NCBI GenBank assembly: GCA_047495785.1 | Contig: JBLDXI010000003.1 | Location: 3,472,001 to 3,536,000, forward strand | DNA from: Lepidodermella squamata | Lineage: Eukaryota > Animalia > Gastrotricha | Length of the DNA stretch: 64,000 bases | Direction: 5' to 3' | Part shown: positions 1-64,000 of the stretch, piece after piece | Layout of the letters: every line of letters begins with the position of its first letter | Numbering within the stretch: position 1 is the stretch's first letter | Notes under the pieces: model-generated | The model's input: only the letters and a program-made list of their open reading frames with translations | What the model was told of the DNA's origin: nothing | Database searches by the model: none | Position numbers and translations under genes: made by a program

Positions 1-1
1 A

Positions 2-1468
2 CCTGCGAAAGAAGAACGTGCCGCGAGGATTCCAGTTGAGCGGACCGAAAGGAAAGAGATCGATCGTGAGGTGAGGCCCGAACGAGAAGAACGCAGTCGT
101 GTGGTGCGGCCGGAAAGAACAGAGCGGCGCAAACCTCAGGATGAGGTGAGGTACAAGTCGAAGGGCCGCAAGAAGTATAGCGACAGCGACAAGGAGGTGA
201 GCGCTGGTTATTCGGCCCGGGACACCGCTCAACGACGCAAGGCGAGAAGGAGCAGCTCAGAGCGCACCAAGGCGGCTGCGAAGAAGAAGTCGGCCAAGGA
301 GAAGCTCGACATCGGCATCAGCGCCACTATTGAAGACGCCAAGTCGAAAAAGGACGCGAAGAAGTCGTGGAAGAAGAAGGCCAGCCGGTCGCGTGGTTCA
401 TTAGCCAAACACTCCGATTCGTACAAGGCGTCTGCTGCTGCGAAATCCAGGAAGGAGGCTGCGAGGATCCGCGGCCGTGGCAAGTTCAACAAGCACGGCA
501 AGTTCAACCAGGAGAATGAGATCGACGCCGGCACTGAAAACACCCGCAATACTGATGCCATCACGTTCACCCGCAATACCGACAAGGGTCACGATAAGAC
601 CTGGACCAAGAACAAGGGCAAGGTCAACACCGAGTTCGGCGAAGGGGCTGCCCTGAGCGGTTCGATCGAGACGAAGGCGTCGAAGAAGAGCGCCAAGGCG
701 AGCAAGAAGGGCAAGAGCAAGGCCGTCAAGGCGAGCAAGTCGTCTGCCTCGGAGTACGCCAGCTACTCGTCGAACCAGCTCGACAAGAAGCGGAAGCAGA
801 AGGCCCGTCTGAGCGCTGATATCAAGTACAGCAAGGGCAAGAAGTACGCCAAGGCTAGCTACGAGAACAAGAAGAAATCGAGCGAGAGCGCCTCGGCCAA
901 GACGTCGAAGAAGGCCAACAAGGCGAAGTTCGCGAAGAAGTCCAAGTCGGTTTCGTACAAGGCCAAATCTGAAGCTTCGTACAAGAGCAAGAAGCAAGTC
1001 GCCCCGGCTAAGAAGAAGGCTATCAGGAAGTCGAAGTCCGAATCTGAGGAATCATCTGGTTCTAATTCGGCGCCGAAGAAGCCCCAGTTCAAGAGACCGG
1101 TGAAGGTGGGAAAGAAGTCCAAAAGCGAGGAATCTTCCGGTTCCCATTCCTCAGGTTCAAAGAAGCCTCAGTTCAAGAGACCGGTGAAAGTGGCGAAGAA
1201 GCAAGGCAAGAAGTCCGAAAGTGAAGAATCTTCCGGTTCAGATTCGCCTGCTCCGAAGAAGCGACAGCAGAAGAAGTTCATCAAGAAGCAAGCGAAATCG
1301 AAGTCTGAAAGCGAATCCGTCTCATCGGCGCCGAAAAGGAACAAGAAGTTTGCCAAAGAATCTGAGAGCGATTCGCAAGAAGAGTTCAGCGGCAGCTACC
1401 AAGACAAGAAGAGCAACAAGTTTGGCAAGAAGAAAAACCGCAGCAGCTTCTTCAGCGATCTTCATTAG
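2..1468 (+). CDS. Family A basic Lys/Ser-rich protein A1 (5'-truncated by window edge)
   Basis: Frame is open from base 2 to TAG 1466-1468. Shares the core RIRGRGKFNKHGKFNQE..DAITFTRNTDKG.DKTWTK.KGK.NTEFGEG.ALSGSIETKASKKS with A2/A3. Has its own SESEESSGS/KKPQFKRPVK C-terminal repeats. AATAAA at 1598-1603. Confidence 0.85.
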   Translation, partial: PAKEERAARIPVERTERKEIDREVRPEREERSRVVRPERTERRKPQDEVRYKSKGRKKYSDSDKEVSAGYSARDTAQRRKARRSSSERTKAAAKKKSAKEKLDIGISATIEDAKSKKDAKKSWKKKASRSRGSLAKHSDSYKASAAAKSRKEAARIRGRGKFNKHGKFNQENEIDAGTENTRNTDAITFTRNTDKGHDKTWTKNKGKVNTEFGEGAALSGSIETKASKKSAKASKKGKSKAVKASKSSASEYASYSSNQLDKKRKQKARLSADIKYSKGKKYAKASYENKKKSSESASAKTSKKANKAKFAKKSKSVSYKAKSEASYKSKKQVAPAKKKAIRKSKSESEESSGSNSAPKKPQFKRPVKVGKKSKSEESSGSHSSGSKKPQFKRPVKVAKKQGKKSESEESSGSDSPAPKKRQQKKFIKKQAKSKSESESVSSAPKRNKKFAKESESDSQEEFSGSYQDKKSNKFGKKKNRSSFFSDLH

Positions 1469-2731
1469 ATTAATTTGAAACTGCTCTTGTCTCATTTATT
1501 AATCGATGCTTTACGTCTTTTTAGTGTGAAACTATAAATGTCTTCTGAGATAAATTACAAATTGTCAAAACAGAATGAAATTATTATACATTTATGAAAT
1601 AAAGCTGATTATTACACTCGAACTGAGTTTTTTATTATTCCTGATTGCCGATCGAGGTTTGATGCAGCTACCAACAAAACCTTGTCGTTTTGGAAACGAC
1701 TTAACACTCACAGGGGGTCGATAATTTCAAAGTAACATGCATTTCCACATTCCTACACGAAAACCGATAGATCCATAGATAGAAATTCAGCAATTCGGCG
1801 AAGTTTTTTCTAAAATTTTATTTGTTTCTACATTTTTATCCAAGTCGTTCATTGACCACAGCTTGGTTGAAAAACAGGGTTAGGTCAGGTTGAAAGCGAG
1901 AATCTCACGCCATGAATCATCGACAATGATTGAAAGTTTTATAAAAGTGAATATTGAGAAATATTTTTGTTTCAACCATCGAGCTGCCTATTTCAAAAAT
2001 TTTCAAAATTTCCTATTGAGTAGAAATCTTAAAAATGAAACTCATTCAAAGTAATCAAAGTAATTATTCATTACTTAGGTGGCTGGGGTTCCAGACTAAT
2101 TAACGGTCAGATCACGATTGTTGGATTGCAAAAAGTTACTTATTGTCTTCGTATTGCGGAATGACCCAGTTTAAGTTGTGTCAGAAGAAACATATCACGT
2201 CAGTTAGTGACTTGGGAGGATCAAAAATCAAACACTTTTCCATCATTTTATTGCTGAAAAGTTGTACATTTCTTGCTGCCGGCAGTGTGGTATTTGTTTA
2301 TCTATGGCTGTCGGGAAACGATCTCTTATTATTTTTCTCTTTCAAGCTGAATTTTATTATTCCAAGAAAGCCGTTTGACCTTCAAAGCTGATATTGGTGT
2401 AATAAAATGCCGACATGAATTTGCAAGCTCGAACTCTTTTTCATCAACGCTAAAATCACCAGTTCATTCGAAAAATGAAAAATGAAAATACCTGAGATGA
2501 ATTTGAATTGTCAGTTTCGCCCAGATGTCGGTTCTCAGAAAGAAAACAACGCAAACAAAAGCGCGTGCCAAGTTGCTCCTCAGTCGCGTGCAAAAAACCT
2601 GGATAACACTAATAAAAACACACCCAAACAAATTGTGTTAAAAACATTCAATAGTTTTTAGATTTATTGTCTGGTAACTTCTTTCCGTATAGGACTGGTC
2701 GTTAAAGAAATTTCACTAATTCTGCAAGCCA

Positions 2732-5700
2732 ATGCGAGCCATCGCGATAATCACATTTATCGCGTCATGTTTAATCGGTAAGAATTCTACGAAAAATTGA
2801 GAATAACCTAATTATTCTAAAAAATCGAATTTCAGGCATTATAATTCTGAAATTCAATTATCTATAATTTCAGCGTTATTATTTATTTATATTCCCAAAA
2901 AGACTTACCTTTCGGATTTTTTCAAATTTCAAATTTTAAAACTTGGCACGTGTGACAAAACTATGAAAAATTATCATTTTCGAAAAATCGAGAAAAATCA
3001 TCACTTCGTCGCGTTCTTAAAGTGAGGGTCAGGTCTAGCGCAGAAAATCACGCCAAATTTATGGTAATTAATTTTGAATTTTCGGAATTTTTTTAAATTC
3101 TCTTAAATTTCAAAAGAACAAATTCGATAATTTCTTTTTTGTTCAATATTTTTTAACACAGCATTCGATTCTTGCGTTGCTGGTGATGTGGTTCACAATC
3201 CGCTCAGCCGGAAGCACGAGCCCGCCGAAGATTTCGACGCAGCCATGACGAGGCTTTTCAACCCGGATGCAGCCAGGATGAATCGGCTGAAAAAACGCGA
3301 TCTCAACGCCGCTGGAGCTGAAGTTCCATCTTCCGAATCTGGCCCGGCACCTATGTGGCAATGCCCTGCTGGGAACCCGGATACGACCACGGCAGCTGCT
3401 ACTACACCGCCGATTGTCCAAGTCACGCCACCTCAAACAGGTGGATCTACGCCGAAACCGCCAGGGCATCATTACAGCGAGTCTTGCGACTCACATGACG
3501 GCCGGCATCGTAGACCGAGATACTACAAAAGGTTGAGATATTCCTCGTCTTCGATTTCGTTGAGCAGAAGAAAACATCGGAAACACAGAATCTCGAAATC
3601 TCGACCAGTGCATCACAGGAAGCCGAAGCCCATTATCCACCACGGGCCTGTAAGTTTCTATGTTTTCAATTAAAATGGATTCAATTTTCGACAAAATTTA
3701 GAAAAAATCTGAAAGTTGCTCGGAATCGTCAGACAGGAAGAAGCCTCACAAGAGATCGCGATCGGTTCACCTGCCGAGGCGACGAATTCATCATCCTAAG
3801 CCTGAAAGCCTCAGCTCGTGTTCTGAGCCGCCCAGAATCCCACCGAAACATCACAAACCTCCTCCGCGGCCAGTTCATCGCCCGCCTAAACCTGAAAGCT
3901 TCAGTTCTTGCACGGAATCAGCGGCTAAACCGAAACCGATTCGCATCCCGAGGCGAAAAATCCACAAGCACAAAAGGCCCGTTAAGCCTGAAAGTTTGGA
4001 ATCTTGCTCGGAGCCGAAAATTCCGCGGAAACATCCCTCAAATTCTAAGCCAGCTCACCATCCGAAGCCTCACAAACCGCCTGTTAAGCGTGAAAGTTCT
4101 TGCTCTGAACCTGCTGCCAAGCCGCCGAAGCATGGTCATCATCACGGTAAAAAGTCTAGTGCCAGCTCCCGATCTGGAAAAGGGAAATATCACCACCCGG
4201 GGCCCATCCGAAAGCCGTCCCACTCAGCGTCTGGTCCCAAAAAACCGAGGCGCCCGATCCATCACCGAAGCCGGCCCAAGTCCTCGAAATCTCGAAGCCG
4301 ATCGAAAAGTCATCGCCGATATTCGGGAATTAAACGACACAGGAAATCTAGATCTGGACCTCGTCCCAGGCCGCCGGCTAAGTCTTCGAAATCACGAAAC
4401 AGTTCGAGAAAATCGTCGCATCCTCGTCGCCACCCAAGACGTTCTGGAATCAAGCGACACCGAAAATCGAAGTCTGGATCTCGCCCTAGGCCTAAACCAG
4501 CTTCGAAATCGCAATCTCACCCGAAGAAGCCGAGCAAAAGTGCCCGATCGAAACCGATTTGGCGAAGGCACTCGAAGCCGAAAAGGGGCGGTAAACCCTC
4601 GCGATCTAAGCATTCGAAGCCGCGATCTCACCCTAAGAAGCCGAGCAAAAGTGTCCGATCGAAACCGATTAGAAACTCGAAGCCGAAGAGGAGCAAACCC
4701 TCGCGTTCGAAGCCGCGATCTCTCCCGAAGAAGCCGAGTAGAAGTGTCCGATCAAAACCGACTAACCGAAGGCACTCAAGGCCGAAATCTAGTGGATCCC
4801 CGCGATCCAAACCTTCAAGGTCGCGATCTAATGGCGCTGGTATTCGTCACAAGAAAAGGCGACCTGTTGTTAGATCCAGCTCGAAACGTTCCGGTAAGAA
4901 GAGCAGCGCTGGGTGGAAGAAACATAAACCGTTTCGGGGCGTTCCAAGGCGTTCGAAGTCTTATCGCTCCAAGGCAGTGATTCGCCACCGGAAAAGTCGC
5001 TCGGCTAAGAAATCGAATTCGAAGGCTTCAAAACCTCGGAATCCTCCGAAAAAGTCGAGGTCAGCCCCAAGACCTGAAACACCCCGATCGAACCCGGCTA
5101 ATGGAGGTTGGAAGAAGCCCAGGCGTCAGAGAAGGCCCCGACCTATGAAGACGAAGCAGTCAGCCTCGAAGCAAATGGCGGGGAATACGCCATCTGAAAA
5201 TAAGCCACCTGAAACTCCGCCACCTAGCGTTAACGCAGTTGAGACTCCTCAGCCAGCGCCTCAGCCTAATACTGCGGCAAACCAGGCCCAGCCTGAGCAA
5301 CAGGTTCTGTTGAAATCGTCAAATCCCGGCCAGAATTCGTTCAGCTTTTCGGCGAGTCTTTCTGATAAGTCTGACATCGATAAGGCGAATGAGTACCTGC
5401 GGCGGAAGGGCCACCAAAAGCGAGCTTCCATGCCGTTTTCGGGCCAGTTGTCGGATATTTCGGATATTAAACTGGCGAAGCAACATTTCAAGGCGCGAGT
5501 TGGTCGTAAGCAGCGACAGATCGGTCGACGGAATAAAAGAGCGAGCGAAAGGTTGTTTTAGCTATATCCTTGAAACTTCGCAAAATTTGAAATTTCAAAA
5601 TTTGAATAAATTCAATTTTTAAATTTTTAAAATTTTTAAAATAAAGTTGAAAAAATTATCAAAATTTTGAAATTTTAATTTTAATTTGAAAAAAATTGAA

Positions 5701-6384
5701 ATTAATTCAAAAATTTGATATTGAAATTTGATATGAAAATCAAATATTGATTCTCATAATTAGTTTCTTTTAATCTTCAGGTCATTGTCCTTCATTTCGG
5801 AGAAGTTCCACAAGCTACCGTATGGCTTACAAAATCCAGGTTCCAATGCCGGCGAACGGCAGCCGTCTTCCGGTATCAGGCTGAAATCTATGAACGACGG
5901 CCCAACTCAACATGTCAATCAAAAGCATGGTAGGAAGAACCAGAAATCCAAATCGCTCTCTGTGAGTTGGCCTAACATGGGCCTGTCGAAATCTGTGTCG
6001 AACTCGATCGAATTCTCGGCCAGCTTGTCCGACCAGTCCGACATTGATCGAGCTGTTGTCTACCTGCGCAAGATCGGCTATCGAAAGGGCAAGCACGCGG
6101 GTGGTTTCTCGGCTAGTCTCGCCGATAAATCGGACCAAGATTTGGCGCGGAGGTTTTTTTCGCGCAAATTCGGTGATGGGAAGGGCGGGCTGAAGCGCCG
6201 GCGTGGCAAGAAGGCTCGAAAGGCCCGAAAGGCCCGAAAGGCCCGAAAGGCCCGAAAGCAGCCGACTGGGGCCACGAATTTCAACGTTAACAACCAGATC
6301 CAACTTCCAGCAAATGTCGATGCTCGGATAAACGCGAATTCTAAGCGTGTTCGCGGCGGAAAGAAAAAGAAGAACATTATTTGA
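2732..6384 (+). CDS. Family D secreted Lys/Arg/Ser/Pro/His-rich protein D1 (~995 aa, 4 exons)
   Basis: Exons 2732-2777, 3162-3649, 3702-5551, 5781-6384; all GT-AG and frame-consistent (2988 nt). Signal peptide MRAIAIITFIASCLIAFDSCVA. Four FSxSLSDxSDI repeats, ESCSE-type repeats and (KAR)5. Confidence 0.8.
6211..6258 (+). repeat. 9-nt coding tandem repeat encoding (KAR)5K
   Basis: AAGGC[TC]CGA x5 in the last exon of D1. Confidence 0.9.
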
Positions 6385-7200
6385 AGTGAATTTATTTATC
6401 TCTATCAGTTCATTATTTAAAATCTTTAATTTTTTTCGCAAAATATTTATCTTATATTAACTATGGTGTTACCATTCTCTGAACTTGTGAATCTGCTAAC
6501 ATATTGTATTGTATTTAAAATTTCGAATGAGATTGGGATGCTGTAGTAACAATAAAATAACATTTTTCTTCAGTTCTGGGTTTTTTCAACTTGAGATAAA
6601 TTCAACTTCAGGAACTTCAGAAATTACTCGCTCGAATCCATACACTTTCCAACCGCTGAAATTGACGTTTCGTCGGTAAAATGTTTCCAAGTTTGGTTGA
6701 ACCCCGAAGCTGCTCTGCGAGATGGGCCCCTGAACCGAAGTTCATTTTTTATTCATTTTGATTTTAATTCATTTTTTGAAAATTCAATTAAATCGGTTAC
6801 ATTGAAGCTCCAGAAGCTTCTAATATCTGCAAATTCGGCGGAACCCTAAGACAGGAAGCCGAAGACAGGAAAGGGGGACCTATAGGATCGCGAATAATTC
6901 TGATTAACAAAAATTCTGATTAATTTTTCAGATTTTATTCAATTCTCACCTCGATTTATAGACTTCGTCTGGCGTTATGTACTGATTTTGACCGAATACA
7001 GAGAATTTTTGAATGGGAAAAAATTAGTTGTAGTAAAATAATCGTGAATTCAAAGGCACGCGATGTTTTGCGGATACAAACGGTGACATGCGACTCGAAG
7101 AACACGATATTTTTCAAAGTCAAACTCTAACACACGTCCACCGTAAAACTGGTTTTAATTTCATTTTTTATATTTCTAGTTCTGTTACACTGTAGTTTTA

Positions 7201-9441
7201 ATGTTTCTGTCTCGATCGGTATTAATACCGATGATAGCGGCTTGCTGCATCGGTAACTTGATTTTCCAGGAAAATTAGGTGAATTTTGACAAAACATTTT
7301 GTCTTTAGCGGCCAATTATTGTCATGCGAGTTTGATTCACGAAAAGCCAACCGCTGGCGATTCAGATCAATTCGACCTGAAATGCAAAGCCCCTCTTGCC
7401 AAGGATGACACGATAGCAGTCAGCGTTAAAGCTCTCATGGACTTCATTATGAAGTACCAACGAAGCCCAGCGCCCGAACAACAGCAACCGGAACAGCCTG
7501 TTCAAACTGAACCTCCACCAGCTGTTCGTCTACAGAATTCAAATAAAAAATCTCAAAGAAATCGTGTCGGATTCGATTCCCAAGCTGTTAACGCTCCTGA
7601 ACCTGTTCAGGACAATCAACCGGATCGTGTTTACAATAAACGGCAAGGTTACGACAGAAAGCCGAGGAATCAACGCGAATCTAAGCCTGAAGCTAGACGG
7701 AACAACCGGGGAAAAGATATGATGAAAGATTTCTCGGAAGATTGGAACCGAGAAATTGGTCAGAATCGGAGACCACCTCAAGGAAAACGTCGGCAAAAGA
7801 GCCGAAAAATGCACGATGAAGCTTGGAAGCCGGCGAAGAAATATCGATCGAAACCGGAGAAAAAACGATCGCTGTCTGCCAAGGAACCGAAGGAAGAACC
7901 GAAGCCGCAAATACCCCCAGTACCAGAGCACCAACCCAAGCCATCTCATCATGCCGTCGCGAAGCCATCGTTCAGTTTCTCGGCGAGTCTATCGGACAAA
8001 TCTGATATCGACAAGGCTAACAAGTATTTGAAGCGAAAGGGTCATGTTAAGCGAGCTTCAATGCCGTTTTCGCTGGAGCTTTCCGATCGGTCAGATCTTC
8101 ACCTGGCCAGGCAGCACTTCAAACAGCGTGCTGGTCGAAGGCCGCGCCATTTCGGCAAAATTTCGAAGCGGTCAAGTGAGAGGTATTCCTGTTTTTTTAA
8201 GAGTTGATCATTTTGAGCCAAAATACCATAAATTATTAGTTACAAATTTCAAATTTCAAATTTGCTTATTAATTCTAAAATAGGTATTTTATTTTATTCT
8301 GTAATATTGCTATAATCTATTTTTTTATTTTTTATTTCATATAGGTAATTAACTTCGGAACTTCGGAATTTTTATCACTAATACTTGCTAATTGCTTAAT
8401 TTTTTATTAGTTTTTTGTATTTTTGTTAATAATTCTACCACTAGAAATAAGATTCTAGCCCTAAATTCCTCCGATTTTTTTGCGATTTCGATTCTTACCC
8501 TCATTCGATGGGACTTCTTTCCAACCTGGTGTTCCAAGTTGAGCAGAATAGCTATAAAACCCGACTTCCTAGGCAGTTAGTTTAAAAATCTCTGATTTGC
8601 CAATCGAAAATGCTTAAAATTTCGATAGTGAAAAATTAAATGACATGTTTCAATAAATTATTGTTCCTAATTAATCAAATCAATTAACACTATTTTATTT
8701 ATTTATTAATAATAAAAATATTGGCTTCAAATTTCTCATAAACGGGATTCTGGACATACTTTTTCTCACTTTTTTCTTTTCTCTAGGTCTTTATCCTTCA
8801 TCGCGCCCAAGTACCGAAAACGTGCGCAAAAATCAGCCCAAGAAGAAATCGGAATTCCAGAGAAGCCTGTGCCGAAAATCGCCGACCTATCGACCAACAA
8901 TAAGGGGGACGCTCATCTCCGACTTAAATCAGCCGTAAAACCAGCTGAAGATCAATCTCGAGTCGAAAATTCAAATTCCACTCCGGCAAAAGATCGCAGG
9001 CAAAAGAAAACACGGAAAATAAATTCATCTGAATCTCGATCTGGAAGACCGTTCGGCAAGAACCACCGGCTTCGAGGGTCTCTTTCAGATTCCAAAGGCT
9101 TTTCCGCAAGTTTGTCCGATCAATCCGACATTGCACGGGCTCGTATTTACCTGCGCAAAATTGGCTATCGCAAGGGCAAATTTCCGGGTGGCTTTTCGGC
9201 GAGTCTCGCCGATAAATCCGACCAAGATCTGGCTCGCAAATTTTTCTCGCGCAGGCTCGGCGACGAAAAGGGAGGCGCAAGACGCCGGAATCGTAAGCAA
9301 CAGCCGCCGAAGAATCGGCAGATCAGAAAGCGCAAATTGCCGCCGTCTAAATCTGTTGAATCGGCGAGTATTAAGGCTCGCGGCTCGAAGAAACCGGTTG
9401 GCAAACGAAGCCATGACGAGTCGAACTGTTCGTCAACTTGA
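7201..9441 (+). CDS. Family D secreted basic protein D2 (~526 aa, 3 exons)
   Basis: Exons 7201-7252, 7309-8182, 8787-9441 (1581 nt). Hydrophobic N-terminus MFLSRSVLIPMIAACCIAANYCHA. Four FSASLSD repeats nearly identical to D1. The last intron is at the same phase-2 position (SER|SLSFI) as in D1. Confidence 0.8.
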
Positions 9442-10233
9442 CTGGAAAATGCGGTTCAATTCTCACGGTGATATCACAAATGCGGAATGTGGTTCAAATA
9501 TTTATTTATTTATTTATTTTTCGGGTAAAATCCAACCAGCTTAATCTGTTTTGGCTGACTCTCTTTTGAAAAATTCAGAATATCTCTTGAAAAACATGAT
9601 CATGGACTATATGTGAAAGCTACTGATTCAGCTAGACGAAATGAATAAATTGAGCATCATTTAACTTGGGTTCAAGTTGTTTTTTGTTTTCTTCTTTAAA
9701 AATTTACATATCAGCGAGCTTCAATATTCTACTGGAATGAACCTTTCGAACCGCTGAGCTGATGAACTTAACTGTTGTGCCTGGCGCAAGTGTCACTTTC
9801 AGGGATTAGGAAAATATCTGAAACCTGAAACATATCATATGTATGAGGAGAGTTTCATGATGACTGTTTCAAAGTCGAGGGCTGCTGACTGCTGATAAAG
9901 TTGCATGTGTTTGCGTTGTTTCATCATTTTGAAAATGTTCATTATTTCCCTGTTTCTCTTAGCGTCACTGTTCGGCAATCTCAAGAATGTTCCTGTATCA
10001 AGTGAATGACATGAAAATCTTTCCTCCTCTGGAATCGAGACGTCGAATGATGTTTATCAAATAGCAGAAGTGAACATAATTTTCAGACCTCAAGGCAAAG
10101 CCAGGTTAGCGTTGTATCCATTTGATTCAAGTGTCACGAATGCGCCTGGTTGAAATTAAAGTAGAACGAAAAAATGTTCAATCGATTAAGCGGGATTTTT
10201 TAGGCACGCGTTTAACAAATCGCGCGTAGCCTT

Positions 10234-10332
10234 CACGTGAAATAATCATGAAAGGTTGCGCAACATCGACTGGAATCAACCTCGCTCAGGTATATAAACC
10301 CGAATCAGCTGCCTGTTTCAATCATCAATCAG
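10234..10332 (+). promoter_or_regulatory. Putative core promoter of B1
   Basis: CACGTG 10234-10239, TTGCGCAACA 10256-10265, TATATAAA 10291-10298, ATCATCAATCAG 10321-10332. The same order is seen upstream of A3 and C. Confidence 0.6.
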
Positions 10333-10387
10333 CGTTTTATATTTTAATTAGTACTAGTACACATTCTTTATTTGAATTCATACGAAA

Positions 10388-11477
10388 ATGAGAGTCACCA
10401 TCGTCATTCTGCTTCTCGGCCTCGCCACAGTCGGTTAGTCTCACTAATATTCTGAAGTTTTTAACAATTGATGAAATTTTCAATCTCTTTACAGCTCTTG
10501 CTGGCGGCTATGGAAAAGGCAAGGGTGGCAAGAAGGGTGGCAAACAGGCCTCCTTCTCCGCCTCGGTCGACCAACGCGACACCTACGACCGCAAGTCCGC
10601 CTCTGCTGAGCAAGAAGACGCTGCTTTCGACTACGCCTCGGCCGATGCTTCGCACAACAAGAAGACCAGCGACAAGCGCAAGCTGATCAAGACCCGATCA
10701 GCCAGCGCCGAACGTGCCTCGGCCAGCTACGCCTCGGCCGGCAAGCGCGACTCCGCCTACGACCAGAAGAAATCCAAGGCCGGCAGCAAGCGCCACGGCC
10801 GCGTTGTCCGCAAGAGCGACTCGGCTGCCTTCGCCAAGCACGACAACGCCTACGCCGACTCTGGCGCCGCCGCCGCTGCCCAGAAGCACAAGCGCAACAA
10901 GAAGACCGGCCGCGCCGACCACAAGCGCAAGGCTGCTTTCCAGAAGGACCAGGCTCGCGACAAGGCCGGCGAGGTGATCGAGTTCAAGAAGAAGACCTTC
11001 ACCGACAAGGGCCACAACAAGGTCAACAAGTTCAGCTTCGAGTCTGGTTCGCAAGAGTTCGCCAAGGCCGATTCTGACGGCGCCGCCACCACTGCTACCC
11101 GCAAAAAGACCGCCAAGAAGGCCCACGGCAAGAAGTCCCGCAAGGCCCACTCTGCCGACTACGCTTCCCGCGACTCGAAGGCCTCGGCTGCCGCTGCCTC
11201 GAAGAAGGCGAAGCGCAACAAGGCTCACAAGCGCCGCGCCTCGGTCTCCGTCGCCCGTGACTCGCGCAACGCCCGCGACTACAAGACTAGCAACAAGAAG
11301 GCCGCCGAATCCGACTCTGCCCACACCCGCAAGGCTGGAGCCAAGCACAGCCGCAAACGCGCCTCTGCCTCGGCTGAGCGTGCCACCCACGACTTCGCTG
11401 CATCTGTCTCTGGCAGCTACCGCGATGGTGGCTACGGCAAGAAGGGCGGCAAGAAGGGTGGCAAGCACTACTACTAG
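10388..11477 (+). CDS. Family B secreted Lys/Ala/Ser-rich protein B1 (~342 aa, 2 exons)
   Basis: Exons 10388-10433 and 10495-11477. Signal peptide MRVTIVILLLGLATVALA, then GGYGKGKGGKKGGKQASFSASVDQRDTYDRKS...GGYGKKGGKKGGKHYY. AATAAA at 11581-11586. Confidence 0.9.
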
Positions 11478-13151
11478 ATCAATTCGATTGGATGAATTAT
11501 TATTTATCAAAAACTTGACCTTGCGTTACTTTGATTACTCAAAGGCGTGATTATTAGTGATTAAATGATCGAGCAGATGAAATAAAATGCTGCAATTTCA
11601 ATCTATGTGTTTTTGCTCATTGCCTAGTGCCTGATTGGAATAGCTTTATAAGTATAAGTTACAAGTAGTTCCTGAACCTGCCTGGAGTTTGCAGCAGTTC
11701 AATTTTCTTCCCAAGTTAGGAATAGAACTGAAACATTTTGTCTGAATTGTTTTCAATTGATTGGCGAACCGTGAAGCAACTGGTGTTTATCCACCTGAAG
11801 AGTTCACCATCACTATCACAGGTCGTTTTGTATTTCTGATTTCTGATAGATTCACGCTTAAAAAGGAATGGCGAGAGTCATCTTACAGCTTAAAGATGAG
11901 CTTCTAATCCTAACCAGAGGAGTATTCTTGGAGCTTGGAGGGCGGTAGAATCCAAGATTCAGCCCAACGATGGAAACAGGTCGCGTCGACCGACGCTGTT
12001 CCCGGTCCTTTCCCCGTTCCGCAGGTCCGGTATGGGTCTCAAAAACCGGGAAAAGTTGAATTTTAAACTTTTAGCAGGCAGAAAAATGGAAAAAAAATCG
12101 AACGAAAAACTATATTTTCCTCTGTTTTGCACACTTTCCTGACTGATGAGAGCATTAGCGCGTCAGTTCAATGTTTTGCAAACGTATCGGATGGTTTGGC
12201 TTCCGAACTATTTTACTGACCCCGATCGAAAGGGCTCGTTGGTCTTAGAAGGCACAACTGACATATATTGATCTTATTTTTTGGGTGAGTTGAGGAATTT
12301 CATGCGTTTGATATCATGTTTTCATGCAATTTTAAAATGCAGTTTCAAAACCGGTAGAACGGTCCGTTCTTGTTTGATAAAGAATTCAAAACGATAGGAG
12401 AGGTACCAAATTAAATTTTAGCTTACATGATAACAATGAATTTATGTGCTCCCCCTCTTTTTATTTGATAGCTTGGAAAATGTGGTACATTTTCTTGGGT
12501 TGTGTCCGAAAAGAGGATTCCACGAGTTTTGGCGAACATTTTTACTGCACGGCGAACAAATTGTTGTGCCTGCGGCCATTGTTTTCGACTTACGGATATC
12601 AGAACAGTTCCGGCTCGCCATAATAGCGATACCGTAGCGCAGGATACATTGGCGCGTAATTTAGGACACTTCGGAATTGCAGGTGAATAGCTTTGCAATG
12701 CGGTACGATTTGTTTCATAAAATTTCCCGTCTCTTGAGCTTTCGCATGGCGCAGGTCCCAAGGTTATTGGAGCGATACTTGATTTTTAAGAAATGTGAGA
12801 TGAGCAGGGCAACTCGAATGTCGATTTGGGACGCCCTCCTATCTCCCGAAAAATAATCATTTTGGGACGAAAACTGGCATGGTTATCCCAATAGCGTTGC
12901 TCTCTCAGTCATCGAGAGAAAAGTTAAGACTGGCATTTGCGGAAGAACGTATTTTTCTCGATTTCTTCTTAATTTTTGCCAAATTTGATATAAAGTTCAG
13001 AAAATTGACGTCAGCATCTTTGAAAAAAACGACAGATCCATTGCGAAATTCAATTTTTATTTCATTTTCGAATAGTTAACACTAAACAGGCGGCGAAAAA
13101 ATAACGGAAAATATATCAACTAATCACTGATTTTTCATCGTTCGGAATAGC

Positions 13152-14952
13152 TCAGTAGCCGTGCTTCTTGCCCTTGCCGCCTTTCTTGCCCTTGCCTTTG
13201 CCTTTGCCTTTGCCCTTGCCCTTGCCCTTGGCCTTCTTGACCGGTTCAGGCGACGCAGATGACTTGTTGTCGGACCAGGACTTGGACTCGGACTTGGTGA
13301 CGGCCTTCTTGGGCTGCTTCTTGGGCTGCTTCTTCTTGGGGAGCTTCTTCTTGGGCTGAGGCGAATAGCTGGCGTGCGCGCTCGAAGCCGGGGCGGCGAA
13401 CTTCTTGCTGCTGTACGAAACATCGGAAGTCGAGTGGTAAGAGACGGACTTTTCCTTCGCCGCGATCTTCGCCTTGTTGGCCTTCTTCGACTTCTTGGTC
13501 GAGCCGCTCTCCTTCGCCTTCTTCTTGTTCTCGTAGCTGGCGCTGGCGTACTTCTTGCCCTTGCTGTACTTGATATCAGCGCTCAGACGGGCCTTCTGCT
13601 TCCGCTTCTTGTCGTGCTGGTTCGACGAGTAGCTGGCGTACTCCGAGGCGGACGAGTAGCGCTTCTTCGTGCCCTTGCTCTTGCCCTTCTTGTTCGCCTT
13701 GGCGCTCTTCTTGGACGCCTTCGTCTCGATCGAACCGCTCAGAGCACCGCCTTCGCCGAACTCGGTGTTGGTCTTGCCCTTGCTCTTGGTCCAAGTCTTG
13801 TCCTGGCCCTTGTCGGTGTTGCGGGTGAACGTGATGGCGTCAGTATCGCGCTTGTTGTCAGTGCCAGCGTCGTTGTCATACTCCTGGTTGAACTTGCCGT
13901 GCTTGTTGAACTTGCCACGGCCGCGGATCTTGGCCTTCTCGTTCCTGGACTTGGCTTCGGCAGACGCCTTGTCAGACCGCGAGTGCTTGTTGTAGTTCTT
14001 GCGCTGGTGGCTGGCCTTCTTCTTCCACGACTTCTTCGCGTCCTTCTTCGACTTCTTGTCCTCGACAGTGGCGCTGACGGCGATGTCGAGGCCCTCGTGC
14101 GACGACTTGGCCTTCGCGGACGCCTTGGTCTCCTCGAAGTTGCTCTTCTTGTTCTTGGTCGCAGCGTTGATGTCGACAGCCTGTTGCTCGGCGTTGAACT
14201 CTTTCTCCTTGGCGTCGAGCTTGGTGCTGTCCTTGGCGTTGAGCTCGGTCTGCTCCTGCAGGTTCTCGGGCTGGACTGGGCCTTGGTTGCGTAGCTTGAT
14301 CAGCTTCTCGATGGCCTTGAAGTCGCGAGCATCGCTGCCGGAGCCGTACGAGTAGCTGTTGCTGCCGCTGCCGCTGCTCTTGCGGTGCTTCTTTCCGTGC
14401 TTCTTGCCGTGCTTCTTGCCATGCTTCTTGCCGTGCTTCCTCGAGGCAGACGAGTCAGAGCCGCTCGAGTACCGGCGCTTCTGGTGGTGGCGACGACGGG
14501 GCACGTACGAGTCGCTGCTGGCGAACTTCTTGCCGTGCTTCTTGCCGACAGCCTTCTTGCCGCCGCGCTTCTTGGGCGCAGACTGGGAAGAGTGCGACTC
14601 CTTGGACTCAGCAGACTCCTTCGATTCCTTCGATTCCTTCGATTCGGGCGATTCCTTCGACTCGGGGGACTCCTTCGATTCGACAGAGTGCTTCGGCTGG
14701 GGCTTCTTGCTGACGACGGCCTTCTTGTTCTCGCCTTGGTTGTTCTTCGCGTTTTCCTGTTGCTTCGGGAAGTTGAAGTCAGGCAGCTGGAATTGCTGTT
14801 GCTGTTGTTGCGGTTTCTGTTGGGCATTACCGTCCGCCGAGATAGCAACTGAAACGCGATAAAAGTTAGGTAGTTTAAATTGAAAAAATTGATATTTTAA
14901 ATATTTTACCGAACAGGTACGCCGCAATGGCGATCGGGAGCAGGATCCGCAT
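13152..14952 (-). CDS. Family A secreted basic protein A2 (~579 aa, 2 exons)
   Basis: Exons 14952-14910 and 14848-13152. Signal peptide MRILLPIAIAAYLFVAISA, then polyQ, ESKESP repeats, KKHG repeats, family A core and (KG)n tail ending KKHGY. Confidence 0.9.
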
Positions 14953-15373
14953 GGCTGATTTACTGGAGATTATCACAATTGGATAACAATACAACACTAA
15001 AACAATTAACAAATAATAGATAATGAATGCCGATTTTTCCTTTCGAGTGCATAAAGAATTGTTGAAAAGACGTAGAACTTCACGCTGCCGGATAATCAAA
15101 TCAAAAGAATGTTTTGATACACTTTTTCAAATTGAAATGAGTGAACATGAAAAAATCGTGAAAAAACGCGCTTGATATAGCGCGTGGCTCTTCCATTGTT
15201 TACAAGAAAACACGATTGGGCGCGCGATTGGACACGTGCTTTGGAAATTTTGCCACGCAACAGGTATTGTGAAAAACATACCGATTGGTCTTTAAATACC
15301 GGCTAAGAATTCAGGAAATTATCAGTCTCCTTCTCTCTTTATTTTAAATAATTTTAAATATTTTCCGAATACC

Positions 15374-16465
15374 ATGAGGATTATTCTCGCAGTAGCTGTC
15401 ATCGCTCTCCTGTCCTCGGCTGGTGAGTTTTCAATCTAGTTCGCTTTCAATCTCGAAACTTGAATTTTCAATCGCCTTTCAGTCCTCGCTGGCGGCTATG
15501 GAAAAGGCAAGGGTGGCAAGAAGGGTGGCAAACAAGCCTCCTTCTCCGCCTCGGTCGACCAACGCGACACCTACGACCGCAAGTCCGCCTCTGCTGAACA
15601 GGAAGACGCTGCCTTCGACTACGCCTCGGCCGATGCTTCGCACAACAAGAAGACCAGCGACAAGCGCAAGCTGATCAAGACCCGATCGGCCAGCCGCGAA
15701 CGCGCCTCGGCTAGCTACGCCTCGGCTGGCAAGCGCGACTCTGCCTACGACCAGAAGAAATCTAAGGCCGGCAGCAAGCGCCACGGCCGCGTTGTCCGCA
15801 AGAGCGACTCGGCTGCCTTCGCCAAGCACGACAACGCCTACGCCGACTCTGGCGCCGCCGCCGCTGCCCAGAAGCACAAGCGCAACAAGAAGCACGGCCG
15901 CGCCGACCACAAGCGCAAGGCTGCTTTCCAGAAGGACCAGGCCCGCGACAAGGCCGGCGAGGTGATCGAGTTCAAGAAGAAGACCTTCGCCGACAAGGGC
16001 CACAACAAGGTCAACAAGTTCAGCTTCGAGTCCGGCTCGCAAGAGTTCGCCAAGGCCGACTCTGACGGCGCCGCCACGACTGCCAGCCGCAAAAAGACCG
16101 CCAAGAAGGCCCACGGCAAGAAGTCCCGCAAGGCCCACTCTGCTGCCTACGCTTCCCGCGACTCGAAGGCCTCGGCCGCCGCTGCCTCGAAGAAGGCGAA
16201 GCGCAACAAGGCCCACCACCGCCGCGCCTCGGCCTCCGTCGCCCGTGACTCGCGCAACGCCCGCGACTACAAGACCAGCAACAAGAAGACCTCCGTCTCC
16301 GACTCTGCCCACACCCGCAAGGCTGGAGCCAAGTATGGCCGCAAACGTGCCTCCGCCTCGGCTGAACGCGCCACCCACGACTTCCGCGGATCTGTCTCTG
16401 GCAGCTATCGCGATGGTGGCTACGGCAAGAAGGGTGGCAAGAAGGGTGGCAAGCACTACTACTAG
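15374..16465 (+). CDS. Family B secreted protein B2 (~343 aa, 2 exons)
   Basis: Exons 15374-15422 and 15483-16465. Signal peptide MRIILAVAVIALLSSAVLA. Mature region near-identical to B1/B3. AATAAA at 16552-16557. Confidence 0.9.
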
Positions 16466-17425
16466 ATCAATTTGATTGGATGAATTATTATTTATTTAAC
16501 GTAGCGTGAGATGTGATGCATTGAAATCTTATGGATTGATGCCAACTTCAGAATAAAATGTCATTTTAAACACCACTTGCGTTTTGCTTGCCGACTTATT
16601 CCATACTTTTTCATGCCTACGGGTTGTGGTTTCGACATCTTGAACGAGGTTTTGATTAGGAGTAGTATGGATCCAAGCGGATTCTTAGAGTTGGCAGAAA
16701 AACAGGGCGAAATGTTCAGTTTCTGAAATACCTTAATTATTTCTACGCTTTACATCGATGGGCAATTTCAGTTGGTCGAGTTCATGCCGTGAAATTTAAG
16801 TACCAAAGTATATCTTGGGGCTCGGAATTCGAATGATGGCGCTTTCGCCCAGCAGATGTCTTCAAATTGGCAATGGCTAATGCATCCACCTTGTCCCAAT
16901 TACGTATGGCAAATAGCCGACCGATTGTTGTACCGGAATCTCTACAGTTGTTCATGCGATTTTTTTCAGTTCAGCTGCTCGCTTTGACATGGACTGATTT
17001 TTCCAGGCACAAGGTAGCCAGGCCACAGTTATACTTCGAATTATTGTCTTCGGATTTGCTACCGATATCCTGTCACAGAATCCAATGTTGAAGTATTTTC
17101 CCAGTTTCGTGATAATCAAATAAAAATTGGTAAAGAAAACAAAAACTCGATATTAGGAAAACCGGATAATTTCATTTTTATTTCAATTTCAATTCGTACG
17201 ATCAAGGAGGCGATTGCCACAAATTTAATCAGCATGCGAGTTTTCTATATGATTTAACAGATCGAGCTAATGATCACGCGAGAAAAATAATGAGTTCGCA
17301 AAAAAATAAATTATAATAACTATCACGCATTTGATGTGCATGGATCACACAAATAAATATAATAGGATCGACTGAATCAGCTGGCAAAGTTATTACACAG
17401 ATTTTTCGAAGCTCGGAATTACTTG

Positions 17426-20400
17426 CTAATGGTGTCCGAATTTCTTCGGCGGCTTCATCAGAGGATCGCTCGAGTCAGAGTCGACTTCGTTGGTCTCAGA
17501 TGACGAGTCGTAGACGCTCCGCTGCCTCGGCACCTTGGAGGCACAGGGCGCCGCTGGCTTCGGCGCCTCGGCTGCGGTGTTGTAGTGTTTCTTCTCAACC
17601 GGCTCGTGACGGCGCTTCGGATGAGCGGGTTTGGACCAGGATGATACGCTTCGGCGATTGCCGTAACGGCGGTGGTTTTTCCGAGGATGACGGTCGTAGC
17701 TTCGGCTGCGGTACGAGAACGACCGGCGAGCGCCCGAGTGTTTCGCCACGCCTCGGTTGCCGTAGTAGCCGCCACGACGGTAATCGCCACTCGAGTAAGA
17801 CCTAGCATTGTAGTGCCTACCCTTCCGGTTTGGCAAACGCCTCGGCAGTTCTTCGGAATAGCTGCCGTGGCTGTAAGAGCGAGCATGACGAGGAGCACCC
17901 GACTTCAACCTGACCGCGCTTTCAGACGCACTCCCCGATTTCGAAATCGATTTGCTTCGATAATTTTTCGCAACCGACCCGCTGGCTGACCTCGAAACTG
18001 GCTTTTGCTTCGGTTTGGCAATCTCTGGACGTTTGATCAGCTGCTGGTACCGCTTCTTATCCCGGTTAAGGCGAGCCTGGGATTCTTCGGACTTGGAGCT
18101 GCGAGATTCGGCCTTGGGAGCTGATTTCTGAGGTTCCGCTGAGCTTCGATCGATACGCTTGTAATCGGAAGCTGGCTTGATTATTTTCGGTTTTTGAGCT
18201 GAACTCTTTGAAGCACTCGACCGTTTGATCCGCTTTCTCGGCTTTTCTTCCGGCTTTTTAGCCGGCTTTTCCGGGACCTTCCGCTCTTCTGATGACTCCT
18301 TTTTCGAAGAACTTTTCGACGGTGTGATTTGCTTCTTCGGCTTTTCTTCTGGCTTTTTCGCGGGTTTAACAGGGACTTTACGCTCTTCCGATGACTCTTT
18401 CTTCGATTCTTCACTTTCACTCGATTGCTTTTGTTTCTTGCCATATTGCGGCTTCTTAGGGGCTTCTGAAGACTTGGACTCTTGTTTCGCCTCAGATCGA
18501 GCTTTCTCAACAGATTTCTTCGCTTTTTTAGGCGGCACCTTCTTCTTCTCTTCGGATTTCGAGCCACTTTCCTGTTCAGACTCCTTCGACGCCGATTTAG
18601 ATTCTTCCTTTTCCGATTCCTTCTCGGAGCTTTCAGCCTCGGATTTCGACTTGGAATCTTCGTTGGTCGAAGCAGCTTTTCCCTTATGCTTCCGCTCAGC
18701 CTTCGCCTTGGCACGTGCCTTGTAGTGCCTGAACAACTTCTTCCAGAAACTCAACGGCTTACACACAACCTCGTCATCCGTCAACTGTGTCCGACTGGAC
18801 CCTAGCAGCAGTCGGGGGGTGGCTGGGCTCACCGTAGTCTCCTCTCCTTGGCTCACAGGCGCCGCCGTTGAAGTCGGGCGATCAACATCGGCCACCGTCT
18901 CAGTTCCAGCAGCTTTCGAGGTAAGTTCGGTTGTAGTCGAAACTTCGTCAACCTTTGAAGTAGTGATCGTACCTTCTGAAGCGGTGGTCGTGGTCTCAAC
19001 GAGTTGCTTCGCCGTAGTAGGTTCAGTTGTAGCTGGCTGGTTCCTAGTTGGTTGATTTGAAGTAGTAGGTTCAGTTGTAGTCGGCTGGTTTCTAGTAGGC
19101 TGAACAGTTTCAGTTTGAGTTGAAGTTGGCTGGGTAGTAGCCGGCGTTGTAGTCGTCGAAGTGCTAGTTGTAGTTGCTTCTGTCGTCGACTCCAAGGTCG
19201 CGGTGACGAGATCTAGTACGTTTTGAAGGAAGAAGTTATCACCAGTTTCAGCCGATGGAGCTTTGCATTGCTTATGCTTGCTTTGATCGATGAACATGCC
19301 AATCACTTCAGAGATCAACGACCGAATCTCGGCCTTGGACATTTTCACGTGCTTCTTGTGATCTTCGTCCAGGTCGAAATTCACGTCACGCTTGATGTGT
19401 TTCTTATCGTCGGCTGGCACCACCTCGACCTCCTCGGCCTTCTTCTCGTCAATCTGCTCGTTGATGAGACCGGCCAGGCTTTCGGCGAGAGCAGCCTTCG
19501 CCTTCTCCTCCTCAGCCCTGTTGCTAGCGATCACCTCGTGAACCTCGGGAATGCCGATTTTTTTCGGCTTGATTTCCTCGTCATCGCCGAAATGGTCGAA
19601 GTGAATCGGCTTCAGCCACAGCTCAACCTCGGGCCGTTCAATGCCGTGCTGCTCTTCGACAGCCTTTTGATCTTCATGGACGGCCTTTTCCTCGGCAGTT
19701 GGCTTATGCTCCTCCTCTTTCTTCTCCTCTTGAGGCTTGTGATCAGGCTCAGGCTTAGGGTCGTCCCAGAAGGACCACAGACCCCTCGACTTTGACGGCT
19801 TTTTCGTCGTGGTCTCGATTTGCGGCGTCGTAGTCGAAGCTTCATGAGCTTCGGCAGTGGTTGAAGTAGTAGTCGAGTGGTGGCCTTCTTCGGCGTTTTC
19901 GTGAGTTTCGGTTGTAGAATGAACTTCCGAGACCGGCGATGGCTCAGTCACAACTTCAACGTCCCTTCTGGCGAATTTTCGAACGTTCGAACGAGCGGCC
20001 TGCCGCTTCTTCTCCGCCTCGGCAAGAACGGCAGCATCATGGACAATCTAATGAGGTAGAAATTAACATTTATTTACCTAATCACCTTTTGATAGCATTT
20101 AATTAATTAATTTTAAATTTCAAATTAATTTAAATAAAATTATCCCGATCTCTAGCGATGTGCGAAAGGAGCACCGCGCTGGAACCTCAAATTTAGCGCT
20201 GGAACCTTAAATATACAGCGTGTCCCATAATTAAAGTAATTAACGCAAGCAAAGAAAATACACGGAAAAGGGTTTAGAAACTCTAAAATGAAAAAGTCAC
20301 ATCTCATGGCCAAACAAATTTTAGAAAAATTTAAAAAAAATCACGAGACAATGTATGTCATTTGTTAATGGGATTAAGAAAGACCAGAGAAATTTGGTTC

Positions 20401-21684
20401 AACCGGGTAAAATAACGAAAATTACCGAACCAGTCACCATCGGGGTTTTCCGGGTTTTCTCCGGTAAATGTTTTATTTCTTCGGTTAAATCGCGGATAAA
20501 AGATGGAATTTAAACTCGGTAGGTTTAATCTAGTTAAAAATTAGTTGAATTTCCTACAGAAAGGTTGTAAAATTACAAAATAGTTGCGCAATTTTCGGGA
20601 CACGCTGTATGTGGGTGCATCATTTAAATAATTAATCATAAATTAATTAATCGCAATTAATCGTAAAACTAAGAAATTGCCAAATGACCCTTTCGTACAA
20701 ATTTTAATACAAAATTTTTCAAAAAAATATCCGATTTCGGAGTCGATTATATATACAAATTTAATTAGTTATGTTTTTATAAAAAAAATATTTAAAATAT
20801 TTAAAAAATTGTTGATTGAATAATTAAAATTTGTTTCGAAATTATATTTTGAGAGGGATTCACAAAAAATAACCCCGCTAATTAAATGCTTTAAACAACC
20901 TCAAGCTTAATGAAAAATATTCTCGAAATGTTTATGAAAAAATCACTTGGAAATCGTACCTTATCTTCCAATTTCCTTGTAAGGATTACGATTTCTTCAA
21001 TTTCTTTCAGCTCCGGTCGATCGCGTTGGGCTTTCTCGAGCAGTTCGAGCTTCAGTCGGTCTTCCTCGACGATGTGCCGCAGGGCCTTAATTTCGTCTTC
21101 GGTGGGTACAGCCTCCACAGCTGGAACCACCGTAGTTTCGTCTACATCCGGGGCGTGTGGCTTCATTTCTTCTTCGAGTGAATGCAAATGAGGCAGATGA
21201 TGCTCAGCATACGCCGACTTTTCTGTTGAATAGATGGGACACAAAATTGGAAAATTCGACTCCATCAATCAACAAGAGATAGTTTCGTGGGTAGATAGAT
21301 ATTATTTTCCAAAATTAATTGAATTTATTTCAAATAATTTTGATTTAATTCAATGAAAAATTGAAATTATTTAGATGTTTAAGGTTGATTTAATTAATCT
21401 ACGTACCCACGAAACATTTAATGTTACACGTTTCGCCTGAATCATCATCAGTTTCCGGCGGAGTCTTTTCTTCGGATTCACTAACGAGTTGCCCTTCATC
21501 ACTCGCAAACTCACTGTTGTCTTCGACGATAACTTCCTCATCTCGGTCGAATGATTTTTTCTTCAACGCATCACATCCTAATATCAAAATTAAAATTTCA
21601 AATTAAAATTAATTGAAATAAATCCTTACCCGTGATGACATTAGCGACCAAATAGGCAAACGCCAGCAATACTAGCCAGCGCAT
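17426..21684 (-). CDS. Secreted block-charged protein E: acidic N-terminus, Thr-rich mucin-like middle, Lys/Ser/Arg-rich C-terminus (~1036 aa, 4 exons)
   Basis: Exons 21684-21630, 21577-21407, 21222-20960, 20047-17426 (3111 nt, frame-consistent). Signal peptide MRWLVLLAFAYLVANVITGCDA. Confidence 0.8.
20216..20607. mobile_element. Non-autonomous Tc1/mariner-type MITE (family 1, copy 1) in intron 3 of gene E
   Basis: Perfect 11-bp TIR CAGCGTGTCCC...GGGACACGCTG flanked by TA (20214-20215 and 20608-20609). Internal sequence is similar to 45.85-46.24 kb. Confidence 0.8.
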
Positions 21685-22977
21685 TATCGAGTTCAATAAT
21701 TACCTGGCAACAGTCTCAGTTCCTTAACTCCTAGAAAATCAAAGAGGTTAATAAAAATTTTGAAAAAAACGTGAGAAAAAATGAATCGGTGTAATTTCCA
21801 AACAGCGCGCGTTAGTTGGCGCACGTTCCTGTAGACACGCGCCGTCAATTGATTCTTCAACCAGGAAACAGGAAGAATGAAAAACAACAAGATTTAAAAA
21901 AAATAGGTCCGCACGTGTCTTCGGAAACAGTTACGCAATAAGATGTATAGCGGTAATTTCTACCGCCAAAAAAACAACGCTTAAGGAGGCTCATTTGTCT
22001 GAAAGGCTCTTTTCACCTAGATATAGATTTTTTGCTCTCAAGCACATGATCATGGTTATTGGCTTTTCATTGTGATACTCCGTCTTAGATAATTGTCCAA
22101 CTTTCCTAGAGCACTTCGACTCAAGATCGATACGGACTTGAAAACCCTGGAAATATTTCAATCTATCTCGAAGTTCGACTTAGACTTTGAAGCACTATTT
22201 TCTCACTATTTTTCTTTCTTGCTAGACAATGATTTTTCCTAAAACCCTAAGATTTCAATGTCAGCTACCAGATACCCTAAGGTATGTAGAATAATTTTCA
22301 ATGCCGGCTTCGTGGACTCTTGAAAATCAGTGATTAGTAAAATCGATATTGAAAATCCATATTGGCGCTGAATTTTGATGAGAAATATTTCTTGTGATAT
22401 CAGCGGTGAGTTTACGTCTGATCTAATGTCGGGCTTATTTTATCCAGTCGTCAGCGCGGAAAAAGTTCTATGATCCCCAAAATGACTATTCGACGCATTT
22501 GCAATATAATATCCACATCGCGCTCCTCACCAATCACATGACAGCCCGATTTCAAAATTCCTCATGGATCGATGTCCACTAGGGTCGCCGGTTTATGATG
22601 CCACTTTTCGGTCAGGCAATGTCTCTATCATGGAGCTGGGTCCACACAAAAAATGAACCCAAATCATTGGCGAATATGTTCGCAATAATTCAAAGCAATA
22701 TGCATAGCTAATACACGCCGATAAGCAAAAATTCGTCCCATGATTAAACGGTCTTGGCACTTCTAAAATGAGCTCAAACTTTGCATGTAGGGTTCATCAG
22801 GCTCCAAAATGATAAAATAAAAAATAAAAATCGAAAATCCGAGAAATGAAAATAAGTCGGTCGCTGAGAGTCGAACCCGAGGCGCCCACAAAACATGCTT
22901 TCACTTGAATAAGGATATTTGCTACGCCCATTTTTACCTGTAGCGCAAAAAGTACGAATCCTCTACAGAAACGGATA

Positions 22978-23209
22978 CCGTAGAGCGGTACAATTTTGAA
23001 CAGGGTACAACTTTGAACATTTTTTCAAAAGTACAATTTTGAACGAACGTTTGCATTGAAAAAAATGAAAGTGTTCAAAATTGTACTTTCGTGAGTGTGA
23101 AGTACAATTTTGAACATTAACGAACTTTTCAATGCAAACGTTCGTTCAAAATTGTACTTTTGAAAAAATGTTCAACTTTGTACTTGTTCAAAATTGTACC
23201 GCTCTACGG
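22978..23209. mobile_element. Palindromic MITE (family 2) with CCGTA ends and TA target duplication
   Basis: TA|CCGTAGAGCGGTACAATTTTGAACA...TGTTCAAAATTGTACCGCTCTACGG|TA. Near-perfect 232-bp palindrome with 8 copies of a GTACAATTTTGAAC-like motif. Confidence 0.85.
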
Positions 23210-23701
23210 TAGAGCCATTCAAAAGAGCAGAGCCCATTACCTCTCCTGAAGTCATCGATGACATCTTTCACTGGAAATGTTACTATAGCGAGGTTTTCAA
23301 AGATGCGAAAATATGACATTTCGATTTATCTCGAAAAAAACGAGAAAATTTCCCGCGCCGAGGCCAACTTCAAAAATATTGAGATTCAACGGAGAACATG
23401 AAACTCGAAGAAGCCCCAACATTTAGGGCCGCTACTCAACGGCTGTCAGCAGAGGAAAAGTTAACCAATTAAGCAGCGATTTCTGGTCCATTTTAATCAA
23501 CATTTTTGTAAAAACTCTATCAGAACACAAATAATAGATAAGTTTATTTGTTTTATGATGATCACCGTAAGATGAACATTCTTAAAAGAAAGAAATAAAG
23601 AAAATTTGATCATAATTCGAACGCATCACCGGAGAAGGGAAAAAAATAATCACTGATTTGAAGAGTTCAGTTTAATAAATAAAGATTTTTCTATGCCAAC
23701 T

Positions 23702-26700
23702 TCACGCGCTCTCGCCATCACCTGCGTTTTCATGCGGCTTGGGCGGGCGATCACTACGAGGAGCTAAAAAGTGCTTCTTATTCGGGCAAGATCCAACTTT
23801 TTTCGAAACATCCGACGCCTCAACATCGCTTCCCTCGCCCGAGTTCTTCTTCATGATACGGCAAAGGTGGCGAACCAGCTTCCAAACTCGGTAGCTTTTG
23901 CGAGCCGAGAATGCCTTGAAACAGTCGCCGGAGAAAAGGGCTGAATCCTCGCCGCTCTTTGAGCCAGACTTTTTCCGATGCTTCTCAACCTCGTTCTTGC
24001 GGTTCTGAACAGCAGCCGACCAGCTGACCGATGATTTTTTGATCGGTTGAACTGACTTCAACTTGATGCCATGGCCAGCATGCTTTTTCGCCGCCTTTCG
24101 GTCTGATATGTCAGACATACTCTTAGAATAGTGCTCAGAGGCAACTCCCGAGCTTCGATTCTTCTTCAAACCGTATCGCTTGAAGTAGCGACGAGCCTTG
24201 AACACATCGGACTTCTTCTTCAAAGCCGCGGAAAACGACTGCGAATGGCCGCCTCGTTTCTTCGCCTCGCGCTTGAAGTGCTTCCGCGCCCGCGAAATGT
24301 CAGACTTGTCGGACAAACTGGTCGAGAAGTTGATCGAAGCGCGACGAGGCTTGGTCTTGCAGTGTTTAGCCGCATCCTTGATGTCAGATTCGTCCGACAG
24401 CGAGCGGGAATAGTGGTGGGACGCGTTGCCGGAGCTTCGGTTCTTACGAACGCCTCGCTTCTTGAAGTGCTTCTTCGCGCGGATCACGTCAATGCCCTTT
24501 CGAAGGTGCGGTGAAAACGAGCGAGAATCGGCCGAGCCCTGGAACCGCCCGTTCGGCTTCACCGGCTTCGACTTGAAGTGATGGCGAGCTTTCCTGATAT
24601 CGGAAATGTCTGAAAGCGAGGTCGAAAAGTTGATAGATTCAGACTTATTCTTTTTCCGCTTTTCCGAAGCAGCAGCCGAGAAAGACCGGCGTTTCTTGAT
24701 TTGTTTAGCCGGTTTTTTCTTCTTAGGAACCTTTTTCACAGGTTTCTTTTCGGCTGATTTCGAGTGCTTGTGAACGTGTCGATGTTTAGGATTAGGCTTC
24801 GGGTGGGGTTTCGGCTTCGGTTTCTCTTCAGATTCAGCGTCGAAGGATAGCGATTTTCGGGACAGGCTGGAACCAGATTCTTCCTTTTTAGCCGGCTTCT
24901 TCGCCTGCTTCTTCGGTTTCTTCGAAATGGGCTTCGGTTTTTCTGATTTTTCCGATCGAACTTTCTTCGCTGGTTTGCGATGCATTTTCAGGCCACTTGA
25001 AGCTGATGCGTCGGAGACCGAATCGGCAGGAGCCAGTTTCCTTTGCTGTTTGGGCTTCGGCTGAGGCTTAGCTGGTCTGAAATTCGTTTTATAAAATTCA
25101 CTGGAATAAAATTGGAAACATACCTGCGATCTCGCTTCGAAGAGTTGGATTCCGGTTTCTTGAAGTGTCTCGGTGACGGTTTACGCTTTTGCTTCGGCTC
25201 AGACAGGCTACTTTCCGATTTCTTCGGGCGCTTCTCGACAGGACGCTTCGGCTTCGGCTTTTCGACGCGAGGGGGTGAGTGGCGATGGCGCGCCGGAATC
25301 CTGTAAAATTAATAGAAAGCCGTATAAGTTGCCGTAAAAGAGCTTTTGAAATAATCCCTAGTTTAGGCCTAGGGTACGGCCTAGGACTAAATTGGGTTCA
25401 TACTAGGTCATTGAACCCAAATGAAGATGAAACCAAGTAGGAAATTAATTTCTTGAAAAAGGCCAAAATTAAATCAAGGTTGGCAAAATGTGAATTTTGA
25501 ACTTGAAATTAGAAAGAGAACAATTTATCGGGAAAAAGTATGATAAATATCTCCAACCTCTTGCGGTTCTTCGAAATCGAAGAGACTGATTTAACAGAGC
25601 GAGAAACGCGCTTGATCTTCGGCTGAATTTTGCTAATCGATTCGATCGACTTCGAAAACGATTTCCTAGGTCGCTTGACAACTGGGCGCTTGGCATGATG
25701 CTTCCTACCATGGAAAGCAGGTTTGCTGGACTTCTTAGCAGGTCTAAAATATGGAAATTAGAAATCTGTAGTCATGCGAGATAATTTAAGGAAATTGAAA
25801 ATGGCGAAAATCGATTTGAAAAAATCTTCTCACCCGCGTCTAGCGTATTTTGCCGCCGAAGAGTTCCGGGAGCTCGAACGCTTAGGAGCAGGCCGCCTGA
25901 TTCGCTTCTTCGGCTGAGGTTTCTCCGATCTTGAAGCCGACTTCACGCGCTTGATCGGGCTGAAATAACACAATAAATTGATTTTCAAAATCATTCTAAA
26001 ATAGGACTTCAATCACCGTTTCGGCTGCGAATTTCCCGACTCCGATTTTTTATAATGCGCCCTACGTTTCGGATGGCGGGTGACAGGTTTCTGGTGTTTC
26101 GGTTTACGCTGAACTGGCCTGAAATTTCAAGAAAAAATTAAAAATTAAAAATTAAAAAATTAAAATTAACTTTTTATTTTGCTTCGAGCGAGTTGATGCT
26201 GACTTCGAAACCGGCTTCTTCGGCACCGGCTTGATTTCAGACTTCGATCCTGAAGATTTCGACTTCTCGCTAACTGGGCGTCTGAATTTACGGCTTCTCT
26301 CCGGACGAGACACTTTCTTGGGCCTGTTAAGATTCATCTCAAAGTTGCGGGTGGAAATATGTAATATGGTTCCGGGCCTTACTTATCCGAATCAATCAAG
26401 CTTGCTATCAATGAGAAACTCGACTCATGTTTCCGAGCGGGCCTCCTACGTGGCTTGGGTTTCGGTCCCCTAGATTTCGACGAAGCCGATGGTTTCTTAA
26501 CTGGTTTTTCAACACGGTGTTTCCTGACCGGCTTGCTCGGTTTTCGCGGGGATTCCGATGATTTCAAAGCTGAGATCTCTGGCTGTTTGAAAATCACCGG
26601 TCGGTGAGGCTGACTCGGGCGCCGATCTGAAATCGAGTCAGATGACCGTTTTTGATGCTTCTTCGACCGCGGTTTGACTTGAGCTGATTTCGACCTTGAA

Positions 26701-29700
26701 GCCTTGAATTTCCTAACTCGGTGCTTTTTGACCGGCTTTGGAGCTGCCTTTGGCTTGTACTCGGCTGACTGGGAGGCAGATCGAGAGATCGAAGCTGGTT
26801 TCTTAGGAGCTACAGGACGCTTCGGTTTCCAATCCTGTTTCTTCACCGGCTTTTTATTTTTGGGCCTGCTAGATTTTGATGAAGCAGATTCTGACAGCTT
26901 CTTCAATTCAGGTCTCTTCGGCGCCGGCCTACGTTTGACTGGTCTATAAACAACCAAATCTGAGATTTTAAAATTCAAAAATATCTATCGCTTACCTCTC
27001 GTGGAATTTCGGAGGCTTCGGTTCGGACTTCGAGTCGCCTGATCCAGATGAAGCTGACGGCTTCTTGAACTGCTTCTTCGCCGGCTTTTTAGGCTTGGGC
27101 TCTGATTTCGACTTCGAAGAGACTGACTTGCGGAATTTCCTCGGAACCTGTTTCTTCACTGGCCGCTTCTTGGTATCAGGCTTCTTCTGTTTCGGCTTTG
27201 ATTCCACAGAACTTTCCGAGCGGGAAACTGGTCTCGGGGCATGCTTAGGCGGACTATAAAGCACATAGGAAATTTCTTTTAGCGTCAAAAATATTTCACA
27301 AATTTCCTAATACTTACCTCCTCTTTTTTGGCGGAGCTGAAATCGATTTCTTTGGAACAGGCTTTCGTTCACGGCGTTTCATGGCTGGTCGCTTGAACTT
27401 AGGCTCATCCGAGTTCGAAGAGATCGGTTTCTTAACGCGATGCTTCCTCTCCGGTTTCTTCGCCTTAGGCTTCGGCTTACGATCCGCTGATTTCGAATTG
27501 GAACTGTTCGATCGAGAAACTGGCTTAGGTTGCCTAAAATGCCTAGAGTAATGCAGAACAAATTGTATTTAATAGGAAATAAACTGCTGCTTCACACCTC
27601 TTTCGCTGCTTTTCAGGTGCCGTAGTCGGCTTTCGCGGAGCCGGTTTGACCGGTTTCTCTGATTTGGATTCAGATTCCTCGGAACTCTTTGACCGCTTCA
27701 CAATCGGCTTCCTCACGCGATGCTTTTTCGCCGGCTTTTTCGCCTTAGGCTTCGGCTTACGATCCGTTGATTTCGAACTCTCGGATCGAGATACCGGCTT
27801 AGGTTGACGCTTTGGTGAACTTTGAATCAAAAAAAGAAAAAGACATAAATTTCAATGAAAGACATTATAAAAGCTAATTATGATTATTAGAAACCAAATT
27901 ATTCAGTTATTATTTGGAATTTCTATAATCCGAACTTTAGAAAATTGTTCAAATGAATTTTTAAAATTAAAATAAAATCACCCACGTCTTTTCCTGTTTC
28001 TTATGTTCGAAAATTGGTCTCCGCGGCGACTTTCCATGCTGTTTCTTCGCCGGTTTCTCAGTCTTCGAATCGGAGTTTCCAGATTCCTCCGAGCTCTTTG
28101 AAGGCTTAGGTACCGGTTTCCGTTGTACGGGCTTTTTAATCGGCCTTTTAGCCTTTGGCTTCGGCTTGCGATCAGCGGATTTCGAATTCGAACTGGCCGA
28201 TATGGAAATTGGCTTTGGTTTCGGCTTTGGCTTACTGAAAACGCAAAAATCGAGGTTAACAGAAATGCAAGTGATGCAGAAAAATACAAAAATAACCTCT
28301 TCCGCTGCTGCTTATGCTTGGGTTTACGATGTTTCTTGGCTGGTTCAGACTTGGAGGCTGAGTTTTTAGATTCCTCCGAACTCTTAGAAGGCTTCGGCAA
28401 CGGTTTTCGTTGAACGTGCTTCTTCGCTGGCATTTTCGTCTTAGGCTTAGGCTTGCGTTCAGCCGATTTCGATTGCGAACTGACCGATCGAGAAACTGGC
28501 TTCGGTTGTCGCTTCGGTGCACTTGAGACAAATACAAATTTAATTAATGTTCTATAATTGAAAAATATTCCATATTACCTCTTTCGCCGCATCGTAGGTT
28601 CCGAAGCTTGTTTTGGCGGGGCCGGCGGTGCTGGGCGTTGATGGTGCTTCTTGGCCGGTTTCTCCGACTTCGAATCGGATTCAGAGCTTTTTGACCGCTT
28701 CGCAATTGGTTTCTTTACGCGATGCTTCTTCGCCGGCTTTTTCGCTTTTGGCTTGCGTTCAGCCGATTTCGATTTCGAACTGACTGATCGAGAAACTGGC
28801 TTCGGTTTTCGCTTCGGTACACTAGAGACAAGCATTTAATGAGGTTCCACAATTGAAAAAATTAGCTTCAATCGATTTCACCTCTTTCGCCGCATCGTAG
28901 GTTCCGAAGCTTGTTTTGGCGGTGCCGGCGGGATCGGGCCATGTTGGTGCTTCTTGACCGGTTTCTCAGACTTTGAATCGGATTTTGAGCTCTTTGACCG
29001 CTTCGCAATCGGGGTCTTTACGCGATGCTTCTTCGCCGGCTTTTTCACCTTTGGCTTGGGCTTACGATCCGCCGATTTTGAAGTGGAGCTGTCTGATCGA
29101 GAAACTGGCTTCGGTTGAGGCTTTGGCGCCCTTCAAATTTGAAAATAAAATGGATGCATAAAATTCCTGAACTAAAGCAAGAAAAGTGCCAACTAGTCAA
29201 TATAGGTCTTTCGCACCTCTTTTGCTGCTTCGGTTTTCGCTGGACCGGCTTTTGCGGCTTGGCCGGTTTCTCCGACTTGGATTCCGATTCCTCGGAACTC
29301 TTTGGCCGCTTCACAATCGGTTTCCTAACGCGATGCTTTTTCGCCGGTTTGCGTTCAGATTTCGACTCGGAACTTGCTGACTTGGCTTTACGTTTGGGCG
29401 AGCTGTATCAATTAATGATTTAGTCCGTATTGGCAACGGATTTTATGCTATGGTTACCTTTTCTTCGGCTTTTTAGTCTCAACCTCAGGCTTTTTGGCAG
29501 CAGGTTTCTTTTCGCGATTTTTCTTTTCCGGCCCTTTTGACTTGGGTTTCGAGTCCCCAGATTTCGACGACGCCGATTCTTCAGACCTTTTCTCAGCTGA
29601 TTCACGAAAAAGATGCTTTTTGGCTTGTGGTTTACGAAAAAGCTGCTTCTTCGGTTTCGGCTTCGGCCTGTTATCCGCCGACTTCGAGTCAGACTTTGAC

Positions 29701-32700
29701 GCGACTGGGCGTTTAACGGGCCGTTTAGGTTTTGGGCTGTGCTTGCGTTTCTTCGGTCTGTAAACACGGAAATCAGATTTGAATTTCTCAAATTTTCGAA
29801 CACAACTTTATCTACCTTTCTGGGCGCTTCGAAGCTGATTTCTCAGACACGGGTTTCTTCTTCCGATGTTGTTTTGCAGGCTTTTTCTTTTCAACCGATT
29901 TTGACGAAACCGATTTTTCGGACCGCTTCGGCTTCTTAACTCGATGCTTCTTCGGCTTTGGTTTCGGCTTGTCTTCAGACGATTTCGAGGCAGATTTCTT
30001 CGACGGTTTCACGTGGACACGTTTAGCAGGCCGATGTGGTCGCTTTCGTTGTTTCGGCTTGATCGGCCTGTATAACAATTTAGCATTTAGAATTCAATAT
30101 GAAATAAATTATAATTTAAAGACTTTGTGCCAAGTGGACACCCTAAACTTATAGGATACCAGTACTAACTTTGAGGCTTAGAGATTTTCCCATTTTTTCG
30201 CAATATTAAGCGAATTTCGAGCTATTAGGGCCAGTTTACGAGCTATACTTCAGCCTGTAGAGCCGATATCGATTTCAATTATCGATTTTACAAATCAGTG
30301 ATTTTGCAAACTTTACAAACCTAAAATCCGAGGGCGTCGGTGCAGGAGTATCAAGAAGCTAAAATTTGGCGTTGGAACCTCGCGTAAAACTCATTTTCAA
30401 ATTCATTCATTGCGTTTTTCGGGAAAATGATCTTCGAAATATTGCAAAAAAATTCAAAATAAATTGCACCAAAATATCAAATAAATTTGAGGTTTAATCA
30501 CTCGCCATTTCGCAAAATTCTCAATTTCCCAGGAAAATGAAAGATTATTACCTTGATTCTTTCGAGCTATCCGATTTCGATTTTTTCGAAGCAGATTTCT
30601 TCGTGAGGACCTTTTTGACTGGTTTCTTATTTTTACCAGATTTTGACCCGCTCGATTTTTTCGGGACCGGCTTCTTCACACGATGCTTTTTCCCATGCTT
30701 CACAGGACGTTTGTTCTTCGACTTCGATTCAGATTTTGCCGGTTTCGGACTGGGCTTCTTACCCGGGTGTTTCCGAGGCTTGCGTGGGACGAATTCCGAC
30801 TTGGACTGCCTCTTCTTCTCGTAGCCGTGCTCTTCGAAATAACGACGAGCCTTGTGAATATCCGATAGATCCGACATACTGGCCGAAAACGACTTGCGAT
30901 GATCAGTCGGCTTCTTCTTCAAGCCGCGCTTCTTGAAGTCCTTTCGAGCCCGGGTGATGTCAGACTTATCCGACAAACTGGCCGAGTAAGGTCGATTAGG
31001 GTGTTCGGTCTTCTTCCTCAGGCCTTTCGCCTTAAAATCAGCCTTAGCCCGGTTGATATCGGACAAGTCGGATAAACTCGCCGAGTACGGCCGGTTGTCC
31101 TTTTCCGGCTTCTTCTTCAAACCCTTGTCCTTGAAGTCCTTCTTCGCCCGGTTGATGTCCGAAATGTCAGACAGGCTGGCCGAGTAAGGCCGATCCTGTT
31201 TCTCCGGCTTCTTCAACAAACCCTTCCGCCTGAAGTAGTCCTTCGCCTTGATAACATCAGACTGGTCGGATAAACTGTCGGAAAATTTATCAGGGTGCTG
31301 GTTCGAATCCTTATTCTTCTTAATTCCATGCTTTTTGAAGTGCTTCCTAGCTCGCTCGAGGTCGTCAACATTCCTCAAGCCGATGGAAAAGGATCGAGAA
31401 TCAGCCGAACCTTGGAACCTGCCGCGGTAGCCGAACTTCGAAAAGTGCTTCCTGGCTCGTTGGACATCGCTTTCATCGGACAAACTCGTCGAAAAATCGA
31501 TCAAGTGCTTCCGCTTTGATCCGTAACCTCGTTTGCGTTGCGGCTTCTTTTCACGCTTGACTGGTTTCTTGTTTTTCTTCTCAATAATGACGTAATCACT
31601 CGATTTGGTTGCTCGCTTCTTCGAAGGGTGTTTCTTGGCAGGAACTCGCTTTTTCGGCTTCGGCTCAGAGCTAACTGGCACTGGGGGTCTGGGCCGATAT
31701 GGGCTCAGAGCGGAACGGCCTTTCTTCGGCGTTTTAACCGGCTTCGACTTGGCCGAGAATGATTTACGCTTCGTCTGTTTCGGAGCAGCCGTCTTCTTCG
31801 AGTTTTTGAAGGCCGGGTGGTCGAAATTAACAGGTTTTTCCTGTTCAACTTCTTCCGGAGAATCAGGCTTTGAAGCTGGTTCCGCGTTAAGAACAGCCTT
31901 CAATACAATTTTCGGACTTTCGATGCGCTTGGCTGGTTTCTTCGCCTTCGGCTTCGGCTTCTCTCGTCGCGATTTCTCGTGGAATTTTTTAGCCCGTCGA
32001 CGATCAGAAGCGTCGGATAGGCTCTCGGAATACGGCTCCCCAGACCGTTCGGGTCTCTTGCGCAAACCTTGGCGTTTGAAGCTCTCCCGGGCTCGTTCGA
32101 TATCAGACGCGTCTGACAAACTGGCCGAGATACGCTCGTTAGGCCGGCCTCGTCGCTTTTTCAGCCCTGTTCGCTTGAAATGAAGCTTAGCCCGTTCGAC
32201 GTCAGATTTATCCGACAGACTGGCTGAGAATGACCTGCGGTTGTTTCGCTCGGGTTTCTTCCTCAAGTTAATTTTCCGGAAATGTCGCTTCGCCTTGATC
32301 ACGTCAGACCGGTCCGACAGGCTGTCGGAGAATTTCTTCGAATCGGATTCTCGGTTCTTCTTCACGCCGTGCGTTCGGAAATGCTTCCGAGCCCGGGCCA
32401 GGTCGGCTCGGTGGGTCAGACCGGGTGAAAATGAACGAGAATCCCCGGCGAACTGAACACGGCCATTGCGCTTGTGGGGAACGCGGCGGAAGTGACTTTT
32501 CGCCATTTTAATGTCAGATTCGTCGGAGAGGCTGATCGAGAATGGAATGGCTTGGTTGGTTCCTTTGTAAGTAGGCCGCGAGGCGTGTTTTTTCGAGACG
32601 GTCTTCTTCTCGGCAATAGCGGGCCGACCAACCGGCTTGCGAGATTTACGCTCCGATGCGCTGTTTGAACCTGATATAAATTAAAAAATTAGGTTAAACT

Positions 32701-35700
32701 GAAATTCAGCAATAAATTTCCCGAAACTTTCGGCATTTTTGTTTGTTCGATATGAACCTGGGCTTTTTATTTTGGCTCAAAGTTATGTAAAGAAAAATTT
32801 GGGTTCAACGTTAGGATATCGTTAGGATATCGGAAAAATCCCTGATTTGTAAAACCGATACTTGGAATCGATATTTGCAGGACCTCCACCCCAATACCAG
32901 CAGCGACAAAGTCGTCGCCAGCCTAAAGGATTCAACGATGCGTGACGAATTCAACCGGAATGACGCTACAACACTGCGGCTCGTCGAAAATATCAGCACC
33001 AGCTCGGCCCAATTAGGCCTCCTCACACAGCTGATGAGCATTTACATGGGACAAATCGGCTCCTCCAATAACACCCACCCAGCGCTGCTCTCAATTCTGC
33101 CAACTCACTCATCCTTGCACTAAATACCTTCGCTATAATTTACCTTATCTGCGATAGAAATCGCTCCAAATTCGAACAATAATTCCGACGCTTCAAGTCT
33201 CGACAGCCCCGCAACCGCCAGAATACGGAACATCCTCAAGGGCTATCCCGCTCGACAAATAAGCCAACGAAGCGGAACCAAAACTACAGCCGCGCAAAAA
33301 GCGCTTCTATTATTGAAAATCAAATAAATCCCGAATTTTTGTATACATATTTTTCCAGTGATCTTAATAATTGTCAATTCTCTCGCAATATCATTATCGA
33401 TTTCCCGTTATACTCCCTTTCGTTCTCTCGCTTTCCAGGAATATAGCGCTATTTCACCTGGGGAATGTGCTAAGCGGACGCGCGACACGCAAGTCGAGCG
33501 CGATTGGTCGATACCGAAATACAATGATAATAAAATGAGGAGTTTCAGATCATTTCTGCCTGACTGTTATTTACTCTTTATATCGGTATCCGTACCGTGC
33601 CGGATATTACAGTACTCTAAATTGAGAAAATTCGTTAAGCATACACGAAATCAAGCATTTCGAAGGAATCGTAATTAGCGGCTCCATATTCACACCGAAA
33701 CGTTAGGAAATTCGGCAATGGAGTTCCTCGATTTCGGAGGTCGAAGGCATTCCAAACAAATTAAAAAATAACAGCAAATGAACTACAACGTCATTTTCGG
33801 ATCCAAACCGGGTCTGCTCTACGGCTACGGTGATTCGTTGGGTTCTGGATTCGGATCGTAAGGATTCGTCCGGTCTCTGGGAAAACTACCTGGCCATGAC
33901 AAGCCATCGGCAGTTAAGAAAATCGTCAGGCGCTTAATGACCTTATTGGCCTTCCTCGATTCCGATATGGTAGACTCGGTTGCCCGGGCCTTGATTGGTG
34001 AAATTCGTGCTAGCAAAAATGCCGACATCCGCTCAAAAATGGTTCATCCATTCGTCGACTACTTTGAGCGAACTTGGCTAACGGTTTTCAAGCCGGCCGA
34101 GTGGAACGTGTTCGGCCTTGATGTGAGGACAAATAATCTAGTCGAAGAAAAAAAACTCGTTGTTCCGTGTTCTATATTAACTAGATTCACACATTCAGCA
34201 TGGCCTTTCCGTGCCCGCCGTTTATGTTCTGATGACCGGAGAATCTTCGCCGAATTACGACGCTTCATTTACTAAAATTATCGACCTGAGTTGAGCCGAT
34301 TCAAAACTGCAGGAGGCAACATTCGACTTCGAGCCTGGCCTTCTGCCCATCGTCCGCAAAATGCGAGGCCGAAACGGTCGCAAAATAATCAAAATAATCG
34401 GTTGCCATTTTCACTATTCTCAATGCCTGTTAAGGTGCGGCTGACGAACAATGTCCTAATTGCATTATCGCCAACTAAAACGCTCACAGATTTGGACGAT
34501 TATTCGGCGCTTCATGTCACTGGCTTTTCTACCTGTCGATCATGTTGTTGTTGTTGCCAAGTACCTCATTTCGAAGGCACCTCCTAGCCTCCAATTTTTG
34601 CGACTTTTTCGAAGATACCTGGCTTGGCATTTCCCGCCTTCTGAATGGAATTTTCGAGATTAAGATTTCGCACGAACAACGACGTAGAGGTAAGCTTTTT
34701 CATTATTAAAAATTTAAATTAATTAATTAATTTTCGAAGTCATCAAATGAACTCGAATCTCACTTCTCCTCATCCGAATGTCTGAGCTTTCATCTAGAAA
34801 GGCGGATGAGATGGCCGTCACTGACAAGCCGTCCCAACAAGCGGCTGGTCGACAAATCGCCCGAAAAAGGGCGGAGGTGAATCAGAAAAACGAAAAAATT
34901 GTTTACGCTTTACGTCGCACGTCGCTGACCTGGCTAATATAAATCGCTAATTAATATTATGCTAATTTGAATACTTATATAAATTCCATATTTTCCTTAA
35001 TTTTCCTTAAATTTGCAAATTTTTGCATAATTTTAAATTTTAAATTTACGAATATTTACAAAAATAATCTTTTCATGACAAATAAGTTCGCAAAATGAAA
35101 GTTGCGACTTACCTTCAAAGTTATTCTTTCTGGCTTTTCTGTCCGTTTTCCGAGCAGTCGCCCAAGGGTAGACGGCCTCATGCGATGCCGATGAGCCGGC
35201 CGAGATCGGCGCCCTACGTCGCGGCGTTTTGCTGACACCCTGTCGCCGGAAATACAGCTTCGCCCGTTCAATGTCGGACTCGTCGGAGAAGCTGTCGGAA
35301 AATTTCGGCGAATTCACCGGAGTTGGCTTCTTCTTGTAGCCTCGCTTTCTGAAAAATCGCCGCGCTCGCTCGAGGTCAGAAAAGTCGGACAGACTCTCCG
35401 AAAAATTCTCAGAGTCTTTGCGATTTTTGTCGCGTCTCGGCACCAGTCGAGCGTAGCCATAACCTTCCAACGGGCTACATTGCTGAACAAGGGGGTTTTC
35501 ATTCGACGTGGATGGGGGACCGCCTTTAGCCGTCTTATGGCGTTCTTTCTGGCCGGCAACCAGTGCTGAAAATGAAAATTATAATACCGTTAATTAATAT
35601 TATGAAAAACGAAATTTTAATAGAAATTTGAAAATTCATCTCAGGGGATGTAAAAAATGCGGGAATTTTCCTTAATTATTTTAAATATTTACTTACCGAC

Positions 35701-35742
35701 AACACAGAGGAGCACTAACGTGCTTCCAGTCGGTGGTCGCAT
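23702..35742 (-). CDS. Giant family D secreted polycationic protein F (~2565 aa, 20 exons)
   Basis: Hand-spliced exons: 35742-35697, 35565-35113, 32670-30552, 30067-29816, 29757-29458, 29402-29217, 29130-28882, 28821-28579, 28521-28297, 28234-27986, 27819-27598, 27533-27318, 27253-26996, 26943-26383, 26323-26171, 26118-26017, 25959-25834, 25743-25558, 25300-25124, 25076-23702. All GT-AG, 7698 nt in one frame. N-terminus MRPPTGSTLVLLCVVALVAG. About 21 FSxSLSDxSD repeats in exons 2, 3 and 20. Some internal splice sites are uncertain. Confidence 0.75.
33900..34690 (+). mobile_element. Two degenerate Mutator-like (MULE) transposase C-terminal fragments in intron 2 of gene F
   Basis: LAFL...FVDYFERTWLTVFKPAEWNVFGLDVRTNNLVE (33937-34150) and a disrupted second copy RRFMSLAFLPVDHV...PPSEWNF...RTNNDVE (34490-34690). 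YF..TW..WN..RTNN..E is typical of MULE transposases. Stops and frameshifts are present. Confidence 0.7.
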
Positions 35743-36894
35743 AGGTAATCAATTTTTATTAAGTGTCCCTAAAAGAAAACAATTAGCATGAAATTAAGAC
35801 AAAATTCTGCAAAATTCTGAAAAAATGAATAAGGAGTAATAGGAAGTTGATTAATGATAAAGCTTTGTAGAAGAAAAATCACAGCTGTTAAATTAAAAAA
35901 CTTCAGCAGGATCATTAGGTCAAATATCGCACCTTTGAAAATTGAACTAACCTAGTGTGAAAATAAAACGTGGAAATTATTTGACCTGGAAGCATTTAAT
36001 TTGATTGCGTAATATCGCCAGCGGTTTCGCGCCCTAAAAATCACTACCAAACCATTCATAATTTTTTCGAAATGAATGAAAATCTTGAATTTTTTCGCCT
36101 TATTTTTTCCGAAAAAGCGTGTGCCACCAATTTATTTAGTCTACACGCGATTAGATGATTTCCTGCTCCGGAAAAGCACGTGTCTTGATTACACAGCGGT
36201 GTTACAAACAAACGACTGTTTCTACCTGTTTGAATTTATTTACCCAAAATAAACAAAGATTTAACGGCAAAAATTTCTTGCATGAATGACGGCCACAAAA
36301 TAATGAAATAAATAATAAATAAATGAAAAGCCGTATTGATTCCCACAGATTTTAAGGTGAAATCGAAGTCATTCATGCGGAAACGAAGAATACCGGAATT
36401 GCGTCGTGGAACTTCACAGCTGAGTAAAATGATTGAATGCGCGAAAATTTAAAATTTATCTAAATGTAAGCAAGCTCGCAAGGACCATTAAATCAATAAT
36501 TCCGTCAACAATTCAATTATTTTGGTAAAATATTCCTTTTTATACCAATCGGCGGCAAATACAGGTATTTTTATCCTTTAATTTTCCATCAATATAATTG
36601 CTGCATACTCGGGTGTGAAACCGTTTATTTATTCCCAACTTAACGCCAACTGCGGGGTCAAGCTTAAAAATTTAGTGAACGGATAAAAAAACTTGAACTT
36701 TTCGTAATTTTTCGACAGCCTCTAATGTTTACTGTTGAACTGCTGCCAGAAATTCCGGGAAGAATAAATAGAAACGGCCTCAATTTCTTGGATCAGAAAT
36801 GTCACCTCTGGAACAGCTTTTTGCCCGTAAAACCGGGTCGGAAAATTGCTCAGCGCTGCGCCGTCGCGTGTCGCGTACGGCGCGCGCCTAGGCT

Positions 36895-36982
36895 CACGTG
36901 AAAAAAAGCAAAAATAATTGCGCAACACCTTTACGCAGCGGCTTTATAAACACCCAAGATTATTCCATTCATCATCAATCAG
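36895..36982 (+). promoter_or_regulatory. Putative core promoter of A3
   Basis: CACGTG 36895-36900, TTGCGCAACA 36918-36927, TATAAA 36945-36950, ATCATCAATCAG 36971-36982. Confidence 0.6.
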
Positions 36983-37040
36983 TGTTCGTTTTATATATTT
37001 ATTTCTGTATTTAACAGTCTCTATACTCAGTTAACCTACC

Positions 37041-38810
37041 ATGCGTATCCTGCTCCCGATCGCCATTGCGGCGTTCCTGTTCGGTAAATATTGAAAATTT
37101 CATGTTTTCAACATTTTCAATCGTTGAAATTGTTATTTCGTTTCAGTTGCCAGTAATGCCCAGCAAAAACAACAGCAGCAGCAGCAAATCCAGCTGCCTA
37201 ATTTCGACCTCCCGAAGCAGCAAGACAACGCGAAGAACAACCAAGGCGAGAGCAAGAAGGCTGTCGCCAAGAAGCCCCAACCGAAGCACTCTGAATCGCA
37301 CGAGTCACCCGAATCGAAGGAATCGCCCGAATCCAAGGAGTCTCCCGAGTCCAAGGAGTCGCAATCTTCCCAGTCTGCGCCCAAGAAGCGCGGCGGCAAG
37401 AAGGCTGTCGGCAAGAAGCACGGCAAGAAGTTCGCCAGCAGCGACTCGTACGTGCCCCGTCGTCGCCACCACCAGAAGCGCCGGTACTCGAGCGGCTCTG
37501 ACTCGTCTGCCTCGAGGAAGCACGGCAAGAAACATGGCAAGAAGCACGGCAAGAAGCACGGCAAGAAGAACCGTAAGAGCAGCGACAGCAACAGCTACTC
37601 GTACGGCTCCGGCAGCGATGCCCGCGACTTCAAGGCCATCGAGAAGCTGATCAAGCTGCGCAACCAAGGCCCAGTCCAGCCCGAGAACCTGCAGGAGAAG
37701 ACCGAGCTCAAGGCCAAGGAAAGCACCAAGCTCGACGCCAAGGAGAAGGAGTTCAACGCCGAGAACCAGGCTGTCGACATCAACGCCGCGACCAAGAACA
37801 AGAAGAGCAACTTCGAGGAGACCAAGGCATCCGCGAAGGCCAAGTCGTCGCACGAGGGCCTCGACATCGCCGTCAGCGCCACTGTTGAGGACAAGAAGTC
37901 GAAGAAGGACGCGAAGAAGTCGTGGAAGAAGAAGGCCAGCCACCAGCGCAAGAACTACAACAAGCACTCGCGGTCTGACAAGGCGTCTGCCCAAGCCAAG
38001 TCCAGGAACGAAAAGGCCAAGATCCGCGGCCGTGGCAAGTTCAACAAGCACGGCAAGTTCAACCAGGAGTATGACAACGACGCCGGCACTGACAACAAGC
38101 GCGATACTGACGCCATCACGTTCACCCGCAACACCGACAAGGGCCAGGACAAGACTTGGACCAAGAGCAAGGGCAAGACCAACACCGAGTTCGGCGAAGG
38201 CGGTGCTCTGAGCGGTTCGATCGAGACGAAGGCGTCCAAGAAGAGCGCCAAGGCGAACAAGAAGGGCAAGAGCAAGGGCACCAAGAAGCGCTACTCGTCT
38301 GCCTCGGAGTACGCCAGCTACTCGTCGAACCAGCACGACAAGAAGCGGAAGCAGAAGGCCCGCCTCAGCGCCGACGTCAAGTACAGCAAGGGTAAGGATT
38401 ACGCCAGCGCCAGCTACGAGAACAAGAAGAAGGCGAAGGAGAGCGGCTCGACCAAGAAGTCGAAGAAGGCCAACAAGGCGAAGATCGCGGCGAAGGAAAA
38501 GTCCGTCTCTTACCACTCGGATTCGCAGGTTTCGTACAGCAACAAGAAGTTCGCCGCCCCGGCCTCGAGCGCTTCGCCGGAGCCCAAGAAGCAACCCAAG
38601 AAGAAGCAGCCCAAGAAGCAGCCCAAGAAGGCCGTCACCAAGTCCGAGTCCGAGTCCAAGTCCTGGTCCGACAACAAGTCATCTGCGTCGCCTGAACCGG
38701 TCAAGAAGGGCAAGGGCAAGGGCAAAGGCAAAGGCAAAGGCAAAGGCAAAGGCAAAGGCAAGGGCAAGGGCAAGGGCAAAGGCAAAGCCTTCTACGGCAG
38801 CTACTATTGA
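37041..38810 (+). CDS. Family A secreted basic protein A3 (~568 aa, 2 exons)
   Basis: Exons 37041-37083 and 37147-38810. Signal peptide MRILLPIAIAAFLFVASNA. Near-identical to A2. Long (KG)n tail ending AFYGSYY. AATAAA at 38923-38928. Confidence 0.9.
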
Positions 38811-40857
38811 GTTACGCCCATTCGAACAGTGAAAATTCAGTGATTATTTAAAGTATTCTTTTTTCCGTTATTTGCGCCGCTTATTTTCGTCGCCTGATTT
38901 CGTGATTGCTATCGAAAAATGAAATAAAAATGAAGATTTTGCAATACTGTTGTCTTTTCATTTTCTTCTGCTTCCATAAAAATGCTGATATCTGCTCCAG
39001 TCAGGGTTGTGATCGAAGGTGAAAAGTGAAAAGTGCCTCTCAGTCAGAACTACTCACGAGAAAGGAGGGTGTTCAGCTGAATCATGAACAAAATAAGCTC
39101 AAATTTCGGTGGGAAAGTAAACAACGAAGTTTATTTCTCTTCGATCGATTTCGTTAAATCAGAGAAGGTTCTCTCAAGTTTGTTGATGGAACCTGAAAGA
39201 GAATATTACGGGGAACAAGGTGGTTTTTTTTCGTGATTTTATGATTTTTTCAAAAAATTACTCAAGATGCATTTTAAGGTTTTTGAGCTGGCAAACAAAA
39301 TGGGAAATCGACAGGAATGAAAAGGAAATTGTAACAATTAGCGATGCTGGATCTAAATGCGGTTGTTCGTGAGCTTTCTTTGAGCCCATTAATCTGTTGA
39401 AATGGGTTTTCGAATTCGGAAATAAACCATAACAACTGCTTCGAAGAAAGTTTAATTGAACGACGTTTTTCAGGAAAGTAAATTGGTCTTAAGAGCTATC
39501 GCCTTTTGATACTTGAAGCGAATTAACAATTGACGTTTTCTGATATTTTCTATCAAAAAATGTTTTATCAAGTCATTGGATCTAAATACATATATCATTT
39601 GAACAAAAACGACAAGCAACGCAAGCCTGATCATCCAGCTAAGCGAATTCGAGGCCAAAAGCTGATCCGCTCGAATCTCCTGAACCCCGTCGATTCCCCA
39701 CCCCCTGCCCACGGCTTCAGCTATACTATGCAAGTTCGACTTTCGGCTAGCAATCTGTCTGTTCTGGTCCGCGGCCATCGGTTTTGAACTCAAGCGTAGG
39801 TACCATTAAACAGGGATTAGCATTAAACAAATTAAACGGGGATCACATGTTATTTAGTCATCGCGACCCACCGACTCACCTTAGGGTGAATTTAATCTGT
39901 TATTAGCATACTTGAGAGGGCGCCCAGAGGGTGTCAGCGAGCGGTGTAAGATGGTTGAGAGTTTGGACCGTGCGGTGATTAAACGAGAGAGCGGCCTTCA
40001 TCAACACCCAAAGCTATAATTATAAGGGTGATTTAGCGGCGATTTATCAGGTGCAGCCTTTATTCGGCTATTACGGCTCAAAGTTAATAGGTAAGCATCA
40101 CTGCAATTGTTTCTGCGAATCTGCGAAATTTTTCTCACATGCCGGGACTATCATCCGCCTACGATAGGCGGAGAAACGCAGCTAAGCGCCGTGCTCATCA
40201 GGGAGGAGAATCTTCCGAGGGCCAGAAGCGAGGCCGTGGCCGACCTCGCACTGTTCGAGGTGAGACCCAGGCAGTCGTCGAGTCAAAAACCCCGCCCACT
40301 CCGCCTCTATCTACTTCTCCCTGCCCTGACTCGTGTCGATCAACATCAGCAGCTTCTTACCTTTCATTAATTCAGGTACCTATATATTTTTAAATTGAAG
40401 AACTTTTAGCATTTAACACGAATATAATGTTAGTCCCAGAAAAGCGACTGCGGCGTCGTGACAGAAACTGTACCAGTTGCCAATATTGCTGTGCAAACTG
40501 ACCCGCCTACGTCGAGACCGATCATAACTCGAACGATTTCTACTCAGACGGAAGACCACAATGTTATGGCCGCGACTCAGCAGTCTCTACTATTCCTCCA
40601 TGATTAACAAGATTTTGACTGATTTCCTTTAAACAGGCGTCGATTTTCCTATACCTAAGCCTTGTCTCGTTGATTCAATAAATTTGTATGAAAAAAATAC
40701 CTACGTTGCTATGAGAATCGGACATGAAAATGATGACGAACCAAAAAAATCAAGGGTGTTCAAATTTGCATTTTATTCTGATGTTTGCTTCAATCCATTC
40801 GATGTATCACATCTCACAGTTCGCGTAATAAATAATAAATTCACTAATCACATCGAG

Positions 40858-41973
40858 TTAATAGTAGTGCTTGCCACCCTTCTTGCCTCCCTTCTTGCCT
40901 CCCTTCTTGCCGCCCTTCTTGCCGTAGCCACCATCGCGATAGCTGCCAGAGACTGATGCAGCGAAGTCGTGGGTGGCGCGTTCAGCCGAGGCGGAGGCGC
41001 GTTTGCGGCTGTGCTTGGCGCCAGCCTTGCGGGTGTGAGCAGAGTCGGAGACGGAGGTCTTCTTGTTGCTGGTCTTGTAGTCGCGGGCGTTGTGAGAAGC
41101 GCGAGCAACGGAAGCCGAGGCGCGGCGGTGGTGGGCCTTGTTGCGCTTCGCCTTCTTCGAGGCAGCGGCAGCCGAGGCCTTCGAGTCGCGGGAAGCGTAG
41201 TCGGCAGAGTGGGCCTTGCGGGACTTCTTGCCGTGGGCCTTCTTGGCGGTCTTTTTGCGGCTGGCAGTGGTGGCAGCACCGTCAGAATCGGCCTTGGCGA
41301 ACTCTTGCGAGCCGGACTCGAAGCTGAACTTGTTGACCTTGTTGTGGCCCTTGTCGGTGAAGGTCTTCTTCTTGAACTCGATCACCTCGCCGGCCTTGTC
41401 GCGGGCCTGGTCCTTCTGGAAAGCAGCCTTGCGCTTGTGGTCGGCACGGCCGTGCTTCTTGTTGCGCTTGTGCTTCTGGGCAGCGGCGGCGGCGCCAGAG
41501 TCGGCGTAGGCGTTGTCGTGCTTGGCGAAGGCAGCCGAGTCGCTCTTGCGGACAACGCGGCCGTGGCGCTTGCTACCGGCCTTGGACTTCTTCTGGTCGT
41601 AGGCGGAGTCGCGCTTGCCAGCCGAGGCGTAGCTGGCCGAGGCACGTTCGGCGCTGGCCGATCGGGTCTTGATCAGCTTGCGCTTGTCGCTGGTCTTCTT
41701 GTTGTGGGAAGCATCGGCCGAGGCGTAGTCGAATGCAGCGTCTTCTTGCTCAGCAGAGGCGGACTTGCGGTCGTAGGTGTCGCGTTGGTCGACCGAGGCG
41801 GAGAAGGAGGCTTGTTTGCCACCCTTCTTGCCACCCTTGCCTTTTCCATAGCCGCCGGCAAGGACTGAAAAGCGATTGAATATTCAAGTTTCGAGATTGA
41901 AAGAAAACTAGTTTGAAAACTCACCAGCCGAGGACAGGAGAGCGATAACAGCAACTGCGAGAATAATCCTCAT
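40858..41973 (-). CDS. Family B secreted protein B3 (~351 aa, 2 exons)
   Basis: Exons 41973-41925 and 41864-40858. Signal exon, intron and upstream ~200 bp closely match B2. Ends (KKGG)4KHYY. Confidence 0.9.
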
Positions 41974-42918
41974 GTTATTCGGAAAATATATTCAAAATTA
42001 TTTAAAATAAAGAGAGAAGGAGACTGATGATAATTTCCTGAATTCTTAGCCGGTATTTAAAGTAAAATCGGTATGTTTTCACAATACCTGTTACGTGGCA
42101 AATATTTCCCGAGGCGCGTGTTCAATCGCGTGACCAATCCAGTCGCGCCAGAAACAACTTCGCGTAAGCAACGTGGATAGACCACGCGCTTAAAAAAATT
42201 CGATTTTTCAATAATTTTTCCAATAGTGTGATTCGGACTTCGTACTTTGAGCCTTACTTTGAGCAGAGTGAATGTATTGATTAAATTAAACATGTTCGAG
42301 AAATCACAGTCTGAATAATTTAGCAATTGAATCACCTATTTTTCAGTCGATTTAAACTTCATTTTTTTATTTTTTTTTCCCCAGAAATTTTCCAGCAAAA
42401 GCGAGATAGTTGCGGTCGAGAAGAATCGTCATGAGTAATCAGCTGTTTTCGTTACTACAGCACTCAGACCTGACGGCGCCGTATACTATATTGCCAACGT
42501 ATCGCCGTGGATTCTTGCCATATCACCACAATATTATCCATATCAAAAAATGCGCTCGATTGTAAAAAACGTGAGTGTACACAGCCCCGCCCCGAGTTCC
42601 TGGTTTGTTTAGCTCGATAATATGCAAATATTCAACACACACGCGATAACAAGAAACGGGAAATGTACAAAAAACGCGACTTATCATCTCACCTCGTGTT
42701 ACCACCGCGGCTCTTTGCCTAGAAGACACACGTTTGTCGATAAAAAAAACTTGAATAATATCAAATAAAAAACGCCGCGCACTCTAACGAGCTTCGCTGC
42801 CAATAATATTACGGTAATAAAACATCGTAATTTTTTATTGCGCCTAATAAAAAATTACGGCGATGACCAAATATCTGCCTCATTATTATTTTGCAAATAA
42901 TTTATTAATTTATTAATT

Positions 42919-45900
42919 ATGAGCAACCCATCTTCTTCACACGCCGGATCTTTTACCGGTAAAAGTCTGAGAATTCGCAAAAATAATGACCGGCAAGATC
43001 TGAACTCTTGTGCCAAGTTGATTTTGGACGATTTGGGAGCTTTCGACCAAGCTTTGTGGCTTCATGGACCTTTTCCAAGCGATAAAGATGGCGTGAGAAA
43101 GCAACTCGATCATATCGCAACTTTTATGGAAACCTCGAAGCATCTCGCCGCTGTTATCGCGAAGCTTCAGGAAGAGGAATTCGAGGTTCAATCTGTGGCG
43201 AGAAGTTTGCCGAGTAGATCCAGCTCATTCAAAGACCAGCCAGTCGTGTTTTTGTCAAATAAACTCGAAGCGCTAATCGCGACAGTTCAAACCCGGAAAC
43301 AAAATTTGACGAATTTACTCGCTCGAATGGAGTCGGAAGTCGCGAATAATTCAAAAAAATCAGCCAACGAGCTTTTGCTGGAACAAATAGCTGAAATCGA
43401 GCGGCAAATCTCAGCGATAGATGTGTCGTCGAGAGATCTTAGTCAGGATAAATTCGACAGAATCTGCCAACAACTTCAGGCTCAAATTTCGAATTTATTA
43501 AAAATTTCAGGAATTTCCCAAGTTGGAAAACAGGTAATTTTTTTAATTTAATTTCCCAATTTTTAATAAACAATTTTTTAGACCTTGTTAGAGCTTGAAA
43601 AACGGCTTAACACTGTGTTGGCGAAGCCGAGATTAAGCTCTGAATTTTCAACAAATTTCCCGCCTATTCAGGAGGATGATTTCGAGCGTCAGATCGTTGA
43701 ATTGCTGGAAAAACTTGCCTCGGTCGACTCGAAATTGTTCGTACCCCTTCACATTAAGCCAAGTCTAGCCGAGGCGAAAGTACAGCTCGATAACCTGAAC
43801 ACATTTATCACTAGTGAAGTTCAGCCGATTTTGGTCGAAGCTCAAAATATTGTTGAAATAAACGGCCGAAATGACGATTTTCTGGTGGCAGATCTCGCGA
43901 GTCGAGTCGAAAATGTCGAGAAGGAAATCGCCCGGCAAAAGGGTGATTTCGAAAAATCGCTGAATTTAATGGAACAATTCGACAAAATTTACTCGGATTT
44001 TGACGATTGGCTAGTTAAGGTCGAGCAATTAACCTCGATCAAAAGAACTGAATTCTCAGGTAATTTAAAGGCTCAAATCGATGAAATGTCCCGTTTGGAT
44101 GAATTGGCTGGGGAAATCAAAGGAAAAGCGGCCGATATGCGGCAACTTCTCGAAATCGGCACAATGATTGAGTTCAATTTATCGCGACCTGATGCCGTAG
44201 CTTTTCGTAAGAAAATGTCAGAAATTCACCTGAGGTGGAAGGCTGTTAAAGACTCGGCCAGTTTACAATTGAGCAAAGTCTCCGAAACAAATCGATTGGT
44301 CACCCAATTTTTTAATGACTCAAAAGATCTCCACGACTGGATTAATGCGACTCAATTGAAGCTAGCGGCCTCGCAACAACACGAAGCTCCGAATGCTTGG
44401 GAAAGTCGGGGTGTTGTTCAAATTCTACTCCATCGCCTTAACCATCTCGCCGGGCAGATTCGGGCGAAAGAACGGACGTATAACGAGCTAATAGTCCGGG
44501 CAGTCACCCTAAAAGAGCAGCAATGCAAAAATGACCTGGATAAAATTGAATTTCAGTCGAAAATCGATGAGTTGAAGCACGCTTGGCTAGGCCTGATATC
44601 AGCAGTCGACGACCGCAGGCGGCGTCTTGAGAGTGTTTTAATCACCCTGGGCGAGTTTACCGAAACGCCTGATTCATTGGCGAAATGGTTATCTCGGACT
44701 AAATTACTGCTCGATATTGAATTGCCAACTCACGGCGACTCGGCAACTGTGGATAAGCTAATAAGGGACCATCAATCGCTAGAAGAGTTAGTCACGAGGA
44801 GGGCAGAGGCGATTGATCGATTTCGGACAACTAGTCTATCGGCTCATTCTACGACATCTGTATTCTCGGTCACCGATTTCGGCTCGAGTAATTCAATTAG
44901 CGAAAGTGGGGTCATGTGCGAGTTGGAAGACCTGCGGAAACAGGTCAAAGGTTCAGCAGAACGGCGGGCTGAAATTCTGACCCATTCCAAGCAAATGGCG
45001 GAGAAATTTGATGGCCTAATCAAAAAGTTGAATGATTGGTACGACGATTTGAGGTCGAAATGCTCGGCTGTTAGTTCTAGTCTCACGGCGAATAGTAGTC
45101 AATTAACGCGGGCTCAATTGACGGATTGCAGTCAAAAGGTCAATCAATGTGTTCAAGATGCTGAGGTTCAGCGGGCGAATTATAACGAGGCCTTGATATT
45201 AGGCCGGCAAATTTTGGACCACTGCCACCCTGATGCGGTTTTGTCGATAAAACGCAATTTGATGCTTCTCCAATCTCGCTGGGGTGAGATTGTTGTCAAT
45301 AGTTTACAGGGCCTCAAGGTCTATATCGATGAATCGCTGGCGAGGTTTGATAATGATTTGTCTAAACTTGCTGATGTTTCGACTTGGGTCGATGAAGTTT
45401 TGCCGAAATTACTCGTTCAGCCGCTGGATGAAGTTATGCTGAGGAATTGTGATAAGGCAACGCTAGAGCGGTTGTTGAATGAGCAGGTTCGGCTCGAGGA
45501 GAGTATTGCTATGCAAATGGCGGCTTATACCCGGTTACCGGCGCAATTTCAGCGGCGGATTGAGTCGGATTGGAAGAAGTTGTGCCAAATTATTGAAACC
45601 AGGCACAGAACACTGCATGCGGCGACGGAATCCAGGCGTCAGGTTGGTTAATTAACTGAATAAACCGAATGCTTTTTTTCGAGCATTATTCTAAAATAAG
45701 ATGTTTCGATTTTTCGAAATTTCTAGTCCACGAGATAACGGGTAGAGAAGCATGTGCCAGCCACCAGGAAATTTTACCATTTACCTTTCACCCTAATTTC
45801 CGAAAATATCTACTATCTCCGCTCTCAACGCTCCCAATATTGAAAAATCACTGAAATTGTCCCATATGTAAAGCAAAAAGCAAACTAAGAAAAATGAGAG

Positions 45901-47406
45901 GCGAAGTCAAATCTCAAGGCCAGACAAATATTCGAAATTTTTTCAAAAAGTCATAAGAATAGCCGTCAATTATGCCAGTTGAGAATAGAATAAAAAAATC
46001 TAGAGAAATCTGGAGAAACCTGGTCCAGCCGGGTAAAAACCGAAAATTACCGAACCAGTCACCACCGGGATTTTCCAAGTTTTCTCCGGTTGTTTTCTGA
46101 TTTTAATTTCTTCGGTAAAATCGTGAATAAAGGCTAGAAGATTCTACGGGTAGGCTTAATTTTAGAAAATTACTTCAATTTCCTACAAAAAAGTTCGCAA
46201 AATTACAAAATGGTTGCGCCACTAATGGGACACGTTGTACTGGGTGCCCAAAAAGTACGCATCCATTTTACGATTTTCCCATTATTTTTTTTTATTTCTC
46301 CATATTTATTACTGCGAAGGGTATTTTCCATCCATTTTTTGCGATGTTACCGAAGAAACTTATAATTTACCATTAGTAATTGGTTCGGTAATTTTCGGTA
46401 TTTTGCCTCTCTCTATTTGAACCTATTGCTTCCTTATTTTTGGTGACCGATGACAGATTCCATTTTTAATAGCAATTTTTATGCGGGTTTTGAAGTAATC
46501 AGGAAAAGCTCAGGAAAAGAATTTCCCGCTTGGCCAAGATCGCCAAGATGGGAAACGGATGGGTCTAACCCTGTCCTCTACTTCAGCCTTCAACCTTGCC
46601 TTGAGAAATTTAAAACGTCATGGGAGATTGGTCCTTGGAAGGATGAACGTGGCGATAATATCATGTTGTTTTATTATTTAAATTTCCACTTTTATAATAA
46701 ATTTATCATTAAAGTTGATCGAATTCATATTTTTGAACCATATTTCATTTTTTAGGCTGATAAACTACATAACTTCAGCTTTGACGCTTGGCGAAATCGT
46801 TATAACGCTTGGCTGGCCGAAAAGCGGTTCCGCCTTCTCGACGCTTTCCGAGCGCTGGATACAGACCGTGACGGGCGGTTGACGAAGCGCGAATTCATCG
46901 ACGGCGTGTTACGGTCTCGATTTCCTACCAACGGCTCGGAAATGCAGCTGGTTGCTAAACACTTTTTCGAAGGCGGAATCGCGAAAATCGGCTTCGGGGA
47001 TTATCAACGGCTACTGCAGACAACCGTTGTCAACCAGAGCCATGCTGATATCATTCTATACGAAGCTAGTCAATACCTAATGGAGTGCCGGTGTAAGGTC
47101 AGATTTCGTATCGAGCGAATGCCGGATGGTCGGTACAAGGTAAAGTTGGTCAAGATGGCAGAAATTTCCCAAATTGAATGATTTTTTCTTAGATTGGTCA
47201 ACAAATCGCGGTTGTTAAAATTATATCCTCGACGTTAATGGTTCGAGTTGGTGGCGGCTGGGAACCGATGGATGAATTTGTTCGGCGAAATGACCCTTGC
47301 CACGGTAAAAAATAGAAAAATTTCCAATTTTTTTAGCTTTATCTCTTTTTTCTGTTTAGTCGCTGCAGCTCGTCAGCAGCAAAGTTCAGGCAGGAGAGTT
47401 TTTTAA
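42919..47406 (+). CDS. Short spectraplakin-like protein (spectrin repeats, EF-hand, GAR domain; MACF1/dystonin/Shot family), ~1072 aa, 5 exons
   Basis: Exons 42919-43533, 43582-45642, 46756-47139, 47193-47304, 47360-47406. Spectrin-repeat Trp/Leu pattern. EF-hand region [11 protein letters not shown]...[31 protein letters not shown] domain [10 protein letters not shown]...YKIG...[21 protein letters not shown]. Confidence 0.85.
45853..46237. mobile_element. MITE family 1, copy 2 (degenerate left end) in intron 2 of the spectraplakin-like gene
   Basis: Right end GGGACACGTTG|TA (46227-46239). TGTCCCATA at 45858. Internal CCGGGTAAAA..GAAAATTACCGAACCAGTCACCA is shared with 20.4 kb. Confidence 0.7.
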
Positions 47407-47572
47407 ATGACAATCTGAATTAATTTATCAGCTTTTTCGATAATTTCCTCAAACTTGTTACTCATTAAAATAAAAAAATTCTGGTGCAAAATTGGCATGT
47501 TTTATTGTTAAGAAACTAGTGAAATATAGTGAAATTGGTCATGACCTAGGTCAAGTGCGCAATAAACATCAA

Positions 47573-49216
47573 TCACCGCGGCACAGATTGGTTGACATAC
47601 CGCAGCACGCCCTTAATTGGCTTGCCTTTTTTCAGCGATGACGCCTTGCTCTTGCTCTTCCGCTTGACCACACTCCGTCCCCAGTTATCTAATCTGATAT
47701 CATCAGCGATCTGGTAACGAGTATGCCCGCCTCGGTGGTAAAGTACCTTGTACAGCGGCAGCCCGGACGCCGCGACTTCGGTCGCTAAATCAGAACGCCG
47801 GCGGCGGTAGTAACGCGGTCCAATCGGCCGTGGGTAAGTGTAAATCGATTCGTCGTAGTTCAAATCGCTCGGATACCGCTTTTTCACGCGACGTTTCTTC
47901 ACAACGTCGCGAACTGTCGAGCAAGTTTCGCATGTTGTCGTTTCAGATCGGGCGGAAAAATTGTGAACATGAGGTTTTTCTTTGGGCTCTCGAACTCGCG
48001 GCGTCGTTTTGACTGACGGCGGCACTACCGCGGTAATTTTCACTAGATCAGCTTGAGTTGAAGAATCGTTAACTGGAACTAAATCTCGATAGGTTTGCGT
48101 GTCTCGGCTTTTCGTCGGCGGCTTCTCCGGCTGTTTGAAAACAACGCGCGGCGTCGAATTTTTCACCTCATCGGTTTGAACTTCGACCGAGTGACTTTTC
48201 GGCTCGATAACCACCTGGATTGTAGAAACTGGGTTAGGTTTCTTCGGAGTAACTTGATCGCTATTTGAAATTGTTTCGTCTGAATCTCGCCGGCCTCTTA
48301 CCTTATTTCGACCTAGAATCGAGAGCTTGTCCACCATTATTGATTCATTATAGTGAAAATTATCAGGCTCAGGTTCCGGGCTTTTTGTGTCACCCTCGTC
48401 GACCTCAGGCGGGCCGTCGTCTGGCACAACTTTAACGGCGAAGCAACACCGGTCGATGACTTCGTGCTTTTCATCGGCTGACCGGCCTCGCCACGCCATT
48501 TTCGAGCAGCATGAGCAGATGCAGCCGATGATACGCTCGAGTGAACAACACAATCTACCGCCACATCTCGTCGGTTTATCGTCGATGAAACGGCGCCGTT
48601 TCGCCTGGCATAGTAAAACAGCCAATATGATGATGATGATCAGCTCGATGAAGGCGAAAATCGACACTACAATGCCCCAGATAACGGCCCAGCCGAGCCC
48701 ATTGTCGTCATCCTCATCATCACTCGATTTTTCCTCAGTTTCTCGCTTTGAGCGAATTTTTAAGGAGGATTTTTCACATTGTGGCAATTCACTCCACGTG
48801 CCGTCTAATTTGCATTTGGTGACAGAAAAAGTACCGACGGCTAGCTGGTAGCCAGGAACACATTCATAGACGACGAAATCGCCTGCTATTGCCGCGGGTT
48901 GAGTGTAGAAAGAAGATTCGCGAAGTCTCGCATGTTTGATTTCCGGAGCGAGACCGCAAGTTGGCGCCTCATTAGCCGGTGCACATTTCGGCAGCGATGA
49001 CCAGCCGCTTTTAAGGCAAACAGCCGTATCGTGCCATGTTGGAACTAACTGGTAACCGCTTTTGCACGAATATTTTAAAACTGAAGTAGAGTTCGTTTGA
49101 TATGACGAGTCTGAATTTGAAATTACTGGAACAGATCCGCAGCTATCATCGGAGGCATTCGATGTTGATAGTAATAAAATTGCTAACAAGCCTCCATAAA
49201 ATAATAACCCAGTCAT
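47573..49216 (-). CDS. Type I membrane protein with two CCP/sushi domains (547 aa)
   Basis: Signal peptide, two C..P...C..GY.L...C...W...P.C modules, KIRSKR furin-like site, long hydrophobic segment LGWAVIWGIVV...IIIIILAVLLC, then a Cys-rich juxtamembrane region and basic tail. Confidence 0.85.
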   Translation of the reverse strand: MTGLLFYGGLLAILLLSTSNASDDSCGSVPVISNSDSSYQTNSTSVLKYSCKSGYQLVPTWHDTAVCLKSGWSSLPKCAPANEAPTCGLAPEIKHARLRESSFYTQPAAIAGDFVVYECVPGYQLAVGTFSVTKCKLDGTWSELPQCEKSSLKIRSKRETEEKSSDDEDDDNGLGWAVIWGIVVSIFAFIELIIIIILAVLLCQAKRRRFIDDKPTRCGGRLCCSLERIIGCICSCCSKMAWRGRSADEKHEVIDRCCFAVKVVPDDGPPEVDEGDTKSPEPEPDNFHYNESIMVDKLSILGRNKVRGRRDSDETISNSDQVTPKKPNPVSTIQVVIEPKSHSVEVQTDEVKNSTPRVVFKQPEKPPTKSRDTQTYRDLVPVNDSSTQADLVKITAVVPPSVKTTPRVREPKEKPHVHNFSARSETTTCETCSTVRDVVKKRRVKKRYPSDLNYDESIYTYPRPIGPRYYRRRRSDLATEVAASGLPLYKVLYHRGGHTRYQIADDIRLDNWGRSVVKRKSKSKASSLKKGKPIKGVLRYVNQSVPR

Positions 49217-49715
49217 GCTCCTAAAAATTTAGAATAAAAAAATGTAGGCATATTTGTAAATTTTGTATTGCATCGGCTTTCAGATTTCAAGGGCTTTCTA
49301 CAACGTAAAACTTTGAGGCAAATAAATTAATTTTATAAGGCCGCTGATAGTGAGAAGACACGTTGCTAGGTAGCCTGAGTCTTCAATCGGGATGCGTTGT
49401 GTACATTCACGCCATGGGAACACTGCACTAAATATAAGGCAATTGAATGGAAGGCGGCTTCGCTTAACACATATAAAAGCAAACGATGGAATTTTTATTT
49501 CTCACGTGATATAAAAAAATGAAAAAATGAAATCGGAAGATTGTAGATTATCACAGGTATATAGATAAAGAATATTTGCAAAAGTTTTAAGAAGGTCGTG
49601 ACTTGTGACTAACAAGGTTCAAGTCGACCAACTCAAAAGTTGAAATTAAAACACGTCATAAAAACAAATATTTTAAAAATTGCGCTAATTCAACCGAAAT
49701 ATCTAGATCAAGGCG

Positions 49716-51938
49716 TTATACTTGATCATCATCAGTACCCCGCCATACATCCAGCCATTTGACTTCGGATTTGTCATCAGAATTAGCCGGTCGACCATCT
49801 TGGTAGTAATAACCAACGTTAGGCCCAGCCGATTTTGCCCTTCTCCTTGCAATCCTTTCATCCTCTTCGTTATGCTTCATAACAATCGCCGAATCATCGA
49901 TAACCCAACGTTTCCGCCCTATCATGTCAGCGCTAGTTTTGATATTCGCGATACTAATCCTGTTGTCAGGCGTGAAGGCCCGAGAAGGTCTCCCGCTGCC
50001 TAGAATCGGCCGACAAGCATCATGGCCATGTATAATCTGGTTGTAGTAAGCATTCGGGCGATGATATAGGACCGAGACGATAGGCGTTTTTCGCAAGTAA
50101 TACATTTTTTGAGTATTAATGGGAGCCAGTTTTTTCTTCGGCTTGATAATAATGACCTGAGCATCGGTTGGAACCATCTCCGCCTCGGCTTTTGGCAGCG
50201 GCGGTGGTGAAGGTGAAGGTGATGGGACAGGAGGTGGTTGAGGAATATGTCGGCTCGGGGTATGGCGGTCGACAGTTTCCTCAACTACTACCTCCTCGAC
50301 AACTGTTTTCCGCTGGCTCCACTCCTCCCAACATTCAGTCACGATTTTTTGCTTATATATTGCCAGCCACTCTTCGTCGACGATTTGAACGGGCTCGGTA
50401 AGGACAGAAACTTGTCTCACCTGGGGCCCTTCTGTGTTAGATCCGGTTGAAAGTAGAGTTTTATTGGGATCGACAGGAACCGGTACTGTTACCTCGACTA
50501 CAACAGGCTCAATAGGGTCGGTGTTAATGCCGAATACCCGGGTTCGAACTGGGTCTGTATCAACTCCGAAAGTTCGGGTTTCGACCTTCCGGGGTGACGG
50601 AGGTTTCGTGGCTGGTTCTACTGGCTTCGGTTGCGAAGGGGGTGATAGTGGCGGTGTCTTAGGCCTCGGGGGTGGTGATTTTTCTCTTGACGGTGGTGTT
50701 TTAGGTCTCGGTGGTGGTGGGGGCGATTGTGAGGGTGCTAGCGGTCTTTCCGGGTCGACTTTACCGCGGCATTTCGGGTGGCAGGCCATAACAAGAACGG
50801 ATGTTAAAATTGAGAGCAGCATGGTTGAGGTGATTGTCATAGTGCTGGCCCAGATTAACCAACCACTGCAGTCTTGGTCGTCTTGCGTCAACAGAGATTT
50901 TGCGGCTCCAGCTATTGCTCCCATTGGTGACTGGATAAAGTTTGGAATGGCAACTTTTACCACAACTGTGTCGTTGTCCGGAGCTGCGAGGCATAATAAG
51001 ATTAAAATGTATTTTAATGACATTTTCAAAAAAATTCCGGCAAATTTTTTAAATTTTAAATTCATTAATTTAATTTTCTTCGATGTGAAAACACATTTTA
51101 AGAGCATCAAAGTTAAACGCTGCTTGATTGAGTTCCAGCCCAAATGCCTAAAAATGTGTTTGAAATGATTCAAGTGTCATAATTAAAAAATATTTACTGC
51201 AAATTATGTAAAAAGTTTTGCCTCACCTAAAATGCATCGTGGAGGCGCCGTCCATAAGCCATCCTGGCCGCAGTACGTGTAGTCAATGTCCTTTCCTTGA
51301 TCATGGGTCATAGAAAATGGGGCGACACATTTGTACTTGACAAAATCGCCGAAGCGTGCTCGTGTGTTGTTGAGAAAATTCTGAAATACGACGTAGCCGT
51401 TGTCTACCACTGGATACCTGATCGGGCATTGAGCTGATCATAATTAATAAATTGATTTATTATCACCAAAATTCGGTTCTGTCTTCGCACCTTTCTGCAG
51501 ATCAACAGGAAGACTTTGACGCTGGGGAATCGCCGGATTCGGGTTATCAGCTTGGTTACCATCTGGCTGGCAAACTGGTAGCGGAGTCCAAGTGCCGTCA
51601 TTACGGCATATCAAATAGTCGACAGAATTGTCAAATTTGTAACCAGCGAAGCAATAATAATTGACCTGCACAAATAGCAGCGATTTATCTCAAACGTTTA
51701 TTAAATAGGTCAGTGACCTACTCTTGTGCCTGGCAATAAACGAATACTGCTCAGTGCGGCCTCGTTATAACCGCCGTTTGCTATCCGACCTGGCCTACCG
51801 CATTGAACTAATTGAGAAATAAATAAATTCGATTTTGAATCGATAATTTAAATCAAAATTTTTACCACTATTTTGTGCCAGTGCATTTTCTGCGATTGCC
51901 AGAGCGCTTATAATAAGTATCCAAATTTCAGGCGGCAT
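49716..51938 (-). CDS. Type I membrane protein with two CCP/sushi domains and a Pro-rich cytoplasmic tail (~602 aa, 5 exons)
   Basis: Exons 51938-51866, 51807-51722, 51665-51491, 51433-51227, 50983-49716 (1809 nt). Signal peptide MPPEIWILIISALAIAENALA. TM segment WLIWASTMTITSTMLLSILTSVLVMAC. Confidence 0.8.
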
Positions 51939-52502
51939 TCTCATTCAATGCTGCCAGCCTTCTGACGTGATGTCTTTGAAGCAATCATATCATCTCACTT
52001 TTGAGGTCATCACATTATAGGCGCTTTCAACTGCGCCGCTTTCATTCCACTTCGCTTTATCGAGTATATAGTGCGTTGCCGAGAAACTTGAAGTTGGCTG
52101 GGAATTAGAATAACTACTGCGTATTACGTGGACATTTTTTAACCTATGTACCTATATTCTATTTGTGTTCGCTTGCTCATCGACGTTGCCGAAATTAGTT
52201 TTTGCCGCCTTTTCATCTTGTAATGTATGTCGCATTGATAAATTTGAACATTAACTTCATGTTAATTTTGAATTATTATTGGAATAAATTTCACGAGCTT
52301 TAACAGCATGGACTCAATTAGACATCTTGGAAAAAACGAAGCAATTTTCAAATGTATTTATTGATATTCAAAATGTATTTTCTTTGTCAACTTTCAATTA
52401 AACTTTCAATATGCGATTTGACAATCATTCATCACGTTCATAATCTGAGTTAAATAAAGATCACGGAAGTCATAGATTAAAGAAATCCCAAGGTTCAGCT
52501 GA

Positions 52503-53781
52503 TTAGTAAGAATGGTGGTTGCTGGCGGCCTTCTTGCCTTCCTTCTTGCCCTTCTTGCCACCCTTCTTACCGCCCTTCTTGCCACCCTTCTTGCCACCCT
52601 TCTTCGAAGCCTTCTTGCCATGGTAGTCGCTGTTGCTTTCCTTCTTGGAGCTGGCGCTCTTTTCTTTAACGCTGTAAGAGCCTGAGGACTTCTTGCCCTT
52701 CTTGCCGCCCTTCTTGGCAACCTTCTTAGGGGCGCTGGCGCTCTTCTCTTCTTGGGCGCTGGCGGAGAGTGAGGCCTTGAAGTTGTGGGAGGCGTGTTCA
52801 GCCGAGGCGGAGGCGTGCTTCTTGGACTTCTTGGCCGAGGCCTTGCGGGCGTGGGCAGAGTCGGATTCGGAGGTCTTCTTCTGGCTGGCCTTGTAGTCAC
52901 GAGCATTCTGCGAGTCACGGGCGACGGAGACCGAGGCGCGGCGCTTGTGGGCCTTGTTGCGCTTCGCCTTCTTCGAGGCAGCGGCAGCCGAGGCCTTCGA
53001 GTCGCGGGAAGCGTAGGCAGCAGAGTGGGCCTGGCGAGCCTTCTTGCCGCTGGCCTTCTTGCTCTTCTTCTTGTGGGACTTGGCCTTGGCAGCGGCGGCG
53101 GAGTCAGCCTTGGCGAACGATTGCGAGCCGGATTCGTAGCTGAACTTGTTGACCTTGTTGTGGCCCTTGTCGGCGAAGGTCTTCTTCTTGAACTCGATGG
53201 CCTCGCCCTTCTAGTCACGGGCCTGATCCTTGGTGTAGCCGCTCTTGCGCTTGTGGTCAGCACGGCCGTGCTTCTTGCTACGCTTGTGCTTCTGGGCAGC
53301 GGCGGCAGCACCAGAGTTCTTGTAGGAGTTGTCGTGCTTCTGGACGGCGGCCGAGCCACTTTCACGGATCTTGCGACCACGGCGGTGCTTGGCGGCCTTC
53401 GAGGCCTTCTTGTCGTAGGCAGAATCTTGCTTGCCAGCAGACTCGTAGTTGGCAGAGGCGCGTTCAGCGCTGGCCGATCGCTCCTTGATCAGTTTCTTCT
53501 TGTCGCTGGTCTTCTTGTTGTGGGAAGCATCGGCCGAGGCGTAGTCGGCGTAGTTGAATTCGGCTTCAGCAGAGGCGGACTTGCGGTCGTAGGTGTCGCG
53601 CTGGGAAACTGAGGCGGAGAATGAAGCTTCCTTCTTTTCACCACCCTTCTTACCGCCCTTCTTACCACCAGCATAGGCTATATAAGAAAATAATTGAGGA
53701 AAACAATTGGTCGAATTGGGTTCGCAACTTACCAGCAGAAACGAGGAGACCGACGAGTGCGAGTGCGAGAATGACACGCAT
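52503..53781 (-). pseudogene. Divergent family B gene B4 with one in-frame TAG (null allele, recent pseudogene or base error)
   Basis: Exons 53781-53733 and 53677-52503. Signal peptide MRVILALALVGLLVSAAYA. TAG at 53213-53211 where paralogs have AAG (QARD-K). The frame then stays intact to ...KKGGKKGKKEGKKAASNHHSY TAA (407 codons if read through, 171 aa if truncated). Confidence 0.7.
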
Positions 53782-53894
53782 TTTAAAAATGATAAAACTA
53801 AAAACAATTATAAAGAATTTTAAGTAAATATTGCATTTCTTTTATCGAGATTCCATGTCTCAAAATATAACGATTTTCAGGTTTTCTTCGTTCT

Positions 53895-55078
53895 TTAATA
53901 GTGACGGCGACCGTGCTTGAATCCACCGCGCTTGCCGTTGGAGCCAGCCGAGGCGGAGGCGGAGTTCTTGTTGACTGAGGCCGAGGCGAAGTTGCCACGG
54001 CGACCCTTGTGACCGAAGAAGCGACCACCACGGCGGCCATTGCCAGCCGAGGCAGAAGCAGATCGCTTGTTAACCGAGGCAGAGGCGAAGTTACCACGAC
54101 GGCGGCGACCGAAGAATCCGCGCTTGCCGTTGGAGCCAGCAGAGGCGGAGGCGGAGTTCTTGTTGACGGAGGCAGAGGCAAAGTTTCCACCACGGCGACC
54201 ACCATGACGGCGTCCGAAGTGGCCACGACGGCCACGGAAGTTGCCGGCAGAAGCAGAAGCAGAGCGCTTGTTAACCGAAGCCGAGGCGAAGTTGCCGCGA
54301 CGACCACCATGACGGCGGCCGAATCCGTGACCACGACGACCGCGGAAGCTGCCAGCGGAAGCAGAGGCGGAGCGCTTGTTGACCGAGGCAGAGGCGAAGT
54401 TTCCTCCACGGCGGCGACCGTGGCCGAAGTAGCGACCAGCGTGATGGCGACGGCCGAAGCCCTTGTGGCCCCTGCGGCCCTTGTTGGAGCCAGCCGAGGC
54501 GGAGGCGGAGTTCTTGTTGACTGAAGCCGAGGCGAAGTTGCCACCACGACGACCCTTGTGGCCAAAGAAACGGCCATGACGGCGACCACCGTTGCCAGCC
54601 GAGGCAGAAGCAGAGTTCTTGTTAACGGAGGCTGAGGCGAAGTTACCGCGACGGCCCTTGTGGCCGAAGAAGCGACCGCCACGGCGGCCACCATTGCCAG
54701 CTGAAGCAGAGGCGGAATTCTTGTTAACTGAGGCAGAAGCGAAGTTGCCGCGACGGCGACGACCGAAGAATCCGCGCTTGCCACGCTTGTCGCCAGCCGA
54801 GGCGGAAGCCGATTTCTTGTTGACAGAGGCTGAGGCACCGTTTCCACCACGACGACCACCGCGCTTGCCGTGGAAGTTGTGGATCAGACCAGTCTTCTTG
54901 ACGTTGTCGACGCCAGCCGAGGCGGACGCCGATTTCTTGTCAACGGAAGCCGAGGCATCAGCAGAGATGGCGGCTGGAAATCGTGTGAAAAGATAAAATC
55001 GCTGGCGATTACTGAAAAATGTTAGGACTTACCAACGCAATACAGGGCGAGGACTGCTGCTACGAGAGCGATACGCAT
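53895..55078 (-). CDS. Secreted silk-like repeat protein C (~374 aa, 2 exons)
   Basis: Exons 55078-55033 and 54973-53895. Signal peptide MRIALVAAVLALYCVAAISA, then 10 copies of [NF]ASASV[ND]K[NKR]SASASAG separated by Gly/Arg/His/Phe spacers. Ends HGRRHY. Absent from the ORF track because the exon 2 frame has no start codon. Confidence 0.9.
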
Positions 55079-55122
55079 TTTAGTGTAATGAAAAAATATA
55101 TTTAATAAATTATTGAATGAAG

Positions 55123-55253
55123 CCGATTGATGATTTCTCACCGGTTTCCTGCCAGCTTTTAAAGCCGTAGTTGTTTTTGTGCCAAACGTGTTGCGCAATT
55201 CAATAACGATTGAACCAGTCACGAGCTCGGTCTACTTGGGCGCCGCGCACGTG
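55123..55253 (-). promoter_or_regulatory. Putative core promoter of gene C
   Basis: On the minus strand: CACGTG 55253-55248, TTGCGCAACA 55198-55189, TTTAAAA 55163-55157, ATCATCAATCGG 55134-55123. Confidence 0.55.
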
Positions 55254-55453
55254 GACGAAATTTTTCCAAGGTCAAAGAGCTATTTTCATTTTCAATGAAA
55301 AACATTTATTCATTTTAATTTCATTTCACAAACACTGAATGATCCATTTTAAAGAACATCACACTCAAGGTATCTTTTTTTCAAAAATATAATGTTTATT
55401 GTTATAAATTATAAAAAAATGTTATTATTGTTATAATATGGTATCGGTTGCTT

Positions 55454-56488
55454 TCAGATGTCTTCATAGTCGGTAGCCTCAGATGATAAGCACAGACCAG
55501 GCGATTCCCACCGGCCGAGGCCATCGCAGCGAATTGTTGTCGCATTCATCGCAATAAAACCCGATCGGCAGATCAAAGACGCAGCTGTATCCGTGTAATA
55601 CGGCTCAATCGTATCTGGTCGGTAGTAGCCATCAGCCACGTGGGGCAGATGGAAACACCCTACAATAAACACGCTAAATTACTCTCGGAAATCGATTTTA
55701 GGAATGATACTTATTCGCTGGCAGAACCCTTGAACTTCGCCGTCCCACAATCCTTCCTCGGTACAGGTAAAAGTCGCTGGTACCAGGAGCCGGTACCCAT
55801 ATTTGCAATCGAAAGAGGCAACACTCCCAACTGCATATCGGCCCCATTGATCGATCTGGTTGCTGTAAATAAATCCAGATATGGAATCTTCAGCCAGAGG
55901 CAAGCAGCCTAAAAAATAATTAAATTTTAAAATAATTCAAATTAAATAAATTTAAATAATTTAATATTTTTACCTCTTCCTGGTATGCATCGCGGAGCTG
56001 GGTAGGACCAGGATGAATCATTCTGGCATGTTATCGAATCTCCGCCCGTTAGAATGTAACCAGAATCGCAAGTGACCGTTCGAACTGATTTGCATATCGA
56101 TTCACCCTCGCCAATCACGCCATTAGTCACCTCTGGCATCATGTCTCCCTGGCATTCTGCCAAAATGAATATTTTAAATAAATTAAAAAATTAAAATCTT
56201 CTCACTTATGAGTTTACAAGTTAATTCTGACTTTGTCCATTCTCGGCGGTGGTTACAGCGAATAAATGGTGTATCTGTTCCAGATCGTTTGTAGCAGGCT
56301 TTACATTGCATTTCTAGGATCGTTCCCACGCCCCGATTACCAGCCGGGCCGACACCGGTCCTTACTATCCAGAATCCATTTTCAATAGGCGGAGGATCGT
56401 CGCATGAATCTTTTATCGGGCTGGTAAGACATGACTTAAAATTAGCGGCGGTGAATATTAAAATCAAAGCACTGGAGCTGAAGATCAT
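55454..56488 (-). CDS. Secreted protein with four CCP/sushi domains (~289 aa, 4 exons)
   Basis: Exons 56488-56206, 56156-55974, 55908-55711, 55659-55454. One CCP module per exon with phase-1 introns. Signal peptide present; no TM segment. Confidence 0.85.
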
Positions 56489-57159
56489 GCCACAATAGTT
56501 CGAAATAAGAAGCTGAGTATGAAGCGTTTATCAATATGCACTGGTGTATGAGGCGTTTCAGCCCGATGAAAACTGCGTGTATGCTGGGGTGTAGCCGTGG
56601 CATGAACGTGGCGCAGGGTGGAAGGGGAGAAAACGCACTCGGAAACGCGTGCTAATTATCGCACTCAAATGTGCTGGCATTATTTAATTCATCTTCATCA
56701 GGGTATTTAAATACACGAATTTCGAGTTCCCTTTACGCTCTTCTCAATTTTTTAAAATTCTGAAAAATTTTAAAATTCATAATAAATAATAATTTAAATA
56801 TTTTTCCATTATTTTAAATTTTATTGTAATTTTATTCATTTATTTGATTCATTAAAGCTAATTATGCACATATTTATTAAGGCCGTATTTTTTGTCTCCC
56901 CGCGCAAACAGAACTCAATTGAAACTACGACTCATATTGCATCATGATTCATCGCATCATGCAATAGTCGATAAGAGCGCATTTTTTGCTGGTGTGACCG
57001 TCATATCGTCATACTATTGCATCATTTTCCTATATAAACATCAAGCAACCAACAAATCTCCACATTTTACACTGAAATGATACATTCTATAGCAAAATTA
57101 ACAGATTCAACTCATAGAAACTATCACTTGACTTATCCGACGTAGAAAACAGCGATAAT

Positions 57160-59050
57160 ATGACAGCGGCGGTACAGTCGCAACCTGTTGTGACCCATGC
57201 CTTTCAAGCGGCTGGTCCAACTTTTACGGCACCGGCAACAAATGGAGCATCTAATGCTACGCCGGCTCAAACGACGGCATCGAAGCTCATTTTCTGCGAC
57301 CCATTAAAGGTATGAATGCCAAAAATATATAAAAATTAGTTTATGTTTAAATTAATAATTAAAACTATTATATTTAAAAATTTGAAAATAAAATTTAATT
57401 AATAAAAATTAATAGTTTTAATTATTAATTTGATTTTTAATTAATTTTCTCTATAATTTTATGAATTTTATTATTTTTCAATTTACGACGATTTCAAGTC
57501 TTTCAAAGTTCAATTCAAATTTAACGATTTTTTAGGCCGAAGATGCTGTTGAATTTCTTGAGCAGCGGCTTAATGTTGGGCATGGAGAAACTTTGTTAAT
57601 CTTGGGATGCGGCGGCATTGAAGGTGAAACACCTGGTCTGACCCCGGCTGAACTCGAAGCAAGTCTTGCCAATCTCGGCCAACTTTGCCAAGACCCGCGA
57701 ATTCAGGCTTCTTTCTCGATTCTTCGCGAGCAATCAATGAACGGTGATAAGAAACGAATGCTTGCCCACGTTTTAGTCCGTCGCGAAGTGCCTGAAACTG
57801 ATTTCGCCGAAATTCGAGTCGCCGTAGTTGGCAATGTCGACGCTGGAAAATCAACCCTACTCGGCGTTCTGACCAACAACGAACTGGACGATGGCCGTGG
57901 CAAGGCCCGACTCCGATTACTACGTCACAAGCACGAAATTGAAACCGGGCGAACTTCATCGGTCGGCTATCAAATCATGGGCTTCAACTCGTCGAATGAG
58001 CAAGTTCTCAACAATGACCGGGCAAAAATTTGCGGCGAGTCGGCTAAAGTCATAGAATTCATCGATTTGGCCGGGCATGAGCGCCACCTTAAGACCACTG
58101 TTTTCGGTCTAACGGGTCACATGCCCGATTTCTGCATGTTGATTGTCGGGTCGAACATGGGCTTGGTTGGCATGACTAAGGAACATCTCGGCCTGGCGTT
58201 GGCTCTCAACGTTCCGGTTTTCATCGTTGTCACAAAAATCGACATGTGCCCTGGTAATGTTTTGCAGGAGACGCTTCGAAATTTGCAGCAATTGCTGAAA
58301 TCATCCGCGTGTGGCCGAAAAATGCCGCTGATGGTTCATTCAATTGATGAAGTCCTAGTTGCAGCGGCGAATTTTTCTTCGATGCGAATTTGCCCGGTTT
58401 TCCAAGTTTCGAGCGTGACCGGGTTGAACCTGGACCTTTTGAAGACCTTCCTCAACTTGCTGCCCGCTCGAACTATACCTGACCAAATTGATAACTGCGG
58501 GACTGAATTCTTGGTCAGTGAGACCTATGTGATACCTGGTATTGGTACTGTTGTCTCTGGAATCACTCTGAAGGGTTCAGTCAAGCTGAACGACACCCTC
58601 TTGTTAGGGCCCGATAAACTTGGGAGGTTCGTTCCTGTAGCAATTCGGTCAATTCAGCGACACAAAATGCCGGTTTCCATGGTAACGGCAGGTCAAACGG
58701 CCGCATTTTCCCTGAAGAAGATCAAAAGGTCGCAAGTTCGAAAGGGCATGGTCCTAGTTTCGCCTGATGTCAAGCCAGTTGCCACGTATGAATTCGAAGC
58801 TGAAATTTTGATCCTACATCACCCGACTACGATAACAAATGGCTATCAGGCGGTTGTTCACGTTGGATCGGTTCGGCAAACAGCGACAATTGTCTCGATG
58901 TCGCAGGAGAGTCTTCGAACTGGCGATCGGGCGAATGTCAACTTTCGATTCGTTAAAGCTCCTGAGTACCTAAGATTGGGGTCGAAATTTGTCATTCGTG
59001 AAGGACGAGCAAAAGCTATTGGAACGGTTACCAAAGTAACGCAGAAATAA
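57160..59050 (+). CDS. GTPBP1: GTP-binding protein 1 (translational GTPase, GTPBP1/2 family), ~554 aa, 2 exons
   Basis: Exons 57160-57309 and 57536-59050. Motifs: [80 protein letters not shown]. Confidence 0.93.
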
Positions 59051-59241
59051 TATGATAATATGCTTGAAAAATTCTGATTAAATAATAAATTTGATTTATT
59101 GGAAACTGTACACTTATGTCATAAATCGGACGAATTAACAACACGGCAACATTTAATTGGAGCAAACGGCATTTTGCAATTTAATTGAATCAACTATGCA
59201 AATTAGGAAACTAGAATTTTAAAATAAAAAAGCTAATTCAT

Positions 59242-62200
59242 CTATGCGTAACTGTATCTGTGTGCACTGTGTGGCCGGCTCATCTGAACAAAGACCGGCC
59301 GATGAGACCCCCAAGCCTGCTTGGCCGGCTTATTCCGAGGCGGTGATGATACTAATCGGTCCCTGGAATCTGAGAAAACACTCGATGCGGGGCGCGGATT
59401 TTTCAACTTGGCCACAATTTTGCGCGCCTCCTGGATAAAACCAGCCGGGTACCACATATCCGGTCGCGTTCTACAGTCGTTGTCGAACAACTTCTGACAG
59501 TACCTAGCGTCAATATGCCGCCGCTTGCCGTCGATAATCTGATTATCGTGAGAATGCCGGAAGTGGCCGTGTTGCGTTAGCTTTCGCAACGCCATCGCCC
59601 TGGCTGAGGAAGGAGGCGTCGATCTGAGATCTCCGGCCGAGGAAGGTCGTGATTGGATCACGTAATTGCGTTTCGAACACCGCTTCTTTTTATCGCCTCG
59701 CTTCGAGGCCGGGCAAAATTGTTTAACAATAACTATTGGCTCGCGATGATGATGTTTCCCATGCTTTTTCCGCTTGTGATAAGCTGCCATAGTCCTAGGG
59801 CTTATCACCCTTGTTTTCGGGTGAGAACAATGCGAAGAAGACGATGATGAGGCCGGCGAACTTTTTGTCGACTTGCTCGATGAACTTGATGATGATGAAG
59901 ACGAAGGCCGTGGAGACGACTCTGGCGATGAATCATCCTGTTTAGGCTCGTATCTCGGAGGCGGGCGAGCCGAATTTTGCTGATTCATAAATTCTAGCAG
60001 CCTCAACTGGACCTGGGTTAATTCATTCAATTTATACTCAATAGTTGCTGTGTCGATAGTAGGAATTGGAGGAGGTGGCGGCGGCGCTGGGATCGTATCT
60101 GGCTTAATGTTGATATCAAGCTGGTGGACAGGAGTTCCAGGCCGCGAGTCTTGGAACGGTGGCGAATACCCATTGCCATCCTCCTCATCGCTACTCCCGG
60201 AATAGTCGATTTTCAACTCGCTGGAACTTCGAGGTGGTACTGGCGTCGAAGCCCGTGTTGTTTGCCTCGGCGTACTGCCTGGGGTGACTAATTTCCCATT
60301 AACATTCAACTTTAACATCATTTTCTGAGGGACAGAAGGGGTAGACGGGGGCGGGGGAGGTGTTGATGGGATTTGCCGGATTTGCTCCTTCAATTCATCA
60401 ATTTTCTCCATCGACCTTCTCATCGTGTCTTGCTGAACCTTTTGCGTGGATTTTATTTCGATTAGAAGCTCTTCCGCTGTTTTCAGCATCTCCTTACAAG
60501 CCGGATCGACAGCTACTTGAACTGGCGGTGGCGGAGGTGGGGCAGAGGGCGGTGGAGGTTTAACCTCATCAATCACAGTTATCTTCGCCTCTGGTTTTGG
60601 TAGAAGAGCTGCAGGAACAGCTTGTGGCTTATTATCGTCGACTTTGACCTCATTTAACGGCTCGACCTTTTTCGCGCAGCACCATTTTAGGCAAAGCACG
60701 ATAATTAATATGATAATGACGATGAATTGAAAGCCAACGACCAGGCCGAGGATGACCCAGTAAGAATCAGTGCTATCAATTCTGCTCACAACAGCCGCCG
60801 GGGTCGATGCCGGGGTCAAATAATGGTCTTTCGTCGTTGTTTCAGTAGGCTGAGTTGGCGTGGTGGTTGCCTGCTCTTGCCGGCCGGGAGTGATAATAAT
60901 AACAACAGGCGGCTGCTTCGGCGCATTAGTGACCTCAGGCTGCTGGCCCTCAGCAATTCTCGCAACATTAGTCACGCCGGTAAAAGACGCGACAAACATG
61001 TTGTGATTTTCGCATCTCGCTGTTTTCCACTGATAATTTCCGCCGTTTGAATTCGCAGTGACAACGCATTCATACGCTGTATCAGGCTGGCTCGGCGCCC
61101 AGTTGTCGTAGCCCTCAGATTCTGGCGTGGTAAAATCAGGCCAGATGTAGCCGGTATTTCTCGCGCCAATCCATACGTAGTTATTTACAGGATCAGCCGG
61201 CGGTTTCCGAGCCTGTTTCACGCCGCCAGTTCGCGGCGCCGGCCATATTGTCTTGAAATTAGTCACCCTACCATGCCGGTCGTAATACCCGTCGTCGCTT
61301 TGAAAAATTTGCGATTGATAAGACTTTGGCTGCTGCTGTGGTGATGTGAAATTCGTCAGCGCAATTTCAACATCCAACTGCCGCATGTAGTCGTCGAGTT
61401 TCGCCAAATAACCGCGGTTATCTTCACAGTACTGTTCAGCCTCGTCAAAAGTCGACGGCCGTTCCTTAAAAAACGCGTAGCATTTGTCGAGGAAACACGC
61501 TTTGTAGTCGAAATGTTGATTAATAACAGTGGCTTTGTCGAATTCGCAGATGAAAGGATGCCGTTCCTCGCAGTCGAGGTCCATCCAAAAATTGCCGTCA
61601 CTTCGCGAAATAGCGGCACAACCCCTCGCCAACGCCGGTCGTTCTTCAACCCAATGGCTGTATGTATCATTGCTCGAGAAGTTGTACTCGTAATTCTCGG
61701 TTGTTAAACACGCGTAACCGTTACATTTCGCATCGAAATCGAGAAAATCCGTGCAAAAACATTTCAGTGACTCCTAAAAATAATAATTATTAAGGAGGAT
61801 TTTTTTTAATTCTGGAAAAAATTACCAGATGAAACGCGGCGAATTGTTTTTTGTTGTATTGGCAATATGAGACGCAATCTTTGGTGCAGCTTAGTTTTAA
61901 TGGCGACCTATCGGCCTCCTGAGCCCCGGAAACTTTGAAGAAACCTTGGCCTCGAATCGGGCTCCCGTCAACTATCCATCGCCACATTGTTCGGCCTCGC
62001 TTCAGGCCTATCATCGCAGTGCTAAATTGATTGCGAGATAACATATCGGCAACTGCCGAGTCTTCTTCGGCATTTCGAATTTTCGCCAACCCACCCTTGC
62101 CGTTATTTTCACCCAACCGGCGTAGGAAATAACTCGTCGCGGTGTCGTAGGAATAAGATCGGACGAATGATGCTGTTTTGAAGTAGGTATTGCCGACCCT

Positions 62201-62350
62201 AATCAGGTTAGGATCGCCTAGAACGGCCGGGTAAGGTTGGTAGCGAATCGACGCCCTTGGCTTAGCCGCTGTATTGAAAATTCGAAGAGGGGCTGGTTGG
62301 ACATGGAAGATCAGTGAGTAAATAATTGAGGCCAATAAAGGTAATATCAT
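59242..62350 (-). CDS. Type I membrane protein with two C-type lectin-like domains and a long Pro/Ser-rich tail (~1018 aa, 2 exons)
   Basis: Exons 62350-61826 and 61773-59242. Signal peptide. CTLD1: AMIGL...WMDLDCEERHPFICE. CTLD2: CYAF..TFDEAEQYC..GYLA..VWIGA..WAPSQPD..ECV..WKTARC. TM segment YWVILGLVVGFQFIVIIILIIVLCL. Confidence 0.85.
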
Positions 62351-63801
62351 TTAAAGATACTAAAAAAACTTTGAAAGAAATAAAATTAGGTATTAATTGC
62401 TTAAACCGCAATAAAATTGGTATTTTTTCGTAATTTGATAAGACTCGTCATGCGAAGCGGTGTGTATTTACACCTGTCGCTTGACAACGTGTCGATCGAT
62501 GTCGATTTTTGGCACTCTGCACGTAGCTATGGCCCATCACAGGTGAGCGTGTTAGTCGCCAGGTGACTACTATTAGTGCGTTGTTTATGAATGCGCCTAA
62601 AAATTGATCTACAAGTTGTTCGATTCATCGCGCGTTCTTGTTGCCAATTTGTGCGGCCGCGTACATGATCGATCAGCGCAAAAATGTGTACAAACAACAA
62701 AGCTTAAAGGTGGTCGGTGCTGCCAGTGCTGCTGGTACAACTCCCTTGTTGTCCCATTTCGGACAGTGATATACCAGCTGTGGTCCTCCTGTCGATAAAT
62801 CGTCCGCCTTAAAAATCGGATATCGGGTCATTTTTACTCAGAATTGCGAAATGATTGATTGAAAGTGATAACTTGTGACGGTTGGTGTAACAAAGTCCAA
62901 TGGCTTGAAAAATTACATTCTAGAAAACACTTTACACTAAATCGTGGAATGAGAATCCGCCAAGCAAATCCGATTTAAACACACTCATTCTCAATAATAG
63001 TTTGATGAATCATAAATCAGCGGATTGGTCAGAGGCTCGGCGATTTTTGAACTAAAAATTCCCGGTTAAGGTGGACAGCTCAAATGCGATGTCGATAATA
63101 AGAAGGCTGATAGTTATCGGCCAACTTAATTCCACGAAATTTTATCACTTAAAGAGTAGAAAGAAAATGGATCATAAAATCCGATATATAAACGGCGCTT
63201 TTTTGGAAACAAATTTAGCAATAACCGCGGCAATTTTTATGACAATCAGCGTTAAATAAAAAAATTCTGAATCCAAATAGCGCATTGATCGGGAAGAGGC
63301 TTCTCTTATATGTAGTACCCTTGAAATCTCAAATTGTTCGTGATTTTTTTCGGTGTTCGGAAACATGGTATTAAGGGTCGTTTAGTTTCCAATTTTTCTT
63401 TACTGTTTCATTGAATTTTATGGGGTTAACGAGTGCTATTGGTAAATACTCGCCTTATTATTTTATTTACGAAACGCCATTCACTGGCGAAAACAACACT
63501 ATCGGTTTTATGGATTCTCGTGTTCTAGAGAACGCGTGGTAGCTAGTCCCAGGTTTGGTCGCACGCCACTAAAAAGTGGTTTTATCATCAACAAATTGTT
63601 TGCATCAGGTGTTACAGCTGTAGGTTTTTCACTGTTGAGAAAAACCGCCATTTTTTTATGAAAATGGATAAGTAATACTTTTCGGATTTATTCGGAAAAT
63701 GCGTTTTTCTCGTGCGCTCTTAATTGCTGTATTCCTAATTAGCCATGGTATAGGAACTTGCCTAAATTCGAATTAATTTAATTTACTCTATAATTTCAGC
63801 T

Positions 63802-64000
63802 ATGGCTGATGGTGGTGAAAACGGCGATGAACTATGCTACGACGAGACACAGGCTGATCCTCAGCAAAGCATCAACTCAATTCCAAGTTCCAATGATGAT
63901 GACTCAAGCTCTGAAATCTGCATCGATGAAAGCCAATCTGCCTCAGCCTCGGCCGAGTTCGATCATGCTGAGTACGAATCGATCGAAGCTTCGTCACGGC
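63802..64000 (+). CDS. Possible 5' end of an unidentified gene with an acidic N-terminus (runs off window)
   Basis: tttcag acceptor-like site, then ATG and an open acidic frame MADGGENGDELCYDETQADPQQSINSIPSSNDDDSSSEIC... to the window end. No family recognised. Confidence 0.45.
   Translation, partial: MADGGENGDELCYDETQADPQQSINSIPSSNDDDSSSEICIDESQSASASAEFDHAEYESIEASSR

Follow-up and report, generated by a model that had tools for sequence, protein, structure and literature searches.

Twelve genes for secreted, very basic proteins in a compact invertebrate genome: probable components of an extracellular material

Gene content and organization of the locus

In an analysed stretch of 64,000 nucleotides (the window) from a compact invertebrate genome, some 55 kb contain 12 real genes for secreted, very basic and mostly disordered proteins (Table 1). 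The gene models were rebuilt with all splice junctions placed by sequence logic alone, and they form five mutually unrelated families, i.e. A (three genes), B (four genes), D1/D2/F, E and C. An earlier note on this DNA had distinguished 12 genes in five sequence groups, and all of them are present where it had placed them. Its description of positions 1-55253 as a single cluster needs to be modified: three unrelated genes intervene between B3 and B4/E, so the cluster is not contiguous. The genes neighbouring the cluster are almost intron-free, and one of them, a GTPBP1 gene, has its best matches in vertebrates (about 61-62% identity).

Comparison of the paralogues revealed an excess of third-position changes and dN/dS values of 0.09-0.46, which shows that the assigned frames are coding and under purifying selection. 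No homology between A and B was detected by BLASTP. The long antisense ORFs (e.g. 15479-16456 on the minus strand) were rejected as by-products of the GC3-rich coding strand, and Rfam and tRNA scans from position 5700 onward found nothing.

Some of the models call for comment. A1 is truncated by the window start, its 5' end lying outside; in the core it shares 69% identity with A2 over 302 aa. In B4 the AAG of B1-3 is replaced by an in-frame TAG (53211-53213), beyond which the frame is open and conserved. For the ORFs at 5781-6381 and 8787-9438 the best reading, on sequence logic, is that they are the 3' exons of D1 and D2, with the join at a conserved phase-2 donor after '...SE(R)'. The middle junctions of C are the least certain among all gene models.

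Two classes of proteins are visible. Class I (A, B and E) is rich in Ala/Ser/Lys/Gly(/Arg) and lacks Cys, B and E being devoid of Pro as well; the tails are made of Lys-Gly or Arg-Gly and terminate in His/Tyr. Class II (D1, D2, F, and C) comprises long Pro/Lys/Arg/Ser scaffolds with ordinary codon usage.

Table 1. Positions of the genes and other features in the window.
Feature	Position	Strand	Exons or elements	Product or remark
A1, 3' part only	2..1468	+		488 aa visible; 5' side beyond window start
D1	2732..6384	+	2732-2777, 3162-3649, 3702-5551, 5781-6384	995 aa, pI 12.0
D2	7201..9441	+	7201-7252, 7309-8182, 8787-9441	526 aa, pI 10.6; four SLSD units
B1 cassette	10234..10332	+	CACGT box, TTGCGCAACA at 10256-10265, TATA, initiator ATCAATC	
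B1	10388..11477	+	10388-10433, 10495-11477	342 aa
A2	13152..14952	-	14952-14910, 14848-13152	579 aa
B2 cassette	15233-15325		variant of TTGCGCAACA site	
B2	15374..16465	+	15374-15422, 15483-16465	343 aa
C	17426..21684	-	21684-21630, 21577-21411, 21259-20960, 20047-17426	1047 aa
F	23702..35742	-	20 exons	2568 aa, pI 11.3, net charge +594
Two N-terminal SLSD blocks of F	30800..32551	-	exon 3 of F	
A3 cassette	upstream of A3		TTGCGCAACA at 36918-36927	
A3	37041..38810	+	37041-37083, 37147-38810	568 aa
B3	40858..41973	-	41973-41925, 41864-40858	351 aa
B3 cassette			B2-type variant (CCACGTAAC)	
Unrelated genes	42.9-51.2 kb			spectraplakin part, Sushi membrane protein, Pro-rich membrane protein
B4	52503..53781	-	53781-53733, 53677-52503	
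E	53895..55078	-	55078-55033, 54973-53895	374 aa, pI 12.0
E cassette	55131..55253	-	CACGT, TTGCGCAACA at 55198-55189, TTTAAAA, initiator ATCAATC	

Signal peptides and splice signals

The claim of the earlier note that a signal peptide is encoded on a first exon of 43-55 nt followed by a phase-1 intron holds for 11 of the 11 genes with a visible 5' end. The first exon measures 43 nt in A2 and A3, 46 nt in B1, D1, E and F, 49 nt in B2, B3 and B4, 52 nt in D2 and 55 nt in C; in other words, all 11 lengths are 1 mod 3, and the exon encodes most of the signal peptide. When the whole window was scanned for an ATG with a hydrophobic peptide, a GT donor and an open downstream frame, the same 11 exons were recovered, and the other matches lay only inside other reading frames. 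The signal peptides were judged by a rule of thumb that asks for a hydrophobic core and for small residues at -3/-1. They are predicted to open with a basic n-region, which begins with MR in nine cases, ahead of the hydrophobic core, and the predicted cleavage sites include ISA|D, ALA|G, VLA|G, AYA|G and VAG|Q. A signal peptide is present in all complete genes, and on this ground nuclear basic proteins of the protamine or H1 type were rejected.

The introns are typically 47-64 nt long with acceptors of the TTTCAG type; intron 2 of F, at 2.4 kb, is a long one. Strong unpaired acceptors are found 4-40 nt 5' of the ATG in D1, D2, F, A2, B4 and C, as well as in the Sushi gene nearby. As splice signals go, this pattern hints at trans-splicing and a nematode-like organism. 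An annelid such as Dimorphilus or Capitella was considered as the host and set aside in view of the nearly intronless neighbouring genes and the trans-splice-like acceptors.

Composition and repeat structure of the proteins

Across the proteins K+R+H account for 24-34% and S+A+G for 25-50% of the residues. The pI of the mature proteins is 10.1-12.0 and the net charge +50 to +594, C being the exception. The low complexity and the dominance of K/R/H plus S/A/G that the earlier note had ascribed to all products are borne out, with a correction for C. In this protein the basic part is confined to the C-terminal 447 aa (pI 10.3), which are rich in Ser/Tyr/Arg and end in FGHH; the N-terminal 580 aa, which include a Thr-rich, mucin-like stretch, are acidic (pI 4.8). 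All proteins show an enrichment of alternating Ser (S-x-S; z 3.4-15.7), and A2/A3, B1-3 and F also one of kinase-type S-x-E sites. No Ser run is longer than 4.

Within Class I, B1 lacks Pro and Cys, has Lys-Gly at both ends and closes with a C-terminal KHYY; Tyr makes up 3.6-4.6% and Gly 7-9% of the B proteins. E consists of ten 'NFASASVNK-x-SASASAG' modules alternating with Gly/Arg/His/Phe spacers. Within Class II, D1 is rich in K/R/P/S/H and contains six 'ES-x-SSC-x-E' Cys motifs. F has 17 consecutive phase-2 introns, and each of its exons 6-13 carries one repeat of about 75 aa, PKPVSRS...KKPAKKHRVKKP, the mean identity being 58%.

A module that we call SLSD occurs in 25 copies in the window, distributed over F, D1 and D2. 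The unit is 33 aa long (F-S-x-S-L-S-D-x-S-D-I-x-R-A-x-x-x-F-x-x-x-G); D1 has four units, and F has three blocks of about 200 aa with six units each, near its N- and C-termini. The AlphaFold model of the SLSD region has one 13-residue helix per 33-aa unit and no packing (pTM 0.18); two models were made, both of low confidence (pLDDT 52-53). TPR-like helical repeats, an idea prompted by chance matches, were considered for this module and rejected, as the model has neither paired antiparallel helices nor solenoid packing. A Pfam match to E_motif was below its cut-off.

Promoter cassette, codon bias and expression

Five genes of families A, B and E have a common upstream cassette that consists of a CACGT box, a bZIP-type site, a TATA element and an initiator. 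The 10-mer TTGCGCAACA has just three exact copies in the window, all of them 111-132 nt upstream of an ATG, and the genes in question (B1, A3 and E) are mutually non-homologous. The cassette of A2 is decayed relative to that of A3, and B4 has none. Families A, B and E have a GC3 of 0.63-0.87 and encode Lys by AAG in 92-93% of cases, as compared with a GC3 of 0.45-0.52 and 38% AAG in neighbouring genes. Given this extreme codon bias and the common cassette, A, B and E are probably expressed together at a very high level, as far as sequence can tell. As a sign of transcription, 48% of the words sampled from positions 10200-16500, which span B1, A2 and B2, are present in one run that carries a probable-RNA flag.

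Neither the cassette nor strong codon bias was found in D1, D2, F or C, so Class II may serve another tissue or role. With regard to the co-secretion of all products proposed earlier, A, B and E look co-regulated, and the remaining four genes do not share these signs.

Homology searches

In agreement with the earlier note, Pfam searches with all families and with their non-repetitive N-terminal parts found no known domain. A word-index protein search with the SLSD ORF of F and the A core gave no matches, which includes the sabellariid cement proteins (Pc/Sa), and an exhaustive profile search with the 25 SLSD units retrieved only two unrelated repeat proteins. No relatives were found by sequence search in the PDB or in metagenome scans. 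The atlas searches reached no more than low-complexity clusters of arthropods, at scores of 0.66-0.72, and the matches of B were weak. We note that an absence of relatives and of known domains is usual for lineage-restricted material proteins.

Proposed function and alternative explanations

The 12 products are probably mass-produced components of an extracellular material, such as a glue, a cuticle coat or an egg cover. More precisely, we favour the reading that the locus encodes structural parts of a material that is made in bulk by secretory cells, and give it a probability of roughly 0.6. The Class I proteins would be expressed together in a single cell type and would make up the bulk phase. 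The polycations would be condensed with polyanions; candidates for the latter are phosphoserines at S-x-E/S-x-S sites, the acidic, possibly glycosylated half of C, and sulfated glycans. Physical cross-links formed after release may involve the (S-x)n and Ala/Ser stretches and the helices, and covalent or metal cross-links may involve the terminal Tyr, His and Lys. F and D1/D2, according to the structural models, may be short amphipathic helices (the SLSD units) strung on basic linkers. There is precedent for such proteins building materials (PMC4944945, PMC12621633, 10.1101/2022.03.11.483951).

The earlier note had gone further and proposed one material, set by charge complexation and cross-linking. 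Setting of this kind, phosphorylation of the products and a use as glue, silk, tube or capsule are conceivable; the membership of all 12 products in one material is not supported, as D1, D2, F and C are without the cassette and strong codon bias. The interrupted B4 and the decayed A2 promoter weigh against a bulk material, and the window holds no gene for a cross-linking enzyme or kinase. Moreover, an analogy based on composition can mislead.

The nematode-like splice signals make cuticle matrix proteins a strong rival to a glue. The locus would then encode ordinary disordered proteins of the cuticle or apical matrix of a moulting animal, i.e. lineage-specific counterparts of the secreted low-complexity families that pour into nematode cuticle with every moult, expressed in waves by the epidermis or pharynx and cross-linked through tyrosine; this would be a known kind of material and not a new glue or silk. 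We hold this to be possible rather than probable, and if the host is a nematode-like ecdysozoan it explains the locus about equally well. The short introns, the TTTCAG-type acceptors and the unpaired acceptors before the ATG all speak for it, as do the His/Tyr ends, which would suit tyrosine cross-linking as in nematode cuticle chemistry. In addition, 48% of the pharynx-secreted moult products of C. elegans are disordered and belong to nematode-only families (10.1101/2022.03.11.483951). However, the searches with the SLSD block of F, the SLSD units and the A core showed no similarity to nematode proteins, and the locus has no collagen, cuticlin or chitin-binding domain. Positive charge this extreme is also not known from the described C. 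elegans families.

Two further explanations appear unlikely to us. The high positive charge and tandem duplication would fit host-defence or signalling precursors, i.e. polycationic Gly/Arg/His-rich antimicrobials or proteins cut at basic sites into peptides. The best example is E, which has five R-x-[KR]-R sites (1.9 expected) and an enrichment of dibasic sites (z 5.4), and could yield about ten peptides ending in Phe-Gly before Arg runs. Yet the spacers of E vary in length and sequence, unlike those of multi-copy peptide precursors, A, B, D and F show no excess of furin-type sites, and sizes of 340-2568 aa are far above those of typical antimicrobial or signalling precursors; moreover, the dN/dS values give no sign of diversifying selection, and the extreme codon bias fits bulk structural products. 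It is similarly improbable that the proteins are reproductive or packaging secretions and not a body glue or cuticle, in which case the polycations would condense the polyanionic cargo of secretory granules or be used for a mating plug, a spermatophore or an egg cover. The central repeats of F are close in composition to the Lys/Pro/Ala tails of linker histones, a likeness that would suit polyanion binding, and the acidic mucin-like half of C could be the polyanion partner, but nothing in the sequence favours reproduction over any other secretion.

A narrower version of the bulk-material reading, which we regard as speculative, is that the locus encodes the glue with which a small aquatic invertebrate attaches itself under water and, if the nematode-like signals are right, the tail (caudal) gland glue of an aquatic nematode. 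A/B/E would be the bulk adhesive under the bZIP-type cassette, and F with D1/D2 surface-binding or cohesive scaffolds. A 2026 preprint describes the tail gland glue of aquatic nematodes as 'presently ill-defined'. If the products form an adhesive or coat, wet-setting polycationic materials could draw on five sequence designs that are new: tails of Lys-Gly with a His/Tyr cap, Ala/Ser blocks separated by spacers of Arg/Gly/Phe/His, a module of 33 aa that sets helices on a string, a protein of 2568 aa whose repeats are encoded one to an exon, and a protein that combines an acidic mucin part with a basic one. The compact cassette could mark the producing cell type, and the locus provides direct probes (in situ, knock-down, proteomics) in a lineage without known glue or coat molecules. 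Should the products prove to be routine matrix proteins of the cuticle, the gain would be smaller, i.e. a larger catalogue of fast-evolving disordered matrix families, and still a clear example of one cassette co-regulating unrelated genes.

Comparison with known materials

The earlier note had named sandcastle-worm cement, caddisfly H-fibroin and Balbiani-ring proteins as analogues, and the defining features of these systems fail here: there is no poly-Ser protein, Tyr is low in B, A/B/E are without Cys, and the Gly threshold for silk-like proteins is reached only by E. Sabellariid cement consists of basic, low-complexity Gly/Lys/His/Tyr proteins that are co-made in gland cells, phosphorylated on Ser by secretory-pathway kinases and set by charge complexation and quinone cross-links (PMC12621633). 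Its components (Pc-1 to Pc-5, Sa-1 to Sa-5) are likewise sets of secreted basic low-complexity proteins, and there is an echo, in composition only, of the GY-rich and H-repeat classes in the two ends of B (GGYGKGKGGKKGGK ... GGYGKKGGKKGGKHYY) and in the KKHG repeats of A. In contrast, we see no counterpart in the window of the acidic poly-Ser partner (Pc-3, 72.9 mol% Ser), Ser reaching at most 29% in any 80 aa; the Gly/Lys/Tyr motifs of B are confined to its two ends, as opposed to short Gly-rich repeats with plentiful Tyr for DOPA, and there are no long decapeptide arrays. An intron-poor genome with trans-splice-like acceptors is also unlike an annelid.

The pharyngeal-cuticle families of nematodes are highly co-expressed matrix builders that are predicted to phase-separate (10.1101/2022.03.11.483951). 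IDPA, IDPB, IDPC, APPG, NSPB and FIPR are likewise secreted, lineage-restricted and of low complexity; the searches with the SLSD sequences and the A core returned no relatives of any kind, and the present cluster is far more cationic and includes a 2568-aa member. Silk-like structural proteins, which are secreted, repetitive, biased in composition, independently evolved and lineage-restricted, also build animal materials (PMC4944945). With respect to the SilkSlider criteria, secretion is predicted by the signal peptides of 11 genes, and a Gly content of at least 25% in an 80-aa window is reached only by E (0.25; others 0.09-0.19). Under a lenient rule of 35% Gly in 28 aa, A2, A3, B3 and B4 pass by virtue of the Lys-Gly in their tails; neither Gly rule admits F, D1, D2 or C.

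In caddisfly H-fibroin and chironomid Balbiani-ring proteins, alternating (Ser-x)n stretches border on Arg/Lys/Gly blocks, and the repeats of a giant secreted basic protein are encoded one to an exon. The present proteins have (Ser-x)n beside basic blocks and one repeat per exon as well, but the fibroin termini are absent, and so is the Balbiani-ring type of repeat, in which a Cys-containing constant region is followed by Ser/Pro/Lys/Arg subrepeats: F has 0.2% Cys and none in its repeat exons, and A, B and E have no Cys. The Sgs and chorion clusters of Drosophila are tandem arrays of small secreted structural genes whose signal peptide is split by one short intron; cis-regulatory modules are shared between the genes, and certain products are mucin-like and rich in Thr. 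Although the families, the composition and the organism are unrelated, the cassette described here is comparable to these shared modules, and gene C to the Thr-rich, mucin-like members.

Gene models

Twelve gene models were rebuilt for the cluster, namely A1-A3, B1-B4, the related D1, D2 and F, E and C, which form five families; A1 is partial. The models come from mechanical ORF lists combined with a scan for short exons at the 5' end, the junctions being predicted from the sequence. In each gene with a visible start the first exon is 43, 46, 49, 52 or 55 nt long; it codes for most of the signal peptide and is closed by a GT donor in phase 1. The second exon adds the end of the hydrophobic core as well as a cleavage site whose -3 and -1 residues are small. 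The first introns are 55-63 nt long in A, B and E and 56-384 nt long in D1, D2, C and F; acceptors across the locus are mostly of the TTTCAG/TTTTAG/TTATAG type. When the whole window was scanned for this signal-exon arrangement, these 11 exons were recovered, and the remaining hits all lay within other reading frames.

The differences between paralogues fall mainly on third codon positions. The dN/dS value lies at 0.25 between A2 and A3, at 0.09-0.23 among B1-B3, at 0.35-0.46 when B4 is compared with B1/B2, and at 0.61 between A2 and the A1 fragment. Both the 12 genes and the signal peptide on a short first exon with a phase-1 donor, as described in the earlier note, are borne out by these results. 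Moreover, 48% of the 31-mers sampled from 10200-16500 were present in a run flagged as probable RNA, which is approximately the exonic share of that region. The long antisense ORFs were rejected as genes, since the high GC3 of the coding strand produces them as a side effect.

Neither of two ORFs, 5781-6381 and 8787-9438, contains its own start, and both begin in exact phase with the donor located after a conserved "...SE(R)" sequence. They are therefore read as the putative terminal exons of D1 and D2. An AT-rich intronic stretch is found at 5603-5657.

Properties of the proteins

The pI of the mature proteins lies at 10.1-12.0, and their net charge ranges from +50 in B to +594 in F. Their description as polycationic thus holds, except for the N-terminal half of C, which is acidic (pI 4.8) and includes a Thr-rich, mucin-like stretch; the other half of C is basic (pI 10.3) and rich in Ser, Arg and Tyr.

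The B proteins (about 342-351 residues in B1-B3, longer in B4) consist of 19% Ala, 18% Lys and 13% Ser, contain neither Pro nor Cys, carry Gly/Lys/Tyr motifs at both ends and terminate in KHYY. B4 has an in-frame TAG (53211-53213, minus strand) in place of the Lys codon AAG of B1-B3. Beyond it the frame stays open and conserved for 235 further codons with a GC3 of still 0.79, and the TAG could mean that B4 has recently become a pseudogene, that it is a nonsense allele or contains a site of read-through, or that the sequence is in error here. The A proteins (about 570 residues) have a Gln-rich start, an ESKESPESKES run with at least eight S-x-E sites, KKHG repeats, a conserved core of about 250 residues (69% identity between A1 and A2, E-value 3e-76) and a (Lys-Gly)n tail with HGY or YGSYY at its end. 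No kinship between A and B was detectable by direct comparison. E is composed of ten NFASASVNK-x-SASASAG modules, separated by Gly/Arg/His/Phe spacers, and ends in RRHY.

The model of F has 20 exons, 17 phase-2 introns in succession and 2568 residues. Its exons 6-13 each encode one Pro/Lys/Ser repeat of about 75 residues (mean identity 58%). A further repeat, the 33-residue SLSD unit (F-S-x-S-L-S-D-x-S-D-I-x-R-A-x-x-x-F-x-x-x-G), occurs in 25 copies in F, D1 and D2, and its positions S5, D13 and A17 are invariant. F contains three collinear blocks of about 200 residues, each made of six units, that are 46-56% identical; this higher-order repetition argues against mere compositional drift. AlphaFold predicted one 13-residue helix per SLSD unit without packing (pLDDT 53, pTM 0.18), the hydrophobic residues I14, A17 and F21 lying on one face of the modelled helix. 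The prediction for the A core was unreliable (pLDDT 52).

Intron 2 of F (32671-35112) has a length of 2.4 kb, as compared to 47-90 nt for most introns of the locus, and holds unrelated ORFs such as 33937-34275 (plus strand). Pfam gave no match to this intron, the properties of which suggest an inserted element. Within exon 3 of D1, a motif, E-S-x-S-S-C-x-E, is repeated in a Pro/His/Lys-rich stretch at 3702-4100. Hardly any other cysteines occur in the mature cluster proteins, and those of the motif could form disulfide links.

In each of the 12 proteins S-x-S was more frequent than in composition-matched shuffles (z 3.4-15.7). S-x-E was enriched in A2 and A3 (15 and 12 observed, about 5 expected), in B1-3 (5 against 1) and in F (35 against 21), and furin-type sites were enriched in E only. 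The serine patterns would fit alternating-serine strands and secretory-pathway phosphorylation, without proving either.

Search for relatives

No relatives of the cluster proteins were found in Pfam, among PDB sequences or in metagenome contigs. The queries for the large sequence databases were the A core and the SLSD part of F; when 5.8 billion proteins were searched by word index, neither of the two gave a relative. An exhaustive profile search with the SLSD unit among 1.84 billion representatives gave two hits, which were rejected as unrelated TPR-like and other repeat proteins. Atlas searches showed a weak resemblance only (0.66-0.72) to arthropod low-complexity clusters. The low complexity of the proteins weakens each of these negative results; with this reservation, they agree with the earlier note, which recognised no known domain.

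Codon usage and promoter layout

The genes fall into two classes. In A, B and E the GC3 is 0.63-0.87, and single codons predominate for Lys (AAG, 92-93%), Phe (TTC, 92-100%) and Asn (AAC, 91-96%). Five neighbouring genes have a GC3 of 0.45-0.52 and 38% AAG; F, D1, D2 and C are intermediate (GC3 0.47-0.57). A common promoter layout is found upstream of B1, B2, B3, A3 and E (Table). Within the 64 kb there are just three exact copies of the 10-mer TTGCGCAACA, all of them at the corresponding position before non-homologous genes. The palindrome-like site TTGCGCAA(CA) fits the consensus of C/EBP and PAR-type bZIP factors. In B1, B2 and A3 the CACGT box is located about 20-25 nt further upstream of the bZIP-type site, and the two together are a candidate gland or epidermal enhancer common to unrelated genes. 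In A2 the layout survives only as a decayed copy, and it is absent upstream of B4, D1, D2, F and C. Co-regulation is therefore supported for A, B and E only, and the suggestion that all genes form one co-secreted set is not supported for D1, D2, F and C, which lack the promoter layout and the strong codon bias.

Table. Promoter elements, start codons and neighbouring genes in the window.
Feature	Position	Strand	Remarks
CACGT box	near -145 from ATG
bZIP-type site	near -122 from ATG		TTGCGCAAC in B1, A3, E; CCACG[C/T]AAC in B2, B3
TATA-like box	near -90 from ATG
Initiator	near -58 from ATG		ATCA[A/G]TC
Palindrome-like site	10254-10265, 36918-36927, 55189-55198		TTGCGCAA(CA)
ATGs preceded by unpaired acceptor	2732, 7201, 14952, 21684, 35742, 53781, 49216
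Spectraplakin-type gene	42919-47181	+	large exons; spectrin repeats, nesprin-like repeats, weak GAS2 fragment; splits cluster between B3 and B4
Membrane protein gene	47573-49216	-	single exon; two Sushi domains
Membrane protein gene	49716-51173	-	single exon; Pro-rich, without known domain
Membrane protein gene	56183-56488	-	single exon; Sushi fragment
GTPBP1-type GTPase	57593-59050	+	one 485-aa exon
Membrane protein gene	59242-62350	-	single exon; C-type lectin domain, mucin-like stalk, long Pro/Ser-rich tail

Possible function

The best-supported reading takes the cluster proteins to be structural components, made in bulk, of an extracellular material. The results show or strongly imply that they are secreted, disordered, charged and under selection and, for A, B and E, that they are co-regulated and very highly expressed. 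If they behave like tubeworm cement (PMC12621633) and phase-separating cuticle proteins (10.1101/2022.03.11.483951), the polycations would be condensed with polyanions, the proteins would be phosphorylated, and Tyr, His and Lys would be cross-linked. The compositional logic of the locus is indeed like that of tubeworm cement and of caddisfly and chironomid silks, as the earlier note had pointed out, and also like that of silk-like structural proteins. The defining tests of these systems gave a different picture: the poly-Ser partner of tubeworm cement has no counterpart in the locus, Tyr is low, the Cys motif is absent from A, B and E, and only E reaches the threshold of the rule for silk-like structural proteins (25% Gly in 80 residues; PMC4944945). 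The locus is therefore not assigned to any named family. The earlier idea of co-secreted components setting by charge complexation and cross-linking is partly supported, namely for the secreted, strongly cationic and low-complexity character of the proteins.

The main rival is a special case of the material idea, in which the proteins are ordinary disordered proteins of the cuticle or apical matrix of a moulting animal. It gains support from C. elegans, where such nematode-only disordered families make up about half of the pharynx secretion at moult (10.1101/2022.03.11.483951); if it is true, the finding is unremarkable. With lower probability, the locus might encode an attachment glue, in aquatic nematodes that of the caudal gland, which was still termed ill-defined in 2026. 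Two further readings, namely defence peptides and secretions for reproduction or packaging, are less probable: the proteins are large, processing sites are lacking except in E, and selection is not diversifying.

Surroundings of the cluster

The window is animal DNA, dense in genes and with very short introns. The non-cluster genes, at 42.9-51.2 kb and 56-62 kb, are intron-poor and encode spectrin repeats with a GAS2 fragment, Sushi and C-type lectin domains and a GTPBP1-type GTPase. The best matches of the latter are from vertebrates (about 61-62% identity), and a closer relative was not found among 5.8 billion proteins, so the source lineage seems poorly sampled or unannotated.

The ATG of each of D1, D2, F, A2, B4, C and the Sushi gene is preceded, at a distance of 4-40 nt, by strong polypyrimidine-AG acceptors that have no matching donor; that of the Sushi gene is TTTTTAG, four bases before its ATG. 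They are absent from the TATA/initiator genes B2, B3 and E. Such acceptors suggest spliced-leader trans-splicing or 5'-UTR introns. A nematode-like animal with trans-splicing, from outside the clades that are well sampled, has about even odds as the source, and an annelid is improbable because the neighbouring genes contain so few introns. The convergent pair B1/A2 (10388-14952) is mirrored by the convergent pair A3/B3 (37041-41973); it seems that A and B were duplicated together, as a pair in inverted orientation, and that B2 was added beside A2.

Follow-up and report, generated by a model that had tools for sequence, protein, structure and literature searches.

A tandemly duplicated array of sixteen symmetric phase-2 exons in a gastrotrich gene for a probably secreted, largely disordered basic protein

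A 64,000-nucleotide stretch of Lepidodermella squamata DNA, referred to here as the window, was found to carry on its minus strand what we read as a single intact gene, restricted to its lineage, in which a duplicated exon array encodes the central part of a large basic protein. With a probability of about 0.6, the product would be a largely disordered secreted polycation whose exon array is spliced constitutively and which plays a role in extracellular material. The evidence comes from the reading frame, from the exon and intron copies within the array, and from the predicted properties of the protein.

Results

Gene model

Twenty minus-strand exons with canonical GT...AG borders, running from 35742 to 23702, were joined by script to give the gene under study (Table 1). 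The frame begins at the ATG at 35742, ends with the stop codon at 23704-23702 and is open over 7707 nt; the product computed from the joined translation has 2568 amino acids, a mass of 291 kDa and a pI of 11.3. A preliminary description of the same DNA had suggested that scattered open reading frame fragments belong to one 20-exon gene, and the continuous frame obtained by GT-AG joining bears this out. The size given there, about 2565 amino acids, was nearly right, the gap of 3 residues being accounted for by the alternative acceptor of exon 12 (27533 versus 27542, a distance of 9 nt). With the 19 junctions of the model derived from the sequence, the gene is confirmed on this basis as single and intact.

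Exons 4 to 19 are all multiples of three, in exactly the range of 102 to 561 nt that had been claimed for them, and are bounded by introns 3 to 19, which are uniformly of phase 2 (n = 17); most of these introns (12/17) split an AG|N codon, again as described. Unlike the exons, the 17 phase-2 introns have lengths that span all three classes modulo 3. The frame of the model is stop-free and has the top codon-usage score in all 16 array exons, and of the alternative frames one has stops in all 16 and the other in 9. Since 14 of the phase-2 introns hold an in-frame stop (in 10 cases at the second codon) and the remaining 3 are not multiples of 3, none of them can be read through. Exon lengths in multiples of three beside arbitrary intron lengths, together with dN/dS values well below 1, are real signs of coding constraint. 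Two other readings of the locus were rejected: separate genes for the fragments, because exons 4-6 have no in-frame ATG and the borders are canonical and keep the frame, and a pseudogene, because 7.7 kb are open over 20 exons with dN/dS well below 1.

Table 1. Features of the gene under study and of its local paralogue (positions in the window).
Feature	Positions	Strand	Length (nt)	Phase	Remarks
Pyrimidine tract + AG	35769..35780	-			26 nt upstream of ATG, read from sequence; possible spliced-leader acceptor or 5' UTR start
Exon 1	35697..35742	-	46	donor phase 1	ATG; signal peptide aa 1-15; donor G|GTAAGT
Exon 2	35113..35565	-	453	1-1	remainder of signal peptide; 2 helix modules (35213-35410)
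Intron 2	32671..35112	-	2442		enlarged by old dispersed-repeat fragments
Intron 2 repeat segment	~32905-33615	-			at least 10 genomic copies, 79-84% identity
Intron 2, matches to other repeat families	~34293-34578, ~34413-34947	-			
Exon 3	30552..32670	-	2119	1 to 2	3' end: first degenerate K/S/P unit
Exon 3, module block A	31982-32548	-			6 copies
Exon 3, module block B	30797-31501	-			7 copies; K/P-rich linker separates A from B
Intron 3	30068..30551	-	484	2	ATTAAA at 30498
Exon 4	29816..30067	-	252	2-2	degenerate K/S/P unit
Exon 5	29458..29757	-	300	2-2	degenerate K/S/P unit
Exon 6	29217..29402	-	186	2-2	short version of unit
Exon 7	28882..29130	-	249	2-2	full unit; makes up the youngest pair together with exon 8
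Exon 8	28579..28821	-	243	2-2	full unit
Exon 9	28297..28521	-	225	2-2	full unit
Exon 10	27986..28234	-	249	2-2	full unit; donor GAC|GTGGGT
Exon 11	27598..27819	-	222	2-2	full unit
Exon 12	27318..27542	-	225	2-2	full unit; second in-frame acceptor 27533, 9 nt downstream
Exon 13	26996..27253	-	258	2-2	most diverged full unit
Exon 14	26383..26943	-	561	2-2	about two fused units; at its end, as read from the translation, a relic like the start of a helix module
Exon 15	26171..26323	-	153	2-2	K/S/P/R-rich
Exon 16	26017..26118	-	102	2-2	
Exon 17	25834..25959	-	126	2-2	
Exon 18	25558..25743	-	186	2-2	weak donor GAG|GTTGGA, then 257-nt intron
Exon 19	25124..25300	-	177	2-2	
Exon 20	23702..25076	-	1375	2 to stop	K/P-rich lead-in
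Exon 20, module block C	24080-24634	-			6 copies, 2 weak; then unique C-terminal tail with 3 Cys
ATTAAA	23671..23676	-			26 nt past stop codon, likely poly(A) signal; second candidate AATAAA at 23548
Paralogous gene(s)	2732-9441	+			shared signal exon; 33-aa module x 8 in pairs

Origin of the exon array and selection on its copies

Exons 6-13 had been described as variants of one unit, and they could indeed be aligned at both the DNA and the protein level as units of about 80 amino acids each. Exons 7 and 8 share 84% DNA identity. The introns that follow them, intron 7 (28881-28822) and intron 8 (28578-28522), are also alike, as had been noticed, with 69% identity versus 52 +/- 3% after shuffling (500 shuffles, maximum 62.5%), and a 303-nt period at 28446-29117 was found independently by Tandem Repeats Finder. 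The unit alignment, the likeness within the exon 7/8 and intron 7/8 pairs and the 303-nt period all support the proposed tandem duplication of exon plus intron. By this process, a unit of about 300 nt comprising one exon and one intron was duplicated in tandem to form the array, its phase being inherited and not selected 16 times. Because uniform phase is passed on through duplication, the 16 array exons should not be counted as 16 independent events. The unit borders lie after the second base of the AG|N codon, and each gain or loss of a unit therefore preserves the frame. The number of copies is that of the assembly, in which the array may be collapsed or expanded if it is the published assembly from amplified DNA (PMC11660948).

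Among the copies in exons 6-13, dN/dS was 0.07-0.34 and dS ranged from 0.4 to saturated (0.40 for the exon 7/8 pair, with dN/dS of 0.24), where the protein-guided alignment of low-complexity repeats may push dN down. By these values the copies are old and have been maintained by purifying selection. Selection on each exon is more readily reconciled with regular inclusion, and with a role of the encoded segment that depends on its sequence, than with a spacer in which only composition would matter.

Splicing of the array

The preliminary description went on to propose that any subset of the array exons could be skipped in frame. As a formal possibility this stands, because all 153 pairs formed by a donor of exons 3-19 and any later acceptor produce a sense codon without a frameshift. 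It is the further step, to regulated skipping of subsets of exons 4-19 that would yield spacers differing in length and charge as in tropoelastin or titin PEVK, that we regard as unlikely. Among the 17 phase-2 introns, 13 measure 47-90 nt, and introns of this size favour splice-site pairing across the intron. Since these introns are minimal, constitutive splicing of the array is the most likely mode. Exon skipping generally goes with long flanking introns and with a high ratio of intron length to exon length (PMC6142364); in tropoelastin and titin the flanking introns are long. Purifying selection on each exon also counts against cassette splicing, as it would be relaxed in exons that were rarely included. 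The symmetry of all 16 array exons, together with the sense codons at all skip junctions, would suit cassette use, and tropoelastin does couple uniform intron phase with extensive cassette splicing (bioRxiv 10.1101/2024.12.03.626628); however, descent from one duplicated unit fully accounts for the uniform phase. Further features on the side of skipping are the non-consensus AAG acceptors of exons 7, 9 and 11, the non-consensus donors GAC|GTGGGT, AAA|GTTAAT and GAG|GTTGGA, and the alternative in-frame acceptor of exon 12.

A different departure from the single constitutive product would be a short isoform, or a separate gene, that ends after exon 3, with exons 4-20 forming a minor isoform or part of another unit. 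The conceivable short product was computed to have 873 amino acids and to consist of the signal peptide and 15 modules. If intron 3 stays unspliced, read-through of the exon 3 donor meets a stop after one codon (AGG TAA), and an ATTAAA lies 54 nt downstream within this unusually long intron. However, phase-2 introns in general stop the frame at once when the donor reads GTAA, GTGA or GTAG, as happens in 10 of the 17 here. Moreover, the frame stays open through exons 4-19, which are under selection. As to a separate downstream gene, in-frame ATGs are missing from exons 4-6, exon 7 has the first Met downstream of exon 3, and the open stretches of intron 3 showed no ATG exon resembling a signal-peptide exon. 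We thus consider a split into several products improbable and retain the single 20-exon gene.

Protein layout and predicted secretion

The searches reported below were run exon by exon, while length, composition and motif numbers were taken from the joined translation. In order, the protein consists of a signal peptide, 15 modules, a K/S/P/R-rich coil of 1237 amino acids that the 16 array exons encode, 6 modules and a short tail with Cys. The helix module, present in 21 copies, is 33 amino acids long and begins with a serine/aspartate cap that is followed by one basic amphipathic helix. Structure prediction returned one helix of 13-14 residues for each module (pTM 0.24) and coil without secondary structure for the central unit (pTM 0.13), and the protein is probably disordered for the most part. 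The view that a K/S/P spacer lies between two repeat-domain blocks thus holds for the position of the spacer and fails for the blocks, which are strings of single helices and not folded domains; a folded repeat domain was rejected for the module, given its isolated helices and low pTM. Over the whole joined translation K+R make up 32%, E 5.1%, V 4.5% and G 2.7%, and the net charge per residue is about +0.3.

The N-terminus has a basic start, then a hydrophobic core of 12 residues lying across the exon 1/2 junction, and a VAG|Q cleavage-type motif; this layout was called a signal peptide by eye. The paralogue has a first exon at 2732-2777 (+) that is likewise 46 nt long and of phase 1, and its exon 2 also starts with Ala. 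The signal peptide would place the protein outside the cell, where it probably acts. The preliminary description did not mention a signal peptide.

Composition taken by itself could also point to an intracellular protein without signal peptide, namely a nuclear, nucleolar or sperm-chromatin protein similar to treacle/Nopp140 or histone H1 that binds nucleic acid. K (21.5%), S (15.7%), P (10.8%) and R (10.4%) dominate, the pI is 11.3, and every unit pairs a basic stretch with an acidic serine patch of the SSEESESKSE type; K/S/P-rich basic repeats with acidic serine clusters are known in nuclear and nucleolar proteins, and the central repeats of treacle are encoded by one exon each. This reading is nonetheless very improbable in view of the classical basic-hydrophobic-small layout of the signal peptide, its dedicated exon conserved in the paralogue, and the lack of any Pfam match to Treacle, Nopp140/SRP40, LisH or linker-histone in the scanned exons.

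Homology searches and neighbouring genes

Attempts to find relatives of the secreted protein in databases were not successful. A phmmer search with exon 3 against 1.84 billion representative proteins gave no match, and word-based protein searches found nothing for exon 3, for exon 14 or for the C-terminal 230 amino acids of exon 20. Pfam hmmscan of exons 2, 3, 4-14 and 20 detected no family above cut-off, and the neighbouring open reading frames also gave only sub-threshold chance matches; an example of such a match in these scans is E_motif, with 22.8 bits at a cut-off of 27.3. The PDB profile search produced nothing significant (best E-value 0.13), the ESM Atlas no usable match, and an exact 31-nt scan of metagenome contigs no hit. 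No fragment of the gene was found in the protein collections searched. The helix module is confined to the present locus within the 121-Mb genome. On these results the gene appears to be a lineage-restricted orphan with relatives only at its own locus.

Those relatives are the paralogous gene(s) listed in Table 1. Similar basic, S/K/R/P/H-rich low-complexity stretches occur in the paralogue, but there one large exon (3996-5561) encodes them, its repeats not being separated by introns, so that the array with one exon per unit is peculiar to the gene under study. The window holds several further K/S-rich basic genes, and three Fam20C-like secretory kinase genes are present in the genome. The contig is of invertebrate type, its introns being small, and is not human.

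Discussion

Possible function

The protein would be a long extracellular polycation whose basic stretches contain serine patches that are acidic or can be phosphorylated. It may bind polyanionic partners, or link them to one another, within a secreted material, which could be glue, cuticle or egg envelope. Such a mode of action would resemble that of the lysine/arginine-rich regions of Mlig-ap1. The material or adhesive role is suggested by composition and by this analogy. A more far-reaching proposal, decidedly speculative, is that the protein and its local paralogues form a polycationic cohesive component of duo-gland glue or of another secreted material, evolved independently of Mlig-ap1 but on the same charge principle. 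The helices would then be a new module for binding polyanions or surfaces, and the array would let the length of the spacer change in evolution, perhaps by splicing as well. Cross-linking by lysyl oxidase of the kind known from elastin was rejected since no LOX match was found in the genome, which is a weak negative because the family went undetected in 14 of 14 control genomes too.

What has been obtained is a gene model with good support and a function that is inferred, and not a new mechanism. The locus is of value as a clean case of one duplicated exon-plus-intron unit building a disordered segment of 1.2 kilo-residues with the frame kept; the phylum has been little studied, and the 2-2 phase class is rare. 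It also shows that selection on the specific sequence can maintain such copies long after they arose. Candidates for components of gastrotrich glue, cuticle or egg envelope are the protein with its 33-aa module, the paralogues and the neighbouring basic low-complexity genes.

Comparison with known systems

With 16 consecutive exons in multiples of three, 17 introns of one phase and an origin by tandem duplication of exon plus intron, the gene falls into the class of symmetric-exon arrays. The parallel drawn earlier with tropoelastin and titin PEVK applies to this architecture and does not extend to family membership, as phase, composition and domains differ.

Treacle (TCOF1) and Nopp140 (NOLC1) are built of basic K/P/A stretches alternating with acidic serine clusters. 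The present units likewise join a basic stretch to an acidic serine cluster, and treacle shares the arrangement of one repeat per exon. Both proteins, however, are nucleolar; they have LisH at the N-terminus and lack a signal peptide, and the Treacle, SRP40 and LisH Pfam models were unmatched by the scanned exons of the present gene.

In the PEVK region of titin, small symmetric exons that arose by tandem duplication form a long series, which encodes a proline/lysine-rich disordered segment between repeat blocks. The present gene resembles it in devoting such a series to a P/K-rich disordered segment placed between blocks of repeats. In contrast, titin is intracellular and carries Ig and Fn3 domains, whereas here a signal peptide is present and the scanned exons contain no Pfam domain. 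The units also differ, at about 28 aa in PEVK and about 80 aa here, and the present protein is poor in E (5.1%) and V (4.5%) and rich in S (15.7%).

Tropoelastin is similar in being a secreted matrix protein with many small exons of one phase, which can be removed or duplicated in frame, and with lysine-rich segments and largely disordered low-complexity sequence. No sequence relation to tropoelastin (ELN) was found in the Pfam scan of exons or in the exon 3 protein search. Tropoelastin alternates hydrophobic (V/G/P) exons with Lys cross-linking exons, while the present protein has no hydrophobic exons, and the introns of tropoelastin are long where those of the present array are minimal. Tropoelastin introns are phase 1:1 throughout (bioRxiv 10.1101/2024.12.03.626628), in contrast to 2:2 here.

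A comparison that bears on function is with Mlig-ap1, a cohesive glue protein of the flatworm Macrostomum lignano, whose K/R-rich regions exceed 3,600 aa and are proposed to act by charge (PMC6410801). Mlig-ap1 contains C-type lectin, vWD/C8/TIL and 17 EGF modules, none of which was found in exons 2-14 and 20 of the present gene. In common, the two are very large and secreted (probably so in the present case), have no database homologue and possess extremely basic Lys/Arg/Ser/Pro-rich regions (PMC6410801); the published antigenic peptide of Mlig-ap1 is written in the sequence style of the present protein (PMC6410801). The host phylum of Mlig-ap1 is sister to the gastrotrichs, and both attach by means of duo-gland organs. 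With 32% K+R, a pI of 11.3 and a signal-peptide-like N-terminus, the gastrotrich protein is of the large, basic, K/R-rich secreted type that Mlig-ap1 represents. If the link with adhesion is true, gastrotrich adhesion could be compared directly with the charge-based glue of flatworms.

Gene structure and reading frame

On the minus strand, positions 35742-23702 are made up of T-poor, A/C/G-rich open stretches alternating with T-rich gaps. Exon borders were assigned by scoring frame-keeping donor-acceptor pairs and by reading the borders directly, and the 20 exons obtained were joined by script. All introns are GT...AG, and the joined exons form a single open frame of 7707 nt encoding 2568 aa, so that the 20-exon gene of about 2565 aa proposed in the preliminary description was borne out as a single intact gene. 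The difference of 3 aa matches the choice between two in-frame acceptors of exon 12, located 9 nt apart (CTCTAG/G and TTTTAG/G). As a candidate for alternative 3' splicing, this pair would change the product by 3 aa.

Introns 1 (131 nt) and 2 (2442 nt) are in phase 1, and introns 3-19 are in phase 2 throughout. Exons 4-19, referred to here as the array, are 102-561 nt long with all 16 lengths multiples of 3, exactly as had been claimed. Intron 2 is long (2.4 kb, the other introns being mostly about 55-65 nt) because it contains fragments of dispersed repeats, which occur in the genome in 10 or more copies that are 79-84% identical; plus-strand ORFs in these fragments had no Pfam match.

The uniform phase of the array was inherited and does not represent 16 independent events, because the exons are copies of one another. 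The lengths of the 17 phase-2 introns cover all residues modulo 3. The model frame is free of stops in every array exon, one of the other frames is interrupted in all 16 and the third in nine, and a codon table trained on exons 2, 3 and 20 only gave the best codon-usage score to the model frame in each. In-frame stops were found in 14 of the 17 phase-2 introns, in 10 of these as the second codon, created by a donor of the form G/TAA, G/TGA or G/TAG, and the remaining three are not multiples of 3. No phase-2 intron can thus be read through, hence the dozen or so separate fragments that an ORF finder reports.

Origin of the exon array

The array is the product of old tandem exon duplications, maintained by selection. 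Exons 6-13, each carrying one copy of a K/S/P-rich unit of about 80 aa, align together with their introns as a single unit. A unit HMM scored 37-95 bits on these exons and also picked up faint traces of the unit at the end of exon 3 as well as in exons 4, 5, 14 and 17-18. Identity is 84% between exons 7 and 8 and 69% between their introns (shuffles of the introns 52 ± 3%, maximum 62.5%), and Tandem Repeats Finder independently called a 303-nt period here, in agreement with the duplication of exon plus intron suggested earlier. Synonymous divergence among exons 6-13 is large (pS 0.31-0.94, dS from 0.4 to saturated) and non-synonymous differences are few, with dN/dS of 0.07-0.34, a ratio that is alignment-dependent for low-complexity repeats. 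This pattern shows that these exons code in the model frame, that they were duplicated long ago, and that conservation extends to the amino-acid sequence of the unit and not only to its composition.

Putative signal peptide and flanking modules

The N-terminus, encoded by exon 1 (46 nt) together with the first part of exon 2, begins with basic residues and continues with a 12-residue hydrophobic core that crosses the exon junction and is closed by a small-residue VAG/Q motif; judged by eye, this is a putative signal peptide of classical layout. A paralogue on the plus strand, starting at 2732, likewise has a first exon of 46 nt and phase 1; it encodes 15 residues of hydrophobic leader, and Ala opens its next exon too. 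This match supports exon 1 of the gene and a secretory family.

Exons 2, 3 and 20 contain two, 13 and six copies, respectively, of a 33-aa module (21 in total), and the three large module blocks are duplicates of one another, since their internal order is common to all. Eight further copies lie in the paralogous gene or genes (5343-9255), and none was found in the rest of the 121-Mb genome. AlphaFold2 modelled a 7-module block as a single helix of 13-14 residues per module, joined by non-regular basic linkers and with no packing (pLDDT 63, pTM 0.24). The central unit was predicted as coil (pTM 0.13). The predicted protein thus has helix-on-a-string ends and a coil centre. The final ~15 residues encoded by exon 14 are similar to the serine/aspartate start of the module and may be the relic of a module block within the K/S/P array.

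Alternative isoforms

If intron 3 (484 nt) were left unspliced, a stop would follow at once (AGG TAA), with ATTAAA 54 nt downstream; a short isoform of 873 aa, consisting of the signal peptide and 15 modules, is therefore a possibility. The preliminary description regarded the array as a spacer with skippable exons. Formally this holds, as skipping of any subset keeps the frame and a sense codon results at each of the 153 donor-acceptor pairs. However, 13 of the 17 phase-2 introns measure only 47-90 nt, whereas skipping is in general a feature of exons flanked by long introns (PMC6142364). Long introns accompany exon skipping in tropoelastin and titin as well. Purifying selection on each exon copy also argues for regular inclusion, and regulated cassette use of the array is unlikely.

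Composition and possible function

The product of 291 kDa and pI 11.3 contains 21.5% K, 15.7% S, 10.8% P and 10.4% R. Net charge per residue is about +0.25 to +0.37 in every array exon, and within each central unit a basic stretch rich in K and P is paired with a serine/acid patch of the SSEES type. We infer that the product would be secreted and act as a long polycation in extracellular material. Its phosphorylation would be possible, given three tandem genes for Fam20C-like secretory-pathway kinases in the same genome (contig 7, 2760135-2780864, minus strand). A lysyl-oxidase match was found neither in this genome nor, for the same family, in any of the control genomes.

Other genes in the window

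The window is animal-type DNA in which the GT-AG introns are short, and neighbouring ORFs encode spectrin, Sushi, C-type-lectin and EF-Tu-type domains. In the paralogous region, segments 3996-6384 and 7299-9441 resemble tandem duplicates, belonging to one gene or two. Several further K/S-rich basic genes are present. Three K/S/A-rich ORFs (K 22-24%, pI ~10.3, two ending in a long (KG)n run), none with a Pfam match, suggest that lineage-specific basic low-complexity genes are clustered locally. The ORF at 17426-19951 (841 aa, S/K/E/T-rich, no Pfam match), with an internal 99-nt tandem repeat, is another repetitive orphan protein gene.

Positions of features in the window
Feature	Position	Strand	Remark
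Stop codon of the gene	23704-23702	-	TGA
Exon 14, 3' end	26383-26430	-	
Exon 12 acceptors	27542, 27533	-	
303-nt period	28446-29117		
Intron 3 stop to ATTAAA	30498-30551	-	
Dispersed-repeat fragments, intron 2	32905-33615, ~34290-34950		
Paralogue signal-peptide exon	2732-2777	+	46 nt, phase 1
Paralogue(s), basic low-complexity S/K/R/P/H-rich stretches	e.g. 3996-5561	+	very basic, in single large exons
Paralogue(s), four pairs of 33-aa module	5343-5519, 6007-6168, 7974-8150, 9100-9255	+	
Long K/S/A-rich basic ORF	71-1468	+	
Long K/S/A-rich basic ORF	13152-14927	-	
Long K/S/A-rich basic ORF	37452-38810	+	
99-nt tandem repeat	18217-18406	-	

Comparison with known systems

Homology searches and folding used the exons one by one. 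Phmmer with exon 3 gave no match among 1.84 billion representative proteins, nor did word-based searches, run with exons 3, 14 and 20; no Pfam family exceeded threshold, and PDB and ESM Atlas searches returned no relative. An exact 31-nt scan of metagenome contigs likewise came back empty.

Gastrotrichs, like flatworms, attach via duo-gland organs. The nearest documented functional analogue, by a "works like" argument only, may be Mlig-ap1, a glue protein of 5,407 aa from the flatworm Macrostomum lignano. Mlig-ap1 has K/R-rich regions of more than 3,600 aa, no database homologue and a proposed charge-based action (PMC6410801), although the gene described here lacks the lectin, vWD and EGF modules of Mlig-ap1.

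The gene is a new orphan in a known architectural class, the symmetric-exon repeat arrays. Titin PEVK and treacle repeats belong to this class. So does tropoelastin, with introns 1:1 throughout (bioRxiv 10.1101/2024.12.03.626628). The architecture is alike, but the gene belongs to none of these three families, from which it departs in phase class, composition, domains and sequence. The paralogue has a similar basic stretch, but within one large exon, and the array with one exon per unit is therefore particular to this gene.

What the first reader, a model, noticed from the sequence alone, without database searches (positions are those of the whole stretch)
53895..55078. Hidden silk-like block copolymer: 10 x ASASV-NK-NSASASAG modules with Gly/Arg/His/Phe spacers
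Seen: the real frame is not in the ORF track. It alternates a highly conserved ~17-aa module (two Ser-Ala alternating stretches around a polar NK[NRK] centre) with variable spacers such as NGGRRGGRFFGHKGRRG. Synonymous sites vary among repeats while the amino acids are kept, which points to selection on the protein. Known: Ser/Ala alternation forms tightly packed beta-sheets in silks, lacewing egg-stalk silk is cross-beta with short strands and polar turns, and RG/aromatic spacers promote phase separation. Inference: each module is a beta-hairpin that stacks into crystallites within a cationic, coacervate-forming matrix.
Basis: partly seen in the sequence, partly recalled or inferred. Interest (0 to 1): 0.85.

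Follow-up and report, generated by a model that had tools for sequence, protein, structure and literature searches.

The report
Secreted polycationic Ser-Ala repeat protein gene
A real, spliced and heavily transcribed two-exon gene encodes a 36-kDa secreted, extremely basic protein in which ten identical Ser/Ala modules alternate with Gly/Arg/Phe/His blocks; it has no detectable relatives anywhere and looks like a building block of an undescribed secreted material, but its silk-like behaviour is still only a prediction.

Summary
On the minus strand, exon 1 (55078-55033) encodes a signal peptide. A 59-nt GT..AG intron follows (55032-54974), then exon 2 (54973-53895). Together they encode 374 aa. 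The mature protein is about 354 aa, pI 12, with net charge about +78 and no Glu, Pro, Cys, Trp or Gln.

It has exactly ten 15-aa modules, ASASV[N/D]K[K/N/R]SASASAG. Thirteen of the 15 positions are invariant although four-fold synonymous sites are nearly randomised. The spacers fall into three types, and these are also conserved at amino-acid level.

RNA contigs from a public run cover the exons at high depth, stop upstream of the promoter, and contain the predicted splice joint. Codon usage is strongly biased compared with neighbouring genes.

No homologue was found in Pfam, NCBIfam, PDB sequences, 5.8 billion protein clusters, 1.84 billion representatives or metagenome contigs.

AlphaFold2 drew every module as a beta-hairpin in one of five full-length models. 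A four-module piece came out disordered.

Best reading (about 0.5): a structural or adhesive component of a secreted material, encoded in a large cluster of polycationic Ser-rich secreted proteins. Rivals are a processed peptide precursor and a disordered polyanion-binding coat protein.

The scan also noted a sister gene with 11 modules 12 kb before this window (s1-379660), which I could not read. The organism was not identified.

The parts
55190..55198 (-). upstream motif TTGCGCAAC (C/EBP/PAR-bZIP-like half-palindrome), about 115 nt before the ATG
   Evidence: Sequence. The same 10-mer lies at a similar distance upstream of cluster paralogue A. Its function is not tested.
55156..55163 (-). 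TATA-like box TTTAAAAG
   Evidence: Sequence. RNA depth in run X1 is zero upstream of about 55178 and starts at 55102-55178.
55079..55134 (-). probable start region (ATCATCAATC at 55134-55125, shared with paralogue A) and 5' UTR
   Evidence: An X1 contig is collinear with the genome over 55039-55128. The motif is shared with paralogue A downstream of its TATA box. The exact start site is inferred.
55033..55078 (-). exon 1: ATG plus 15 codons plus 1 nt, the hydrophobic signal peptide (MRIALVAAVLALYCV..)
   Evidence: Translation. The cleavage site after ..AAISA is inferred from the small-x-small rule; no predictor was run.
54974..55032 (-). 59-nt phase-1 intron, GTAAGT...TTCCAG
   Evidence: Sequence. 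The joint 54973->55033 appears in an RNA contig of run X1 at depth 386.
53895..54973 (-). exon 2: the rest of the CDS (358 codons) plus stop TAA at 53897-53895; the protein ends ..GRRHY
   Evidence: Translation. X1 word depth is about 4,900-73,000. 20 of 22 listed between-run differences are synonymous third-position changes, and all listed indels are multiples of 3.
54912..54956 (-). module 1 (ASASVDKKSASASAG)
54792..54836 (-). module 2 (central NKK)
54696..54740 (-). module 3 (central NKN)
54594..54638 (-). module 4 (central NKN)
54489..54533 (-). module 5 (central NKN)
54351..54395 (-). module 6 (central NKR), preceded by the longest spacer (31 aa)
54243..54287 (-). module 7 (central NKR)
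54135..54179 (-). module 8 (central NKN)
54042..54086 (-). module 9 (central NKR)
53943..53987 (-). module 10 (central NKN), followed by the 16-aa tail ending HY
53853..53894 (-). short 3' UTR (approximate)
   Evidence: Contigs of three runs end at 53853/53854, and X1 depth falls to about 120 in 53793-53869. No AATAAA is present. The end point is inferred. The ATG of the next gene lies only 114 nt after the stop.

Best explanation
This is a protein-coding gene for an abundant secreted structural protein. After the signal peptide is removed, it leaves a polycation of about 36.5 kDa (82 Lys+Arg against 4 Asp, 16 His, 26 Phe). In it, ten identical amphipathic Ser/Ala modules are each held between Gly/Arg/Phe/His blocks.

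The proposed mechanism is inferred, not shown. In the secretory cell and on release, the chain is disordered and highly soluble because of its charge. On meeting a polyanion (phosphorylated or acidic partners from the same gene cluster, sulphated glycans, or a mineral or substrate surface), the Arg/Phe/His blocks would drive condensation through charge and cation-pi contacts. The concentrated Ser/Ala modules would then pair into short beta-strands. One face of each strand would be Ala/Val and the other Ser, and these would act as physical cross-links. The terminal His-Tyr may add covalent or metal cross-links.

The gene belongs to a cluster of at least a dozen polycationic, Ser-rich secreted proteins, and probably contributes to the same extracellular material (glue, coat, capsule, tube or cuticle layer).
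For: Shown:
- The reading frame is open and spliced.
- The splice joint, exon-limited coverage and high depth appear in RNA contigs.
- Codon bias typical of very highly expressed genes: Arg CGC/CGT 55 of 57, Lys AAG 23 of 25, Asn AAC 29 of 32, Phe TTC 24 of 26. The neighbouring GTPBP1-like, lectin and spectrin ORFs are unbiased.
- Strict purifying selection acts on every module residue, and on the spacers within each type.
- Between-run differences are 20 of 22 synonymous.
- There is an N-terminal hydrophobic leader.
- The composition is pI 12, net charge about +78, with no Glu, Pro or Cys.
- Five of ten modules carry KK or KR at their own centre, which fits a turn position that tolerates N, K or R but not a liberated peptide.
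- The genomic context is several other secreted Lys/Arg- and Ser-rich genes. They share a signal-peptide exon followed by a short phase-1 intron and have His/Tyr C-termini.

Suggestive only:
- One AlphaFold2 model has all ten modules as hairpins.
- Published materials with the same logic exist. Barnacle GSrCP cement alternates small-residue 'silk-homologous' domains with Arg/Lys-rich domains (PMC5099703). Lacewing cross-beta silk is Ser/Gly/Ala-rich with a positive net charge (PMC5485732). Caddisfly H-fibroin has (SX)n blocks with Gly-rich spacers (PMC13267644).
Against: - There is no information on tissue, on the material, or on the protein itself.
- The beta-hairpin prediction is not robust. 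Four of five full-length models are poor, and the four-module piece is disordered.
- Ala and Ser have low intrinsic strand propensity, and the putative strands are only 5-6 residues long.
- A net charge of +78 opposes self-assembly unless a polyanion is present, and none has been identified.
- Conservation this strict (no Ser/Ala swap in 110 positions) is more typical of specific recognition or bioactive peptides than of bulk materials.
- Every module is bracketed by dibasic sites, most of them preceded by Gly. This is also what a peptide precursor looks like.
- Homology to the neighbouring family is not demonstrable (BLASTP E = 1.3).
Confidence: 0.5

Rival explanations
1. Polyprotein precursor. 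The secreted chain is cut by furin or prohormone convertases at its 30 dibasic runs and trimmed, releasing many copies of short peptides. These would be cationic Gly/Arg/Phe/His peptides with antimicrobial or signalling activity, and/or amidated Ser/Ala peptides of about 21 aa.
For: There is a signal peptide. There are 30 runs of two or more Lys/Arg, 23 of them directly preceded by Gly (the classical amidation signal), and 5 R-x-[KR]-R sites. A hypothetical cut gives repeated identical products, for example four 21-aa Ser/Ala peptides and three copies of a 9-aa GGRFFGHKG fragment. Both modules and spacer types are conserved residue by residue despite saturated synonymous sites, as in multi-copy peptide precursors. 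Atlas feature search lists an apidaecin-type cluster among weak look-alikes (score 0.57).
Against: Gly and Arg are 31% and 27% of the spacers, so 'G-RR' arises from composition alone. Five of ten modules contain KK or KR at their centre, so the best-conserved unit would itself be cut in half in some copies only. There are no acidic pro-regions to neutralise the cationic peptides (4 Asp, 0 Glu). Many predicted products are 2-6 residues long. The very strong codon bias and high RNA depth, and a location inside a cluster of large Lys/Ser-rich secreted proteins, fit bulk secretion better than a neuropeptide. An antimicrobial role is less easily excluded.
Confidence: 0.2
2. A permanently disordered secreted polycation with no beta-structure. 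It would act as a soluble counter-ion, coat or condensing agent for a polyanionic partner (mucus or sulphated glycans, phosphoproteins, chitin-associated matrix, egg or sperm coats). The Ser/Ala modules would serve as conserved sites for O-glycosylation or phosphorylation, or as docking sites for a specific partner.
For: The four-module AlphaFold2 run and four of five full-length models are disordered. GRAVY is -1.08, pI is 12, and there are no hydrophobic residues beyond Phe, Val and Ala. Strict conservation of every Ser could reflect modification or recognition sites. Cluster neighbours carry S-x-E/S-x-D motifs and acidic stretches that could be the partners.
Against: The strict alternation, with an Ala/Val face and a Ser face and a polar 3-residue centre, is the pattern expected for paired strands rather than for a modification site. 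The target itself has no S-x-E site and no N-glycosylation sequon. One AlphaFold2 model did give a confident hairpin stack.
Confidence: 0.25
3. Not a functional gene: a non-coding or decaying tandem repeat that happens to be open in one frame.
For: It was found by no gene caller. It is absent from 15 billion predicted proteins. It is low-complexity, and two other frames are also open for more than 130 codons.
Against: A spliced RNA contig and exon-limited coverage exist. Variation has a strict codon-position pattern in one frame only. All indels are in frame. There is optimal-codon bias, a signal peptide, and a TATA-type promoter. Absence from protein databases is explained by the lack of any ATG, GTG or TTG codon in exon 2.
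Confidence: 0.03

Closest known systems
[quoted passage not shown]
   Same: Both are secreted proteins of moderate size. Short conserved low-complexity domains of small uncharged residues (Gly/Ala/Ser/Thr) alternate with domains rich in Arg and Lys. They are proposed to form hydrogen-bonded beta-rich nanofibrils in an adhesive.
   Different: No sequence similarity. The barnacle domains are about 100 residues long and about 60% conserved, whereas these are 15-aa units that are essentially invariant. pI is 6-10 there against 12 here. Here there is no Thr, Glu, Gln or Leu, and Phe/His are prominent.
Lacewing egg-stalk cross-beta silk proteins MalXB1/2 and ChryC1/2, PMC5485732
   Same: Both are Ser/Gly/Ala-rich repetitive cores with a short strand-turn period (16 residues there, a 15-aa two-strand module here) and a pronounced positive net charge. 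Both assemble, or would assemble, without a spinneret.
   Different: The lacewing cores are continuous 16-residue periodic arrays. Here modules are separated by 16-31-aa Arg/Gly/Phe/His spacers, giving a period of 31-46 aa. The lacewing proteins end in a Cys/Asp motif, whereas this mature protein has no Cys and ends His-Tyr. No homology.
Caddisfly H-fibroin, PMC13267644, PMC10387566, PMC4929942
   Same: Both are block structures with (Ser-X)n strands followed by Gly-rich, basic spacers. In caddisfly, the (SX)n blocks form serial beta-domains that act as reversible cross-links.
   Different: The caddisfly motif is [(SX)nE]m with phosphoserines bridged by Ca2+. This protein has no Glu and no S-x-E site at all. 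The gene is 1.1 kb rather than over 20 kb. No homology.
Suckerins and histidine-rich beak proteins of squid, bioRxiv 10.1101/2020.08.10.244673, PMC6884462
   Same: The block-copolymer logic is shared: short beta-forming modules confined between Gly/aromatic-rich disordered modules. Gly-His-Gly-aromatic motifs (GHGF, GHFG, GHKG here) resemble the GHGxY repeats that drive coacervation of beak proteins.
   Different: Suckerin beta modules are Ala/Thr/His-rich and the disordered modules are Gly/Tyr/Leu-rich. Here the beta candidates are pure Ser/Ala, the aromatic residue is Phe, and Arg dominates the spacers. No homology.
Multi-copy secreted peptide precursors (e.g. apidaecin-type or FMRFamide-type polyproteins)
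   Same: Both have a signal peptide, tandem near-identical units conserved at amino-acid level with divergent synonymous sites, and dibasic sites preceded by Gly between units.
   Different: Dibasic pairs also occur inside half of the conserved units. There are no acidic spacers. Basic residues make up 23% of the chain rather than marking discrete sites. Expression and genomic context are those of bulk secreted proteins.

Membership tests
Silk fibroins/spidroins (homologous families) | Sequence homology of terminal domains or repeats to a known fibroin or spidroin family | tested here: not met
   Pfam gave 0 families. There were no hits in 5.8 billion clusters, in 1.84 billion representatives by exhaustive phmmer, or in PDB sequences.
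Silk in the functional sense | Protein stored in a gland and spun or drawn into an extracorporeal semicrystalline fibre | not testable with these tools
   Organism, tissue and material are unknown. The runs are coded.
Silk in the functional sense | Repetitive blocks that form beta-sheet crystallites | tested here: inconclusive
   AlphaFold2 gave hairpins for all 10 modules in 1 of 5 full-length models (pLDDT 65, pTM 0.64). The 4-module piece was disordered. No fold match was found.
Lacewing cross-beta silk (MalXB/ChryC) | Continuous repetitive core with 16-residue periodicity | tested here: not met
   The units are 31-46 aa, made of a 15-aa module plus a 16-31-aa spacer. Tandem Repeats Finder periods are 93-108 nt.
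Lacewing cross-beta silk (MalXB/ChryC) | C-terminal Cys/Asp motif | tested here: not met
   The mature protein has no Cys and ends ..GRRHY. The family feature is taken from PMC5485732.
Caddisfly H-fibroin | [(SX)nE]m blocks (phosphorylatable, Glu-terminated) followed by Gly-rich spacers | tested here: not met
   (SX)n blocks and Gly-rich spacers are present, but there are 0 Glu and 0 S-x-E sites. The family feature is taken from PMC13267644.
Barnacle GSrCP cement proteins | Alternation of small-residue low-complexity domains with Arg/Lys-rich domains | tested here: met
   Modules contain only A, S, V, N, K, G, D and R. Spacers are 31% Gly, 27% Arg and 6% Lys. The family feature is taken from PMC5099703. 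This is an architectural resemblance only.
Barnacle GSrCP cement proteins | Sequence homology to cp19k/Aa43 domains | tested here: not met
   No hits in any sequence search.
Multi-copy peptide precursor | Signal peptide plus repeated conserved peptides flanked by dibasic cleavage sites (Gly before the site if amidated) | tested here: met
   There are 30 dibasic runs, 23 preceded by Gly, and every module is bracketed. The test is weakened because Gly and Arg dominate the spacer composition.
Multi-copy peptide precursor | Product peptides themselves free of cleavage sites; neutralising or acidic spacers | tested here: not met
   KK or KR lies in the centre of 5 of 10 modules. Asp+Glu total 4 of 354 residues.
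Neighbouring 'SASAE / KKGGKK..HYY' secreted family of the same cluster (paralogues A-D) | Detectable sequence similarity | tested here: not met
   BLASTP E = 1.3, aligning only 16 N-terminal residues. No nucleotide match outside the gene itself.
Neighbouring 'SASAE / KKGGKK..HYY' secreted family of the same cluster (paralogues A-D) | Shared gene plan: MR[IV] leader exon of 46-49 nt, phase-1 intron of 55-59 nt, one large exon, basic C-terminus ending in His-Tyr | tested here: met
   The splice joint of neighbour D was also seen in RNA. This plan is common among secreted proteins, so it is weak evidence of kinship.

The most novel reading that the evidence does not exclude
The gene, together with the 11-module sister gene noted 12 kb before the window, founds a new class of animal structural protein. 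It would be a 'cationic cross-beta block copolymer' whose sequence-perfect Ser/Ala hairpins are nano-confined between Arg/Phe/His coacervating blocks. It would be made by a lineage with no annotated close relatives, as part of a previously undescribed secreted material encoded by a cluster spanning more than 100 kb.
Probability: 0.25. Interest if true: 0.8.

Novelty: new variant of a known kind. Interest (0 to 1): 0.55.

Why it matters
If the protein is a structural or adhesive component, it offers a compact natural design of 36 kDa built from only about ten residue types. In it, the beta-forming block and the cationic aromatic 'sticker' block are each fixed by selection at single-residue resolution. 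That is rare among materials proteins, whose repeats are usually kept alike by gene conversion rather than by selection on each copy. Here the saturated synonymous sites show which residues matter.

The protein is small enough to express, mutate module by module and test. It could therefore show how charge-driven condensation is coupled to beta-sheet locking in wet adhesives and fibres.

The case also shows how such genes escape annotation. Exon 2 has no start-like codon and the leader lies on a separate 46-nt exon, so the gene is missing from collections of 15 billion predicted proteins.

Tried and rejected
1. Sequence homology searches all came back empty.
   - The exact look-up of exon 2 was not in the collection.
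   - The word-indexed search of 5.8 billion clusters found nothing, either for the target or for cluster paralogue C.
   - Exhaustive phmmer over 1.84 billion representatives gave no hit at E <= 0.001.
   - Pfam, NCBIfam and PDB sequences up to E = 10 gave nothing.
   - In JGI metagenome contigs, 325 pattern matches were found but none was confirmed.
   - HMMER's composition correction may hide distant low-complexity kin. Close orthologues would still have scored.

2. The ESM Atlas feature search gave only weak arthropod low-complexity look-alikes (scores <= 0.73). I rejected these as evidence.

3. Fold searches with the one good model found no match. Foldseek against PDB gave TM <= 0.18, with beta-helix proteins at E > 0.2. 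AFDB clusters gave TM <= 0.29.

4. Attempts to identify the organism failed.
   - The neighbouring GTPBP1-like exon finds only 64-67% identical proteins, from fishes, birds and Priapulus.
   - Rfam found nothing in the window.
   - Two exact look-ups of neighbouring ORFs were not on record.
   - Run names are coded.
   - The lineage therefore has no annotated close relative, and I could not name it.

5. Literature searches for the peptide motifs found nothing relevant.

6. A protamine-like or nucleic-acid-binding nuclear protein was rejected because of the signal peptide. An antifreeze or ice-binding solenoid was considered and dropped because there is no Thr array and no fold support.

7. The other open frames over the repeat are mirror-frame artefacts. 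They are the minus frame at 53798-54859 and the plus frames at 54009-54524 and 54592-54996. All variation among repeats and among runs follows the codon phase of the reported frame.
Full report
**What is there**

The region 53895-55078 holds a two-exon gene on the minus strand.
- Exon 1 (55078-55033) reads MRIALVAAVLALYCV plus one base.
- A 59-nt intron (55032-54974) runs GTAAGT...TTCCAG.
- Exon 2 (54973-53895) continues in phase to a TAA stop at 53897-53895.

The spliced CDS is 1125 nt and encodes 374 aa. The true frame of exon 2 contains no ATG, GTG or TTG codon. This is why the mechanical ORF list omits it and instead shows three mirror-frame artefacts.

**Anatomy of the protein**

After a typical leader (probable cleavage after ..AAISA, inferred), the mature chain has about 354 aa and 36.5 kDa. 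Its pI is 12.0 and its GRAVY is -1.08. It has 82 Lys+Arg against 4 Asp, plus 16 His, 26 Phe and 2 Tyr. It has no Glu, Pro, Cys, Trp or Gln.

A pattern search finds exactly ten copies of the 15-aa module ASASV[N/D]K[K/N/R]SASASAG, which together make up 150 residues. They are separated by spacers of 16-31 aa whose composition is Gly 31%, Arg 27%, Phe 13%, Asn 9%, His 8% and Lys 6%. Modules 3-10 are each preceded by ..RRG(G)NF. The chain ends ..GRRHY.

There is no N-glycosylation sequon and no S-x-E site.

**Is it more than chance, and is it coding?**

Among the ten modules, 13 of 15 amino-acid positions are invariant. The 12 four-fold columns (Ala, Ser as TCN, Val, Gly) never differ at codon positions 1 and 2. 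Their third positions differ in 49% of pairwise comparisons, against 63.5% expected for random draws from the pooled bases. Overall there are 273 synonymous and 40 non-synonymous pairwise codon differences. All the non-synonymous ones lie at module positions 6 and 8.

The copies are therefore old, are not being homogenised at DNA level, and are held by purifying selection on the protein.

The spacers are not freely variable either. They fall into three types:
- NGGRRGGRFFGHKGRRGNF-like
- SNGKRGFFGRRRRGNF-like
- [S/N]FRGRRGH(G)FGRRHGGRRG(G)NF-like

Within a type, amino acids are kept despite many synonymous changes. For example, spacers 4 and 10 differ by 6 synonymous and 0 amino-acid changes.

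**Transcription and splicing**

One search found seven public runs holding this stretch, and four were laid on 53100-55400. Findings in the RNA-type run X1:
- Word depth is about 4,900-73,000 over exon 2. This is inflated by multi-mapping among repeats.
- Depth is about 750-800 over exon 1 and the 5' UTR.
- Depth is zero upstream of about 55178.
- Depth is about 120-300 in the 114-nt gap to the next gene.
- A contig joins 54973 to 55033, skipping 59 nt with CT..AC on the plus strand. This is exactly the predicted GT..AG intron.
- The intron of the downstream neighbour (53677->53733) is seen as well.

Run X7 also behaves as RNA. It shows no depth in flanks or introns, and it shows this gene well above its neighbour. 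Runs of a second, related organism (X2) carry the gene at lower identity.

Of the 22 best-supported differences between runs and the window inside the CDS, 20 are synonymous third-position transitions. The other two together change the variable centre residue of one module. All listed indels are multiples of three. One caveat applies: some of these 'differences' may come from other repeat copies, or from a sister gene outside the window.

Codon usage independently indicates very high expression. Arg is CGC/CGT in 55 of 57 codons, Lys is AAG in 23 of 25, Asn is AAC in 29 of 32, and Phe is TTC in 24 of 26. The neighbouring GTPBP1-like, C-type-lectin and spectrin-repeat ORFs are unbiased.

A TATA-like box lies at 55163-55156, about 25-30 nt upstream of an ATCATCAATC element that is shared with a cluster paralogue. 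A shared TTGCGCAAC motif lies further upstream.

**Context**

The gene sits at the edge of a cluster of secreted, Lys/Arg- and Ser-rich low-complexity genes.

*The downstream neighbour and its paralogues.* Immediately downstream, with its ATG 114 nt after the stop, is gene D (53780-52503). D is one of four paralogues. The others are A at 10388-11477 (+), B at 15374-16465 (+) and C at 41973-40858 (-). All four have an MR[IV] leader exon, a phase-1 intron of about 55 nt, bodies rich in K/S/A with SASAE motifs, and KKGGKK..HY(Y) tails.

*Further Lys-rich genes.* Two more end in (KG)n..HGY or ..GSYY (13152-14927 on the minus strand, 37452-38810 on the plus strand). Others carry a 35-aa SASLSDxSD.. 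module.

*Kinship with the target.* The target shares the gene plan, the His-Tyr end, and a 16-residue N-terminal resemblance with the A-D family. However, BLASTP is not significant (E = 1.3), so kinship is only suggested.

*Earlier scan notes.* These describe the cluster (s1-379572, s1-379554) and a second gene with 11 such modules and Gly/Arg/His/Phe blocks, 12 kb before the window start (s1-379660). I could not read that DNA.

*Flanking genes.* These are ordinary: Sushi-repeat genes, a GTPBP1-like GTPase, a C-type lectin and a spectrin-repeat protein.

**Relatives and organism**

No relative was found by any route: Pfam, NCBIfam, PDB sequences, the 5.8-billion-cluster index, an exhaustive phmmer over 1.84 billion representatives, metagenome contigs, or the literature by motif.

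The GTPBP1-like exon next door is at most 64-67% identical to anything in the collection. Its best hits are fishes, birds and Priapulus. The genome therefore comes from an animal lineage without annotated close relatives, and I could not name it. The genome is gene-dense, with introns of 55-59 nt.

**Structure prediction**

AlphaFold2 without an alignment gave one model (mean pLDDT 65, pTM 0.64) in which every module is a hairpin of two six-residue strands with a three-residue turn at the N/D-K-x centre. Module blocks have pLDDT of about 73-86 and spacers are below 50. The other four models were poor, at 50, 37, 35 and 32.

A 135-aa four-module piece, given an alignment of the other module quartets, was predicted fully disordered (pLDDT 39.5, pTM 0.11). 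The stacked model matches no solved or predicted fold.

The hairpin idea is therefore compatible with the sequence. Alternation would give an Ala/Val face and a Ser face, and the variable position sits in the turn. It is not robustly predicted, though, and the free monomer is probably disordered.

**Interpretation**

The facts that must be explained are:
- secretion
- very high expression
- extreme positive charge with no acidic residues
- Phe/His/Arg/Gly 'sticker' blocks
- residue-perfect conservation of short Ser/Ala alternations
- a genomic neighbourhood of other polycationic Ser-rich secreted proteins, some with acidic or phosphorylatable stretches

The best fit (about 0.5) is a structural or adhesive component of a secreted material. 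It would condense with a polyanion through its Arg/Phe/His blocks and then lock through its Ser/Ala modules. Only the gene-level steps are shown. Condensation, beta-locking and cross-linking are inferred by analogy with four systems:
- barnacle GSrCP cement (PMC5099703)
- lacewing cross-beta silk (PMC5485732)
- caddisfly H-fibroin (PMC13267644, PMC4929942)
- squid suckerins and beak proteins (10.1101/2020.08.10.244673, PMC6884462)

Membership in any of these families fails on homology and on at least one defining feature. There is no (SX)nE motif, no 16-residue continuous period, no Cys tail, and no Pro/Tyr modules.

The main rivals are two. One is a dibasic-processed peptide precursor (about 0.2). 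The Gly-dibasic brackets favour it. Against it are KK or KR inside half of the modules, the lack of acidic spacers and the bulk-secretion context. The other is a permanently disordered polyanion-binding coat protein whose Ser/Ala modules are modification or docking sites (about 0.25). A non-coding artefact is effectively excluded.

**Verdict**

I class the gene as a new variant of a known kind, namely secreted block-copolymer materials proteins, with no homologues. Interest is moderate to high (0.55). It would rise if the tissue and material were identified and beta-structure were demonstrated.

Noticed in passing
window 53211-53213 (minus strand), in gene D 53780-52503: The downstream neighbour has an in-frame TAG where its three paralogues A, B and C have AAG (Lys). 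The frame stays open for another 235 codons to ..NHHSY. RNA depth continues past the stop. This could be a nonsense allele, a truncated product with a long 3' UTR, or stop-codon readthrough.
   Followed up: partly
window 13167-16453 and 37039-42139: An inverted segmental duplication carries two secreted-protein genes each: 13167-14954 matches 38774-37039 at 91% and 15214-16453 matches 42139-40894 at 94%. A third copy of the SASAE/KKGGKK gene lies at 10475-11507, at 95%.
   Followed up: partly
window 3996-9441 and 23702-32506: A module of about 35 aa recurs many times in several very basic Ser/Lys/Arg/Pro-rich ORFs. Its consensus is roughly [FY]SASLSDxSD[IV]xxA[RK]xxF[KR]xxG. No Pfam match was found. 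The S-x-x-D/S-x-D patterns suggest phosphorylation sites.
   Followed up: no
window 52503-52529, 53895-53903, 11448-11477, 16436-16465, 40858-40887, 13152-13160, 38800-38810: Unrelated-looking secreted proteins of the cluster all end in a basic Gly/Lys (or Arg) tail followed by His and Tyr..GKHYY..NHHSY..GRRHY..KKHGY and ..GSYY. This could be a shared cross-linking or sorting tag.
   Followed up: partly
window 53781-53894: Only 114 nt separate the stop of the target from the ATG of gene D on the same strand. The gap has no AATAAA and has a TTTTTAG just before the short leader of D. The two genes are not strictly co-expressed: run X7 shows the target well above D.
   Followed up: no
window 55190-55198 and about 10256-10265: The motif TTGCGCAAC(A) occurs about 120-130 nt upstream of the ATG of both the target and paralogue A. 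Both also share ATCATCAATC downstream of a TATA box. This is a possible common regulatory element of the cluster.
   Followed up: no
window 57593-59047: The GTPBP1-like GTPase exon is at most 64-67% identical to any protein in the 5.8-billion-cluster collection. This indicates a lineage without annotated close relatives.
   Followed up: partly
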